Shown one piece after another: positions 1 to 32,000 of a DNA stretch of 32,000 nt. Location of the stretch: positions 1 to 32,000 of the forward strand of contig NC_009664.2 of assembly GCF_000017305.1 (NCBI RefSeq). Direction: 5' to 3'. The notes under the pieces were generated by a model. The model saw only the letters and a list, made by a program, of their open reading frames with translations. It was not told the origin of the DNA and made no database searches. How positions within the stretch are numbered: position 1 is the first letter of the stretch; every line of letters starts with the position of its first letter. A program made the position numbers and the translations under genes. Source of the stretch: Kineococcus radiotolerans SRS30216 = ATCC BAA-149 (lineage in GTDB: Bacteria; Actinomycetota; Actinomycetes; Actinomycetales; Kineococcaceae).

Positions 1-259
1 CGGCGGGTTCTGCCCGCTGGCGCGGTCGAAACCCGCCGCCGGCAGATACCGGGTTTGATGTTCAACTGAAGAACTGCCGTCGCGCTCCTTCGTTCCGAAG
101 GAAACTACTCCCCACCGGGGCCTGAGGGCCCCGACATGGGAAACTCCCACCGTTGCCAAGAACACCCGCAGCCTTTTGTGCGACTTTCGACGTGGGTATT
201 GACGCGGATAGCTAACATCACAGCTCCGTGCCGTAGAGGTTAGCCAACTGGAGGTCGAC

Positions 260-1120
260 ATGACCGGACACCCGACCCAGCACCTGCACCTCGACGAAGG
301 AACCCTCGCCTACGACCTCACCGGCGAAGGCCCCCTCGTCGTCCTCGCCCACGGCATGGGCGACAGCCGTCACTCCTACCGCCACCTCGCCCCCGCCCTG
401 ATCGCCGCCGGCTACCGTGTGGCCGACCTCGATTTGCGCGGCTGCGGGGAGTCCAGCCTCGGCTGGACGGGCTACAGCCGCACCGACATCGCCGGCGACC
501 TGATCGCCCTGGTCCGTCACCTCACCGGTACCAGCGGTGAGCGAGCGGTCCTGGTGGGTCACTCCATCAGCGGCGGCGCCGCCACCATCGCCGCCACCAC
601 CACACCGGAGCTGATCGCCGGCCTGGTCGAGCTGGCGCCCTTTACCCGCAAGCAGTCCACCGACGTCCGCGGCCTGCTGCACTCCCAGCGCTACCGCTCC
701 TCAGGCACCCTGCTGGGCAAGACCCTTCTGCTGGGCAGCCTGCCCGCCTGGATGAACTACCTGGAGCTGGCCTATCCCACCAAGCCCACCGACTGGGCGG
801 CCGAGCGGACCCGCATCGAGGCCACGATGAGTGAGCCCGGCCGGATGAAGGTTCTGCAGGCCATGGCCAAGTCCAGCGCCGCCGACGCCGGCGCCCACCT
901 GCCCAACGTGCGCTGCCCGGTCCTCATCGTCCAGGGCAGCCTGGACCCCGACTGGGCCGACCCCCGCGCCGAGGGCGAGCGCGTCCTCGCCGAACTGCCC
1001 GCCGGCCTCGGGCAGCTGGCGCTCATCGACGGCGGCGGGCACTACCTGCACGCCCAGGTGCCTGAGCAGCTGCTGCCCCTGATCCTGCCCTTCCTGGCCC
1101 GGACGCTGACCCGTGCCTAA
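260..1120 (+). CDS. alpha/beta-fold hydrolase
   Basis: 286-aa ORF. GGAGG lies 5 nt upstream of ATG 260. HGMGDS near the N-terminus and a GHSISGG nucleophile elbow (G-x-S-x-G). High third-position GC. Confidence 0.85.
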   Translation: MTGHPTQHLHLDEGTLAYDLTGEGPLVVLAHGMGDSRHSYRHLAPALIAAGYRVADLDLRGCGESSLGWTGYSRTDIAGDLIALVRHLTGTSGERAVLVGHSISGGAATIAATTTPELIAGLVELAPFTRKQSTDVRGLLHSQRYRSSGTLLGKTLLLGSLPAWMNYLELAYPTKPTDWAAERTRIEATMSEPGRMKVLQAMAKSSAADAGAHLPNVRCPVLIVQGSLDPDWADPRAEGERVLAELPAGLGQLALIDGGGHYLHAQVPEQLLPLILPFLARTLTRA

Positions 1121-1144
1121 AGCAGGCCTGGCCACCGTCACAGG

Positions 1145-1180
1145 GGCCGTGGCCGTGGCCGTGGCCGTGGCCGTGGCCGA
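1145..1180. repeat. hexamer tandem repeat (GGCCGT)x5 plus one degenerate copy
   Basis: Read directly from the sequence, 25 nt after the stop of the hydrolase gene. Confidence 0.9.
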
Positions 1181-1764
1181 CGAGCCGGGCAAGGTCGTCG
1201 GGAACACCGTCTAGGGCCGGACCGGTAGCGCCGCCCTGGCTGCGAGCGCCGCCGCGCTGCGCACCTACGTCAAGGAGCACTCCGGTCGCTACGCCGTGAT
1301 CAACAGCTCTCTCTGCTCCCGGCCGGACAACCCCTTCACCGTCGCCGCTGGCGTGCGCCGAGCCTTCTGGCCCTCGACGCGCGTATCCAGCTGCCGTGAA
1401 TGCACACGCTGTGCCACACATGGGTCACCACCCTGCGCTACGAAGAGCCCGCACCACCCTGGAGCGCCACCCCGACGACATCCTCACCGCCTACACAGCC
1501 TCCCGCGGCTGAACGGCCTCACTCACCTGCCGATGTCTGGATGCAGGCCGAGCACGACGATCATGTGCACGTCGTGCTGGGGCTCACGCCGAAAGGGCAG
1601 TCACATCGGTCTGAAGATCTGTCACATGGCGTGGTCATCATGGTGCTGAGCCTCGGTCGCTCGGGTCTGCTGCCCGGGGCACGGTGGGCGGCGACCCGGC
1701 GGCGGGTCGGCGGGTCGGCGGCGAGTAGGCGGGCCGCCGGTGCTGACCGCGACCGCGCTGGCCG

Positions 1765-2523
1765 CTAGGCAGGCCCGTGATCGACGAGCTTGCTGAGCCA
1801 CTCGCGCAGCAGGCCGGCCTCAGCGGGGCTGAACCGACCTGAGGTCAGCGGGTCGAGGCCGCCCTGGGGCGAGACGACGGCGAGCAGGGCAGCGGCGCGG
1901 GCGCAGGTGCTCGCCTCAAGGTCCGCGTCTGGGGTCGGGGCGGTGGTCAGCGCGTCGAGCACCATGTCGCGCAGCGGCCTGATCAGACCCGGGTCGCGCT
2001 GGGGTTCAGGCTGCGCGAGCAGCAGGAGGACCGCCCCCGTGGTGGAGGCCTCGATCGAGCGGGTCGCCGTCTCCACCGGCACCTTGAGTCGTCCTCGGCT
2101 GTTGGCGCGCTCGAGCATGTGTCGCAGGATGTCCTGGTTCTCCTGGGCCGCCGCCGGCCGGCGCCCTGGCCGCAGGTTGCCGTACATGAGCGTGTAGACC
2201 GCGGGGTTCGTCAGCCCGAACTCCACGTGGATGTCCCATCCCCGGCGGAGGTCCTCGACCGGGTCCTGGCTCGGTGCGAACGTCCGCTTCTCGGCCAGGT
2301 AGGTCTCGAACCCGTAGCTGGCGACGGCATCCAGCAGCTCGTCCTTGCCTCCGAAGAGGCGGTACAGCGTGGGGGTCTGCACCCCGGCGGCCGCCGCCAC
2401 GGCGCGCGTGGAGATGCCGGTGAGACCGGCCTCGGCCAGCAGCTTCGCGGCGGCGTCGAGGATGCGTTCGCGCTGGTGGTCTTGACCGCCGCCCGCAGCT
2501 GTTCGTTCGAAGTCGCTCGCCAT
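1765..2523 (-). CDS. TetR/AcrR family transcriptional regulator
   Basis: Track ORF 1765..2910 trimmed to the in-frame ATG at 2523 (MASDFERT...). The HTH RERILDAAAKLLAEAGLTGISTRAVAAAAGVQTPTLYRLFGGKDELL is a TetR signature. The upstream 129 codons show no family features. Confidence 0.85.
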   Translation of the reverse strand: MASDFERTAAGGGQDHQRERILDAAAKLLAEAGLTGISTRAVAAAAGVQTPTLYRLFGGKDELLDAVASYGFETYLAEKRTFAPSQDPVEDLRRGWDIHVEFGLTNPAVYTLMYGNLRPGRRPAAAQENQDILRHMLERANSRGRLKVPVETATRSIEASTTGAVLLLLAQPEPQRDPGLIRPLRDMVLDALTTAPTPDADLEASTCARAAALLAVVSPQGGLDPLTSGRFSPAEAGLLREWLSKLVDHGPA

Positions 2524-2600
2524 GTGCCGATGGTAACGCCAGCTCGTTGACATTGACATTGACGTCGTAACGTTCATAGTGTTGCCATCGTCAACGACAG
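2524..2600. promoter_or_regulatory. candidate promoter/operator region of the TetR gene
   Basis: Locally lower GC. Three contiguous TTGACA/TTGACA/TTGACG hexamers at 2547-2564, followed by the short palindromes GACGTC and AACGTT, and GTTG..CAAC at 2581-2595. Function is inferred only. Confidence 0.35.
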
Positions 2601-3152
2601 AGGTAAGGCCTGGCGGAAGAAGTGAGGGCATGGGCAACCAGGAGTGGCTCGAGCAGGTGCGTCCGGGCACCGGCGGTCTGGAGGTGACGCGCAGGGGCTG
2701 AGCTGCCCGGGTACGGGCAAACTCCCTGACGACACCGACGAGGTGTCCGCGGACGGCACCTTGGAGACAGTGCTGACTCAGGGCGGGACGCTCTTCAAGA
2801 CCGCGGACGCACGCGGGTCGAGAGCCACCCGCCTCGTCACCGACCTCTACAACCACGCCCCAGAACTCGACCCTGAAACCCTCACCGGGGCAGCCCTCAC
2901 CCTCGAACACCTCCCCGCCACTTCGACAGCCTCGACTGAACTCGCGTCAGCCCAACGCAGGCGTTCGGCTCTGGGGTGCCCGGCGGGCGGCTCGCTCGCC
3001 ATCGCCAACACGCCTGCGTACGAGGCGGCTTCGCGCGAGCTGTCGGCCTGACAGTCGCCCACCACGGCCGCCGCTTCGGACTCGATCAGATCGCGCTCCG
3101 CACGAGCGGGCAGGTCGACCCACCTGAGCGGTGAGCCAGACCAACACCCTCT

Positions 3153-3172
3153 CCGACGTCGCCCGACGTCGG
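3153..3172. repeat. tandem duplicated decamer CCGACGTCG(C/G)
   Basis: Two adjacent copies, each containing the palindrome CGACGTCG, about 40 nt upstream of ATG 3213. Possible operator. Confidence 0.6.
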
Positions 3173-3212
3173 CAGTCACCACACCCTCACCCCTTTTCAG
3201 GAGGACCCCTCG

Positions 3213-4088
3213 ATGTCCGTACTCCTCACCGGCGCCACCGGACACATCGGTTCAGCCGTGCTCCGATCCCTCATCGCACGCAGTCATGACGTCGTCGCGC
3301 TCGTGCGCAGCTCCGCCGGGGCAGAACTCGTTTCCGGGCAGGGCGCCAGAGCGGTGGTCGGCGACATCACCGACCAGGTTCTCCTGCGGGACCTGATGAG
3401 CCGTGTGGACGGCGTCGTGCACACCGCCTCACCCGGCGACGCCACGAGCGCGCAGGTCGACACCACCGTCGTCGACCTCGCGATCAGCACCCTGGGCGGC
3501 ACGAACATCCCCTACGTCCACACCGGCGGGGTGTGGATCTTCGGTTCCGGCAGCGACCTCGTCGAGACCGACGCACCCAACCCCTTGCCGATCACCGCCT
3601 GGCGTCTCAGCATCGAAGACCGGCTGCGCGCATCTGCGGTGCGCTCGACGATCATCGCTCCGACCGTCGTCTACGGATACGGCCGCGGGATCCCCAACGT
3701 CCTGGCCGGGAACGAGAACGGGGGCGCAGGCGGGGAGGTTCGGCTCGTCGGGGACGGCAGGCAGCACTGGGCGACCGTCCACGCCGACGACCTCGCCGAT
3801 CTGTACGTGCTGGCTCTGGAGAAGGCGGGCTCCGACGACTACTTCCTGGGGGCCTCGGGGGCCAACCCCACCGTGCGCGAACTCGGCGAAGCCGCGGCCC
3901 ACGGCCGCCCGGTCGTGGAGGAGTCCATCGACGCCACCCGCGAGCGCCTGGGGGCGATGTTCGCCGACGCCCTCCTGCTCGACCAGCAGGCCTTCGGGCG
4001 TCACGCGCGTGAGGACCTCGGCTGGACGCCCACGCACCCGACCCTCCTCGAGGAGCTCGCCTCGGGTGGCTACCAGCGCCTGTCTTAG
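3213..4088 (+). CDS. NAD(P)-binding epimerase/dehydratase-like (atypical SDR) protein
   Basis: AGGAGGA at 3199-3205, 7 nt before the ATG. N-terminal Rossmann motif LLTGATGHIGSAV. 291 aa with high GC3. Confidence 0.8.
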   Translation: MSVLLTGATGHIGSAVLRSLIARSHDVVALVRSSAGAELVSGQGARAVVGDITDQVLLRDLMSRVDGVVHTASPGDATSAQVDTTVVDLAISTLGGTNIPYVHTGGVWIFGSGSDLVETDAPNPLPITAWRLSIEDRLRASAVRSTIIAPTVVYGYGRGIPNVLAGNENGGAGGEVRLVGDGRQHWATVHADDLADLYVLALEKAGSDDYFLGASGANPTVRELGEAAAHGRPVVEESIDATRERLGAMFADALLLDQQAFGRHAREDLGWTPTHPTLLEELASGGYQRLS

Positions 4089-4543
4089 GAGAGCCCGGGT
4101 TCGCAGGTGTTCTTCCCGATCAACGGTTCGAGTGCGCTGAGCACAGCACGCAGATCCTCGACGGGCAGGTCCTCGACGGGCAGGGTGGTCAAGGGTGAGG
4201 CCGCCACCACGGCCGCGGTCATCGCGGCGTAAGCCTGCCGGCCGCGGTCGGTGAGCTGCAGCAGGCGCCGTCGCCGATCGTCCGGGTCCGTCACGCGCTG
4301 AGCCAGCTGCAGGCTCTCCAAGGAGGTGGCCAGCAGCGTCACGTTGGAGGGGTCGCACGCCAGGTGGTGCGCCACGGTACCCATCGGGACCGGGCCCTGC
4401 GTGCCCAGCAGCCAGATCAGGCCCGCCCCGCTCTCACTGACACTGAAGGCGGCCAACGCGGTGGCGGCCGCCCGGTGGTGCAGTTCGGCGAGGTGCTGCA
4501 CCACCTCGGCGACGCGCAGGACCTGCTTGGGGTTCATCCTCAT
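4085..4543 (-). CDS. MarR family transcriptional regulator
   Basis: The winged-helix segment GPVPMGTVAHHLACDPSNVTLLATSLESLQLAQRVTDPDDRRRRLLQLTDRGRQ is MarR-like. The track ORF starts at 4573, but its first 10 codons (VELEKIKDW) are AT-rich with low GC3, so I prefer ATG 4543 (or 4537). The stop overlaps the convergent stop of the 3213..4088 gene. Confidence 0.75.
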   Translation of the reverse strand: MRMNPKQVLRVAEVVQHLAELHHRAAATALAAFSVSESGAGLIWLLGTQGPVPMGTVAHHLACDPSNVTLLATSLESLQLAQRVTDPDDRRRRLLQLTDRGRQAYAAMTAAVVAASPLTTLPVEDLPVEDLRAVLSALEPLIGKNTCEPGLS

Positions 4544-4605
4544 CCAATCCTTGATTTTTTCAAGCTCTACCATATGCTTGATCCATTCAACGATAGGAAG
4601 TGTCC
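4544..4605. promoter_or_regulatory. AT-rich divergent MarR/oxidoreductase control region
   Basis: The lowest-GC stretch in the first 17 kb of the window. Small inverted repeats CTTGA-N6-TCAAG and CAAGC-N10-GCTTG. AGGAAG SD at 4595-4600. Confidence 0.4.
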
Positions 4606-5637
4606 GTGAGCTGGTCCAACGGCCGTGCCGTCATCGTCAGCCGTCGCGGTGGGCCCGAGCATCTGCGGGTGCTCGAGACACGGTTCCCCGACCCGGCACC
4701 CGGCTCGGTGCGCATGGCCGTGCAAGCCGCCGGCGTCGCCTACGGTGACGTCCTGCTGCGCGAAGGCCTGGTGCCGAAGACGTCCTACCCGGTCACCCCC
4801 GGCTACGACGCCGTCGGCGTGGTCGACGCCGTCGGCGAGGGCGTCACCAGCCCCGCGCTGGGGCAGCGGGTGCTGGCGCGCACCGAGGGCCGCGGCGGCT
4901 ACGCCACCCACGTCCAGGTGAGCGCCGACTTCACCGTTCCCGTCCCCGCGGACCTGGAGGCGGGCGCCCTGGTCGCGCTGCCGCTGAACTACCTCTCCGC
5001 CTGGCAGATGCTGACCCGCGTCGCCCTCACCCCCGCCGAGGGCACGGTGCTCGTGCACGGCGCCGCCGGCGGTGTCGGCAGCGCGCTGGTCGAGCTGGCC
5101 CGGCTGCGCGGTCTGCGCGTCATCGGCACCGCCTCCGCCGCACGCCTGCCCGCCCTGACCGAGCAAGGCGCCTCAGCGGTGGACCGCGGCGGCGACTGGG
5201 TGCGGGGGGTCCGGGCGCTGGCCCCGGGAGGTGTGGACACCGTCTTCGACGGAGTCGGCGGGTTCACCAGCCGGCGCTCCTTCGCCCTGCTGGCGCCCGG
5301 TGGCCACCTCGTGGTCTACGGCATCACCTCCGGCCTGGCGGGCGGGCGACGCAGCCCGGCCGCGCTCGCTCGCACCGCCGCCGGCACCCTGCGCCAGTCG
5401 GCGCTGGGCCTGTTCAGCAAGGGCCTGGGCATCGACGGGTACATGTCGGCGACCTACGTGCCCGCCCACCCCCGGCGCTTCCGCGAGGACCTCACCGAAC
5501 TCGTCGCCCTCCTGCAGCGTGGGGCCATCTCCCCGACAATCGCCGCGCGGCTGCCGCTGGAGCGGGCCCAGGAGGCCCACCGCCAGCTCGCGGGCGGAGT
5601 CAGCGGCAAGATCGTCCTGGAGGTGGCGCCAGCGTGA
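4606..5637 (+). CDS. MDR-superfamily quinone oxidoreductase / zinc-type alcohol dehydrogenase-like protein
   Basis: PGYDAVGVVDAVGEGV and the nucleotide-binding VHGAAGGVGSALV. GTG 4606 sits 5 nt after AGGAAG. The track start 4600 overlaps the SD. Confidence 0.85.
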   Translation: MSWSNGRAVIVSRRGGPEHLRVLETRFPDPAPGSVRMAVQAAGVAYGDVLLREGLVPKTSYPVTPGYDAVGVVDAVGEGVTSPALGQRVLARTEGRGGYATHVQVSADFTVPVPADLEAGALVALPLNYLSAWQMLTRVALTPAEGTVLVHGAAGGVGSALVELARLRGLRVIGTASAARLPALTEQGASAVDRGGDWVRGVRALAPGGVDTVFDGVGGFTSRRSFALLAPGGHLVVYGITSGLAGGRRSPAALARTAAGTLRQSALGLFSKGLGIDGYMSATYVPAHPRRFREDLTELVALLQRGAISPTIAARLPLERAQEAHRQLAGGVSGKIVLEVAPA

Positions 5638-5718
5638 TTCCACTCGCTGCTGAAAGCACCGACATGCTCACCTCCTGCGAGCACCCTTCGAGCATCGGAA
5701 GAGGCAGGCGATGACGCC

Positions 5719-6318
5719 CTACCGCCGCTCGCTCCCGTGCGGTGCTGCCGCCGGGATGCTGGTGGCGCGGCGGACCATCTCGGAGAGGAAGCGCTTGCGG
5801 TCGGCGTGAACGCGCGCGCTGTCAGCACTCGTGGTGGTGCGCACGACACTGATCGCCGACCAGGTCATGGCCATCGCCACGACCAGTGAGAGCACCTGCG
5901 AGGGGTCCAGTGCCGGGTCGATGCTGCCGTCCGCCTGCGCCTGCCGCAGGGCCTGCAGCTTCGCCTCGTGGCCCACCGCGTCGGGGATCAGGTCGCCCGT
6001 AGGGACACGCTCCAGGCGCGCCCATCCCGCCAGGCGCACGAACTCGGGGTGCTTGCGGTGCGCGTCGTACAACCGGGCCGCGTAGCCGGGCAGGTCCTGC
6101 GCCGTGAAAGGGACGGCGTCCATCACCGCGGCGGTGTGCTCAGCGAAGACGGCGTCGAACAGGCCGTCCTTGTTGCCGAAGTAGTCGTACATCTGCGCCT
6201 TGCTGGTCGCAGCAGCCGCCGCGATCCGGTCGACCCTGGCTCCCGCGATGCCGTGCTGGGCGAACTCGGCCGCCGCCGCTTGCAGTACTCGCCGCCTGGT
6301 CGCCTGTCCGTCTCGCAC
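5719..6318 (-). CDS. TetR/AcrR family transcriptional regulator
   Basis: N-terminal HTH RRRVLQAAAAEFAQHGIAGARVDRIAAAAATSKAQMYDYFGNKDGLFDAV. GTG start. Divergent from the SDR gene. Confidence 0.85.
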   Translation of the reverse strand: MRDGQATRRRVLQAAAAEFAQHGIAGARVDRIAAAAATSKAQMYDYFGNKDGLFDAVFAEHTAAVMDAVPFTAQDLPGYAARLYDAHRKHPEFVRLAGWARLERVPTGDLIPDAVGHEAKLQALRQAQADGSIDPALDPSQVLSLVVAMAMTWSAISVVRTTTSADSARVHADRKRFLSEMVRRATSIPAAAPHGSERR

Positions 6319-6405
6319 ACCCCATCCTACCGACCCGTTGGTTGACTCACGATCGACGAACTCGTACCGTTGAGCCTACCAACTAGTCAGTAGCAAGGAG
6401 ACCTC

Positions 6406-7188
6406 ATGAGCACCACCGTCCTGATCACCGGCGCCGGCAGCGGATTCGGCCGCGGCACGGCGCTGGCCCTGGCCCTGGCCCGACTGGGCCACCGCGTCAT
6501 CGCCGGCGTGCAGATCTGGCCCCAGGCGTGGGAGCTGCGCGCCGCGGCCGAACGCGCGGGCGTCGAGCTGGAAGTCATCAAGCTGGACCTGTACAGCGAG
6601 ATCGACCGAGCACACGCCCTCACCTACGACATCGACGTGCTCTTCAACAACGCCGGCATCGCCAACAGCGGGACCCTCACCGACATCCCGATGTCGCTGG
6701 TGCGCGAAAACTTCGAGACCAACGTGTTCGCTCCACTGGAGCTGACCAAGGGCTTCGTGCGCAAGATGATCGCGCGCGGCAGCGGGAAGATCGTCTTCAA
6801 CTCCTCCGACGCTGGCCTGCAGACGCCGCCCTTCGGTGGCGCGTACAGCGCCACCAAGTACGCGATCGAGGCCATCGCTGCCACGCTGCGTGAAGAGCTC
6901 AAGCCCCAGGGCATCACGGTGGCGACGGTGCAGCCCGGCTTCTACCTCACGGGATTCAACGACACCGCACTGGAGGCTTCGACCTACTGGTACGACCCGG
7001 CGACCGCACTACTGCCAGGTTGGAAGCCGCCCTACACCCTGCAGGGCCAGGAGGACCCCCAGCCGATGATCGACGTCATCGTCAAGGTCATCACCGGTGA
7101 GAACAAGCGCTACCGCAACGTCTTCCCGCCCTCCATGGAGCAGGAGACCCGCCAGGCCCAGGCCGCCGAGTGGGACCTGATGCTCTAA
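6406..7188 (+). CDS. short-chain dehydrogenase/reductase (SDR)
   Basis: AAGGAG lies 6 nt upstream of the ATG. TGAGSGFGRG (TGxxxGxG), NNAG, and the catalytic YSATK (YxxxK). Confidence 0.9.
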   Translation: MSTTVLITGAGSGFGRGTALALALARLGHRVIAGVQIWPQAWELRAAAERAGVELEVIKLDLYSEIDRAHALTYDIDVLFNNAGIANSGTLTDIPMSLVRENFETNVFAPLELTKGFVRKMIARGSGKIVFNSSDAGLQTPPFGGAYSATKYAIEAIAATLREELKPQGITVATVQPGFYLTGFNDTALEASTYWYDPATALLPGWKPPYTLQGQEDPQPMIDVIVKVITGENKRYRNVFPPSMEQETRQAQAAEWDLML

Positions 7189-7643
7189 TGACGGGCGATG
7201 CTTCGATGACCTGCCAGACTCACCGGCCCGCGATCGGTGACGACGTCCGCAGAGCGCTCGAGATCGACCGCTCGTCCTCCGCGTGGGAGCGCACGGTCGA
7301 CATCACCACGACCGGTCGACGCTCTGGACGCGCACGGCGCATCGAGACCTGGTTCTACCGGGCGGACGGCAGGTTGTACCTCAGCGGCCTCCCGGGACGC
7401 CGGGACTGGGCGGCCAACCTCCAGGCCCACCCCGCCTTCACTCTGCACGTGAAGCACGGGGCCCGGGCCGACCTCTGCGCGACGGCTCGTCCGGTGAGCG
7501 ACGCGCAGGAACGTCGGCGCATCCTCAGCGCGTTCGTCGAGGACATGAACCAGCCGCACAACCCCGCCAGGATCGCCCAACCGACGCGACTGGAGGACTG
7601 GATGGCCGACAGTCCGCTCTTCGAGGTGCTGCTGGACGACTAG
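7188..7643 (+). CDS. F420H2-dependent quinone reductase-like / deazaflavin-dependent nitroreductase family protein
   Basis: TTTGRRSGRARRIETWFY...DWAANLQAHPAF resembles the TTxGRKSG...NL.A.P pattern of the family. ATG 7188 overlaps the SDR stop (TAATG), implying co-translation. GTG 7170 and ATG 7206 are alternative starts. Confidence 0.65.
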   Translation: MTGDASMTCQTHRPAIGDDVRRALEIDRSSSAWERTVDITTTGRRSGRARRIETWFYRADGRLYLSGLPGRRDWAANLQAHPAFTLHVKHGARADLCATARPVSDAQERRRILSAFVEDMNQPHNPARIAQPTRLEDWMADSPLFEVLLDD

Positions 7644-7707
7644 CGCGGTCATGCGGGCGGGACGCACCGTCCGCGCTGAACCCCGCCACTTGCGCGTCGT
7701 CTGGCGA

Positions 7708-7740
7708 CGCCCACACCGCGATGAACGCTCGGTGTGGGCG
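7708..7740 (+). terminator. stem-loop, candidate intrinsic terminator
   Basis: CGCCCACACCG-N11-CGGTGTGGGCG, a perfect 11-bp stem 65 nt after stop 7643. No U-tract follows. Confidence 0.4.
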
Positions 7741-7915
7741 CCGTCGACTCAACGTCATGATCGGCCCGCTTCCTTCGGGTCTGGACTGCGGGCGGCACCC
7801 TCATGACCCTCCGCAGCTCGCCGGTAGACGTCCTCCTGTGAGCGGCCAGCACGATCACACGGGGCGTACGGATGCGGCCTTCAAGCTCACGACGACACGG
7901 GTGTCCATCCGCACA

Positions 7916-7987
7916 CCGACCAGGACCACCACCAGCCCTCCGACCAGGACCACCACAAGCCCTCCGACCACGCCGACGACCACGCTG
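7916..7987. repeat. 24-bp tandem repeat, 2 good copies plus 1 diverged
   Basis: CCGACCAGGACCACCACCAGCCCT, then CCGACCAGGACCACCACAAGCCCT, then a diverged third unit. Confidence 0.85.
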
Positions 7988-8182
7988 ACGGCAGCGGGCT
8001 CTCCTGGTCCCAGGCGGTGGGCCCGGCGTGCTCAGCGATGCAGCCGAGAGAGCGCGACTTCGAAGGTGGGCCGATCTGGCCCAGGCTGAGCGCGCCAGGA
8101 CCTGCGAGCTTTAGTGCGTCACCAAGACCGCGGACCGGATCCGCGGCGCTCTTCAACAACTCCCACGAAAGCAGGATCAGCG

Positions 8183-9115
8183 ATGAAGGCAGTGCGGTTC
8201 CACGAAGTCGGCGGCCCCGAAGTCCTCCAGCACGAAGACATCGACCTCCCCACCCCCGGACCCGGTCAGGTCCGGGTGCGGGTGGCCGCCTCAGCGTTCA
8301 ACGCCGCCGATAACGGCATGCGCGCCGGCTTCCTGCCCATCCCCGTCGTGCTGCCGCACATCCCCGGCTACGACGTCTCCGGCACCGTCGACGCCCTCGG
8401 CGACGACGTCGAAGACCTGACCGTCGGCGACGCCGTCATCGGCTTCCTGCCCATGGAACGCGACGGCGGCGCCGCCCAGTACGTGATCGCTCCAGCGCAG
8501 GCGCTGGTCACCGCCCCCACCACCATCCCCCTGCCCGACGCAGCAGCCCTGCCCTCGGTGGCCCTGACCGCCTGGCAAGCCCTCTTCGACGACGGCGAGC
8601 TCACCGCCGGGCAGCGGATCCTCATCAACGGCGCCGGGGGTGTGGTCGGCAAGTACGCCACCGCCCTGGCCAAGCGCGCCGGGATCCACGTGATCGCCAC
8701 CGCCAGTCCCCGCAGCGCCGACGCCGTCCGCGCCGCCGGCGCCGATGAGATCATCGACCACACCACCACCGACGTGCTGAGTGCTGTCGGGGAGCAGGTC
8801 GACGTCCTGCTGAACCTCGCCCCCATCGACCCCGAGCAGTTCAGCGCTCTGGTCGCAGCGGTCCGCGACGGCGGCAAGGTCGTCAGCACCACCGCCTTCA
8901 TGGCCACCCCCAGCGACGAGACCCGCGGCGTCACCGCCTCCACCGTGTTCGTCCTGCCGAACCGCGAGCGCCTGGCCGAACTGGTCTCCCTCGTCGACGA
9001 CGGCGCCTTGCACGTCGAGGTCACCCGCCGCATCCCGCTGGCCGACCTGCCCGCCCTGCACGCCGAAGCCGCCACCGGCCGCATCCCGGGCAAGGTCGTC
9101 ATCCTGCCCGAGTGA
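8183..9115 (+). CDS. MDR-superfamily NADPH:quinone oxidoreductase-like protein
   Basis: Track ORF trimmed to ATG 8183 (MKAVRFHEVGGPEVL...). PGYDVSGTVDALG and INGAGGVVGKYA. Paralog of 11962..12957. Confidence 0.85.
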   Translation: MKAVRFHEVGGPEVLQHEDIDLPTPGPGQVRVRVAASAFNAADNGMRAGFLPIPVVLPHIPGYDVSGTVDALGDDVEDLTVGDAVIGFLPMERDGGAAQYVIAPAQALVTAPTTIPLPDAAALPSVALTAWQALFDDGELTAGQRILINGAGGVVGKYATALAKRAGIHVIATASPRSADAVRAAGADEIIDHTTTDVLSAVGEQVDVLLNLAPIDPEQFSALVAAVRDGGKVVSTTAFMATPSDETRGVTASTVFVLPNRERLAELVSLVDDGALHVEVTRRIPLADLPALHAEAATGRIPGKVVILPE

Positions 9116-9205
9116 AGCCATCACGAGCCCGGCGTGGAACCCCACCAGAGACGCACCCACAGAACACTGGGCCCGAACAGCGACTCAGCATTGTCGGCGG
9201 GGTCA

Positions 9206-9242
9206 CAGGGACCCAGGGACCCAGGGACCCAGGGACCCAGGG
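9206..9242. repeat. octamer tandem repeat (CAGGGACC)x4.6
   Basis: Read directly from the sequence, 90 nt after stop 9115. Confidence 0.9.
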
Positions 9243-9417
9243 TTGACCTTGCCCGACGTCGTCGACTCCTTCGCGCAGCCGCAGCCGCGGCGCAGCGACG
9301 ACGAGGCGAGCCGCGCCCGTCGGAGAGTGCGGCAGCAGATGAACGTGGGTGAGTTCCGGTGGGGGGTTCGTCGCGGCCGTCCGCGACTGAGCCCGGCGCT
9401 CACCGCAACTGAACCGG

Positions 9418-9437
9418 CCCAGCCCAGCCCAGCCCAG
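9418..9437. repeat. pentamer tandem repeat (CCCAG)x4
   Basis: Read directly from the sequence, 40 nt upstream of ATG 9477. Confidence 0.9.
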
Positions 9438-9476
9438 CCTCATACGGTGCCGGCAGCGACGAGCGAGGAGACCAGC

Positions 9477-9911
9477 ATGACCGATCCGAAGGACTTCAAT
9501 GAGCGCACCATCGCCGAGTTCCGTGCGAACGGTGGCCAGGTGGGTGGCCCCTTCGCCGGGGCACCGATGGTCCTGCTGCACCACATCGGCCGCAAGAGCG
9601 GCACGGAGTTCATCACCCCGATGATGTACCTGCCCGCCGACGGCGGCGAGGACGCCGTCCACGTCTTCGCTTCCAACGGCGGCGCACCAGGAAACCCGAG
9701 CTGGTACTACAACCTCACCGCCGCAGGCAACGCCCGCCTGGAGCGGGGCACGGAGACCTTCTCGGTCTCCGTGCGGGAGCTGATCGGCGGTGAGCGGGAT
9801 GTGATGTACGCCGAGCAGGCCCGCCGCTTTCCCGGTTTCGCGGGATACGAGGAGCAGACGCGCGGTGTCCGCACCATTCCGGTGCTGGAACTGAGGCGCA
9901 CGACACCCTGA
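9477..9911 (+). CDS. deazaflavin (F420)-dependent nitroreductase family oxidoreductase
   Basis: GAGGAG lies 6 nt before ATG 9477. FNERTIAEFRANGGQVGGPFAGAPMVLLHHIGRKSG...NPSWYYNL...IPVLEL is the classic pattern of this actinobacterial family. Confidence 0.85.
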   Translation: MTDPKDFNERTIAEFRANGGQVGGPFAGAPMVLLHHIGRKSGTEFITPMMYLPADGGEDAVHVFASNGGAPGNPSWYYNLTAAGNARLERGTETFSVSVRELIGGERDVMYAEQARRFPGFAGYEEQTRGVRTIPVLELRRTTP

Positions 9912-9930
9912 GGAGGAGGCGTCCTGGGCG

Positions 9931-9980
9931 CTGCAGGGCGCCGCCGGGGGCTGCCGGGGGCTGCCGGGGGCTGCAGGGCT
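9931..9980. repeat. 10-bp tandem repeat x5 (CTGCCGGGGG and variants)
   Basis: Takes up most of the 68-bp gap between convergent stops 9911 and 9980. Confidence 0.9.
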
Positions 9981-10615
9981 CAGCGGGTGGCGCGCTCGGC
10001 GATCTGCGCCCGCAGGCCGGCCACCACCGTCTCGAGGCCGAAGTCCCAAGACATCGAGGGATCCTCGATGCCGCGCAAGGTGTGGAACTGCGGGAAGTCC
10101 GTGGCCGGGAGCGCCTCGATGTCCGTCTCCGGTGACGGGCCCTGCGCTTCCTGGCTGCGCTCGAGCCCGGCGGTGAGCGCGGTGTGGACGGCGATCTTCA
10201 CCGCCCCGTAGGCGTCCTGCGCCTCCAGACCCGCCTCGCGGAAGGCGGCCAGGGCGACCTCGAAGGACGCGGCGGCGCGCGGGCCCTGCACGGGCCGGCG
10301 CATCAGGATCGCGAAGGCACCGGGGTGTCGCAGGGCCAGCCCACCCATCGCGGTGTGGAAGCGGCGTACCCACGCCTCCCAGCCCAGCGGCTCCAAGGGC
10401 AGGTCCGCCTCCTCGAACAAGACCTCCACGATCCCGTCGCTCACCGCCTCACGGGTGTTCACGTGGTTGTACAGCGAGGTCACGTGCACACCGAGGGCGG
10501 CGGCGATCCGCCGCATGGTGACCGCTTCCAAGCCCTCGTGGTCGGCCATGGCCACCGCCGCCGCGAGGATCCGTCCTCGCGTCAGTGGTGTCACCGGGTG
10601 ATCGTAGAGGCTCAC
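9980..10615 (-). CDS. TetR family transcriptional regulator
   Basis: HTH TRGRILAAAVAMADHEGLEAVTMRRIAAALGVHVTSLYNHVNTREAV. GTG start; an alternative GTG lies at 10594. Confidence 0.85.
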   Translation of the reverse strand: MSLYDHPVTPLTRGRILAAAVAMADHEGLEAVTMRRIAAALGVHVTSLYNHVNTREAVSDGIVEVLFEEADLPLEPLGWEAWVRRFHTAMGGLALRHPGAFAILMRRPVQGPRAAASFEVALAAFREAGLEAQDAYGAVKIAVHTALTAGLERSQEAQGPSPETDIEALPATDFPQFHTLRGIEDPSMSWDFGLETVVAGLRAQIAERATR

Positions 10616-10717
10616 CGCTCGTGCAGCAGGACGGGCCGGTCGTGGAGGCAGGCGCGGATGCGGGCGTGGGCGTAGGTGTCCTGATGGTGCGCTGCGACGT
10701 CACAGGCCGCGGAGCGC

Positions 10718-11656
10718 TCAGCCTAGGTCAGCGCGGCTCACCTCCCGGCTCACCTCCTGGCCCACCGGCCGCCCCTGCACTCTGACTCCATGCCGGCTCA
10801 CCGGCTGCTCTTCCTGCCGGCCCACCTCCACGACGGCCCGGCCCTCGCTCGCGCCGACCAGCTCCGCCAGCCGGGCCTCGTCGGCCGAACCCGGCGCCGC
10901 GGTCAGCATCACGGCCGCCAGGTCGTCCCCGGGGATGGCGATGAGGTTGCCCACCAGCGTGACGGAGTCGCCGTCGGACTGGGTGAACGTCGCGCTGCTC
11001 TCGTAAGCCGCCACCGGCCGCGGCGCGCGCCACAACGCGTCGAAGCGCCGGCTGGTGCTGCGCAGGTCGTCCACCATCGCGGCCAGGGCGGTGTCGGCGG
11101 GGTAGCGCAGCAGGGAGTTTCTCAGCTGGGTCACCAGGACCGCCTCGTGATCGTCCGCGTCGGCCTCGGACTGCTTGAAGGCCTCGAACGGGTCACGGAA
11201 GGCACGCCAGGCCACGTTCCACTGCCAGCGGTCCCCAGTGAGGTTCCAGTGCTCCAGGGCCAGGAAGGCGCTGTTGACCGCGACGACGTTCATCGCCGCG
11301 TCGGAGACGACCATCGGGGTGTCGGCGAAGCGCTCCAGCAGCCGCGTCGCGCCCGGGCCCAGATCGGTGGGCACCTGTCCCTCGGCGGCGGCGTAGCCGG
11401 CCAGCGCGCACAGCCGCTCGTAGTCCGCGCGCCCGGCCCGCAGCGCGCGGGCGATGGCGTTGACCACCCCGGCGGAGGGGTGACTGCGGCCCTGCTCCAA
11501 GCGGCGGACGTAGTCGGCGGACATCCCCGCCAGCTCGCCGAGCTCCTCGCGCCGCAGCCCGCGCACCCGCCGGCCGCCCGGCGCCAGCCCCACCGCGGCA
11601 GGGGCCGTGTTCTCGCGCAGGTGGCGCACCGCGGCGCCGAACTCAAGATGTTGCAC
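10718..11656 (-). CDS. XRE-type HTH regulator with MmyB-like ligand-binding domain
   Basis: Trimmed to GTG 11656 (VQHLEFGAAVRHLR...). HTH LRREELGELAGMSADYVRRLEQGRSHPSAGVVNAIARAL, followed by a long C-terminal domain typical of MmyB-like regulators. Confidence 0.8.
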   Translation of the reverse strand: MQHLEFGAAVRHLRENTAPAAVGLAPGGRRVRGLRREELGELAGMSADYVRRLEQGRSHPSAGVVNAIARALRAGRADYERLCALAGYAAAEGQVPTDLGPGATRLLERFADTPMVVSDAAMNVVAVNSAFLALEHWNLTGDRWQWNVAWRAFRDPFEAFKQSEADADDHEAVLVTQLRNSLLRYPADTALAAMVDDLRSTSRRFDALWRAPRPVAAYESSATFTQSDGDSVTLVGNLIAIPGDDLAAVMLTAAPGSADEARLAELVGASEGRAVVEVGRQEEQPVSRHGVRVQGRPVGQEVSREVSRADLG

Positions 11657-11773
11657 GGCGCGAGTGTGGCAGAAAATCGACCGACAGTGTAGGTCTCCTC
11701 TGAGCCGACGGTGCAAGTCATCGCTGCCGACCGTCGCGCGCGGCGCACTGCGCCCTACTCACACCCGCTGAAC

Positions 11774-11856
11774 CCGAGCGGGCCTCACCGGCGGGACCGA
11801 GCGGGCCTCACCGGCGGGACCGAGTGGTCCTCACCGGCGGGACCGAGCGGGCTTCA
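11774..11856. repeat. 23-bp tandem repeat x3.6
   Basis: Units CCGAGCGGGCCTCACCGGCGGGA, in the divergent spacer between the MmyB-like gene and the MDR gene. Confidence 0.9.
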
Positions 11857-11961
11857 AAGTGGGCCAGCTCGGCCCAGGATGAGCGCGCCGCAGCCTGCCA
11901 CCTTGGGTCACGTCCCCACGACGAGCACGACGACAGCACACCCACGAGAGCAGGTTCGGTC

Positions 11962-12957
11962 ATGAAGGCGGTGCGCTTCCACGACTTCGGTGGTCCCGAG
12001 GTCCTGCGCCACGAGGACGTCGAGCCGCCCGTCCCCGGCGTGGGGCAGGTGCGGATCCGCGTCGCCGCCACGTCCTTCAACGGCCTCGACGTCACCCTGC
12101 GGGCCGGCGACCTGCGCGACAGGTCACCGCTCCGGCTGCCGCACACCCCCGGTCTCGACGTCGCCGGTACCGTCGACGCCCTCGGTCCCGGCGTGGACGA
12201 GATCAGCATCGGCGACCGGGTGGTCGGCCTCCTGCCGATGACGGCGCCCGGGGCGGCAGCGCAGCACGTGCTCGCCCCGGCGCAGGTCCTGGCGGGGGTG
12301 CCCCGCAGGCTTCCGCTGACGGATCTGGCGGCTCTGCCGCTGGTGGGCCTGACCGCCTGGCAAGCACTGTTCGACCACGGCGGCCTCATGGCCGGGCAGC
12401 GAGTGCTGATCAACGGGGTCGGCGGAGCGGTCGGCGGGTACGCCGTGCAGTTGGCCGTGGAGACCGGTGCACAGGTGCTCGTCACGGCCCGCCCCAGCAG
12501 CACCGTCCGGGTCAAGGCCGCGGGCAGCGACGAGGGCACCGTCCACACGCTGGACCACGCGCTGGACCACGCGCTGGACCACACGCTGGACCCCGCGCTC
12601 GTCGACGTCGCACACGCGGTGGTCGAACCCGTCGACCTCGTCCTGAACCTCGCGCCGACCGGTGCGAAACAGCTGGCCGCGATGGTTCCGCTGATCCGCG
12701 ACGGCGGCAGGCTCGTGAGCACCACCGCGTGGATACCCACCCCCTGCGACGAGGAGCGGGGTGTGCAGGGCGTGAACCTGTCCGTACGCAGCGACGCCGA
12801 CCAGCTCGCCGACCTCGTCGCCCGCGTGAGCACCGGCGAGCTACTCGTCAACGTCGCTGAGCGGGTGGCGCTGGCCGACCTACCCGCCCTGCACGCCCGG
12901 GCCCACGCCGGCGAGCTGCCGCCGGGCAAGGTCGTCGTCCTCATCCCCCCGGCCTAG
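11962..12957 (+). CDS. MDR-superfamily NADPH:quinone oxidoreductase-like protein (paralog of 8183..9115)
   Basis: Trimmed to ATG 11962 (MKAVRFHDFGGPEVL...). PGLDVAGTVDALG and INGVGGAVGGYA. Collinear with the 8183 gene apart from a repeat-encoded insert. Confidence 0.85.
   Translation: MKAVRFHDFGGPEVLRHEDVEPPVPGVGQVRIRVAATSFNGLDVTLRAGDLRDRSPLRLPHTPGLDVAGTVDALGPGVDEISIGDRVVGLLPMTAPGAAAQHVLAPAQVLAGVPRRLPLTDLAALPLVGLTAWQALFDHGGLMAGQRVLINGVGGAVGGYAVQLAVETGAQVLVTARPSSTVRVKAAGSDEGTVHTLDHALDHALDHTLDPALVDVAHAVVEPVDLVLNLAPTGAKQLAAMVPLIRDGGRLVSTTAWIPTPCDEERGVQGVNLSVRSDADQLADLVARVSTGELLVNVAERVALADLPALHARAHAGELPPGKVVVLIPPA
12544..12591 (+). repeat. in-frame 12-bp tandem repeat x4 encoding (H-A/T-L-D)4
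   Basis: CAC(A/G)CGCTGGAC x4, in frame with the CDS. The paralog lacks this insert. Confidence 0.9.
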
Positions 12958-12967
12958 CACCCACCAT

Positions 12968-13018
12968 TCCACCCCACCCACCGCTCCACCCCACCCACCA
13001 CTCCACCCCACCCACCGC
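12968..13018. repeat. 17-bp tandem repeat x3
   Basis: TCCACCCCACCCACC(G/A)C x3, between stop 12957 and ATG 13036. Confidence 0.9.
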
Positions 13019-13035
13019 TTCACCCAGGAGGACCC

Positions 13036-13986
13036 ATGTCCAACCAGCAGCTCATCACTGTCATCGGTGCCACCGGGACCCAGGGCGGCGCGGTTGCGCG
13101 TGCCCTGCAGGCCGATGGCACCTTCGCCGTCCGCGCCGTCACCCGTGATGCCACCTCCGCCCGAGCGCAGGCCCTCGCCGACCTCGGCATCGAGGTGGTC
13201 GAGGCGGAGCTCAGCGACGAGGACAGTCTGCGGAAGGCGTTCGACGGCGCGCACGGCGCGTTCCTGGTCACCCCGTTCTGGGAACACCGCTCCCCTGAAC
13301 GGGAACTGACCGAGGTGCGTACCCTCATCGCCGCCGCCCGCGGCGCCCAGCTGCAGCGCGTGGTGTGGTCCACGCTGGAGGACACCCGCCAGGCCATCGC
13401 CGCCGACGACCAGCGCATGCCCGTCATCCGCGACGGCCGCGGCGAGGAGTACCGGGTGCCGCACTTCGACGTCAAGGGCGGTGAGGCCGACGCGCTCTTC
13501 GCCGCCTCCGGGCTACCGGTGACCTACCTGCTGATGTCCTTCTACTGGGACCAGCTGCTCGGCGACCTTGCCCCCCAGCGCGACGAGGACGGAACCCTCG
13601 CGCTGCACCTGCCCGTGGGGGACGCCCCCGTGGCCGGCATCGCCTCCGACGACATCGGCCGCGTCGTGCTGCGGGTGCTGCAGGACCCCTCCACCATCGG
13701 CGCCACCGTCCCCGCCGTCAGCGATGTCCTCACCGGCGAGCAGATGGCCGCCGCGTTCAGCGCGGTGCTCGGCGAGCAGGTGGCCTACCGACCGCTGACC
13801 CCGGCGCAGTTCCGCGCTTTCCCCGTCCCCGGCGCCGAGGAACTGGGGAACATGTTCCAGTACTACGCCGAGTTCCCTGAGTCCTACAACGGGCGCCGCG
13901 ACCTGGCCACCGCGCACGCGCTCAACCCCGAACACCTGAACTTGACCGGTTTCCTCACCGCCCACCGGGCCCGACTCACCCGCTGA
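13036..13986 (+). CDS. NmrA-family NAD(P)-binding protein
   Basis: AGGAGG lies 4 nt before the ATG. ITVIGATGTQGGAVARAL Rossmann motif and NmrA-like layout. 316 aa. Confidence 0.85.
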   Translation: MSNQQLITVIGATGTQGGAVARALQADGTFAVRAVTRDATSARAQALADLGIEVVEAELSDEDSLRKAFDGAHGAFLVTPFWEHRSPERELTEVRTLIAAARGAQLQRVVWSTLEDTRQAIAADDQRMPVIRDGRGEEYRVPHFDVKGGEADALFAASGLPVTYLLMSFYWDQLLGDLAPQRDEDGTLALHLPVGDAPVAGIASDDIGRVVLRVLQDPSTIGATVPAVSDVLTGEQMAAAFSAVLGEQVAYRPLTPAQFRAFPVPGAEELGNMFQYYAEFPESYNGRRDLATAHALNPEHLNLTGFLTAHRARLTR

Positions 13987-14009
13987 GAGCTGCACGCGTC
14001 GACCGGCAA

Positions 14010-14056
14010 CCTGAGTCAGCCGCCTGAGTCAGCCGCCTGAGTCAGCCGCCTGAGCC
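14010..14056. repeat. 13-bp tandem repeat x3.6 (CCTGAGTCAGCCG)
   Basis: Each unit contains the near-palindrome TGAGTCA. Located 24 nt after stop 13986. Confidence 0.9.
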
Positions 14057-14145
14057 CCAGCTTGACCGTCCCGGCCCCGGCCGTCCCGACCTCGACGCAA
14101 CCGTCTCGCCCCTCACCCTGCCCGTCTCGACTTCAGGAGCTCCGG

Positions 14146-15516
14146 ATGTCCACGATGCTCGACCACGACGCGTCCGCGTCGCCGCGCCTGCTCGTCGCGG
14201 CCGACTCGCAGGCTTACACCGCCGCGACGCAGCCCCACAACTCCTCCGTGCAGCAGCGGCCCGTTCGCGTTGCCGCCGCCTCCCACCCGCAGGACCTCGC
14301 GGTCGCGCTGGCCGAGGTCGCCGCGCTCGAGCGCTCCCTCGGCAGGTCCCTCGAGGTCGTGCCGCAGGCCACCGGTCACGGCGCCGGAGCGCCGGTGGGG
14401 AACTCGGCGGTGCTCCTGGACACCTCCCAGCTCACCGACGTCGTCATCGACCCTGAGGCCCGCATCGCCGTGGTCGGCGCCGGGGCGACCTGGGCCGCGG
14501 TCAACGCCGCCGCTGAGCGGCACGGCCTGCTCGGGCTCGCCGGCTCCGCACCCACCGTCTCGGTGTCCGGGTACACCTTCGGCGGCGGCATCGGCTGGCT
14601 AGTCCGGCGCGATGGCCTGGCCAGCGGAGCGCTGCGCGCCGTCCACTACGTCGACGGCGCAGGCCGCTCCCGCACCGCGGCCGACGATGCCACCGACCCC
14701 ATCGACCGCGACGCCATCTGGGCCTTCCGCGGCGCCGGCGGGGTCGGTATCGCCCACACCCTGGAAATCGACCTCGTGCCAGCAGCGCACCTGCACGCCG
14801 GGGCCCTGCTGTGGCACGCCGACGCGCTGCCCGACCTCGTCTCGGCGTGGTCGCACGCCCTCCCAACGCTGGCCACCAGCGCCTCGTCCAGCATCGGCGT
14901 GCTCCACGTGCCACCGCTGCCCCTCTTCCCCCAGACACTGCACGGGAAGGTCACCGTGCACCTGGCCATCGCCGACCCCGACGGCCCCGATGCGGCGGCC
15001 CCGCTGCTGGAGGCGATGCGGGCGGTGGCACCGCCCGTGCTCGACACCTGGGGCCCGACCGACGCGGCAGGACTCGCACGCATCCACCTCGACCCCCCGA
15101 CGGCGACTCCTGCCGTCGGCGACGCGCGGTGGCTGGACGCCTCGACCCCTGACATCGCCGCGGCACTGCTGGCCACCGCCGCCGATGATGACGCGGGCGT
15201 GGTGATGATGGAGATCCGCCACGTAGCCGGCGCCCCGACGCGGCGCCCGGGTGCGGTCACCACAGCGCCGGGCGACTTCATCTACCACGCGGTCGCACCG
15301 CTGAACCTCATCCCCCGCGAGCGCATCGAGGCAGCGTTCGCCCGAGCACGCGCGGTGTGGTCGAGCGCCGACGCCGGCACGACACCGGGCTCGTGGCTCG
15401 AGGGCGCAGCGAACGTGCCGGATGCGCTGACGCCGGGTGTCCGGACGCGGGCGGCCGCAGCCGCTGCCGCCGTCGACCCCGACACCCGCATCCGCCGCTC
15501 ACGCCTGCTCGGCTGA
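14146..15516 (+). CDS. FAD-binding (PCMH-type, FAD_binding_4) oxidoreductase
   Basis: Trimmed to ATG 14146, with AGGAG 6 nt upstream. VVPQATGHGAG and GAGATWAAVNAAAERHGL...GSAPTVSVSGYTFGGGIGWL are typical of FAD-linked oxidases. Confidence 0.8.
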   Translation: MSTMLDHDASASPRLLVAADSQAYTAATQPHNSSVQQRPVRVAAASHPQDLAVALAEVAALERSLGRSLEVVPQATGHGAGAPVGNSAVLLDTSQLTDVVIDPEARIAVVGAGATWAAVNAAAERHGLLGLAGSAPTVSVSGYTFGGGIGWLVRRDGLASGALRAVHYVDGAGRSRTAADDATDPIDRDAIWAFRGAGGVGIAHTLEIDLVPAAHLHAGALLWHADALPDLVSAWSHALPTLATSASSSIGVLHVPPLPLFPQTLHGKVTVHLAIADPDGPDAAAPLLEAMRAVAPPVLDTWGPTDAAGLARIHLDPPTATPAVGDARWLDASTPDIAAALLATAADDDAGVVMMEIRHVAGAPTRRPGAVTTAPGDFIYHAVAPLNLIPRERIEAAFARARAVWSSADAGTTPGSWLEGAANVPDALTPGVRTRAAAAAAAVDPDTRIRRSRLLG

Positions 15517-15582
15517 CGCCTTCTCGAGAGCACCCCGACGAACAACCGGGGCGGGGAGCCGTTGTGCCCAGCGGTCTCCGAC

Positions 15583-15632
15583 CCGGCACCACCGGCCGGC
15601 ACCATCGGCCGGCACCATCGGCCGGCATCGCC
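15583..15632. repeat. 13-bp tandem repeat x3.8 (CCGGCACCATCGG)
   Basis: Lies in the 300-bp gap between convergent stops 15516 and 15819. Confidence 0.9.
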
Positions 15633-15818
15633 ACAGCGCGACGCCGACGCAGTAGCACCCCCAGGAAGATTCACCGCGTTCACGCCTGGTGATCTGCAGG
15701 GCAGCCTCGTGCTCCACCCGTTCACACCTGCAGGGGGCAGGGCGGCGTCGGTGAGCGCGGGAGCACCTGTGCCCTCGCTGCTGCGCGTCGTCGATGATGC
15801 CCGCGGTGTGCGGAGGGA

Positions 15819-16829
15819 TTACTTGCTCTGGATGCCGAAGGCGCCGGAGCTGGCGGCGGCCTGCTGCTGCAGGTCCTGCCAGGCGGTGGCATCGCCGCTG
15901 AGGACGTCGAGGAGGTAGGCGGCGACGGCGTCGGCGACGAGGGCGACGCGGGCGGGGTCCTCGTCGCTGGTTTCCTTCACGGCTTCACCGGCGAGGCCGC
16001 CGAGGGTGTGCTCGCCGTCGGTGATGGTCAGCAGCCGCTTGGGGGCGGGGCTGAAGGTGTAGGCGTCGCTGAACCAGTCCGGCCCGCGGGTGGACATCGC
16101 CGACTGGTCCTTGCCGCCGGCGATGACCAGAGCCGGGGTGGCCATGGTGGAGTAGCCCGGACGCATGAACGGCAGGTGCTCGAGCGCGAACGGGGTGAGG
16201 GTGTCACCGGTCCCGGTGGTGGCGATGAGGACGCCCGCCTTCACCGAGGGGTGGGTGAAGTCCTCACCCGGGGTGCCGTCGGCGTCCAGGACCCGAGCCC
16301 CGAGCAGCGCGCCGGCGCTCTGCCCGCCCCAGGAGTGCCCCACGACGGCGATCCGGCCCGCGTCGACGCGCTCGGGCAGGCCGGGGACCTGGTCGACGAT
16401 GTCGTCGAGGTGGTCCAGGACGGCGTGCAGGTCAGCGATGCGGACCCGCCAGATGGTGGCGAAGCGGGGGTCGTCGAAGCCGATGCGGCGGCGGCGGGAG
16501 TCCAGGTGGGTGGGCTGGATGACGACGAAGCCGGCGGCAGCCCACCGGTCCACGAGGGGTTCGTAGCCGTCCATGGACCAGGCGTTGCCGTGGGAGAAGA
16601 CGATGACGGGCAGGTTCGCCCCCTCGAGCGGGGCGGTGACCTTCACCTGCAGGTCGAGACCACGCTCGATGTCACCCTCGATGCCGCCGCTGACGTTGCG
16701 AGCAGGGCTGGAACCGGTGCTGGGATCGATGGCCGGATCGGTGGCGGGACTGGTGGTGGGGACGGTGATGGGTTTGACCGCGATCAGCCGGCGGTTCAGG
16801 GCCTGAGGTACGGAAGCAAGGAGAGGCAC
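15819..16829 (-). CDS. alpha/beta hydrolase (chlorophyllase / PAF-acetylhydrolase / dienelactone-hydrolase-like)
   Basis: Trimmed to GTG 16829, with AAGGA 6 nt upstream. VIVFSHGNAW and a VVGHSWGGQSA nucleophile elbow. Confidence 0.8.
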   Translation of the reverse strand: MPLLASVPQALNRRLIAVKPITVPTTSPATDPAIDPSTGSSPARNVSGGIEGDIERGLDLQVKVTAPLEGANLPVIVFSHGNAWSMDGYEPLVDRWAAAGFVVIQPTHLDSRRRRIGFDDPRFATIWRVRIADLHAVLDHLDDIVDQVPGLPERVDAGRIAVVGHSWGGQSAGALLGARVLDADGTPGEDFTHPSVKAGVLIATTGTGDTLTPFALEHLPFMRPGYSTMATPALVIAGGKDQSAMSTRGPDWFSDAYTFSPAPKRLLTITDGEHTLGGLAGEAVKETSDEDPARVALVADAVAAYLLDVLSGDATAWQDLQQQAAASSGAFGIQSK

Positions 16830-16875
16830 GGGACGTCCTTCGAGGCGGGGGGCTCTGCCACACTGGCGGAGCGTC

Positions 16876-16911
16876 GTTCCGCTAACGTTAGCGGAACATT
16901 GTTCCGCGAAC
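16876..16911. promoter_or_regulatory. candidate TetR operator
   Basis: Perfect 22-bp palindrome GTTCCGCTAACGTTAGCGGAAC (16876-16897), then ATT, then a further GTTCCGCGAAC. It lies in the 92-bp divergent spacer between the hydrolase and TetR genes. Confidence 0.55.
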
Positions 16912-16921
16912 AAGGGAGGCT

Positions 16922-17515
16922 GTGGTGACCCCCACGACCGGAGTCCGCCAGGCCGGCAGGCAACGCAGCCGCGAGGCCCTGCTGAGCGCCGCCGCGGCGG
17001 CGTTCGTCGAGGCCGGTGTGCAGGCCCCGGTGCGGACGATCGCCGAACGCGCCGGGGTGGGAGTGGGCACGGTCTACCGCCACTTCCCGACCCGCGCAGA
17101 CCTGGTCAGCGCCGTCTACCGCCACCAGGTCACCGAGTGCACGGCCCTGGCCGAGGCGCTGCGCGAGCAGCCCATCCCCGCTTTCGAGGCGTTGCAGCGG
17201 TGGATGGCGGCCTACGTGGACTTCCTCATCACCAAGCACGGCCTCAGCGAGGCCCTGCGGTCAGAAGACCCCAGCCTGGCCAACCTGCACGCCCTGATCC
17301 TCGACGAACTCGTACCCGCCTGCGCCTGCCTGCTCGCCGCCAGCCAGGAAACCGGTGAGGTCGACCCGCAGATCGAAGCGCTCACGCTGCTGCGCGCGGT
17401 GGGGAACCTGTCCATCCCCGGACCGGGCTACGGCCAAGACGAAGCCCGGCAGATGGTCACCCGCCTCCTCACCGGATGCCGCACCCACTCCGCTGACTCC
17501 CCCAGCCAGGGATGA
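16922..17515 (+). CDS. TetR/AcrR family transcriptional regulator
   Basis: GGGAGG at 16914-16919. GTG at 16922 or 16925. HTH SREALLSAAAAAFVEAGVQAPVRTIAERAGVGVGTVYRHFPTRADLVSAV. Confidence 0.85.
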   Translation: MVTPTTGVRQAGRQRSREALLSAAAAAFVEAGVQAPVRTIAERAGVGVGTVYRHFPTRADLVSAVYRHQVTECTALAEALREQPIPAFEALQRWMAAYVDFLITKHGLSEALRSEDPSLANLHALILDELVPACACLLAASQETGEVDPQIEALTLLRAVGNLSIPGPGYGQDEARQMVTRLLTGCRTHSADSPSQG

Positions 17516-17612
17516 ACCACCCAGCCTCAGCCGGTCGACGAGCTAGGCGATCTGAGGAGCCAATGTTCTAGGGCGCGTCCTGCGGATCTTGCAGCTGCGC
17601 CATCATGGCCTC

Positions 17613-17648
17613 GTGGGCGCAGTGGGCGCAGTAGGCGCAGTGGGCGTG
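17613..17648. repeat. 9-bp tandem repeat x4 (GTGGGCGCA)
   Basis: Read directly from the sequence, about 100 nt after the TetR stop. Confidence 0.9.
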
Positions 17649-17693
17649 ACGAGGTCACCGCTGCCCCGCAAGCGGGAGGTACCCCAGGCATGA

Positions 17694-17939
17694 ACGCAGA
17701 TCAAGGCGCTGCTACCACCGATGGTGCAACGCGGTGGGCGCTGGCGAAATCACCGCCAAGTCCTCAACGCCATCTTGTGGAAGCTACGGGCCGCAGCGCC
17801 GTGGCCAGACCTGCCGCAACGCTACGGACCGTGGAAGACAGCCCATGAGCGGCTGCGGAAGCGGACCGTGGACCGCGGACCGCGGACCGCGGACCGACAT
17901 GGGAGCAGATCCTGACCGAGATCGTCGTCAAGAACGATT
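17694..17939 (+). mobile_element. IS5-family (DUF4096-type N-terminal region) transposase remnant
   Basis: The translation ...LLPPMVQRGGRWRNHRQVLNAILWKLRAAAPWPDLPQRYGPWKTAHERLRKR... matches the GRPR..R..L.GI...LRTG..WRDLP..YGPW.T...RF.RW motif. It is N-terminally truncated by an in-frame TGA at 17691 and frame-broken by a 7-bp repeat. TWEQILTEIVV continues in another frame. No DDE domain and no recognisable terminal repeats. Confidence 0.6.
17863..17897. repeat. heptamer tandem repeat (GGACCGY)x5
   Basis: Lies inside the transposase remnant. The unit is not divisible by 3 and coincides with the frame break. Confidence 0.9.
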
Positions 17940-18507
17940 CCATCGGCCGCCTTCGAGGTGCTCACGTAGAACGACCTGGCCACGGCCATCCTGGGAAACC
18001 TGAGCGCGGCGACCCCTGCTGAGCGCAACCTCGCCCGCCGCGCCTTCCTGCCCGAGGTGGCCCACCGAACCGACGCGGAGGTCGCCCACCGAACCGACGC
18101 GGAGGTCGCCCACCGAACCGGCGCGGAGGTCACCGACATGATCGAGTTCCGTCACCCCATCATCGCTGGATCCAGCACCGCGACGGTCCGCTACCCCGCT
18201 ACCCCACTGACCCGCCGATTTACTGACCCCCCGATCCAGGACCTCGTCACCGAACTGCGGGCAGACAGCACAGACTTCGCCCGTCTCCGGCAGCGTCACC
18301 ACGCGCAGGCGCAGCCCGTGATCACCAAGACGTCCCGGCATCCGGGGGTGGCCTCGATCACCGTGGACTGCGACACGCCGCTGCTCCCCGACCATGACAG
18401 ACCGTGACCAGCAGCTGGTCCTCTACACCGCCGTCCCCGGCTCCCGCGACACCGATTCCCTCGAACTACCGCGCACGGTCATCGCGAAGTCGCTGAACGC
18501 CAGCTGA
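17940..18507 (+). pseudogene. MmyB-like regulator pseudogene (ligand-binding domain only)
   Basis: PSAAFEVLT*NDLATAILGNLSAATPAERNLARRAFL...DLVTELRADSTDFARLRQRHH...ITVDCDTPLLPDHDR, then after a +1 shift DQQLVLYTAVPGS...*. There is no HTH, an in-frame TAG at 17967, a repeat insert, and a frameshift near 18405. Confidence 0.6.
18054..18137. repeat. 24-bp tandem repeat x3.5
   Basis: GAGGTCGCCCACCGAACCGACGCG units encoding (EVAHRTDA)n within the pseudogene. Confidence 0.9.
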
Positions 18508-18633
18508 TCCACGCCCTTCTGCACAAGCACAGGTCCGCCCCGGCTCCAGTTGACTCTGACCTCGCCACACCGCAGTCCCTGCACCCCACCCTGCTGAGTT
18601 TCACACAATGAGTAAGCAGCACCCCACAGCAAC

Positions 18634-19341
18634 GGTGAGCGCTTCGCCACCGGAGTCCCCGGTGAGCTGCAGCTGTCCACCGGGCGGCTGCGTTACGTCA
18701 ACGCCGGGCACCCCGCCCCGCTGATGATGCGCGAGGGCAAGGTCGTCAAGGAGCTCGAAGGCGGCCGACGCATCATGCTCGGACTCGGTGACGGCCGGAG
18801 CGCCATCGCCGAGGAGTGGCTGCAGCCCGGTGACCGCATCGTCTTCTACACCGACGGCATCACCGAGGCACGCGACCGCGACGGGGACTTCTTCGGCCTA
18901 GACCGCCTCGTGGACCACCTGCACAGAGCCGCGACAGCGCAGCTGCCCGCACCGGAGACCCTGCGCCGCATCGCCCACGACGTCCTGGACCGTCAAGGCG
19001 GCGTCCTGCAGGACGACGCCACATTGCTCATCGCCGAGTGGGCCACCACACGCGAACGCGCCCTCGTGTCCGCAGACGACATCGCCGCGCACGAACTGTC
19101 CCCCACCCACCGCGACCGCGAGGACACCCCCCCGCCGCTGACCACGGCCCAGGTGCGCCTAGGCCGGACGTCGCGACCACCGCTGCGGACACGAAGGCGC
19201 ACACCAGCCAGGATGGACACCAGTCAGGCAGACACAGGGGCCGATCCCGCAGGCCCGTCTTCTCCTACCCCGTCGAGGCGACGCGGATGGCGCGGATGGC
19301 GCGGATGGCGCTTGGCAGCATCGAGGGCGCCGTGGTTCTAG
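18634..19341 (+). pseudogene. truncated 3' copy of the PP2C/SpoIIE phosphatase gene
   Basis: Positions 18634-19068 align without gaps to 28299-28733 of the intact gene (GERFATG...YTDGITEARD...LLIAEWA). The frame opens just after a TAA around 18610, so the N-terminal two thirds are missing. The tail (19069-19341) is unrelated Arg/Pro-rich sequence. Confidence 0.7.
19282..19308. repeat. 9-bp tandem repeat x3 (CGCGGATGG)
   Basis: Read directly from the sequence, 30 nt beyond the stop of the minus-strand NTF2-like gene. Confidence 0.9.
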
Positions 19342-19763
19342 AAGGTGGTGACGGTGGAGCGCGAGGCCAGCCAGGCCCCACCCACACACGTGAAGTCCAC
19401 CGTGAAGCGCAGAGGCCAGGCGTCGTGGTCGCCGTAGACGGTGGCCCGCACCACGACGTCGCTGGTCAAGACCGAGTTGTCGCCGTCGGTGTGCACGCTC
19501 GTGCAGACCTCCTCGGCGTCCTGGTAGTCGAAGACCCCGTCCTCGATCTGCTGCATCCACTCGCTCTTGGCCTGCACGTAGCCGCTGGTGTGCGTCAGAG
19601 TGAAAGCGCCGGTCAGCAGGTGAGCGAGCTGCACGGTGTCCCCGGCCACCATCGCCTCCAGCTGCGCCCGGAAGTTCTGCACGATCTCCCGGCTAACCTG
19701 CTCGTCGATCGCGTTCACGCTCTCCCTCCGCCGCATCCTCAACCCTCGAATCGTGATCCTCAT
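19338..19763 (-). CDS. NTF2-like (SnoaL/DUF4440-type) small protein
   Basis: 141-aa ORF. The length and pattern (...FRAQLEAMVAGDTVQLAHLL...FTLTHTSGYVQAKSEWMQQIEDG...) resemble NTF2-fold proteins. Three possible starts each have an SD-like upstream sequence (ATG 19763, ATG 19736, GTG 19718). Confidence 0.6.
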   Translation of the reverse strand: MRITIRGLRMRRRESVNAIDEQVSREIVQNFRAQLEAMVAGDTVQLAHLLTGAFTLTHTSGYVQAKSEWMQQIEDGVFDYQDAEEVCTSVHTDGDNSVLTSDVVVRATVYGDHDAWPLRFTVDFTCVGGAWLASRSTVTTF

Positions 19764-20105
19764 CCTCGACCTCCGTCGCTGCGCTCAGTCCTTAGAACGG
19801 GATTGGGAATTGGAAGGGGAAGCGACGGCCGTACGTTCCCGGAGTGATGTCGCCTGGCTCAGGACCGCACCTCATCGGCCGGTGTGCTTCCGGCGCGTCG
19901 AGCTCGGCCGACTGCTCGCTGTCGAACTGGACGCCGCAGACGTGGCGCTCACCGCGACGCACCGGGGGTGGCCAACCAGGACATCAGCTCCTGCTCAACG
20001 GCGGCCCTGCGCGTGGGCTACAGGGCTGCCTCGGTGGCGTAGGGTCCGGCACCTTCGGAGCTCGGTGGATTCGCGCCGGTCGACGACACCGGCGGGGTGG
20101 TTGTC

Positions 20106-22034
20106 TCAGGCTGCCCACTGGGCGGTGAGGGCTTCGGCGGGTTGAGGGTGCCCGCAGTGGAAGCCCTGCAGGTAGTGGCAGCCGGCGTCGGTGACCTGAC
20201 TGGCTTGCGCAGCGGTTTCCACGCCTTCGGCGATGACCTGCAGGTCCAGGCTGGTGGCCACCGTGACCACCGCGTCCACCAGGGCCCGCCGGCGCGGGTC
20301 GTGCCCGAGACCGGCGATGAAGCTGCGGTCGATCTTGGCCATCTGCACCGGCAGCTCCACCAGACGCGACAAGGAGGAGTAACCGGTGCCGAAGTCGTCG
20401 ATGGACAGCGGGTGCCCGCGATGTTCCTGCTCCTGCAGGACAGGCAGGACCTCGGGGTTGCTGAAGCTGTCCTCGACCACTTCCAGACCCAACTGCTGCG
20501 CATGCAGGTCATGAGTGCGCAGCGCGGTGGCCAAGGTGGTGGTCAGGGCCGGGTCGACGAGTTCGCGGGCGCTGAGATTGACGTAGGCGCTGTACGGCGC
20601 CCCCCGCCGCAGCTCGCGGCGCCACCGGCTCATCTGGGCGCAGGTCTCATCGATGACCCACCTCCCGATCTCCACGATCAACCCGGTATCCACCGCCAGG
20701 TCGACGAACCGCGCGGCGGGCAGCAACCCGCGCTGAGGGTGCTGCCAGCGCAGCAGGGCCTCCACCGCGTGCACGCCACCACCAGGCTCGGTGATGGGCT
20801 GGTAGTGCACCTGCAGCTGATCGTGGGTCAGGGCCTGGGCGAGCTGACGTTCGAGGTGACGCCCCGGACGCTGGGCACTTCGAGCAGCGACACCAGCGCT
20901 GCCACCAGCGCCGCCGCCAGCGCTGCCCCTGCTCACCTCGGTCAGACCGATCACGCCGCCGCGGCCGTGCTGCTCATCGCGTATGCCCTGCTTCACCCGG
21001 CTGTCCCGCTTCGCGCGGTACATCGCCTCATCGGCCGCGGCCAGCAGGTCATCGGCGCTGGGGTGCTCCTCGCTGAGCGCCACCCCGATAGTGGCCCCGA
21101 CCATCAGGTCCACGCCGGCGACGTGGACAGGACGGGCCAGGGCTCGGCGCAGACGAGACGTGACGGCGTGCACGTGCCGGTCAACCTCGCCCCCATCGCC
21201 CGGGCCGCCCGAGCTGGCTCGGGGAAGGTCCTCGCACAGCAGGACGAACTCGTCCCCGGCGAGCCGGGCCAAGGTGTCCTCCTGACGCAGGGAGGCGTTC
21301 ATGCGGGTGGCCACCGTCGCCAACACGGTGTCCCCGGCGGCGTGGCCGAGGGTGTCGTTGACGGCCTTGAAGCGGTCGAGGTCGATGAAGAAGACCGCGA
21401 CGGTGCGCTGGTGGCGCCGCGCGGCGTGCAGGGCGTGCTCGAGCCGGTCGAAGAGCAGAGTCCGGTTGGGTAGCCCGGTCAGGCCGTCGTGGGTGCCGGC
21501 ATGAGCCAGTTCCTGCTGAGCCTGCAGCGCCTGGGCGCGATCAGCGGCCATCACCAGGTAGGACACCGCCACGTGCGCCAGCAGGTGCGCCCACTGCAGT
21601 TCCTGCTGGCCCCAGGTGCCGGCCTCGCGGCGGTAGAGGTCCAGCACCCCCCACACCCGCCCGCGGCTGATCAGCGGTACCGCGATCACCGAGCGGAACC
21701 CCTCCTCCAGGACCCGCTGCACGAACTCCGGCCACGCCGTCTGGACCGGGTCGTGCAGGTCGTCGACGACGACGTCGACGTGGAAGAGCAGCGCGTCGTG
21801 GCAGGGCCCTTCTTGCATCAGCTGCTGCAGCTTCTCCGCCGAGCCCACGTCGGCGCGGTCGGCGTGGACGAAACGCAGCAGTTCCCCGTCGTTGATCATG
21901 ACGCCGGCGCCGTCGACGTCCAGGTGCTCGGTGGTGATGTCCACCAGGTGCTTGAGGAGGTCCTCGGGGTCGGCCTGCCCGCTGGCCGCGGTCGCCAGCT
22001 CCGCCAGCGCGCCGGTCATCGCCTCGGTGTTCAC
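20106..22034 (-). CDS. GAF-GGDEF-EAL c-di-GMP turnover protein
   Basis: N-terminal GAF (GPCHDA..., AVPLISRGRVWGVLDLY). GGDEF domain (GLTGLPNR, DLDRFKAVNDTLGHAAGD, RLAGDEFVLL). EAL domain (HAVEALLRW, NLSAREL, DDFGTGYSSL, KIDRSF, AEGVET, QGF). Start at GTG 22034 or ATG 22019. Confidence 0.9.
   Translation of the reverse strand: MNTEAMTGALAELATAASGQADPEDLLKHLVDITTEHLDVDGAGVMINDGELLRFVHADRADVGSAEKLQQLMQEGPCHDALLFHVDVVVDDLHDPVQTAWPEFVQRVLEEGFRSVIAVPLISRGRVWGVLDLYRREAGTWGQQELQWAHLLAHVAVSYLVMAADRAQALQAQQELAHAGTHDGLTGLPNRTLLFDRLEHALHAARRHQRTVAVFFIDLDRFKAVNDTLGHAAGDTVLATVATRMNASLRQEDTLARLAGDEFVLLCEDLPRASSGGPGDGGEVDRHVHAVTSRLRRALARPVHVAGVDLMVGATIGVALSEEHPSADDLLAAADEAMYRAKRDSRVKQGIRDEQHGRGGVIGLTEVSRGSAGGGAGGSAGVAARSAQRPGRHLERQLAQALTHDQLQVHYQPITEPGGGVHAVEALLRWQHPQRGLLPAARFVDLAVDTGLIVEIGRWVIDETCAQMSRWRRELRRGAPYSAYVNLSARELVDPALTTTLATALRTHDLHAQQLGLEVVEDSFSNPEVLPVLQEQEHRGHPLSIDDFGTGYSSLSRLVELPVQMAKIDRSFIAGLGHDPRRRALVDAVVTVATSLDLQVIAEGVETAAQASQVTDAGCHYLQGFHCGHPQPAEALTAQWAA
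20891..20926 (-). repeat. in-frame 12-bp tandem repeat x3 in the GGDEF-EAL linker
   Basis: CACCAGCGCTGC, CACCAGCGCCGC, CGCCAGCGCTGC, encoding SAGGGAGGSAGV on the minus strand. Confidence 0.85.
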
Positions 22035-22048
22035 TGCGCCGCCGCCGG

Positions 22049-22084
22049 CCTCAACGACTGCCTGAACAAGTGCCTGAACACCTG
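22049..22084. repeat. 12-bp tandem repeat x3 (CCTGAACAAGTG-like)
   Basis: CCTCAACGACTG, CCTGAACAAGTG, CCTGAACACCTG, immediately upstream of the GGDEF-EAL start. Confidence 0.8.
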
Positions 22085-22530
22085 CCCGAGCCGCCGCGTC
22101 GCGCGAGGTGGCTGCCCTGAGGGGGCATACAGCGGTGACGACTGTTCACCAAACTGGCTGCAGGAGCGCAAAGGTTGAGATTTCATCGGTCCACTGCCCT
22201 CGCTCGCACGGAGGCCGGTGTTAGACCCTGGGGTACAGAATACGCCGCTCGTGATCACTTGCTCGCTACGGTCGTGTCGGATCGGAGGCAACCGTTGGAA
22301 AGTCGACAAAACCGGCGGTCCTGAACTTGCGCGACGCAGCGGGCTGGAACCCGGCAGCGTTTCGCCAGCTGAAGCCCATTCCGTCGTGCCCGGGCCACGC
22401 GCCCCGGCCCGGTCGCGATGGGGTTACGTCAGCTGCGGGTCTTGTCCTCAGCACTACTTGGAATGTACTGCCGCGGGCCTCAGCACCCAGGACCCGTCTG
22501 ATCGACACCGGTCGAGGAAGAGGCGATGTT

Positions 22531-22911
22531 TCAGGGTGGCGGTGCCAGCAGCGCCATCTCGCACCACACCTGCACAACATGGGGCTCTCGCCTCCACCCC
22601 CACTGCTGGCTCAACGCGGAAAGCAGCAGCTCGGACTCCGCACCGACCTCGAAAGGGCCGTCCCCGGCGAGATCGACGACGACGGTCAGCCCATCCAGGT
22701 CTTCTCGGACCGACACCGCTTTCGCCCAATGCTGCGGAGCGCCCACGGCGAAAAGCTCCCCAGCGGCTTGCACCAACTCCTCGGTGCGGTCCTCGCCGAC
22801 CCCGGCCTGCTCAGCGTAGACGGACAGGAAGCGGCGTGCCTGCGCCAACTCCTGCGCTCCGCCTGCCAGGTCAAGGCGGATCCGATCCCCGGCATACGTG
22901 TGGGAATTCAT
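22531..22911 (-). CDS. RsbW/SpoIIAB-like (HATPase_c_2-type) anti-sigma/kinase homolog with degenerate ATP-binding motifs
   Basis: Trimmed to ATG 22911 (MNSHTYAGDRIRLDL...), with GGAGGAGG 8 nt upstream. The ATG overlaps the STAS stop (ATGA). The layout (L.L......L...R.F....AEQAG...D....L..A..EL, ...VVVDLAGDGPF, ...LLSALSQQWGW......VWCEM) resembles short RsbW-type proteins, but ELFAVGAPQH sits where the N-box Asn is expected. Confidence 0.55.
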   Translation of the reverse strand: MNSHTYAGDRIRLDLAGGAQELAQARRFLSVYAEQAGVGEDRTEELVQAAGELFAVGAPQHWAKAVSVREDLDGLTVVVDLAGDGPFEVGAESELLLSALSQQWGWRREPHVVQVWCEMALLAPPP

Positions 22912-23348
22912 GCGCCCCCCTCCTCCGCCCACGCCCGCGAGACGCGGAAGTCGAGAACCGCGGGGAGGGCGAAAAGCTCCACCAGAGCCATCAGGTGCGG
23001 TTGAAGGCCGCACACCTGCAAGGAGTTGCCAACGCCTTCGGCGCGTTGCGACAAGGCCACCAGCAGGCCCAAGACCGCGCAGTCCAGGAACGTCACTGCC
23101 GACAGATCCAGGACGACCCGTTCAGCGATGTCGACGACCGGCTCAACCTGTTCGCGAATCCACGCTAAATCGCCCATGTCCAGCTCACCGCACAACGCCA
23201 CCGTGCACGGCTGGGCGGGGCGAGGACTCTGATCAGGGGCAGGAGGACGCGGCTGAGCGGCCGGAGAACGGTGAAGCGCAGAAGCATGATCAGTGGAACA
23301 TCGGGGCTGTTGGCTACGGGAAGCGGTCAGGAGCTGGGTCACGGCCAC
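22908..23348 (-). CDS. STAS-domain protein (anti-sigma-factor antagonist family)
   Basis: CTVALCGELDMGDLAWIREQVEPVVDIAERVVLDLSAVTFLDCAVLGLLVAL...LQVCGLQPHLMALVELFALPAVL matches the SpoIIAA/RsbV pattern. The only in-frame starts upstream of the fold are GTG 23348 and 23342, giving a roughly 50-aa Pro/Gln/Ser-rich extension. No clear SD. Confidence 0.75.
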   Translation of the reverse strand: MAVTQLLTASRSQQPRCSTDHASALHRSPAAQPRPPAPDQSPRPAQPCTVALCGELDMGDLAWIREQVEPVVDIAERVVLDLSAVTFLDCAVLGLLVALSQRAEGVGNSLQVCGLQPHLMALVELFALPAVLDFRVSRAWAEEGGA

Positions 23349-23662
23349 CTCGCGGAAGGAGCAAAGGCCGGGCCTGACTTTGGACCCACCCGAAGGCTAA
23401 GCCCCCTCCTCGGGGGCCGCAAGACGCCTGCCAGGACCCTGTCGCCCTCCAGCCGGGGCAATCTTCACCTTCGGCAATGCCCACCCGCCCCTTGTGCCCC
23501 CCTTGCGGGATGGGCCAAGGTCCATTCCGCACCCGGCGCTTGAGCATTACGTCTGCGGGCGCAGCTGATGAGTCCCGCCTCCGCCGTTGCAGCCCCAGGC
23601 CCAGGTGCTCTTGCTGGCCCGGGATGTTGTGCGATGCGGGCGCCTGGGCTCGCAGGGCTAGG

Positions 23663-24022
23663 TCAGGGGCGTTTGCGGTCCAGGTGCTGCAGCAGGTCGT
23701 CAGCGGCCTGCTCGATCTCGGAGTGGTCGTTCTGCGCGGCGCGCTGCTTAGCGTGGATGAGCGCGGCCCGGTTCACCGTCGAGAAGTCCCCGTAGGGGAA
23801 GTGGTAACGCTTCTTGGTGCGCTCGGAGGCGTCGGGGTCGATGGCCAGGTGCCAGCGGGCGTACTGCTCCCACCCCTCGTCGTCGAGCTCGTCGTTGCCG
23901 TCGGCGGGCGAGGGCGCGGCCTGCGACCAGGCGGTGTCGTCGTCGTAGGTCCCTGCGTCGATCAGCTCGCGGGCCTGGTCGACGGCTTCCTGATTCACGC
24001 GGTAGCTCGGCATGCCGCTCAT
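23663..24022 (-). CDS. small acidic hypothetical protein
   Basis: 119-aa ORF with coding-like composition (MSGMPSYRVNQEAVDQARELIDAGTYDDD...KKRYHFPYGDFSTVNRAALIHAKQRAAQNDHSEI...). I recognise no family. Confidence 0.6.
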   Translation of the reverse strand: MSGMPSYRVNQEAVDQARELIDAGTYDDDTAWSQAAPSPADGNDELDDEGWEQYARWHLAIDPDASERTKKRYHFPYGDFSTVNRAALIHAKQRAAQNDHSEIEQAADDLLQHLDRKRP

Positions 24023-24136
24023 CTACCCGAGCTGCCTGCGCGCCAACCGCGACGTTGCGGTCCAACCCGGCTGAGACGCTTACCAGGCCCCGCCCCGTTG
24101 TGGCCAGCGGCAGCGGCAGCGACTAGGTCGGCGGTC

Positions 24137-26035
24137 TCAGCGCCCGGCGCGGCCTCCAGTGCTCCCCGCCGGGTCCAGGACGATCCGCTGAACGGGCGCG
24201 GCGAGGACCTGCTGCCAGCGCGGGAGCACCGGATCGCGGTGGAAGCGCAACCGCCCCGCCGGTCGCGACCCGCGCCGGCCACCTGCGTGCCAGGCATCCA
24301 GCGCGGCGGCGCTGGCGCGCAGAGCCGCGACGGCGCGGTGGGGGTCGAGGAGGTCGAGGTCCCCCCAGTCGTCCCCCCGGTCGCCTCTGCGGTCGCCTTC
24401 CCAGCCGCTCCCGCGCTCATCCTGCTCGCCCTGCTCACTCTCGAAGCCGCTCCTGCCCAAGTGCTCGCGCATCAGCTGCAGGCGCAGATCTCGAGCGAAG
24501 CGGCGGGCACCGTCGCCCAGCCCGGCCGGGTCAGCAGGCTCGCGCTGATCGTGGGCCTCGTCCAAGACGGCAACCGACAGTTCGGAGTCATGGCTCCAGG
24601 ACCGACGGTTGAGGTTGTCGCTGCGCACGCACGCCCACACGTCGTCGACGATGGTGACCTTGGAGTGGACGTAGACCGCCTCGCCCTGCTCGTTCTCCAC
24701 GTCGAAGACGTGCACACGGTCCCCGCCCGCGGCGCGCAGGACCTCCAACGCCCGCACCTGCCCCAGCAGCAGCGCAGGCGCCGCCAGGCCCCCGCGCTTG
24801 GGGTGACGCGGCACCAGGACGACCAACTGCAACCCGGATGTAGCGCGCAGGGCATCGGCGAAGACGCCGGCCACCTGCCGCGACCACAGGAACTGCTCCT
24901 CCACGTAGACCAGACGCCGGGCCCGGCGCAGCACCTTGACGTGAGCGGCGACGATGCTGGCCTCCCCCTGGGGGGCGAAGGGGTAGCGCGGCCAACGGCG
25001 CGGGTAGGTCCGCAGCAACTGCACCACGCACGAGCCGGGTGTGAGCGCATCGGGTGCGGGGCCCAGCGCGGGACCCCCCGGCGTGGGCTCCCCCGGCGCG
25101 GGCTCCCCCGGCGCGGGCTCCCCCGAGGTGGGCTCCTCTTCAGCTGGGTGAGCAGCCGCGGCCGGCATCGGCTGCGGTGGGGGAAGCGGTACCGGCCGCC
25201 GCACGAGACGGCGCAGCAGGTCCGAGCCGACCTGCCACGGCAGCAGCGACAGCGGCGCACGGTCCTCCCACCGTTCGCGGAAGACGGTCTCGACGTGGTC
25301 CACCGCGGGCCCGCGGACCGCGGTGTGGATGTCGTGCCACGAGGGATGGCGCCCGTACTTGCTCCCGAAGGACATCCGCTGCCGGTCCCCGTGGTGAGCG
25401 GTCCCGTCACGGCGACTGTGGGCGAGGTCGAGGCTGCCGACGAAGGCGACATCGTCCTGGGGACGGTGCAGGTGCCGGATGACGAGGAACTTCTGGTGGT
25501 GACTGCCCAGGGTCCGCACCCGCTGGTCCAGCAGGACCTCCGCGCCCCCCTTCACCTTCTGAGCCAGGTGGCGGTTTCGCTCAGGCACCAGACGCTGCCA
25601 ATCCCACGGTGAGCGCCACACCAGGCCCTTGACCACCGCACCGCGGCGGGCGGCGGCGGTGAGAGCCTCAGCGATCGTGGGCCCGTCGTCGGTGAGCAGC
25701 TCATCGGGATCGCCCTGCCAGTCGGCGAAGAGCACCAGATCACCCTCACCGCTCCCCGCCAGCGCTGCGGCCAGCGCCGAGAAGTAGGCCACCCCGTCGA
25801 CGAGGGGCTGCACCCGGTTCCCCCGGCTCCACGCGGGCAGGCGGGTGGCGCCGTTGCCGCGTTCGGCACCGCTCAGCAGCCAGACGGTCGCAGACCGGTC
25901 ACCGGCACCATCCCCGGCGCCATCCCTGGTGGCCGTCGCGCCCTTGGTAGCAGCGGTGGTGGCGCTAGCAGCGGCGGTGGCGCTAGCAGCGGTGGTGGCG
26001 GCGGTACTGAAGGTGGCGTCCTGGTGGTGGCTCAT
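24137..26035 (-). CDS. phospholipase D-like protein with two HKD motifs
   Basis: Track ORF 24137..26632 trimmed to ATG 26035 (MSHHQDATFS...), which overlaps the stop of the upstream kinase gene (ATGA). First motif GSHHQKFLVIRH...VAFVGSLDL. Second motif YVHSKVTIVDDVWACVRSDNLNRRS. The N-terminal GNRVQPLVDGVAYFSAL...ADWQGDPDELL resembles long PLD enzymes. Confidence 0.85.
   Translation of the reverse strand: MSHHQDATFSTAATTAASATAAASATTAATKGATATRDGAGDGAGDRSATVWLLSGAERGNGATRLPAWSRGNRVQPLVDGVAYFSALAAALAGSGEGDLVLFADWQGDPDELLTDDGPTIAEALTAAARRGAVVKGLVWRSPWDWQRLVPERNRHLAQKVKGGAEVLLDQRVRTLGSHHQKFLVIRHLHRPQDDVAFVGSLDLAHSRRDGTAHHGDRQRMSFGSKYGRHPSWHDIHTAVRGPAVDHVETVFRERWEDRAPLSLLPWQVGSDLLRRLVRRPVPLPPPQPMPAAAAHPAEEEPTSGEPAPGEPAPGEPTPGGPALGPAPDALTPGSCVVQLLRTYPRRWPRYPFAPQGEASIVAAHVKVLRRARRLVYVEEQFLWSRQVAGVFADALRATSGLQLVVLVPRHPKRGGLAAPALLLGQVRALEVLRAAGGDRVHVFDVENEQGEAVYVHSKVTIVDDVWACVRSDNLNRRSWSHDSELSVAVLDEAHDQREPADPAGLGDGARRFARDLRLQLMREHLGRSGFESEQGEQDERGSGWEGDRRGDRGDDWGDLDLLDPHRAVAALRASAAALDAWHAGGRRGSRPAGRLRFHRDPVLPRWQQVLAAPVQRIVLDPAGSTGGRAGR
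25066..25140 (-). repeat. in-frame 15-bp tandem repeat x5 in the PLD gene
   Basis: GCGCGGGCTCCCCCG-type units encoding SGEPA/PGEPA/PGEPT/PGGPA. Confidence 0.9.
25950..26003 (-). repeat. in-frame 18-bp tandem repeat x3 at the PLD N-terminus
   Basis: GCAGCGGTGGTGGCGCTA-type units encoding AATTAAS/ATAAAS/ATTAAT. Confidence 0.9.
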
Positions 26036-27003
26036 CGGATGACGCTCACCGCGGCGGGCGCGCAGGAGACGACGACCTCCACACCGGTCTCGACCTGGTG
26101 GACCTCCCCGTCCATCTGCACCGGCATCGGCGTGGCGGTGGTGAAGGCGTACGGCTCCTCGCGGGAGATGACCTCGTGCGTGCCGCGCACCAGACGCAGG
26201 ACGCTGGCCAGCAGCTTCAGCTTGCTGCGGTGGCGAATCAGCAGCGTCTCGTAGGTGCCGTCGGTGGGTGAGGATTCCTGCGACAAGGTGGCGTACTTGG
26301 CCATCCGGTCGATGTTGGCGAACACCAGGCTGTCCAGCTGAATGCGGTGGCCGTCGTGGGTAATGGTGAACGGGCGGTAGCGCCAGACACTGCGCAGCGC
26401 CAGCAGGCTCTCCTTCACCGCGTCCAGGTCGTGCTGGTTGAACTCCACCGCAACCACGGGGGTGATGCCCAACCCGACGTAGGAGTGCGCGTAGCGCGGC
26501 TCCTGACCGTCGATGAGCACCTCCAGCAGGTCCATCTGCGACACCGTCCCCGCCACGATCGCCTCCACCAGGGGCCGCTCCTGCACCGCCGTGGCGTGGT
26601 CGTTGGCGTTGCCCGAGGCCAGCACCGCGCACACCCCGGCACCGGGGACCCGGCGCCGGGCGCGCATGACACCGTTGACGACCTCGTGGTAGCCGCCGTC
26701 ACCGCTGGCGGAGACCACCAACGTGGCCGGGTGCTCGCTGACGGCCCGCTCAGCGAGTTCCACCGCATGCCCGGCGTGCTGGGTCTGGGCCAGCTGCACC
26801 ACCGTGGCGGGAAGACGCTGGGCGAGCTGAGCGCGCAACTGCTCGCCGTTGCCTGGACCGTCACCGGTGCTGTGGGGGTTGTAGATGACCACCACGCGAT
26901 CGAAGTGCCCGGTTACCGCCTGGATCGCTGCTCGAGTCGCTGCCTGGATCACTGCTGGAACCTCCGATGGGGTGTCGGCGGACACTCCACCATTCGCCGA
27001 CAT
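26032..27003 (-). CDS. diacylglycerol-kinase-family (DAGK_cat, YegS/BmrU-like) lipid kinase
   Basis: RVVVIYNPHSTGDG, VVSASGDGGYHEVVNG (GGDGT-type motif) and LASGNANDHA (GTGNDFA-type motif). Start uncertain: ATG 27003 is preferred and GTG 27099 is possible. Confidence 0.8.
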   Translation of the reverse strand: MSANGGVSADTPSEVPAVIQAATRAAIQAVTGHFDRVVVIYNPHSTGDGPGNGEQLRAQLAQRLPATVVQLAQTQHAGHAVELAERAVSEHPATLVVSASGDGGYHEVVNGVMRARRRVPGAGVCAVLASGNANDHATAVQERPLVEAIVAGTVSQMDLLEVLIDGQEPRYAHSYVGLGITPVVAVEFNQHDLDAVKESLLALRSVWRYRPFTITHDGHRIQLDSLVFANIDRMAKYATLSQESSPTDGTYETLLIRHRSKLKLLASVLRLVRGTHEVISREEPYAFTTATPMPVQMDGEVHQVETGVEVVVSCAPAAVSVIR

Positions 27004-27530
27004 TGCCACGCAGCGCGCACGGCAGCCACCTGGGGCGGGCTGCGCACTCTGACCTTCCAGCTCTCGGACTTCAGGCTCCAGCGCAGCACACGGACCCACT
27101 GGAGCGAGGCGACGGGACTGCTCGGCAGTGATGGATGTGGCTGCACTGTTCAGACGAGCCCTCTTGCGCTCAGGCCGCTACCCGCGCGCAGCCGTCGCAG
27201 CGCCGCACACGGCGCCGGTCGCAACGCCGTGCACGACGTCGATGACGTCGGCCCCGCTCAGCCACGCCTCGGTCGCACCCCACGGAGCCCTCCGGCGATC
27301 ACCTTCCCTGCGCGCAGCCTGCCTGCCTCTCCCCGTCAGCACGTCAGCGCCGGTGGATCCGGTTGCGTTCAGGGGCGGGGCCGCCGGTAGCGGCATGACG
27401 GCGACGGCGCGAAGGGCCCTGCAACAGCTCGGGCCTGGTTGTCGGGAAGGAGGCCGTCGGGGATGGGGCGGGTGGCTACGCGCGATGTCACCGAGCCGGT
27501 GACACGGAGGAGGCGTTAGCGTCTCGGAGC

Positions 27531-28802
27531 ATGAGCGCTGGTGCGTCCGAGCGGACACTGGTCATGGTGCGCACCCTGATGGACCGTGCCCACCTGGCCA
27601 CCACCGGGCAGATCCCCGACGCCACCCTGGAGGCCGCCCGCACGCTGGGCTGGACGGCCCAGCTCTACCTCACCGACCACGAGCAGCGCCTGCTGCTGCC
27701 GCTGCCCACCACCGGCCTGGCACCGCGGCGCCCGCAACTCATCGCCACCACCGTGGCCGGGCGCTGCTTCCGCGGCATGCGACCGCTGACTGTCCCCAAC
27801 GACAGCACCCGCGTCTGGCTGCCCGTCTTCGACGGCGCCGACCGCCTGGGTGTCCTCGAACTCACCGTCCCCGAGGGCGGGGACCTCGACGACGAGGTGT
27901 TCGCCGAGCGCTGCCGGCTGCTGGCCCACCTGAGCGGGCACCTGATCGCGGCGAAGAGCCCCTATGGCGACGCGCTGGACCGCATCCGGCGCCGGCGACC
28001 GCGCACGGTGGCCTCCGAACTGCTGCACCAGGTCCTGCCGCCGCTGACTTTCGCGTGTGAGGGACTGGTCGTCTCCTGTCTGCTGCAACCGGCGTACGAC
28101 GTGGCCGCGGACGCCTTCGACTACAGCGTCGTCGACGAGACCGCGCACCTGGCCGTGCTGGACGCCACCGGTCACGACGTGCACGGCACGATCCTGGCGG
28201 CGCTGGCGCTCTCGGCCTACCGCAACAGCCGCCGCAACGGCCACGGCCTCGGCGAGGCGGTACGTGCCGTGGACGCGGTGATCGCCGAGCACGGCGGCGG
28301 TGAGCGCTTCGCCACCGGTGTCCTGGGTGAGCTCGACCTCGGTACGGGTCGGCTGCGCTACCTCAACGCCGGGCACCCCGCTCCCCTGCTGCTGCGCGAG
28401 GGCAAGGTCGTCAAGGAGCTCGAGGGCGGACGGCGCATCCTCCTCGGTCTGGGTGAGGGGCAGGTCGACCTCGCCGAGGAGTGGCTGCAGCCTGGGGACC
28501 GGATCCTCTGCTACACCGACGGCATCACCGAGGCGCGCGACCTCGACGGCGCCTTTCTCGGCGTCGAGGGTCTCGTGGAGCATCTGCACAAGGCCGCCGC
28601 CGCGCAGCTCACCGCCCCCGAGACCCTGCGACGCATCAGCCACGACGTCCTGGAGCGCCAAGGCGGCGTCCTGCAGGACGACGCGACCTTGCTCATCGCC
28701 GAGTGGGCCAGCACGCGGGAGCGTGACTTCGTGACGTCCTCCGCCGAGGACGTCGACGGACGAGACTTCACCCCCTCCCGCGCCGGCGGTCTCCGGCGCT
28801 GA
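27531..28802 (+). CDS. PP2C-family (SpoIIE/RsbU-like) serine phosphatase with an N-terminal GAF-like sensor region
   Basis: C-terminal half: VSCLLQPAYDVAADAFDY...AVLDATGHDVHGTILAAL...ERFATGVLGELDL..GRLRYLNAGHPAPLLL...YTDGITEARD...DDATLLIAEW. The N-terminal region of about 170 aa (VWLPVFDGADRLGVLEL) is GAF-like. Confidence 0.85.
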   Translation: MSAGASERTLVMVRTLMDRAHLATTGQIPDATLEAARTLGWTAQLYLTDHEQRLLLPLPTTGLAPRRPQLIATTVAGRCFRGMRPLTVPNDSTRVWLPVFDGADRLGVLELTVPEGGDLDDEVFAERCRLLAHLSGHLIAAKSPYGDALDRIRRRRPRTVASELLHQVLPPLTFACEGLVVSCLLQPAYDVAADAFDYSVVDETAHLAVLDATGHDVHGTILAALALSAYRNSRRNGHGLGEAVRAVDAVIAEHGGGERFATGVLGELDLGTGRLRYLNAGHPAPLLLREGKVVKELEGGRRILLGLGEGQVDLAEEWLQPGDRILCYTDGITEARDLDGAFLGVEGLVEHLHKAAAAQLTAPETLRRISHDVLERQGGVLQDDATLLIAEWASTRERDFVTSSAEDVDGRDFTPSRAGGLRR

Positions 28803-28860
28803 CCACCTGGTCCGCCGGCGTCCGCGGTCCCCCGCTTCCGGCCTCCTCGGGTACAGCCGG

Positions 28861-28886
28861 TGTGTCAAGACCCGGGTCTTGACACA
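28861..28886. repeat. perfect 26-bp inverted repeat TGTGTCAAGACCC|GGGTCTTGACACA
   Basis: Read directly from the sequence, 59 nt after the PP2C stop. It contains TTGACA on both strands. It could act as a hairpin terminator or as a dimeric-regulator operator. Confidence 0.9.
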
Positions 28887-28926
28887 TCCCAGACGTGCAC
28901 ATCCCAGACGTGCACATCCCGTACGG
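28883..28926. repeat. 15-bp tandem repeat x2.9 (CACATCCCAGACGTG)
   Basis: Begins inside the right arm of the palindrome and ends 22 nt before the GNAT ATG. Confidence 0.9.
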
Positions 28927-28947
28927 CTAGCCCTACAACGTTGGATC

Positions 28948-29396
28948 ATGGCCCGACTGCGTGTGCGCACAGAAGCAGACGTAGCGACGATCGTCAGCTG
29001 GGTCCCCGACGCTGCCGCCCTCCACCGCTTCGCCGGTCCCTGGCTCACCTGGCCCTCGACCATCGAGCAGCTCAACGACGTCACCGCCCGACCAGGAGCC
29101 ACCGCCTGGGTAGTCGACGGCCCCACGGCGTGGCCGGCCACATCCAACTCACCCCCACCGACGGCGCCATGCGCGTGGGACGTGCCCTGGTCGACCCGGC
29201 GCAGCGAGGTCGAGGAACTGGCCGCCAGCTCGTCGCCCTGGCCCTGGCGCTGGCCCGTTCTCAGGGAGCGGTCCGAGTCGACCTGGGCGTGCTCGCGGAC
29301 AACTGGTCCGCGCGCCGCATCTACGACGCCCTCGGATTCGTCCCCATCGCCGATCCGGATCCCTCCGGCGTGGTCATGATGACGTGCCCCTCCTGA
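28948..29396 (+). pseudogene. GNAT-family N-acetyltransferase, frame-disrupted
   Basis: The N-terminal half (MARLRVRTEADVATIVSWVPDAAALHRF...ATAWVVDGP) reads in the ATG 28948 frame. The C-terminal half (HGVAGHIQL...VDPAQRGRGTGRQLVALALALAR...ARRIYDALGF) reads one frame back. The switch is at the C4 run 29121-29124. Confidence 0.7.
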
Positions 29397-29691
29397 CATC
29401 ACTCGTACTGACGCGGTGCGCTGCGGCCGCTCGTGGTGCGCGGCGCGGACGCCAGGGTCGCCCACGGAGGTCACACCCGCCCTGGCCGCAGCAACACGAT
29501 GGGTCCCTGTCACCCATGCACGCGGCCGTCACTGACGTCTTCATCAAGAGCCGGGTGAGGACGTTGGTGGCCGCCGTTGGCGGCCGCTGATCGGCGGAGA
29601 TCCTGCCCGCGACAGCGCGCGGTCATCCCGCGCTCAGTGGGCACTGTCGTTGGCAGCCGGCGATATCGCGGACTCGTCGATCTGTGGACGT

Positions 29692-29729
29692 CCTGGTCGG
29701 GGCGGTGCCTCGGCGCCGCCCCGACCAGG
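29692..29729. terminator. strong stem-loop between convergent genes (candidate bidirectional terminator)
   Basis: CCTGGTCGGGGCGG-N10-CCGCCCCGACCAGG, a perfect 14-bp stem 23 nt beyond the methyltransferase stop. No U-tract follows. Confidence 0.5.
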
Positions 29730-29751
29730 CGGCCCCCGCTGCGGGAGCACG

Positions 29752-30258
29752 TCACGAGTCCAGGGACAGCTCCTGCAGCGGGTCGCCCCCATCGATGAAG
29801 ACGCGACCACCAGGAGCCAAGGCGGCCAGAAGCCGCTGCATCGCCTGGTGCCCGGCTGCGGGATGGCGACCGTCCAGGGCCCCCACCCGCACCGCGAACA
29901 CGATGTCGAACCCCGGCTCCCCCGGCTCCAGCACGAACGATTCCACCGCGACGCACCGCACCCCCATCCGCCCCGAAGCGATCTCGGCCTTCGACCCCGC
30001 CCGCGCCTGCGCAATCGCGGCCGCGGAGCGGTCGATCGCCAACACGAAGCCCGTCTCCAACCTCTGAGCCACCGCACGCGACGCAGCACCCGGTCCGCAC
30101 CCCACCTCCAGCACGCGGGACGCAGGAGTCAACGGCAGCGCGTCCACGACCGCCGCCAACCGGGAGGACAACCTCGCCGTCACACCAAAAAGCGTAGGCA
30201 CGACTGCAGTCGACGTCACCGGTGCAGGCCCACCCACGAGCGACGACTTCACGGTCAT
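29752..30258 (-). CDS. class I SAM-dependent methyltransferase
   Basis: Motif I VLEVGCGPGAAS, followed by AIDRS.. and DIVFAV. Start ATG 30258 is preferred (MTVKSS...). The track start 30324 has an identical sequence context. Confidence 0.8.
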   Translation of the reverse strand: MTVKSSLVGGPAPVTSTAVVPTLFGVTARLSSRLAAVVDALPLTPASRVLEVGCGPGAASRAVAQRLETGFVLAIDRSAAAIAQARAGSKAEIASGRMGVRCVAVESFVLEPGEPGFDIVFAVRVGALDGRHPAAGHQAMQRLLAALAPGGRVFIDGGDPLQELSLDS

Positions 30259-30520
30259 CCCGCGATGAGGGACTGTTACCCGCCCCAAAGCCGCCCCAAG
30301 GGGGGTGCGCGACCGCGCGGTCATCCCGCGGTGTGCGCGCTATCGCCGGCGGCAGACGACCTCACTCATCTGCCGATGACCATGCGATCACCAAAGACCG
30401 ATTCGTCGTGGGAGGAGGCAGCTCCGCGGCGTCCTCGACGCCGCGGGGCCGGCTCATCGCACCTTCTTGCGAACCGGCCGTACCCGCACCGCAGCTTCCA
30501 TCACCTTTGCCGCGATGGAT

Positions 30521-30570
30521 GAACGGGCGACGACGAACGGGCGACGACGAACGGGCGACGACGAACGGGC
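30521..30570. repeat. 14-bp tandem repeat x3.6 (GAACGGGCGACGAC)
   Basis: Read directly from the sequence, about 30 nt beyond the DUF1330 stop. Confidence 0.9.
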
Positions 30571-30601
30571 ATTGGCGAGCGCGGCCCCCGCGTGATGGAG
30601 G

Positions 30602-30934
30602 TCAGGCCGCCGGGGCGGTCCCGGGCAGGAAGATCAGCCGGCGACGCATGGCGGTAGCCGCGATCTCGCGAGCCGGGGCGTACTCCGCGGAGTCGTACCA
30701 GGCCTGCAGGGTTTCCATGTCCGGCCACTGGACGACCGCGGCCACGATCCCCGCCTCGCCCTCGGCGGCCGTGGGTGAGGCGCCGAGGACGACGAAGCGG
30801 CCGCCGAACTTCTCCACCGTGGCCGGGGTCAGCTCGGCGTAGCGCTGGGCGCCGGCGGGGTCGAGGACCTGGAGGACCTCGGTGATGCTGTATGCGGGGG
30901 TGCGGGTGGTGTTGGGGGCGGTGGTCTCGGACAC
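30602..30934 (-). CDS. DUF1330-domain protein
   Basis: Trimmed to GTG 30934, with AAGGAG 7 nt upstream. PAYSITEVLQVLDPAGAQRYAELTPATVEKFGGRFVVLG...WPDMETLQAWYDSAEY fits DUF1330. Confidence 0.75.
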   Translation of the reverse strand: MSETTAPNTTRTPAYSITEVLQVLDPAGAQRYAELTPATVEKFGGRFVVLGASPTAAEGEAGIVAAVVQWPDMETLQAWYDSAEYAPAREIAATAMRRRLIFLPGTAPAA

Positions 30935-31040
30935 GGGAGTTCTCCTTCGGGTGGCTTGCTCGGGTGTGGTGGTCGGGCGTGGTGGTTCAGGTGGGTTCTT
31001 CAGGTCCTGCGTCGGGTTCAAGGCCCGGGTGGGTGTTGCT

Positions 31041-31085
31041 GGTCCCGCTGTGTCCTGCTGGGTTCTGCTGGGTTCTGCTGGGTGT
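31041..31085. repeat. 10-bp tandem repeat about x4.5 (GGTTCTGCTG)
   Basis: Two perfect copies and 2-3 degenerate copies, ending at the SDR stop codon. Confidence 0.85.
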
Positions 31086-31861
31086 CAGATGCCGGGTAGT
31101 TCGCCGCCGTCGACGGTGAGGGTCACCCCGGTGACCCACTGGGCGCGGTCGGAGGCGAGGTAGGCCACCGCCTCGGCGATGTCGCGGGGGTCTCCCGGGC
31201 GTCCCAGCGGCACCCCGGCGGTGGTGTCGGCCAGGGAAACGCCCGTCGCGTCGGCGATGTCCTGGCGGATGGCGTCGGCGCCGGGGGTGAGGACGTTGCC
31301 GGGCACGATCGTGGCCACCCGGATGCCGGCGGGGGCGAGCTCGGTGGCCAGGGCCTTGCCGTAAGCGTTGAGCGCGGCCTTCGCTGCGGCGTAGTGGGCC
31401 AGTGGTGCTGGGGCGGTCAGGGCCGCGCCGGAGGAGATGTTGATGATGGCGCCGCCCTGCCCGGCTTCACGCAGCGCCGGGAGGAGGGCGGCGGTGACCC
31501 GGACAGCGGAGAGGTAGTTCAGGTTCAAGGCGTCGAGCCACTCCTCGTCGGGAATGGTGGCGATGCCGCCGAGGTGGGTGCGGGCGGCGCCGGCGTTGTT
31601 GACGACGATGTCGACGCCGCCCAGGGCGTCGAGGGCTGCGGTGGTGAAGGCCTGCACGCCGGTGGGGGTGCTGAGGTCACCGGCGATGAAGGTCGCGTCC
31701 CGGGGGGTGTCGTCGGTGGCGCTGCGGGCGGTGGTGACGACGCGGGCGCCGGCGTCGAGGAAGCGCTGGGTGATGGCCGCGCCGATCCCGCGCGAGCCTC
31801 CGGTGACGATGACGCGCTTGCCGGTGAATTCGGTGGGAGCAGGGGTGACGGTTCTGAACAT
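31085..31861 (-). CDS. short-chain dehydrogenase/reductase (SDR)
   Basis: Trimmed to ATG 31861 (MFRTVTPAPTEFTGKRVIVTGGSRGIGAAI). NNAG and YAAAKAAL (YxxxK). Confidence 0.9.
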   Translation of the reverse strand: MFRTVTPAPTEFTGKRVIVTGGSRGIGAAITQRFLDAGARVVTTARSATDDTPRDATFIAGDLSTPTGVQAFTTAALDALGGVDIVVNNAGAARTHLGGIATIPDEEWLDALNLNYLSAVRVTAALLPALREAGQGGAIINISSGAALTAPAPLAHYAAAKAALNAYGKALATELAPAGIRVATIVPGNVLTPGADAIRQDIADATGVSLADTTAGVPLGRPGDPRDIAEAVAYLASDRAQWVTGVTLTVDGGELPGI

Positions 31862-31862
31862 G

Positions 31863-31909
31863 CGGTCCACAATGGCACGTTCTGGACCGCTCGTCCAGAT
31901 GTTCTGGAC
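31863..31909. promoter_or_regulatory. candidate TetR operator(s)
   Basis: Inverted repeat GTCCAGA-N3-TCTGGAC (31893-31909) and CGGTCCA-N13-TGGACCG (31863-31889), in the 78-bp spacer between the SDR gene and the divergent TetR gene. Confidence 0.45.
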
Positions 31910-31939
31910 CGGAAGTTCAGATCGGCGTAGGATCGGGGA

Positions 31940-32000
31940 ATGGCCCGACCCCGCACCTTCGACGAGCACGACGTCGTCACCACCGCCCGCCGGCGGTTCA
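31940..32000 (+). CDS. TetR family regulator, 5' end only (runs off the window)
   Basis: MARPRTFDEHDVVTTARRRF resembles the common TetR N-terminus (ARPR.FD.D.V...A...F). Only 20 codons are visible. Confidence 0.45.
   Translation, partial: MARPRTFDEHDVVTTARRRF

Follow-up and report, generated by a model that had tools for sequence, protein, structure and literature searches.

Short tandem repeats with private units crowd a 32-kb end of the linear Kineococcus radiotolerans chromosome and probably arise by slippage or tandem duplication

The 32,000 nucleotides analysed here (the window) form one extreme end of the linear chromosome in the radiation-resistant bacterium Kineococcus radiotolerans SRS30216; this chromosome was published at 4,761,183 bp (PMC2587704). 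Nested palindromes at its outer edge mark the window as a chromosome end. Contigs of more than 20 independent assemblies begin at window positions 3–5, and a sister-strain contig that starts 107 bp further out adds three palindromes with the same loop as the hairpin at 1–38. The genes of the window are accessory regulators and oxidoreductases, accompanied by pseudogene debris, and about 29 % of the sequence is non-coding.

A first-pass annotation had described at least 17 non-coding arrays of short tandem repeats, and all 17 listed were recovered by Tandem Repeats Finder (TRF) with coordinates identical or within about 10 bases (Table 1). Under a filter of TRF score ≥50, period ≥4, ≥2.5 copies and ≥80 % matches, 20 arrays pass, 15 of them in ~9.2 kb of non-coding and five in 22.8 kb of coding DNA, which corresponds to 0.625 arrays per kb for the whole window and 1.6 per kb for its non-coding part. 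Array sequence makes up 8.7 % of the non-coding bases, and TRF reports roughly ten two-copy duplications besides. The units are indeed unrelated between loci, having only trivial short words in common, and each is confined to its own array. The label non-coding is uncertain for four of the 17: those at 18054 and 19282 lie within gene fragments, the one at 28883 is contained in the longest of the GNAT ORFs, its placement hinging on the real GNAT start (gene calls of 178 aa vs 88 aa), and the one at 17861 sits inside a transposase pseudogene. The units at the first three of these loci are multiples of 3 bp. A ceiling of 3–5 copies, as initially proposed, is contradicted by the relatives, whose arrays attain 5.6, 7.2 and 7.9 copies.

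Table 1. Repeat arrays and other elements of the window, with copy-number differences in relatives.
Position	Strand	Feature	Context	Relatives
1..51	.	telomere-like nested palindromes	hairpin 1–38, loop GCTGGCGC	
1145..1179	.	GGCCGT x5.8, 6 bp, perfect	24 nt past stop of hydrolase gene (260–1120)	see text
1700..1721	.	CGGCGGGT x2.8	TRF; weaker candidate of first-pass annotation	window +1 unit vs sister strain
7916..7990	.	24-bp unit x2.3, then directly 12-bp unit x2.2	TRF	sister strain −1 24-mer, +3 12-mers
9206..9242	.	CAGGGACC x4.6, 8 bp, perfect	TRF	see text
9417..9439	.	GCCCA x4.6, 5 bp	37 nt upstream of F420H2-dependent reductase gene start	window +1 unit vs sister strain, ~+3 units vs T13
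9926..9979	.	10-bp unit x5.4	fills convergent gap, stops at 9911 and 9980	window +2 units vs sister strain
10734..10766	-	coding 12-bp unit x2.8	C-terminal tail of MmyB-like regulator	copy number varies; sister strain reads tail in another frame
11774..11856	.	23-bp unit x3.6	divergent spacer, MmyB-like regulator / ADH gene	identical unit: sister strain 4.6, T13 5.6 copies
11905..11935	.	proto-repeat CACGACGAG x2	full array in sister strain	sister strain +54 bp = 6 more units (9-bp unit x7.9)
12543..12599	+	coding 12-bp unit x4.8	inside ADH gene (11962–12957)	T13 −2 units; sister strain and ENA relative +1 unit
12958..13025	+	17-bp C/A-rich unit, almost G-free, x4	fills ADH–NmrA spacer up to ribosome-binding site	copy number equal in sister strain
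14010..14054	.	CCTGAGTCAGCCG x3.5, 13 bp, perfect	TRF	no change in sister strain; T13 see text
14075..14145	.	older degenerate array common to relatives		T13 20-bp unit x3.7, 75 % matches; sister strain 50 bp longer
15583..15627	.	CCGGCACCATCGG x3.5, 13 bp	in convergent gap	sister strain +1 unit; T13 without array
17613..17646	.	GTGGGCGCA x3.8, 9 bp	97 nt past TetR stop codon	sister strain +1 unit
17721..18056	+	IS4/5-family transposase pseudogene	contains array 17861; DUF4096 match	
17861..17896	+	GCGGACC x5.1, 7 bp	disrupts frame of transposase pseudogene	sister strain ~5 more units
18054..18131	+	24-bp unit x3.2	start of MmyB ligand-binding-domain fragment	sister strain ~1.25 copies
19282..19311	.	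CGCGGATGG x3.3, 9 bp, perfect	26 nt past DUF4440 stop; in tail of SpoIIE gene fragment	
20891..20927	-	coding 12-bp unit x3.1	in GAF-GGDEF-EAL gene	
22048..22086	.	12-bp unit x3.2, 81 % matches	13 nt upstream of GGDEF-EAL start codon	
25062..25136	-	coding 15-bp unit x5.0	in phospholipase D-like gene	
25948..26000	-	coding 18-bp unit x2.9	close to N-terminus of phospholipase D-like gene	
28883..28920	.	CACATCCCAGACGTG x2.5, 15 bp, perfect	upstream of GNAT gene, or in its first 20 codons	metagenome relative: different unit, 16 bp x3.3
30521..30570	.	GAACGGGCGACGAC x3.6, 14 bp, perfect	31 nt past DUF1330 stop codon	not alignable in 90%-identical metagenome relative
31037..31083	.	10-bp unit x4.8	fills gap after SDR stop codon at 31085	fewer copies in metagenome relative

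These numbers lie far above chance. With the same filter, 200 dinucleotide-preserving shuffles gave a mean of 0.06 arrays in the non-coding part, compared with the 15 observed, and a mean of 0.04 for the whole window; none of the 200 exceeded 1. Thirty-seven unrelated loci with GC ≥0.65 (672 kb in total) carry 0.054 arrays per kb and never more than 0.24, which makes the window about 12 times as dense. As high-GC low-complexity DNA is able to inflate repeat calls and the deposited genome is an older Sanger assembly, the arrays might be imagined to be an assembly artefact or simply typical of such composition. Against this stand not only the shuffles and the other high-GC loci, but also arrays at the same loci in two relatives and independent Illumina assemblies of many runs that reproduce the arrays base for base, and we reject this reading as next to impossible. 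Logan assemblies of other runs match the window gaplessly at 100 % identity over 3–14039 and 30541–32000, their contigs crossing eight arrays unchanged (1145, 7916, 9206, 9417, 9926, 11774, 12958 and 31037). They stop inside 14010 and 30521, the two perfect arrays of sufficient length to break k-mer assembly.

Orthologous spacers were compared with those of a sister strain (GCA_014191015.1, ~96 % identical) and the further relative Kineococcus sp. T13. Seventeen repeat loci entered the sister-strain comparison, namely 13 of the listed arrays, the weaker candidate at 1700 and three added loci. Fifteen differ in length and two are unchanged. The difference is an exact number of whole units at ten loci (+4, +3, +2, +1, +1, −1, −1, −1, −1 and −6, window vs sister strain), lies within 0.15 of a whole unit at three, and is a compound change at two. 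The two strains are separated by 26 indels of ≥4 bp, about 23 of which, by our reading, sit in an array or proto-repeat. The suggestion of a slippage or duplication process is thereby borne out to the extent that spacers of both relatives differ by whole units within otherwise alignable DNA. Several window arrays exist in relatives as proto-repeats of 1.5–1.8 copies: the array at 1145 has ~1.8 copies in the sister strain and gains 24 bp in the window, exactly four units; at 9206 the sister strain has just CAGGGACCCAGGG (1.6 copies) and the window 24 bp more, exactly three units; and at 14010 a single unit followed by CCTGAG is present in T13 (1.46 copies), the window being longer by 26 bp, exactly two units. 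Relatives also bear different private arrays in the same spacers, indicating array turnover.

The partial last copy of the arrays measures 3–14 bp, which is the expected footprint of a founding microhomology. A chance pair of short direct repeats of 3–14 bp (mostly 3–8 bp), 5–24 bp apart, would constitute the proto-repeat, a single slip would double the unit, and later slips would gain or lose whole units. From these sequence comparisons we infer slippage as the mechanism, and we consider it likely that the arrays belong to the ordinary variable-number tandem repeats (micro- or minisatellites), arise from slipped-strand mispairing or microhomology-primed tandem duplication, in replication or repair, and have piled up through weak constraint at the chromosome end. 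We further infer that they are by-products without a selected function.

Arrays inside genes are in keeping with such an origin. All five coding arrays have units of 12, 12, 12, 15 or 18 bp, multiples of 3, and among the 17 listed arrays such unit lengths are not favoured (7 of 17); selection would act as a filter, within genes letting in-frame units alone survive. The array in the ADH gene changes in frame among relatives, giving proteins of 323 aa (T13), 331 aa (window) and 335 aa (sister strain and ENA relative). Collapsing the array at 17861 to WTADGTW, presumably the original codons, yields a translation that matches DUF4096 across the array site (E = 1e-19), placing this array in a transposase pseudogene, where a function is implausible.

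The process had been suspected to be genome-wide, which the comparison with other parts of the chromosome does not bear out. The atp operon core region has no array in 21.4 kb, in SRS30216 as in the sister strain, vs 6.9 expected at window rates (P ~0.001), and the T13 atp contig likewise holds no array with ≥2.5 copies. The 9.9 kb adjoining the window contains one array vs 6.75 expected (P ~0.009). Per non-coding kb, array density falls from 0.9–4.3 within the window to ~0.3 in the next 10 kb and 0 in the core. Within this sample of a single end, a single flank and a single core region (the last in SRS30216, sister strain and T13), the arrays are concentrated at the chromosome end and absent from the core. 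Divergence from the sister strain follows the same direction, with 2.7 % in coding and 4.2 % in non-coding DNA of the window vs 0.54 % in the atp region. A fast-evolving, weakly constrained terminal region would tolerate length changes, because so much of the window is non-coding, pseudogene debris or accessory genes, and arrays would accumulate.

At the chromosome end, a raised local slippage rate and weaker selection alone are both possible. Against relaxed selection alone, the adjoining 10 kb is also ~33 % non-coding yet holds only its one array, and the orthologous chromosome-end region of K. aurantiacus carries 0.15 arrays per kb; this array-poor flank and array-poor K. aurantiacus end together point to an extra factor specific to lineage or location. 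One reading, possible although we doubt it, is that the chromosome end acts as a slippage hot zone, a kind of bacterial 'subtelomere', where replication termination and end-patching, or Ku-less break repair near the telomere, would raise the local rate of tandem duplication; the arrays would then reflect more mutational input and not just weaker selection. The density gradient, the telomere-like palindromes, in-frame coding arrays (0.22 per kb in the window, none in 19.8 kb of core coding sequence), substitution divergence at 5–8 times the core level and the lack of Ku, RecJ, ExoI and MutSL in K. radiotolerans (PMC2587704) argue for it. However, relaxed selection, or recombination with diverged alleles, also predicts both divergence and arrays, the K. 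aurantiacus end is far poorer in arrays, and the sampling comprised just a single end, flank and core region. M. tuberculosis is moreover without most of the same repair genes (Ku being present) and is not known to have a comparable array density.

The position of the arrays relative to genes bears on possible functions. The observation that many follow stop codons was confirmed, since 11 of the 17 touch the first 100 nt past a stop, a zone that makes up 22 % of the non-coding DNA; the binomial p of ~2e-4 depends on the gene map used. Pure neutrality does not predict this stop-proximal bias. It would fit a reading, unlikely in our judgement, in which many arrays are 3'-end gene elements, either U-less terminators or REP-like hairpins guarding mRNA 3' ends, with the tandem form building the hairpins. 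The gap directly after a stop is filled by the arrays at 9926 (convergent genes) and 31037 (co-directional genes), and strong folds are predicted for 9926 (−42 kcal/mol), 11774 (−49), 1145 (−27) and 17861 (−24). Compared with shuffles, however, folding z-scores are mild, mostly −0.2 to −2 and −1.4 for 9926, and the strongest belongs to the pseudogene array. Five arrays are essentially without structure (7916, 9417, 12958 with −2.5 kcal/mol, 30521 and 31037), no array is followed by a U tract, copy number varies freely between strains down to 1.6 copies at some arrays, and the core genome does without such arrays.

Very unlikely, in turn, is a role of the arrays as contingency loci or spacing devices in which a change of copy number would switch or tune the neighbours via promoter spacing, leader structure or reading frame. 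Some do lie close to starts (9417 at 37 nt, 22048 at 13 nt, 12958 at 10 nt) or, as 11774, in a divergent promoter region; owing to repeat indels, the C-terminal tail of the MmyB regulator is read in different frames in different strains; and a C-rich kind of leader is conserved ahead of the NmrA gene in different genera. The majority nonetheless follow stop codons, units in intact genes are all multiples of 3, which makes on/off frameshifting impossible, and arrays occur in pseudogenes too, while the neighbours belong to the ordinary TetR, ADH and SDR types rather than to surface or restriction functions. Judged roughly from strain divergence, an array changes ~1.7–2 times for every 0.042 substitutions per site, which is tens of times the per-base rate and far under the 1e-2 to 1e-5 per generation of classical phase variation. 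For the functions initially offered (spacing, contingency loci or protein-binding periodicity) no support was found, given the free variation between close strains, the pseudogene arrays, the location mostly downstream of stops and the in-frame units within genes. In the ADH–NmrA spacer, T13, K. gypseus, K. aurantiacus and Motilibacter carry a C-rich array in the corresponding position; its presence in five species of two genera, K. radiotolerans included, suggests that selection may act on composition there.

As variable-number tandem repeats, the arrays have a close counterpart in the bacterial VNTRs termed LSSR5-11, with 5–11-bp units (Mrazek, Guo and Shah 2007, as summarised in PMC4679880; Huang and Mrazek 2014, PMC4060949), which are reported mainly from large-genome non-pathogens, some Actinobacteria among them, and were interpreted as a general tendency to expand with no specific role (PMC4679880, PMC4060949). 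Both are head-to-tail and spacer-free, mostly intergenic, multiples of 3 in genes and variable between strains by whole units, the Kineococcus units measuring 5–24 bp. Unlike LSSR5-11, the Kineococcus arrays cluster within the last ~31 kb of a linear chromosome, with none in the core region, and reach a very high local density. This concentration at the chromosome end, together with restriction to the K. radiotolerans lineage, is what is unusual about them. Our literature search found no paper reporting such arrays in Kineococcus, and the word 'repeat' is absent from the K. radiotolerans genome paper (PMC2587704).

Phase-variable contingency loci of host-adapted pathogens, simple sequence repeats located in promoters or at gene 5' ends, likewise are tandem repeats near genes whose copy number is altered by slippage. 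They usually have 1–7-bp units in many copies with a high switching rate, placed to shift the frame or promoter spacing of surface or restriction genes, whereas the Kineococcus arrays are few-copy, mostly after stops, in frame within genes and beside ordinary metabolic or regulatory genes. Mycobacterial MIRU-VNTR and REP/BIME-type elements are likewise intergenic, often within operons or after stops, and strain-variable in copy number; their unit sequence is common to many loci and is 40–100 bp long (MIRU) or palindromic (REP), unlike the unrelated unit of each Kineococcus locus. With eukaryote subtelomeres and the arms of linear Streptomyces chromosomes (PMC5869714), for which our search found no report of short tandem repeat enrichment, the window shares a telomere-adjacent position on a linear chromosome and a fast-evolving, rearranged, strain-variable character with many accessory genes and pseudogenes. 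Minisatellites of eukaryote subtelomeres form longer arrays and are driven largely by meiotic recombination, and the analogy drawn here is one of position.

All 17 short tandem repeat arrays that the first-pass annotation had reported from the non-coding DNA of the window were recovered by Tandem Repeats Finder (TRF), with the same unit lengths and with starts shifted by no more than about 10 bases. They cover 797 bp, corresponding to 8.7% of the non-coding DNA, which amounts to approximately 9.2 kb (29%) of the window on a gene map combining codon-usage scoring, Pfam matches and gene calls on independent contigs. Applying one filter throughout (TRF score of at least 50, period of at least 4, at least 2.5 copies and at least 80% matches), we retained 20 arrays in the window, 15 of them non-coding (1.6 per kb) and five coding. 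The TRF output additionally contains about ten two-copy duplications. The array density stands far apart from that of composition-matched sequence: in 200 dinucleotide-preserving shuffles the non-coding part averaged 0.06 arrays and the window as a whole 0.04, with a maximum of one. As a control for base composition, 80 loci of distant GGDEF-EAL paralogues from unrelated phyla were used. The 37 loci among them with a GC content of at least 0.65 (672 kb) contained 0.054 arrays per kb (maximum 0.24), compared to 0.625 per kb in the window, which is thus 12 times denser, so that high GC does not explain the arrays. Nor are the arrays produced by faulty assembly: contigs from independent sequencing runs reproduce the window at 100% identity and with 0 gaps over positions 3–14039 and 30541–32000, thereby spanning eight arrays. 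The observation is therefore confirmed and highly non-random. It is worth mentioning that the independent contigs end within two perfect arrays long enough to break k-mer assembly, which would call for caution with short-read assemblies if the pattern extends genome-wide and to the other end.

Within each array the copies follow head to tail without spacers, as seen both by TRF and in a unit-by-unit listing, and each unit is confined to its own array. In line with the earlier description of the units as unrelated to one another, their pairwise comparison returned trivial overlaps and a single 8-mer, GGACCCAG, common to the 8-bp unit of array 9206–9242 and the reverse complement of the 10-bp unit of array 31037–31083. 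This sole non-trivial likeness may be due to chance.

The chromosome of K. radiotolerans SRS30216 is linear and comprises 4,761,183 bp (PMC2587704). Contigs of more than 20 independent assemblies start at window position 3–5, nested telomere-like palindromes occupy the first bases, and in K. aurantiacus the orthologues of the window genes are found on a 4.85-Mb contig, within its first 13.5 kb. From this we place the window at the very tip of the linear chromosome. In a second K. radiotolerans strain (GCA_014191015.1, hereafter the sister strain) the corresponding contig begins 107 bp further out and carries three extra palindromes with the same loop. Given this longer contig and the common start of the more than 20 assemblies, some 100 bp of telomere DNA may be missing from the deposited chromosome end. 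The genes of the window are of ordinary accessory types, encoding TetR, MarR and MmyB regulators, zinc-dependent alcohol dehydrogenase (ADH) and SDR oxidoreductases, F420H2-dependent reductases, a GGDEF-EAL protein, a phospholipase D and a SpoIIE phosphatase. A plasmid origin was rejected, as a search of plasmid collections gave short and weak matches only, to Streptomyces and Nonomuraea records. The sister strain furthermore contains an internal copy of its own tip at the very point, opposite position ~18624, beyond which it is no longer syntenic with the window; a chromosome-arm replacement could have left this copy behind as a relic telomere.

For comparison with the chromosome core we located the atp operon via atpD and analysed 21.4 kb from an SRS30216 culture together with the equivalent region of the sister strain, which lies at about 0.88 Mb on a contig of 2.36 Mb. 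Neither strain has a single array in this region, 7.3% of which is non-coding, where 6.9 would be expected at the rates of the window (P about 0.001). The two strains are 99.46% identical here and differ by just two 1-bp indels; their divergence of 0.54% contrasts 5–8-fold with that of the terminal region (3–18624), which reaches 2.7% in coding and 4.2% in non-coding DNA. The atp contig of Kineococcus sp. T13 is likewise free of arrays of at least 2.5 copies. Even the 9.9 kb directly beyond the window (the 32–42 kb equivalent), about 33% non-coding by gene calls, hold one array versus 6.75 expected (P about 0.009). The genome-wide process envisaged in the first-pass annotation is not borne out by these regions. 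Orthologous terminal regions carry 0.62 arrays per kb in the sister strain and 0.47 in T13, compared to 0.10–0.17 in K. aurantiacus, K. gypseus and Motilibacter. Judged from the one core region and the one flank sampled, array richness is therefore specific to the chromosome end and to the K. radiotolerans/T13 lineage.

As the sister strain aligns with window positions 3–18624 at about 96% identity in BLAST alignments, copy-number polymorphism could be assessed in orthologous spacers. We compared 17 repeat loci, namely 13 of the listed arrays, the weak candidate 1700, the coding arrays 10734 and 12543, and 11905, a proto-repeat of two copies. Fifteen loci differ in length and two are unchanged. 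Ten of the differences correspond exactly to whole units (+4, +3, +2, +1, +1, −1, −1, −1, −1 and −6 in the window relative to the sister strain), three lie within 0.15 of a whole unit and two are compound. The strains are separated by 26 indels of at least 4 bp, of which, as we read the list, about 23 fall into arrays or proto-repeats. T13 and relatives from ENA and JGI also show whole-unit differences between alignable flanks, and other private arrays occupy these same spacers in relatives. Several arrays have a precursor-like counterpart: array 9206 is represented by the proto-repeat CAGGGACCCAGGG in the sister strain, array 1145 by about 1.8 copies of GGCCGT in the same strain, and array 14010 by a single unit plus CCTGAG in T13. 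The reverse case is CACGACGAG, present in two copies in the window versus 7.9 in the sister strain.

The last copy of every array is incomplete and measures 1–14 bp, mostly 3–8 bp, which is the expected footprint of a founding short direct repeat. Such a repeat would prime the first duplication, by slipped-strand or microhomology-primed tandem duplication; units would subsequently be gained and lost, with selection filtering those arrays that lie within genes. Whole-unit changes, proto-repeats, an array within a pseudogene and in-frame coding units together appear to be the signature of this type of process, as far as can be read from sequence. In their head-to-tail structure, their excess over composition and their whole-unit variation between strains, the arrays behave like VNTRs (micro- or minisatellites) or long simple sequence repeats, and they are most probably ordinary VNTRs. 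Of the earlier interpretation, the slippage or duplication process is thus retained, supported by the whole-unit strain differences and the proto-repeats in relatives, while its genome-wide extent, an evident function and the proposed ceiling at 3–5 copies are not. Copy numbers reach 5.6, 7.2 and 7.9 in relatives, which led us to reject the ceiling; the apparent band is a small-sample view with a lower bound set by detectability.

We found no evidence for a designed role of the arrays, be it spacing, contingency loci or protein-binding periodicity, and they differ from the known repeat systems considered. CRISPR arrays were dismissed, in agreement with the first-pass annotation, as the copies abut directly and leave no unique spacers, and dispersed families such as REP, MIRU or MITE as no unit recurs outside its own array. 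Folding of all 17 arrays gave a heterogeneous picture, with strong hairpins in arrays 9926, 11774, 1145 and 17861, five nearly unstructured arrays and mostly mild z-scores above −2. None of the 17 is followed by a U tract, so that intrinsic terminators, already doubted on account of the units, were rejected as well. Contingency loci fail by position, with 11 of the 17 arrays just after stop codons and few near starts: arrays 9417, 12958 and 22048 lie within 40 nt of a start codon, array 11774 lies in a divergent spacer, and no others are near a start or promoter. They also fail by frame. The five arrays in intact genes all have units that are multiples of three (12, 12, 12, 15 and 18 bp), a preference not seen among the 17 listed units (7/17), and the only frame change found affects the tail of an MmyB-like regulator, whose last ~32 codons differ in reading frame from those of the sister strain and of an ENA relative because of an 11-bp and a 16-bp repeat indel. 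Finally, each array has by a rough estimate changed about twice over a neutral divergence of 4%. This would put the per-array rate at tens of times the per-base rate, which, judged from strain divergence, suggests a pace well short of the 1e-2 to 1e-5 per generation or so of classical phase variation.

Two positional features deserve separate mention. The tendency of the arrays to sit within about 100 nt after a stop codon is real on this gene map, on which the figure depends: 11 of 17 touch this zone, although it makes up just 22% of the non-coding bases (p about 2e-4). Pure neutrality would not predict such a bias. Furthermore, a nearly G-free, C/A-rich tandem array fills the ADH–NmrA spacer up to the ribosome-binding site, and C-rich, G-poor arrays occupy this spacer in five species of two genera, although units and unit lengths differ. 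This pattern suggests that an unstructured leader may be under selection in this one spacer.

Where arrays lie within genes, their changes can be followed in the products. The ADH array varies in frame across relatives, giving proteins of 323, 331 and 335 aa. Array 17861 interrupts an IS4/5-family transposase pseudogene, and a DUF4096 match across the site (E = 1e-19) reappears once the array is reduced to the presumed original WTADGTW codons. This pseudogene belongs to a stretch of debris listed in the table together with the other features discussed here.

Location of features in the window, in the sister strain and in relatives (window coordinates unless a contig or locus is named; L091, terminal-region contig of the sister strain; L101/L102, atp region of the two K. 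radiotolerans strains; L085, L086, L088 and L090, loci of relatives)
Feature	Location	Remark
Nested telomere-like palindromes	1-51	hairpin 1-38, loop GCTGGCGC
Extra palindromes of the sister strain	L091 20600-20856, minus strand
Internal tip copy of the sister strain	L091 18183-18412, reverse complement	83% identity over 234 bp, direct orientation
Pseudogene debris	17721-19341	each fragment carries or adjoins a tandem array
IS4/5 (DUF4096) transposase fragment	within 17721-19341
MmyB ligand-binding-domain fragment	18057-18407
SpoIIE phosphatase, C-terminal half	18724-19041
MmyB-like regulator, tail	10718-10850, minus strand
ADH-NmrA spacer array	12958-13035
ADH-NmrA spacer array, relative	L085 3883-3920
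ADH-NmrA spacer array, relative	L088 6227-6264
ADH-NmrA spacer array, relative	L086 9951-9987
ADH-NmrA spacer array, relative	L090 9913-9985
NucS/EndoMS gene	L101/L102 13229-13924
GNAT acetyltransferase gene	28860-29396
Stretch with weak coding signal	22035-23662	1.6 kb
Segment absent from the sister strain	6144-7012	~870 bp
SDR gene	6406-7188
Tandem TTGACA	2547-2563
TetR gene	1765-2523
Epimerase gene	3213-4088

The concentration of arrays at the chromosome end may largely, though possibly not entirely, be explained by weak constraint, which would tolerate duplications in a region of abundant non-coding DNA, pseudogenes and high divergence. Against weak constraint alone, the adjoining 10 kb also contain much non-coding DNA but few arrays, and the K. 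aurantiacus end is array-poor too, so that a locally raised duplication rate near the telomere is possible. More tentatively, and in our estimate rather doubtfully, the region might constitute a true bacterial "subtelomere", in which telomere-proximal replication or break repair would cause frequent microhomology-primed duplication and thereby a hypervariable, minisatellite-rich zone of recent origin in the K. radiotolerans/K. vitellinus (T13) lineage, comparable to the minisatellite-rich DNA adjoining eukaryotic telomeres. K. radiotolerans lacks MutSLH, RecJ, ExoI and Ku (PMC2587704). This missing gene set alone is not the cause, because M. tuberculosis lacks most of these genes too, though not Ku. 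A NucS/EndoMS gene for non-canonical mismatch repair is moreover encoded near the atp operon, so that the organism possesses the mismatch repair that actinobacteria use in place of MutSL.

Earlier surveys described genomes with many intergenic repeats of 5–11-bp units and read them as showing a general expansion tendency, according to the summary of Mrazek (2007) in PMC4679880 and to PMC4060949. Our literature search returned no report on tandem repeats in Kineococcus, whose genome paper does not contain the word "repeat" (PMC2587704), nor on short-tandem-repeat enrichment at the ends of linear bacterial chromosomes. The arrays themselves are most probably ordinary slippage products; new, as far as the literature found allows us to say, is a terminal ~31 kb saturated with private, strain-variable repeats in a genome with a core region that has none, and the remaining interest lies in this steep concentration at the chromosome end of one lineage. 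If it holds true genome-wide and at the other end, it offers a natural system for weighing a higher telomere-proximal duplication or slippage rate against weaker selection, as well as ready high-resolution typing markers for Kineococcus strains. The apparent ~30 or more resequenced cultures of SRS30216 in the read archive, whose SRR5887xxx runs may be mutation-accumulation lines, could yield a direct rate estimate.

Some observations concern the gene content of the spacers. Ten ORFs from the large non-coding stretches gave no Pfam match except for one weak HATPase_c_2 hit; part of these stretches may be coding after all. A 1.6-kb stretch combines a weak coding signal and no Pfam match with a lower GC content of 0.67, carries its sole array, 22048, at the left edge and may represent unrecognised or foreign genes. 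Public calls disagree on where the GNAT acetyltransferase gene starts (178 aa versus 88 aa), and under the longer call the 15-bp array 28883 encodes residues 8–20. Without the segment at 6144–7012, the sister strain is left with an incomplete TetR gene and little of the SDR gene, and the intergenic promoter region is gone. TTGACA, the canonical −35 hexamer, occurs in 2.8 tandem copies between another TetR gene and an epimerase gene, in their divergent spacer of 690 bp.

Follow-up and report, generated by a model that had tools for sequence, protein, structure and literature searches.

The window considered here, the whole 32-kb stretch of Kineococcus radiotolerans SRS30216 DNA that was analysed, holds an 8.7-kb gene neighbourhood (Krad_2194 to Krad_2201). 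Every gene listed in an earlier, sequence-only reading of this DNA is present by Pfam, NCBIfam and GC3 gene calls, and both of the ATGA overlaps it described, at the DAGK/PLD and STAS/RsbW-like junctions, can be read directly in the sequence. Its label of a partner-switching set is only loosely valid, since the gene set is there but does not form a canonical PP2C/STAS/RsbW triad. The neighbourhood consists of four separate units, found side by side solely in K. radiotolerans and strains nearly identical to it: a PP2C gene followed by a GNAT gene, a DAGK-PLD operon that possibly includes an orphan gene, a STAS/RsbW-fold bicistron, and a GAF-AGDEF-EAL gene. Absence of synteny beyond this strain had been named at the outset as grounds for rejecting a joint circuit, and conservation of the whole block beyond this strain is indeed largely absent.

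The PP2C/SpoIIE phosphatase (Krad_2194, 27531-28802, plus strand, 423 aa, with identity to ABS03677) matches Pfam SpoIIE over residues 203-392 (E 2e-43), whereas its N-terminal residues 1-200, previously described as a sensor domain, match no family. The gene is divergent from the lipid operon, which separates it by 4.2 kb from the STAS/RsbW-like pair on the opposite strand, and it probably does not belong to the STAS unit; the comparison of PP2C-pair linkage covered near-identical strains only. A truncated paralogue comprising just the C-terminal half (18616-19341, plus strand, covering only Pfam SpoIIE profile positions 89-191) is 74% identical to the PP2C protein by BLASTP. At the nucleotide level, 18625-19087 and 28290-28758 are 82% identical in direct orientation (BLASTN), so that the two copies bracket the block. 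A fragment of an MmyB gene adjoins the block.

The other genes of the earlier list lie on the minus strand. The lipid kinase of the DAGK_cat/YegS_C type (Krad_2195, 26032-27099; 26032-26952 and 306 aa with the GenBank start) is recognised by Pfam DAGK_cat (E 7.8e-15) and falls below the cutoff of TIGR00147 (E 2.7e-12). Its stop codon overlaps, in ATGA, the start of a PLD-superfamily protein (Krad_2196, 24137-26035, 632 aa; Pfam PLDc_2 E 1.9e-11, PLDc E 7.3e-5). Of the HKD motifs of this protein, the second (HSKVTIVDD...SDNLNRRS) is intact; the usual Asp is missing from the first, 'HHQKFLVIRH'. An acidic orphan (Krad_2197, 23663-24022, 119 aa, GC3 0.93) follows 114 nt downstream; it has no match in Pfam, NCBIfam, PADLOC or the PDB, and its cluster contains K. 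radiotolerans-like sequences only. The lipid enzymes had been proposed as an output of the switch, and this idea finds no comparative support. Relatives of the PLD protein from 11 other Kineococcus genomes (62-80% identity) never adjoin a DAGK, STAS, RsbW-like or PP2C gene or this GGDEF-EAL gene, and their neighbours vary (cation efflux, MFS, amidase, histidine kinase and desaturase genes).

The STAS protein, presumably Krad_2198 from its position, is encoded at 22908-23348 (minus strand; Pfam STAS_2 E 7.8e-14, STAS E 6.4e-11), with the domain core at 22908-23210 and a first 46 codons of proline-rich, non-coding-like composition (GC3 0.54). It has the antagonist STAS fold as judged by phmmer matches of about 1e-7 to SpoIIAA (1th8/1tid), while the single-chain structure model reaches a pLDDT of only 44. 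With the phospho-site column fixed by aligning the S-to-A mutant chain 1tid beside SpoIIAA 1th8, Cys90 occupies the position of the phosphorylated serine ('FLDCAVLG' vs 'FMDSSGLG'). Alignment with canonical STAS proteins places the same Cys there, and a phosphorylatable Ser or Thr is absent from the conserved site (the SpoIIAA Ser in 'DSSG'). Three further cysteines, Cys113, Cys53 and Cys48, are found in the sequence. The dN/dS of the gene is 0.6-0.8, which suggests relaxed constraint, although the counts are small.

The partner gene (Krad_2199, 22531-22911, minus strand, 126 aa) is coupled to the STAS gene by ATGA and preceded by a strong GGAGGAGGGGGG ribosome-binding site. Its earlier description as RsbW-like holds at the level of fold but not at sequence thresholds: the match to Pfam HATPase_c_2 scores 19.5 bits, below the 27.4 cutoff, and a PDB sequence search gave no match, whereas an AlphaFold2 model (pLDDT 85.9, pTM 0.81) retrieves UsfX, RsbW and SpoIIAB as top Foldseek matches (E 4e-6 to 1e-3, TM 0.6-0.7). 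The best of these are Mycobacterium tuberculosis UsfX in complex with SigF or RsfB (8jzt, 8ih8), followed by RsbW and SpoIIAB; SiaB-SiaC (6kko) is among the weaker ones. Comparison with canonical Kineococcus HATPase_c_2 proteins and SpoIIAB shows that the N-box reads 'GELFAVGA' instead of 'SELVTNAV' or 'SEAVTNAI', with Val replacing the Asn, and that 10 residues are deleted at the G2/ATP-lid position, where canonical proteins read 'GGRGVQLL'. The only Asn in the whole protein is residue 2. Lacking both the N-box Asn and this part of the G2/ATP lid, Krad_2199 is predicted to be kinase-dead.

These features bear directly on the circuit originally proposed, in which the PP2C would dephosphorylate the STAS protein, the RsbW-like protein would re-phosphorylate it, and free STAS would control both the GGDEF-EAL and the DAGK-PLD enzymes. 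Every type of component does lie inside 8.7 kb, and in two other Kineococcus species DAGK orthologues are found less than 3 kb from canonical HATPase_c_2 genes, one of them near a PP2C gene. However, a single PP2C/STAS/RsbW phospho-switch is contradicted by Cys90 at the STAS site and by the loss of the N-box Asn and the G2/ATP-lid segment from the RsbW-fold protein, which together leave the PP2C without a substrate in the pair. The distant, oppositely oriented PP2C also argues against the circuit, as does the absence of DAGK-PLD and PLD-STAS adjacency from 11/11 other Kineococcus genomes examined, so that it appears highly improbable. The Bacillus modules RsbU/RsbV/RsbW and SpoIIE/SpoIIAA/SpoIIAB share with the Kineococcus locus the STAS and SpoIIAB/RsbW folds encoded by translationally coupled genes and a PP2C gene nearby. 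They differ in having a phospho-Ser where the Kineococcus pair has Cys and in retaining the N-box Asn and G2 box; moreover, the Kineococcus locus has no sigma gene and its PP2C lies outside the operon.

The lack of a sigma-factor gene noted previously is borne out by the domain analysis, which found no sigma-70-family domain among the coding-like ORFs of the window. It is not unusual for actinobacterial RsbW/STAS paralogues to lack a linked sigma gene. The pair could be a module of the UsfX/RsfA type that serves an unlinked sigma factor of the SigB/SigF type, with the RsbW-fold protein as a kinase-negative anti-sigma factor, the Cys-bearing STAS protein as a phosphorylation-independent, possibly redox-sensitive antagonist, and the GGDEF-EAL gene as just a neighbour. 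The structural matches to UsfX with SigF or RsfB, together with a weak match of the 126-aa protein to the NCBIfam RsbA anti-sigma family (E 5e-5), favour such a role. There is also precedent in mycobacteria, where kinase-negative RsbW homologues (UsfX/RsbW1), the redox- and disulfide-controlled STAS protein RsfA and the RsbW-homologue antagonist RsbW3 are established (PMC7693655). The mycobacterial SigF switch resembles the Kineococcus pair in its RsbW-fold protein without kinase activity, a property predicted for Krad_2199, whose top structural match is UsfX, and in a STAS partner controlled otherwise than by Ser phosphorylation (PMC7693655). However, no sigF-type gene is linked in the K. radiotolerans window, Krad_2199 is shorter than UsfX and also lacks the ATP-lid/G2 segment, and sequence similarity between the two is undetectable. 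The sigma-free flanks measure 22 kb and 9 kb, and the RsbW-like family, with about 8 relatives among 1.84 billion representative proteins, is extremely rare, which would be surprising if it regulated a conserved sigma factor. We consider a sigma-directed role a serious though doubtful explanation, in part because STAS genes recur beside, or fused within, members of the GGDEF-EAL family.

The c-di-GMP enzyme concerned (Krad_2200, 20106-22034, minus strand; Pfam EAL E 3e-66, GGDEF E 6e-42, GAF E 8e-15) lies downstream of the pair across a non-coding gap of 496 nt (22035-22530, GC 0.60-0.70) in which a GC3 scan found no coding-like frame and no consensus promoter or terminator was found. An Rfam search of 21900-24200 at E<=1 returned no relevant match, the sole match being a chance microRNA at 23916-24011. 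In Krad_2200 the A-site reads AGDEF, the RxxD I-site is conserved and the EAL motif is intact. Across 42 family members RxxD and EAL are conserved (the latter with Ala in 41/42), and the first A-site residue is Ala in 27, Ser in 13 and Gly in 2. Because the A-site departs from GG[DE]EF, cyclase activity is uncertain, and the protein is probably mainly a phosphodiesterase.

The suggestion that this enzyme is the output of the switch survives in a weaker form. In Kineococcus sp. NBC_00420 (L021) a STAS gene (7657-8004) that also has Cys at the phospho-site ('FVDC') overlaps by 4 nt the start (8001) of a 62%-identical GAF-GGDEF-EAL orthologue. In two homologues, P0116 and P0125 (47-48% identity), a STAS domain is fused at the N-terminus, and the site is Val or Trp. 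A link particular to this family is also favoured by a search with a custom STAS HMM, which gave no STAS gene in 80 loci surrounding generic GGDEF-EAL genes. However, a STAS gene is absent from 3/4 GGDEF-EAL orthologue contexts outside K. radiotolerans (K. terrestris L019, Kineococcus sp. SYSU DK002 L020 and the JGI locus L102), which fits the sigma-directed role better. The K. indalonis homologue of the RsbW-like protein (P0011; longest contig 5,877 nt) and the GGDEF-EAL orthologue of that species (P0043; longest contig 6,541 nt) are apparently on different contigs. Genes for c-di-GMP enzymes are dense in Kineococcus DNA (6 in 188 kb of PLD-centred loci), which puts the chance of fortuitous adjacency at a few percent and thus makes it not negligible.

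Alternatively, the juxtaposition may be accidental: in a rearranging region, the pair would be a degenerate paralogue, idle or losing its function, and the neighbourhood would have no regulatory meaning. The bracketing PP2C copy and the adjoining MmyB fragment would be expected of such a region, as would the unconserved neighbourhoods of both PLD and GGDEF-EAL genes; the GC3 of the pair (0.79-0.80) is below that of its neighbours (0.86-0.93), and the elevated STAS dN/dS, the rarity of the RsbW-like family and the loss of catalytic and phospho-site residues point the same way. Against decay, both frames are intact and the pair is still coupled in three related sequences: with a 4-nt overlap in L013 and L015, and in L017 with the end of a STAS gene 5 nt upstream of a 39%-identical RsbW-like homologue. 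The dN/dS of the RsbW-like gene is 0.17-0.69, so the gene is not dead, and the value of 0.37 against a 59%-identical homologue indicates purifying selection. The confidently predicted fold of its product and the recurrence of the phospho-site Cys in an independent STAS gene coupled to an orthologous enzyme likewise make mere accident rather unlikely.

The explanation that we tentatively prefer is that the STAS protein and the pseudokinase form a binding-only pair modulating the c-di-GMP enzyme encoded downstream, and that the lipid operon and the PP2C are bystanders. It draws on the translational coupling and strong ribosome-binding site, the retention of the pair in L013, L015 and L017, and the recurrent link between STAS and enzyme; the 496-nt gap, the STAS dN/dS and the absence of a recognisable STAS gene end upstream of the 59%-identical RsbW-like homologue in L016 count against it. 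From the observed gene content, motifs and synteny pattern and the modelled fold, we infer binding steps and a direction of regulation as follows. The pair would be a phosphorylation-dead derivative of a partner-switching pair whose RsbW-fold member would be unable to bind Mg-ATP in the GHKL manner; given this and the Cys at the phospho-site, it would work by reversible protein-protein binding alone, like the kinase-negative UsfX/RsbW1-RsfA pair of mycobacteria, and would not need the neighbouring PP2C. The pseudokinase would hold or release the STAS protein, and free STAS would bind and modulate its most likely target, the GAF-AGDEF-EAL protein, with Cys90 as a possible signal-sensitive residue through which a redox input might act.

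STAS-type proteins controlling diguanylate cyclases have already been described in Pseudomonas, namely HsbA-HsbD (PMC5085249) and SiaC-SiaD (PMC8457831), and the proposed likeness to the P. aeruginosa SiaABCD and HsbR-HsbA-HsbD systems is that the direct target of a small partner-switch-type protein, SiaC or HsbA, is a c-di-GMP enzyme, either in place of a sigma factor or besides one (PMC8457831, PMC5085249). However, a phosphorylation cycle is run there by SiaA/SiaB or HsbR, whereas the Kineococcus pair is without a kinase or an acceptor site, and the target there is an active GGDEF cyclase (SiaD or HsbD), whereas the candidate target in Kineococcus is a GAF-A/SGDEF-EAL protein. A broader proposition, which we regard as speculative and distinctly unlikely, is that some Actinobacteria have turned the partner-switching pair into a phosphorylation-free, possibly thiol-sensitive switch, in which a non-phosphorylatable STAS protein, bound by an RsbW-fold pseudokinase, directly controls a GAF-A/SGDEF-EAL enzyme. 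If true, the same logic would be visible in related enzymes whose genes are coupled to a STAS gene or encode a fused STAS domain.

The window DNA is about 70% GC and its genes were therefore called by third-position GC (GC3), with Pfam and NCBIfam used for annotation. Exact protein matches assign the window to the K. radiotolerans SRS30216 chromosome, at Krad_2194 to Krad_2201. Every gene listed in the sequence-only reading was found: a PP2C/SpoIIE phosphatase (Krad_2194, 27531-28802, plus strand) and, on the minus strand, a DAGK_cat/YegS_C lipid kinase (Krad_2195, 26032-27099), a PLD protein (Krad_2196, 24137-26035), an acidic orphan of 119 aa (Krad_2197, 23663-24022), a STAS protein (Krad_2198, presumed by position, 22908-23348), a 126-aa RsbW-like protein (Krad_2199, 22531-22911) and a GAF-GGDEF-EAL protein (Krad_2200, 20106-22034). 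Both proposed ATGA overlaps (lipid kinase/PLD and STAS/RsbW-like) can be seen directly in the sequence, and the stated absence of a sigma factor holds, with no sigma-factor domain among the coding-like ORFs of the 32-kb window. The remaining genes encode oxidoreductases and TetR, MarR and MmyB regulators; two zinc-type alcohol dehydrogenase paralogues (8159-9105 and 11938-12941) share 67% nucleotide identity over about 1 kb. Rfam gave no match in the whole window at the gathering threshold, and a scan of 21900-24200 at E<=1 returned a single microRNA match that was judged to be chance. No site emerged from a promoter and terminator consensus scan, but at 70% GC this negative carries no information. 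The literature searched contained no mention of Krad_2194 to Krad_2200.

The assignment of Krad_2199 as RsbW-like stands at the level of fold but not at the level of sequence, where support is weak. With the Pfam HATPase_c_2 model the score is 19.5 bits, below the cutoff of 27.4, and the match covers just 35 residues, NCBIfam gives an RsbA_anti_sig match at E 5e-5, phmmer and family-profile searches of the PDB returned no relevant sequence match, and hhalign with a SpoIIAB sequence gave no significant score. However, an AlphaFold2 model built from a nine-sequence alignment is confident (pLDDT 85.9, pTM 0.81) and its top PDB structure matches are Mycobacterium tuberculosis UsfX and Bacillus subtilis RsbW and SpoIIAB (E 4e-6 to 1e-3, TM 0.6-0.7), so the fold assignment is correct. 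The family is extremely rare: two hits came from a word-indexed search of 5.8 billion sequences and eight from exhaustive HMMER searching of 1.84 billion representatives. Of these eight, one (a repetitive 438-aa protein) looks spurious, the others being metagenomic or Logan contigs and a single K. indalonis protein.

The sequence-only reading had proposed a PP2C/STAS/RsbW partner switch, and the residues required for its canonical phosphorylation cycle are missing on both sides of the pair. In a phmmer alignment to SpoIIAA, 'FLDCAVLG' of the STAS protein lies opposite 'FMDSSGLG', the first Ser of which is marked as the phospho-site column by the S-to-A mutant chain 1tid; the STAS residue in this column is Cys90. 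Compared in an alignment with SpoIIAB and three canonical HATPase_c_2 proteins from Kineococcus, the RsbW-like protein retains the N-box Glu, whereas the Mg-ATP-binding Asn is replaced by Val (by Ala or Gly in other family members), the His that follows is absent and a 10-residue gap falls where canonical proteins carry a 'GGRGVQLL'-type G2 box. The sole Asn of the protein is residue 2. Because the N-box Asn, the following His and the G2 segment are missing, Krad_2199 is a predicted pseudokinase; the loss of the N-box Asn and G2 segment also makes the RefSeq label of the 22531-22911 (minus strand) product, 'ATP-binding protein' (WP_041291792), doubtful. Since the STAS protein lacks an acceptor residue and its partner a kinase, the pair is predicted to be incapable of a canonical phosphorylation cycle and would offer no substrate to the nearby PP2C. 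A full phospho-circuit with lipid output, as originally envisaged, is thus very improbable. Neither a kinase-dead RsbW protein nor a STAS protein that cannot be phosphorylated would be new, both being known from mycobacteria, where kinase-negative RsbW homologues, the disulfide-controlled STAS protein RsfA and an RsbW homologue acting as antagonist have been documented (PMC7693655). A UsfX/RsfA-like module serving an unlinked sigma factor is a possible explanation of the pair, only slightly less likely than the reading preferred below. The structure model of the STAS protein (pLDDT 44, from a 3-sequence alignment) is too poor for Cys-Cys distances.

Conservation of the pair is patchy. The bicistron with its 4-nt overlap is kept in two metagenome contigs of about 95% identity (L013 and L015), and a 39%-identical RsbW-like homologue in contig L017 is preceded, at a distance of 5 nt, by the C-terminal end of a STAS gene; there is no recognisable STAS gene upstream of the 59%-identical homologue in contig L016. 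Values of dN/dS are 0.17-0.69 for the RsbW-like gene (0.37 against L016) and 0.6-0.8, from few substitutions, for the STAS gene, and selective constraint on the pair is weak to moderate. The first 46 STAS codons (23211-23348, minus strand) are proline-rich, have a GC3 of 0.54 compared with 0.80 in the domain core, and diverge faster than flanking intergenic DNA in L013 and L015; the true start is uncertain because public gene calls disagree (146, 145, 101 or 89 aa). Most RsbW-like and STAS homologues (L013, L015, L016, L017 and L018) come from one metagenome project, PRJEB13142, which appears to include several populations resembling K. radiotolerans, with protein identities of 40-95%. Separately, Logan contig L014 comes from a strain that is essentially identical; there the G-run ahead of the STAS stop is shorter by one G (near 5540, corresponding to about 22915 in the window), giving a frameshift and a 41-nt STAS/RsbW-like overlap, probably through a homopolymer assembly error. 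Chance juxtaposition with a decaying paralogue pair is a further, somewhat less likely reading.

The GAF-GGDEF-EAL enzyme belongs to a well-populated family of about 7,300 homologues, among them orthologues throughout Kineococcus that share 60-80% identity with it. Among 42 of its members, EAL is conserved (Ala in 41/42), as is the RxxD I-site, and the first GGDEF residue is Ala in 27, Ser in 13 and Gly in 2. Judged by what these domains generally do, the enzyme probably acts chiefly as a phosphodiesterase whose GGDEF domain is regulatory or weakly active. Gene neighbourhoods bear out the proposed link with STAS in some relatives and not in others. The locus of Kineococcus sp. NBC_00420 (L021) has a STAS gene of 115 aa that shares 4 nt with the start of a 62%-identical GAF-GGDEF-EAL orthologue, and the STAS phospho-site reads 'FVDC', with Cys as in K. 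radiotolerans. The surrounding region (3616-16187) encodes GAF-PAS-GAF-SpoIIE, GAF-ANTAR, the coupled STAS and GAF-GGDEF-EAL proteins, a second GGDEF-EAL protein, a fatty-acid desaturase, HATPase_c_2 and PAS-GAF-SpoIIE; both of the GAF/PAS-SpoIIE phosphatases, the canonical HATPase_c_2 protein and the second GGDEF-EAL gene lie within 8 kb. Moreover, in two homologues with 47-48% identity (P0116 and P0125) a STAS domain is fused at the N-terminus, and its phospho-site residue is Val or Trp. However, the STAS gene is absent from three of the four orthologue contexts outside K. radiotolerans, namely those of K. terrestris (L019), Kineococcus sp. SYSU DK002 (L020) and a JGI contig (L102) that keeps most of the L021 gene order but lacks its STAS gene and its HATPase_c_2 gene. 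The RsbW-like homologue of K. indalonis is apparently not on the same contig as the GGDEF-EAL orthologue of that species. A further 80 metagenome loci were rejected as family members, having been retrieved with generic EAL motifs at 31-41% identity, and were kept as a rough background control, in which a search with a custom STAS HMM turned up no STAS gene around these unrelated GGDEF-EAL genes. Six c-di-GMP genes occur in 188 kb of PLD-centred Kineococcus loci, and because Kineococcus DNA is dense in such genes the chance of one as an immediate neighbour is a few percent. We tentatively prefer a reading in which the STAS/pseudokinase pair would work by binding only, its likeliest target being the downstream GAF-AGDEF-EAL enzyme, and the PP2C and lipid operon would be unrelated neighbours. 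In Pseudomonas, partner-switch proteins act on diguanylate cyclases in the HsbA-HsbD (PMC5085249) and SiaC-SiaD (PMC8457831) systems.

PLD relatives in 12 genomes (11 of Kineococcus, where identity is 62-80%, and one of Virgisporangium, where it is 48%) have no adjacent DAGK, orphan, STAS, RsbW-like, PP2C or orthologous GGDEF-EAL gene; instead the genes upstream vary (cation-efflux, MFS, amidase, histidine kinase, fatty-acid desaturase), and DAGK-PLD lies next to the STAS pair elsewhere only in the ~100%-identical L014. The suggested neighbourhood is therefore not conserved, and the DAGK-PLD operon and its placement beside the STAS pair are specific to K. radiotolerans. Kinase orthologues in two other Kineococcus species (L001 2230-3906, 74% identity; L004 2-4770, 60%) both lie less than 3 kb from canonical HATPase_c_2 genes of the anti-sigma type, the latter also near a PP2C gene. 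Because these are the sole HATPase_c_2 and PP2C genes in the 188 kb of PLD-centred loci, an association between lipid kinase and partner switch may be real. In Virgisporangium aliadipatigenens (L008 8373-11569), tandem PLD duplicates, 47-48% identical to the window PLD, are followed by MFS, TetR and STAS genes; this STAS was judged incidental, being canonical and Ser-bearing and separated by the MFS and TetR genes. An anti-phage defence role for the DAGK, PLD and orphan genes was dismissed after PADLOC gave no match. The orphan has a strong coding signal (GC3 0.93) and no match in PDB, Pfam, NCBIfam or PADLOC.

A truncated PP2C copy (18616-19341, plus strand), comprising the C-terminal half only, shares 74% protein identity and 82% DNA identity over 469 nt with the intact copy (at 28290-28758 within it) in direct orientation, and the two flank the entire DUF4440-to-DAGK block, suggesting an old segmental duplication or rearrangement. 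An adjoining MmyB-like fragment (17970-18407, plus strand), probably a pseudogene, retains only ligand-binding domain positions 82-145, without the HTH; the window also has an intact gene of this MmyB-like kind (10718-11716). Both fragments fit a recently reshuffled region. Repeats flanking the STAS/RsbW-like pair were at chance level, with no insertion signature found.

As judged from sequence, the locus would be at most a variant of known systems, and what is worth testing is the link between a non-phosphorylatable STAS protein and the GGDEF-EAL family rather than an eight-gene 'circuit'. If this link is not real, the locus illustrates how easily dense actinobacterial paralogue families (PP2C, STAS, HATPase_c_2, GGDEF/EAL) yield circuit-like neighbourhoods by chance. 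If it is real, partner-switch control of c-di-GMP would extend from Pseudomonas to Actinobacteria, in a form wholly without a kinase/phosphatase cycle, and K. radiotolerans, an organism studied for its radiation and oxidative stress tolerance, would provide a compact system for studying phosphorylation-free STAS signalling.

Follow-up and report, generated by a model that had tools for sequence, protein, structure and literature searches.

Two overlapping genes of Kineococcus radiotolerans, Krad_2198 and Krad_2199, encode a STAS-domain protein and a short protein resembling the anti-sigma factor RsbW. They raise the question of how such a pair could work as a partner switch if neither the phosphorylatable serine of the first nor the ATP-binding motifs of the second are found where they are expected. 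The original prediction, made from the sequence, proposed a phosphorylation-independent and possibly thiol-gated switch. We followed it up within the window, i.e. the whole stretch of 32 kb of the SRS30216 chromosome (G+C content 70.8 %) in which both genes lie, and the positions of the features discussed are collected in Table 1. Our literature search found no paper that mentions any of the genes Krad_2197 to Krad_2200.

Table 1. Positions of the analysed genes and motifs in the window.
Feature	Position	Strand	Details and evidence
Krad_2198, STAS-domain protein	22908..23348	-	146 aa from GTG 23348; Pfam and PDB phmmer
Cys48 and Cys53 (CTVALC)	23190..23207	-	strand beta2, directly before the conserved GELD loop
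Cys90 codon TGC of Krad_2198	23079..23081	-	phmmer to 1th8_B, 1tid_B, 1auz_A
Cys113 codon (QVCGL)	23010..23012	-	beta4
Shine-Dalgarno sequence GGAGGAGG of Krad_2199	22919..22926	-	7 nt before ATG, within the 3' end of Krad_2198
Krad_2199, RsbW/UsfX-like (as modelled), without lid and Asn	22531..22911	-	126 aa; AF2 and Foldseek
Degenerate N-box ELFAVGAPQH, residues 52-61	22729..22758	-	alignment with P0014 and P0018
G1-lid-G2 remnant GDGPFEVGAE, residues 83-92	22636..22665	-	alignment with canonical relatives
Krad_2200, GAF-GGDEF-EAL	20106..22034	-	Pfam EAL 2.8e-66, GGDEF 6.8e-42, GAF 9e-15
Intact SpoIIE/PP2C-domain protein	27399..28802	+	Pfam SpoIIE 2.5e-43; ~4 kb upstream of the pair
SpoIIE/PP2C fragment	18616..19341	+	Pfam SpoIIE 4.5e-32, profile positions 55-191 only; ~3 kb downstream

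The two genes overlap by the tetranucleotide ATGA (22908-22911), which holds both the stop codon of Krad_2198 (22908-22910) and the start codon of Krad_2199 (22909-22911), and the strong Shine-Dalgarno sequence claimed for the second gene is indeed present. Both the overlap and the Shine-Dalgarno sequence are kept in L017 and L018, two metagenome contigs of strains that are about 97 % identical. The 3-nt insertion seen in L017 is in-frame, which shows the reading frame to be preserved. In a Logan assembly of the same strain, the only difference was one G in a homopolymer run. The dN/dS values from the three near-identical strains, based on very few substitutions, were 0.6-0.8 for Krad_2198 and 0.18-0.69 for Krad_2199. 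The GC3 of the pair was 0.79-0.80 compared with 0.87-0.93 in the neighbouring genes. The two genes are intact and coupled, and they are conserved among close strains. Rfam searches over the whole window and a scan for promoters and terminators recovered no regulatory element.

The STAS protein is represented by ABS03681.1, WP_275263040.1 and WP_041291793.1 and carries the annotation "anti-sigma-factor antagonist" (ABS03681.1) or "STAS domain-containing protein". Its start codon is uncertain, with versions of 97, 144 and 146 amino acids in RefSeq and GenBank. The 144-aa version begins at an alternative GTG at position 23342, and this codon and the GTG at 23348 are the only in-frame starts upstream of strand beta2, so a long form of the protein is required for the complete STAS fold. 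Two Pfam models matched above their cut-offs, STAS_2 (PF13466; E = 7.8e-14, 52.1 bits against 29.2) and STAS (PF01740; E = 6.4e-11, 42.4 bits against 22.6), and the match to NCBIfam TIGR00377 ant_ant_sig (45.3 bits, E = 6.6e-12) lies below the curated cut-off of 53.45 and is clearly related. Using phmmer on PDB sequences, we recovered SpoIIAA, MlaB, RsbV and RsfB. The STAS core covers approximately residues 46-135 and is preceded by some 47 amino acids that are Pro-rich, poorly constrained and evolve almost neutrally, with a GC3 of 0.55 compared with 0.80 in the core. This N-terminal extension is long and rich in Ser, Thr and Pro.

Residues 81-94 of Krad_2198 read DLSAVTFLDCAVLG. When aligned by phmmer to the PDB sequences, LDLSAVTFLDCAVLGLL is matched with LNLGQLTFMDSSGLGVIL of SpoIIAA and the motif is free of gaps, so that Cys90 falls on Ser58 of SpoIIAA. 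The MAFFT alignment places Cys90 on the same serine and on Cys73 of RsfA; the RsfA sequence used for it has Cys73 and Cys109 at the positions given in PMC10950880 and PMC1847690. The canonical phosphorylatable Ser/Thr at the start of helix 2 is absent and the site is occupied by Cys90 followed by Ala, as had been read from the sequence originally. In the 1TID/1TIL chain, Ser58 of SpoIIAA is replaced by Ala.

The four core cysteines noted at the outset (CTVALCG, LDCAV and QVCG) were located at positions 48, 53, 90 and 113, and a fifth one, Cys17, lies in the N-terminal extension. This amounts to 4 per 100 core residues compared with 0.56 % in 20 genes of the window (binomial P = 0.0026). Cys53 aligns with Ser19 of the Geobacillus SpoIIAA (chain 1th8_B). 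Cys113 is probably a buried core residue, as its counterpart in SpoIIAA is likewise a Cys (VVCAV). Where RsfA has Cys109, a residue other than Cys is found in Krad_2198 (ELFALPAV against IHACGYGDV in the MAFFT alignment). Outside the locus, the Asp-Cys motif was found in one of the six nearest plasmid STAS homologues (Kitasatospora, TFIDCRGL), with Ser in four and Ala in one. Several high-GC soil metagenome contigs carry AVTFLDCA, from a scan whose search pattern contained the motif and which is too biased to give a frequency. Scanning metagenomes with the STAS core resulted in homologues of 33-47 % identity and one 25-residue match at 68 %, and none of the STAS homologues among these matches was followed by an RsbW-like gene.

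Regarding the partner, Krad_2199 is identical to WP_041291792.1 and annotated as "ATP-binding protein". The original prediction had named Pfam profiles as a check on both proteins, and the check turned out differently for each of them. The STAS profiles scored above the cut-off, as described, but HATPase_c_2 (PF13581) scored 19.5 bits in Krad_2199 and thereby stayed below its cut-off of 27.4 (E = 0.001), over residues 21-55 only. This partial match spans helix-1 and the N-box region. The NCBIfam RsbA family was matched with E = 5e-5, the sequence search of the PDB returned nothing significant, and the hhalign comparison of the Krad_2199 family profile with UsfX was not significant (E = 0.48). 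The UsfX sequence used here is identical to the PDB chain 8ih8_C. In the exhaustive HMMER search, the canonical HATPase_c_2 relatives P0014 and P0018 were reached by Krad_2199 only at about 1e-4.

The AF2 model of Krad_2199, built on an alignment of 11 family members, had a pLDDT of 85.5 and a pTM of 0.80. Its topology is a strand, two helices, two strands, a helix and two strands. When the model was compared with the PDB by Foldseek, the 21 best matches were all anti-sigma factors of the RsbW/UsfX/SpoIIAB class, with probability 1.00 and TM scores of 0.53-0.72 (8ih8_C, 8jzt, 6m36/6m37, 1til, 1l0o and 3ke6). UsfX of M. tuberculosis was at the top (8ih8_C and 8jzt_B, TM 0.72), and the further matches included RsbW of B. 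subtilis, SpoIIAB and the RsbW domain of Rv1364c. As modelled, Krad_2199 has the Bergerat-type alpha/beta sandwich common to SpoIIAB, RsbW and UsfX, which agrees with the RsbW-like nature proposed for it. Its putative kinship to RsbW-type proteins rests on this fold and on the weak HATPase_c_2 and RsbA matches.

The motifs for ATP binding are, as expected from the first reading, largely lost. The N-box of canonical relatives is ELLANAIRHG or ELVANAMQHG, and that of Krad_2199 aligns as ELFAVG-APQH, i.e. Glu52 is kept, Val56 stands at the position of the Mg-ATP asparagine and one residue is deleted. The asparagine is also absent from all 10 other family members aligned. About nine residues of the ATP lid are deleted, the G2 box has changed from GRGL to ESEL, and Gly83 is all that is kept of G1 and G2; in the model only an 8-residue loop joins the strand 74-82 and the helix 91-100. 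The shortening of the lid and the loss of G2 are likewise common to every member of the family. Conserved in the family are QARRF in helix-1 and WGW...VWC at the C-terminus. With the Asn, the G2 box and most of the lid lost, Krad_2199 is predicted to bind partners only and not to phosphorylate them. It would be a pseudokinase with the RsbW/UsfX fold. The label "ATP-binding protein" of Krad_2199/WP_041291792.1, which lacks the ATP-binding motifs, is probably wrong and calls for correction. Since the pair has no Ser/Thr at the phospho-site, no N-box Asn and no Gly-rich lid, the canonical cycle in which RsbW phosphorylates RsbV is impossible for it, and on this point the original prediction of a phosphorylation-independent pair holds. 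We also modelled the STAS core and Krad_2199 fused head-to-tail by AF2 with an unpaired alignment; the STAS half had a pLDDT of 31-60 and the pTM was 0.53.

We give about an even chance to the reading that Krad_2198 and Krad_2199 form a coupled, phosphorylation-independent partner switch of the RsfA/UsfX type, with thiol control at Cys90 as its most likely mode. Krad_2199 would keep the alpha/beta sandwich and the helix-1 QARRF of RsbW-type anti-sigma factors. Krad_2198 would bind it via the face on which the GELD loop and the beginning of helix 2 lie, by analogy with the SpoIIAA-SpoIIAB, RsbV-RsbW and RsfB-UsfX complexes, and Cys90 would sit on this face in the place of the phosphoserine. Control would most likely come from a modification of the Cys90 thiol, which could be oxidised, S-thiolated or joined in a disulfide to Cys53 or a further thiol. 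The site of the phosphate would thereby become bulkier or charged, and Krad_2199 would be freed for its target, as reported for Cys73 of RsfA. The target would be encoded outside the window; an alternative sigma factor and a canonical RsbW are both candidates. That Krad_2199 binds both a sigma factor and the STAS protein is predicted indirectly, from the translational coupling and from the helix-1 QARRF.

Redox gating of Krad_2198 is plausible by analogy, because in RsfA (Rv1365c) the consensus phospho-site is occupied by a regulatory Cys (PMC1847690), exactly at the position of Cys90. Greenstein et al. described Rv1365c as regulated through oxidation of the Cys at this position, and a Cys73-Cys109 disulfide inactivates RsfA (PMC7693655, PMC10950880). 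Counted against the reading are the residue other than Cys at the position of RsfA Cys109, the probable burial of Cys113, the low confidence of the fused model, the orphan homologues of Krad_2199 described below, the dN/dS of the STAS gene and the result that no sigma factor gene was found in the 32 kb window.

The two proteins may also bind each other in a switch that is not thiol-based. Cys90 would then be a tolerated residue, and the control would be exerted by a ligand, through the level of expression, or by a Hanks-type kinase that phosphorylates the STAS protein at another site. We consider this possible, although somewhat unlikely. In its favour, Gly, Ala and Cys all occur at the phospho-site and the Ser is kept in only two of six M. 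tuberculosis anti-anti-sigma domains; Rv0516c has Gly at the site and is phosphorylated on Thr2 by PknD (PMC1847690). The variation among the plasmid homologues and the lack of a counterpart to RsfA Cys109 point the same way, and the N-terminal extension of Krad_2198 could hold phosphorylation sites. However, the enrichment of Cys in the core is significant, the Asp-Cys motif recurs in many high-GC STAS proteins, albeit in the pattern-biased scan, and the sole characterised protein with Cys at the site uses it for regulation.

The distribution of the partner family bears on what Krad_2199 may bind. The exhaustive HMMER search among 1.84 billion representative proteins resulted in 16 relatives with E <= 0.001, and the nearest of them share the degenerate motifs. 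The genome scan, for which we used a narrower alignment of the family, recovered homologues in Kineococcus species only, at 47-57 % identity and with two copies in some genomes, and the plasmid search found none on plasmids. With the STAS core of Krad_2198 as the phmmer query (E <= 1), we searched every ORF of 40 aa or more in loci L001-L014, among them the 12 loci from Kineococcus genomes, and no STAS protein was found. None of these 12 loci has a STAS gene beside the homologue, so the family needs no coupled STAS. The neighbours vary and comprise DUF2254 (three loci), recombinase or integrase genes and LexA. The lid-less family is very rare, is so far known from Kineococcus and a few metagenomes, and has no Pfam model. 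Its coupling with a STAS gene was observed in K. radiotolerans and strains close to it only.

Rather than an anti-sigma factor, Krad_2199 might be a decoy that forms heterodimers with a true RsbW-type protein, i.e. a second antagonist modulated by Krad_2198, which we hold to be doubtful. The precedent would be RsbW3 of M. smegmatis, a kinase-dead RsbW homologue that acts via an RsbW1-RsbW3 heterodimer (PMC10950880, PMC7693655), and both the lack of a sigma gene near the pair and the orphan, multi-copy state of the family in Kineococcus would fit such a role. On the other hand, the best structural match of Krad_2199 is UsfX, a true anti-sigma factor, and RsbW3 is close to RsbW1, while canonical RsbW proteins are only very remote relatives of Krad_2199 (E ~1e-4). 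A bolder version of the thiol-switch reading, doubtful to a similar degree, would see the lid-less Kineococcus proteins of about 126 aa as distinct non-catalytic regulators. The radiation-resistant K. radiotolerans would have taken on a Cys-rich STAS protein that senses directly through its thiols, and oxidative or radiation stress would thereby act on transcription or on the neighbouring c-di-GMP enzyme with neither kinase nor phosphatase.

The genes on the strand of the pair are, from upstream to downstream, a diacylglycerol-kinase-like gene, a PLD-like gene, Krad_2197 (119 aa, without a Pfam match), the pair itself and the GAF-GGDEF-EAL gene Krad_2200, about 500 nt downstream of it. It is possible but unproven that Krad_2200 is an output of the pair or co-regulated with it. 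Control of diguanylate cyclases by STAS proteins is known from HsbA/HsbD in Pseudomonas. Were c-di-GMP signalling the output, the STAS protein or the pseudokinase would bind Krad_2200 in the way of HsbA and HsbD, whose Hsb partner switch is the subject of PMC6482189. The common strand and the short distance would suit this, and the gene order is kept in L015, an independent assembly of the same strain. Nevertheless, we regard it as quite improbable, for the gap of about 500 nt suggests a separate transcript and a GGDEF gene is paired with the Krad_2199 homologue in 0 of 12 Kineococcus loci.

The suggestion that a neighbouring PP2C phosphatase belongs to the system was not upheld. The two SpoIIE-domain ORFs, one of them a fragment, lie on the opposite strand at a distance of 3-4 kb, and further genes separate them from the pair. 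This is loose proximity only, and neither ORF is part of the operon of the pair. Gene fragments near the pair include remnants of SpoIIE and MmyB.

It is very improbable that the two genes are what is left of a canonical RsbV-RsbW operon in decay, without present function: the GC3 below that of the neighbours, the dN/dS of the STAS gene, the SpoIIE and MmyB fragments and the loss of all catalytic motifs would be in line with decay, but the ORFs, the ATGA overlap and the Shine-Dalgarno sequence are intact in three strains with one in-frame indel, the partner family is conserved at 47-57 % identity across Kineococcus species together with invariant motifs and a fold modelled with high confidence, and the dN/dS of Krad_2199 is 0.18 at its lowest and 0.69 at its highest.

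The novelty implied for the pair was overstated, because kinase-dead RsbW homologues that pair with a Cys-type STAS antagonist have already been described in mycobacteria. Judged by its sequence, the pair would be a further example of the known RsfA/UsfX-type switch. What sets it apart is the tight coupling of the genes, the different set of cysteines and the very rare lid-less partner family. By analogy, the range of the RsfA/UsfX type would reach past the mycobacteria to a unit of two tightly coupled genes in K. radiotolerans. According to a review, only tuberculosis-causing mycobacteria have RsfA-like proteins (PMC8256260); the Asp-Cys motif in the pair, on the Kitasatospora plasmid and on the soil metagenome contigs suggests that the type is broader. 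Should Cys90 act as an oxidation sensor, homology would predict the pair to be a compact switch that responds to redox state, in an organism studied for its resistance to radiation and oxidative stress.

Among the known systems, CapK-CapS, a DNA-damage-activated GHKL kinase with a STAS repressor (EMBO J 2026, PMC13373217), resembles the pair in joining a GHKL-like and a STAS protein outside classical sigma control. However, CapK is an HTH-STAS-GHKL protein with an essential Asn and CapS is a STAS protein with a winged HTH and an invariant Ser, and all of these features are absent from the pair. We considered an identity with CapK/CapS and rejected it, as Pfam finds no HTH in either protein, 126 and 146 aa are too short, and the Ser and the Asn are missing. 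The SpoIIAA-SpoIIAB and RsbV-RsbW systems of Bacillus have in common with the pair the order of antagonist followed by anti-sigma factor, the translational coupling and the STAS and GHKL-like folds, the latter as modelled for Krad_2199. The pair differs from them by having no phosphorylatable Ser, no N-box Asn and no G2 box, and by its shortened lid.

In M. smegmatis, RsbW1 (the UsfX orthologue) and RsbW3 have no kinase activity, and the N, G1 and G2 motifs are found only in RsbW2 (PMC7693655). RsbW3 is, like the predicted Krad_2199, a kinase-dead, RsbW-like actinobacterial protein whose role need not be sigma binding; unlike RsbW3, which is close to RsbW1, Krad_2199 belongs to a separate and very rare family that the genome scan recovered in Kineococcus alone.

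The RsfA/UsfX system (Rv1365c/Rv3287c in M. tuberculosis, RsfA/RsbW1 in M. smegmatis) forms the redox branch of the partner switch of SigF. RsfA has Cys109 as the disulfide partner, whereas the other core cysteines of Krad_2198 are at positions 48, 53 and 113, and the Pro-rich extension of 47 aa is a further difference from RsfA. UsfX has no significant sequence similarity to Krad_2199 by the hhalign comparison given above. The genes of the pair overlap by ATGA and the window contains no sigma gene; in M. tuberculosis, rsfA is not known to be adjacent to usfX, which adjoins sigF. What the systems share is a Cys at the phospho-Ser position of the STAS antagonist and, as predicted for Krad_2199, a GHKL fold without kinase motifs in the partner, in hosts that both belong to the Actinomycetota.

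Krad_2198, the STAS protein, begins with a stretch of 47 residues rich in Pro, Ser, Ala and Gln. GC3 is 0.55 in this part of the ORF versus 0.80 in the core, and its dN/dS is about 0.6-1.5. The protein is annotated at three lengths in RefSeq/GenBank (97, 144 and 146 aa). At the other end of the ORF, the G run just 5′ of the ATG of the coupled pseudokinase gene Krad_2199 (22913-22918) has six G in the window versus five in this strain's Logan assembly (L015:~5510), where, with one G fewer, the STAS frame shifts at its C-terminal end and runs on into the partner gene. The five-G run most probably reflects misassembly of the homopolymer.

The interval between the STAS gene and Krad_2197 is as conserved as coding sequence among the three strains (the window and two metagenome contigs). 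It gave no match in an Rfam search, and a scan for promoter and terminator consensus sequences was negative; it contains a G+C-rich hairpin lacking a T-tract. In each of the three strains the gene immediately upstream of the STAS gene is Krad_2197, which had no match in Pfam. The mechanical ORF of the PLD-like gene is 831 aa versus 632 aa in the Logan gene call, and it was probably extended too far at its 5′ end. Elsewhere in the window, the MmyB-like and SpoIIE/PP2C fragments adjoin each other and look like gene remnants.

Features in the window and in two soil metagenome contigs (L023, L026)
Feature	Position	Strand	Remark
MmyB-like ligand-binding-domain fragment	17970-18407	+	profile positions 82-145 only
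SpoIIE/PP2C fragment	18616-19341	+	profile positions 55-191 only
STAS ORF, N-terminal 47 residues	23208-23348	-	
Krad_2197-STAS interval	23349-23662		314 nt
Hairpin	23401-23417		GCCCCC-TCCTC-GGGGGC
Krad_2197	23663-24022	-	acidic, 119 aa
PLD-like (HKD motif) and diacylglycerol-kinase-like (DAGK_cat/YegS_C) genes	24137-27099	-	tandem, upstream of STAS gene, same strand
STAS ORFs with two RsfA-position cysteines	L023:272-727; L026:2902-3357		soil metagenome

At the loci of pseudokinase homologues in other Kineococcus species (L002-L014), none had an adjoining STAS gene (e.g. L014:4076-7871, L004:4483-5791). The neighbours differ between loci: DUF2254 lies downstream in L002, L013 and L014, the last also having a phage integrase and a SpoIIE phosphatase, and, judged by eye (from its translation), L004 has a serine-recombinase-like ORF nearby; L006 and one further locus have ORFs resembling LexA and DinG, also judged by eye. 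Some of these genomes carry two copies. Some copies, such as those at L007 and L009, are found on short contigs whose coverage is 2-3 times the usual value, a hint that a mobile or repeated element is involved.

Both soil metagenome STAS ORFs have a Cys at the phospho-site (TFLDCA) and a second one at the position of Cys109 of M. tuberculosis RsfA (ALCRLGDV vs HACGYGDV). The RsfA cysteine pair is matched by these ORFs, but not by the STAS protein of the window.
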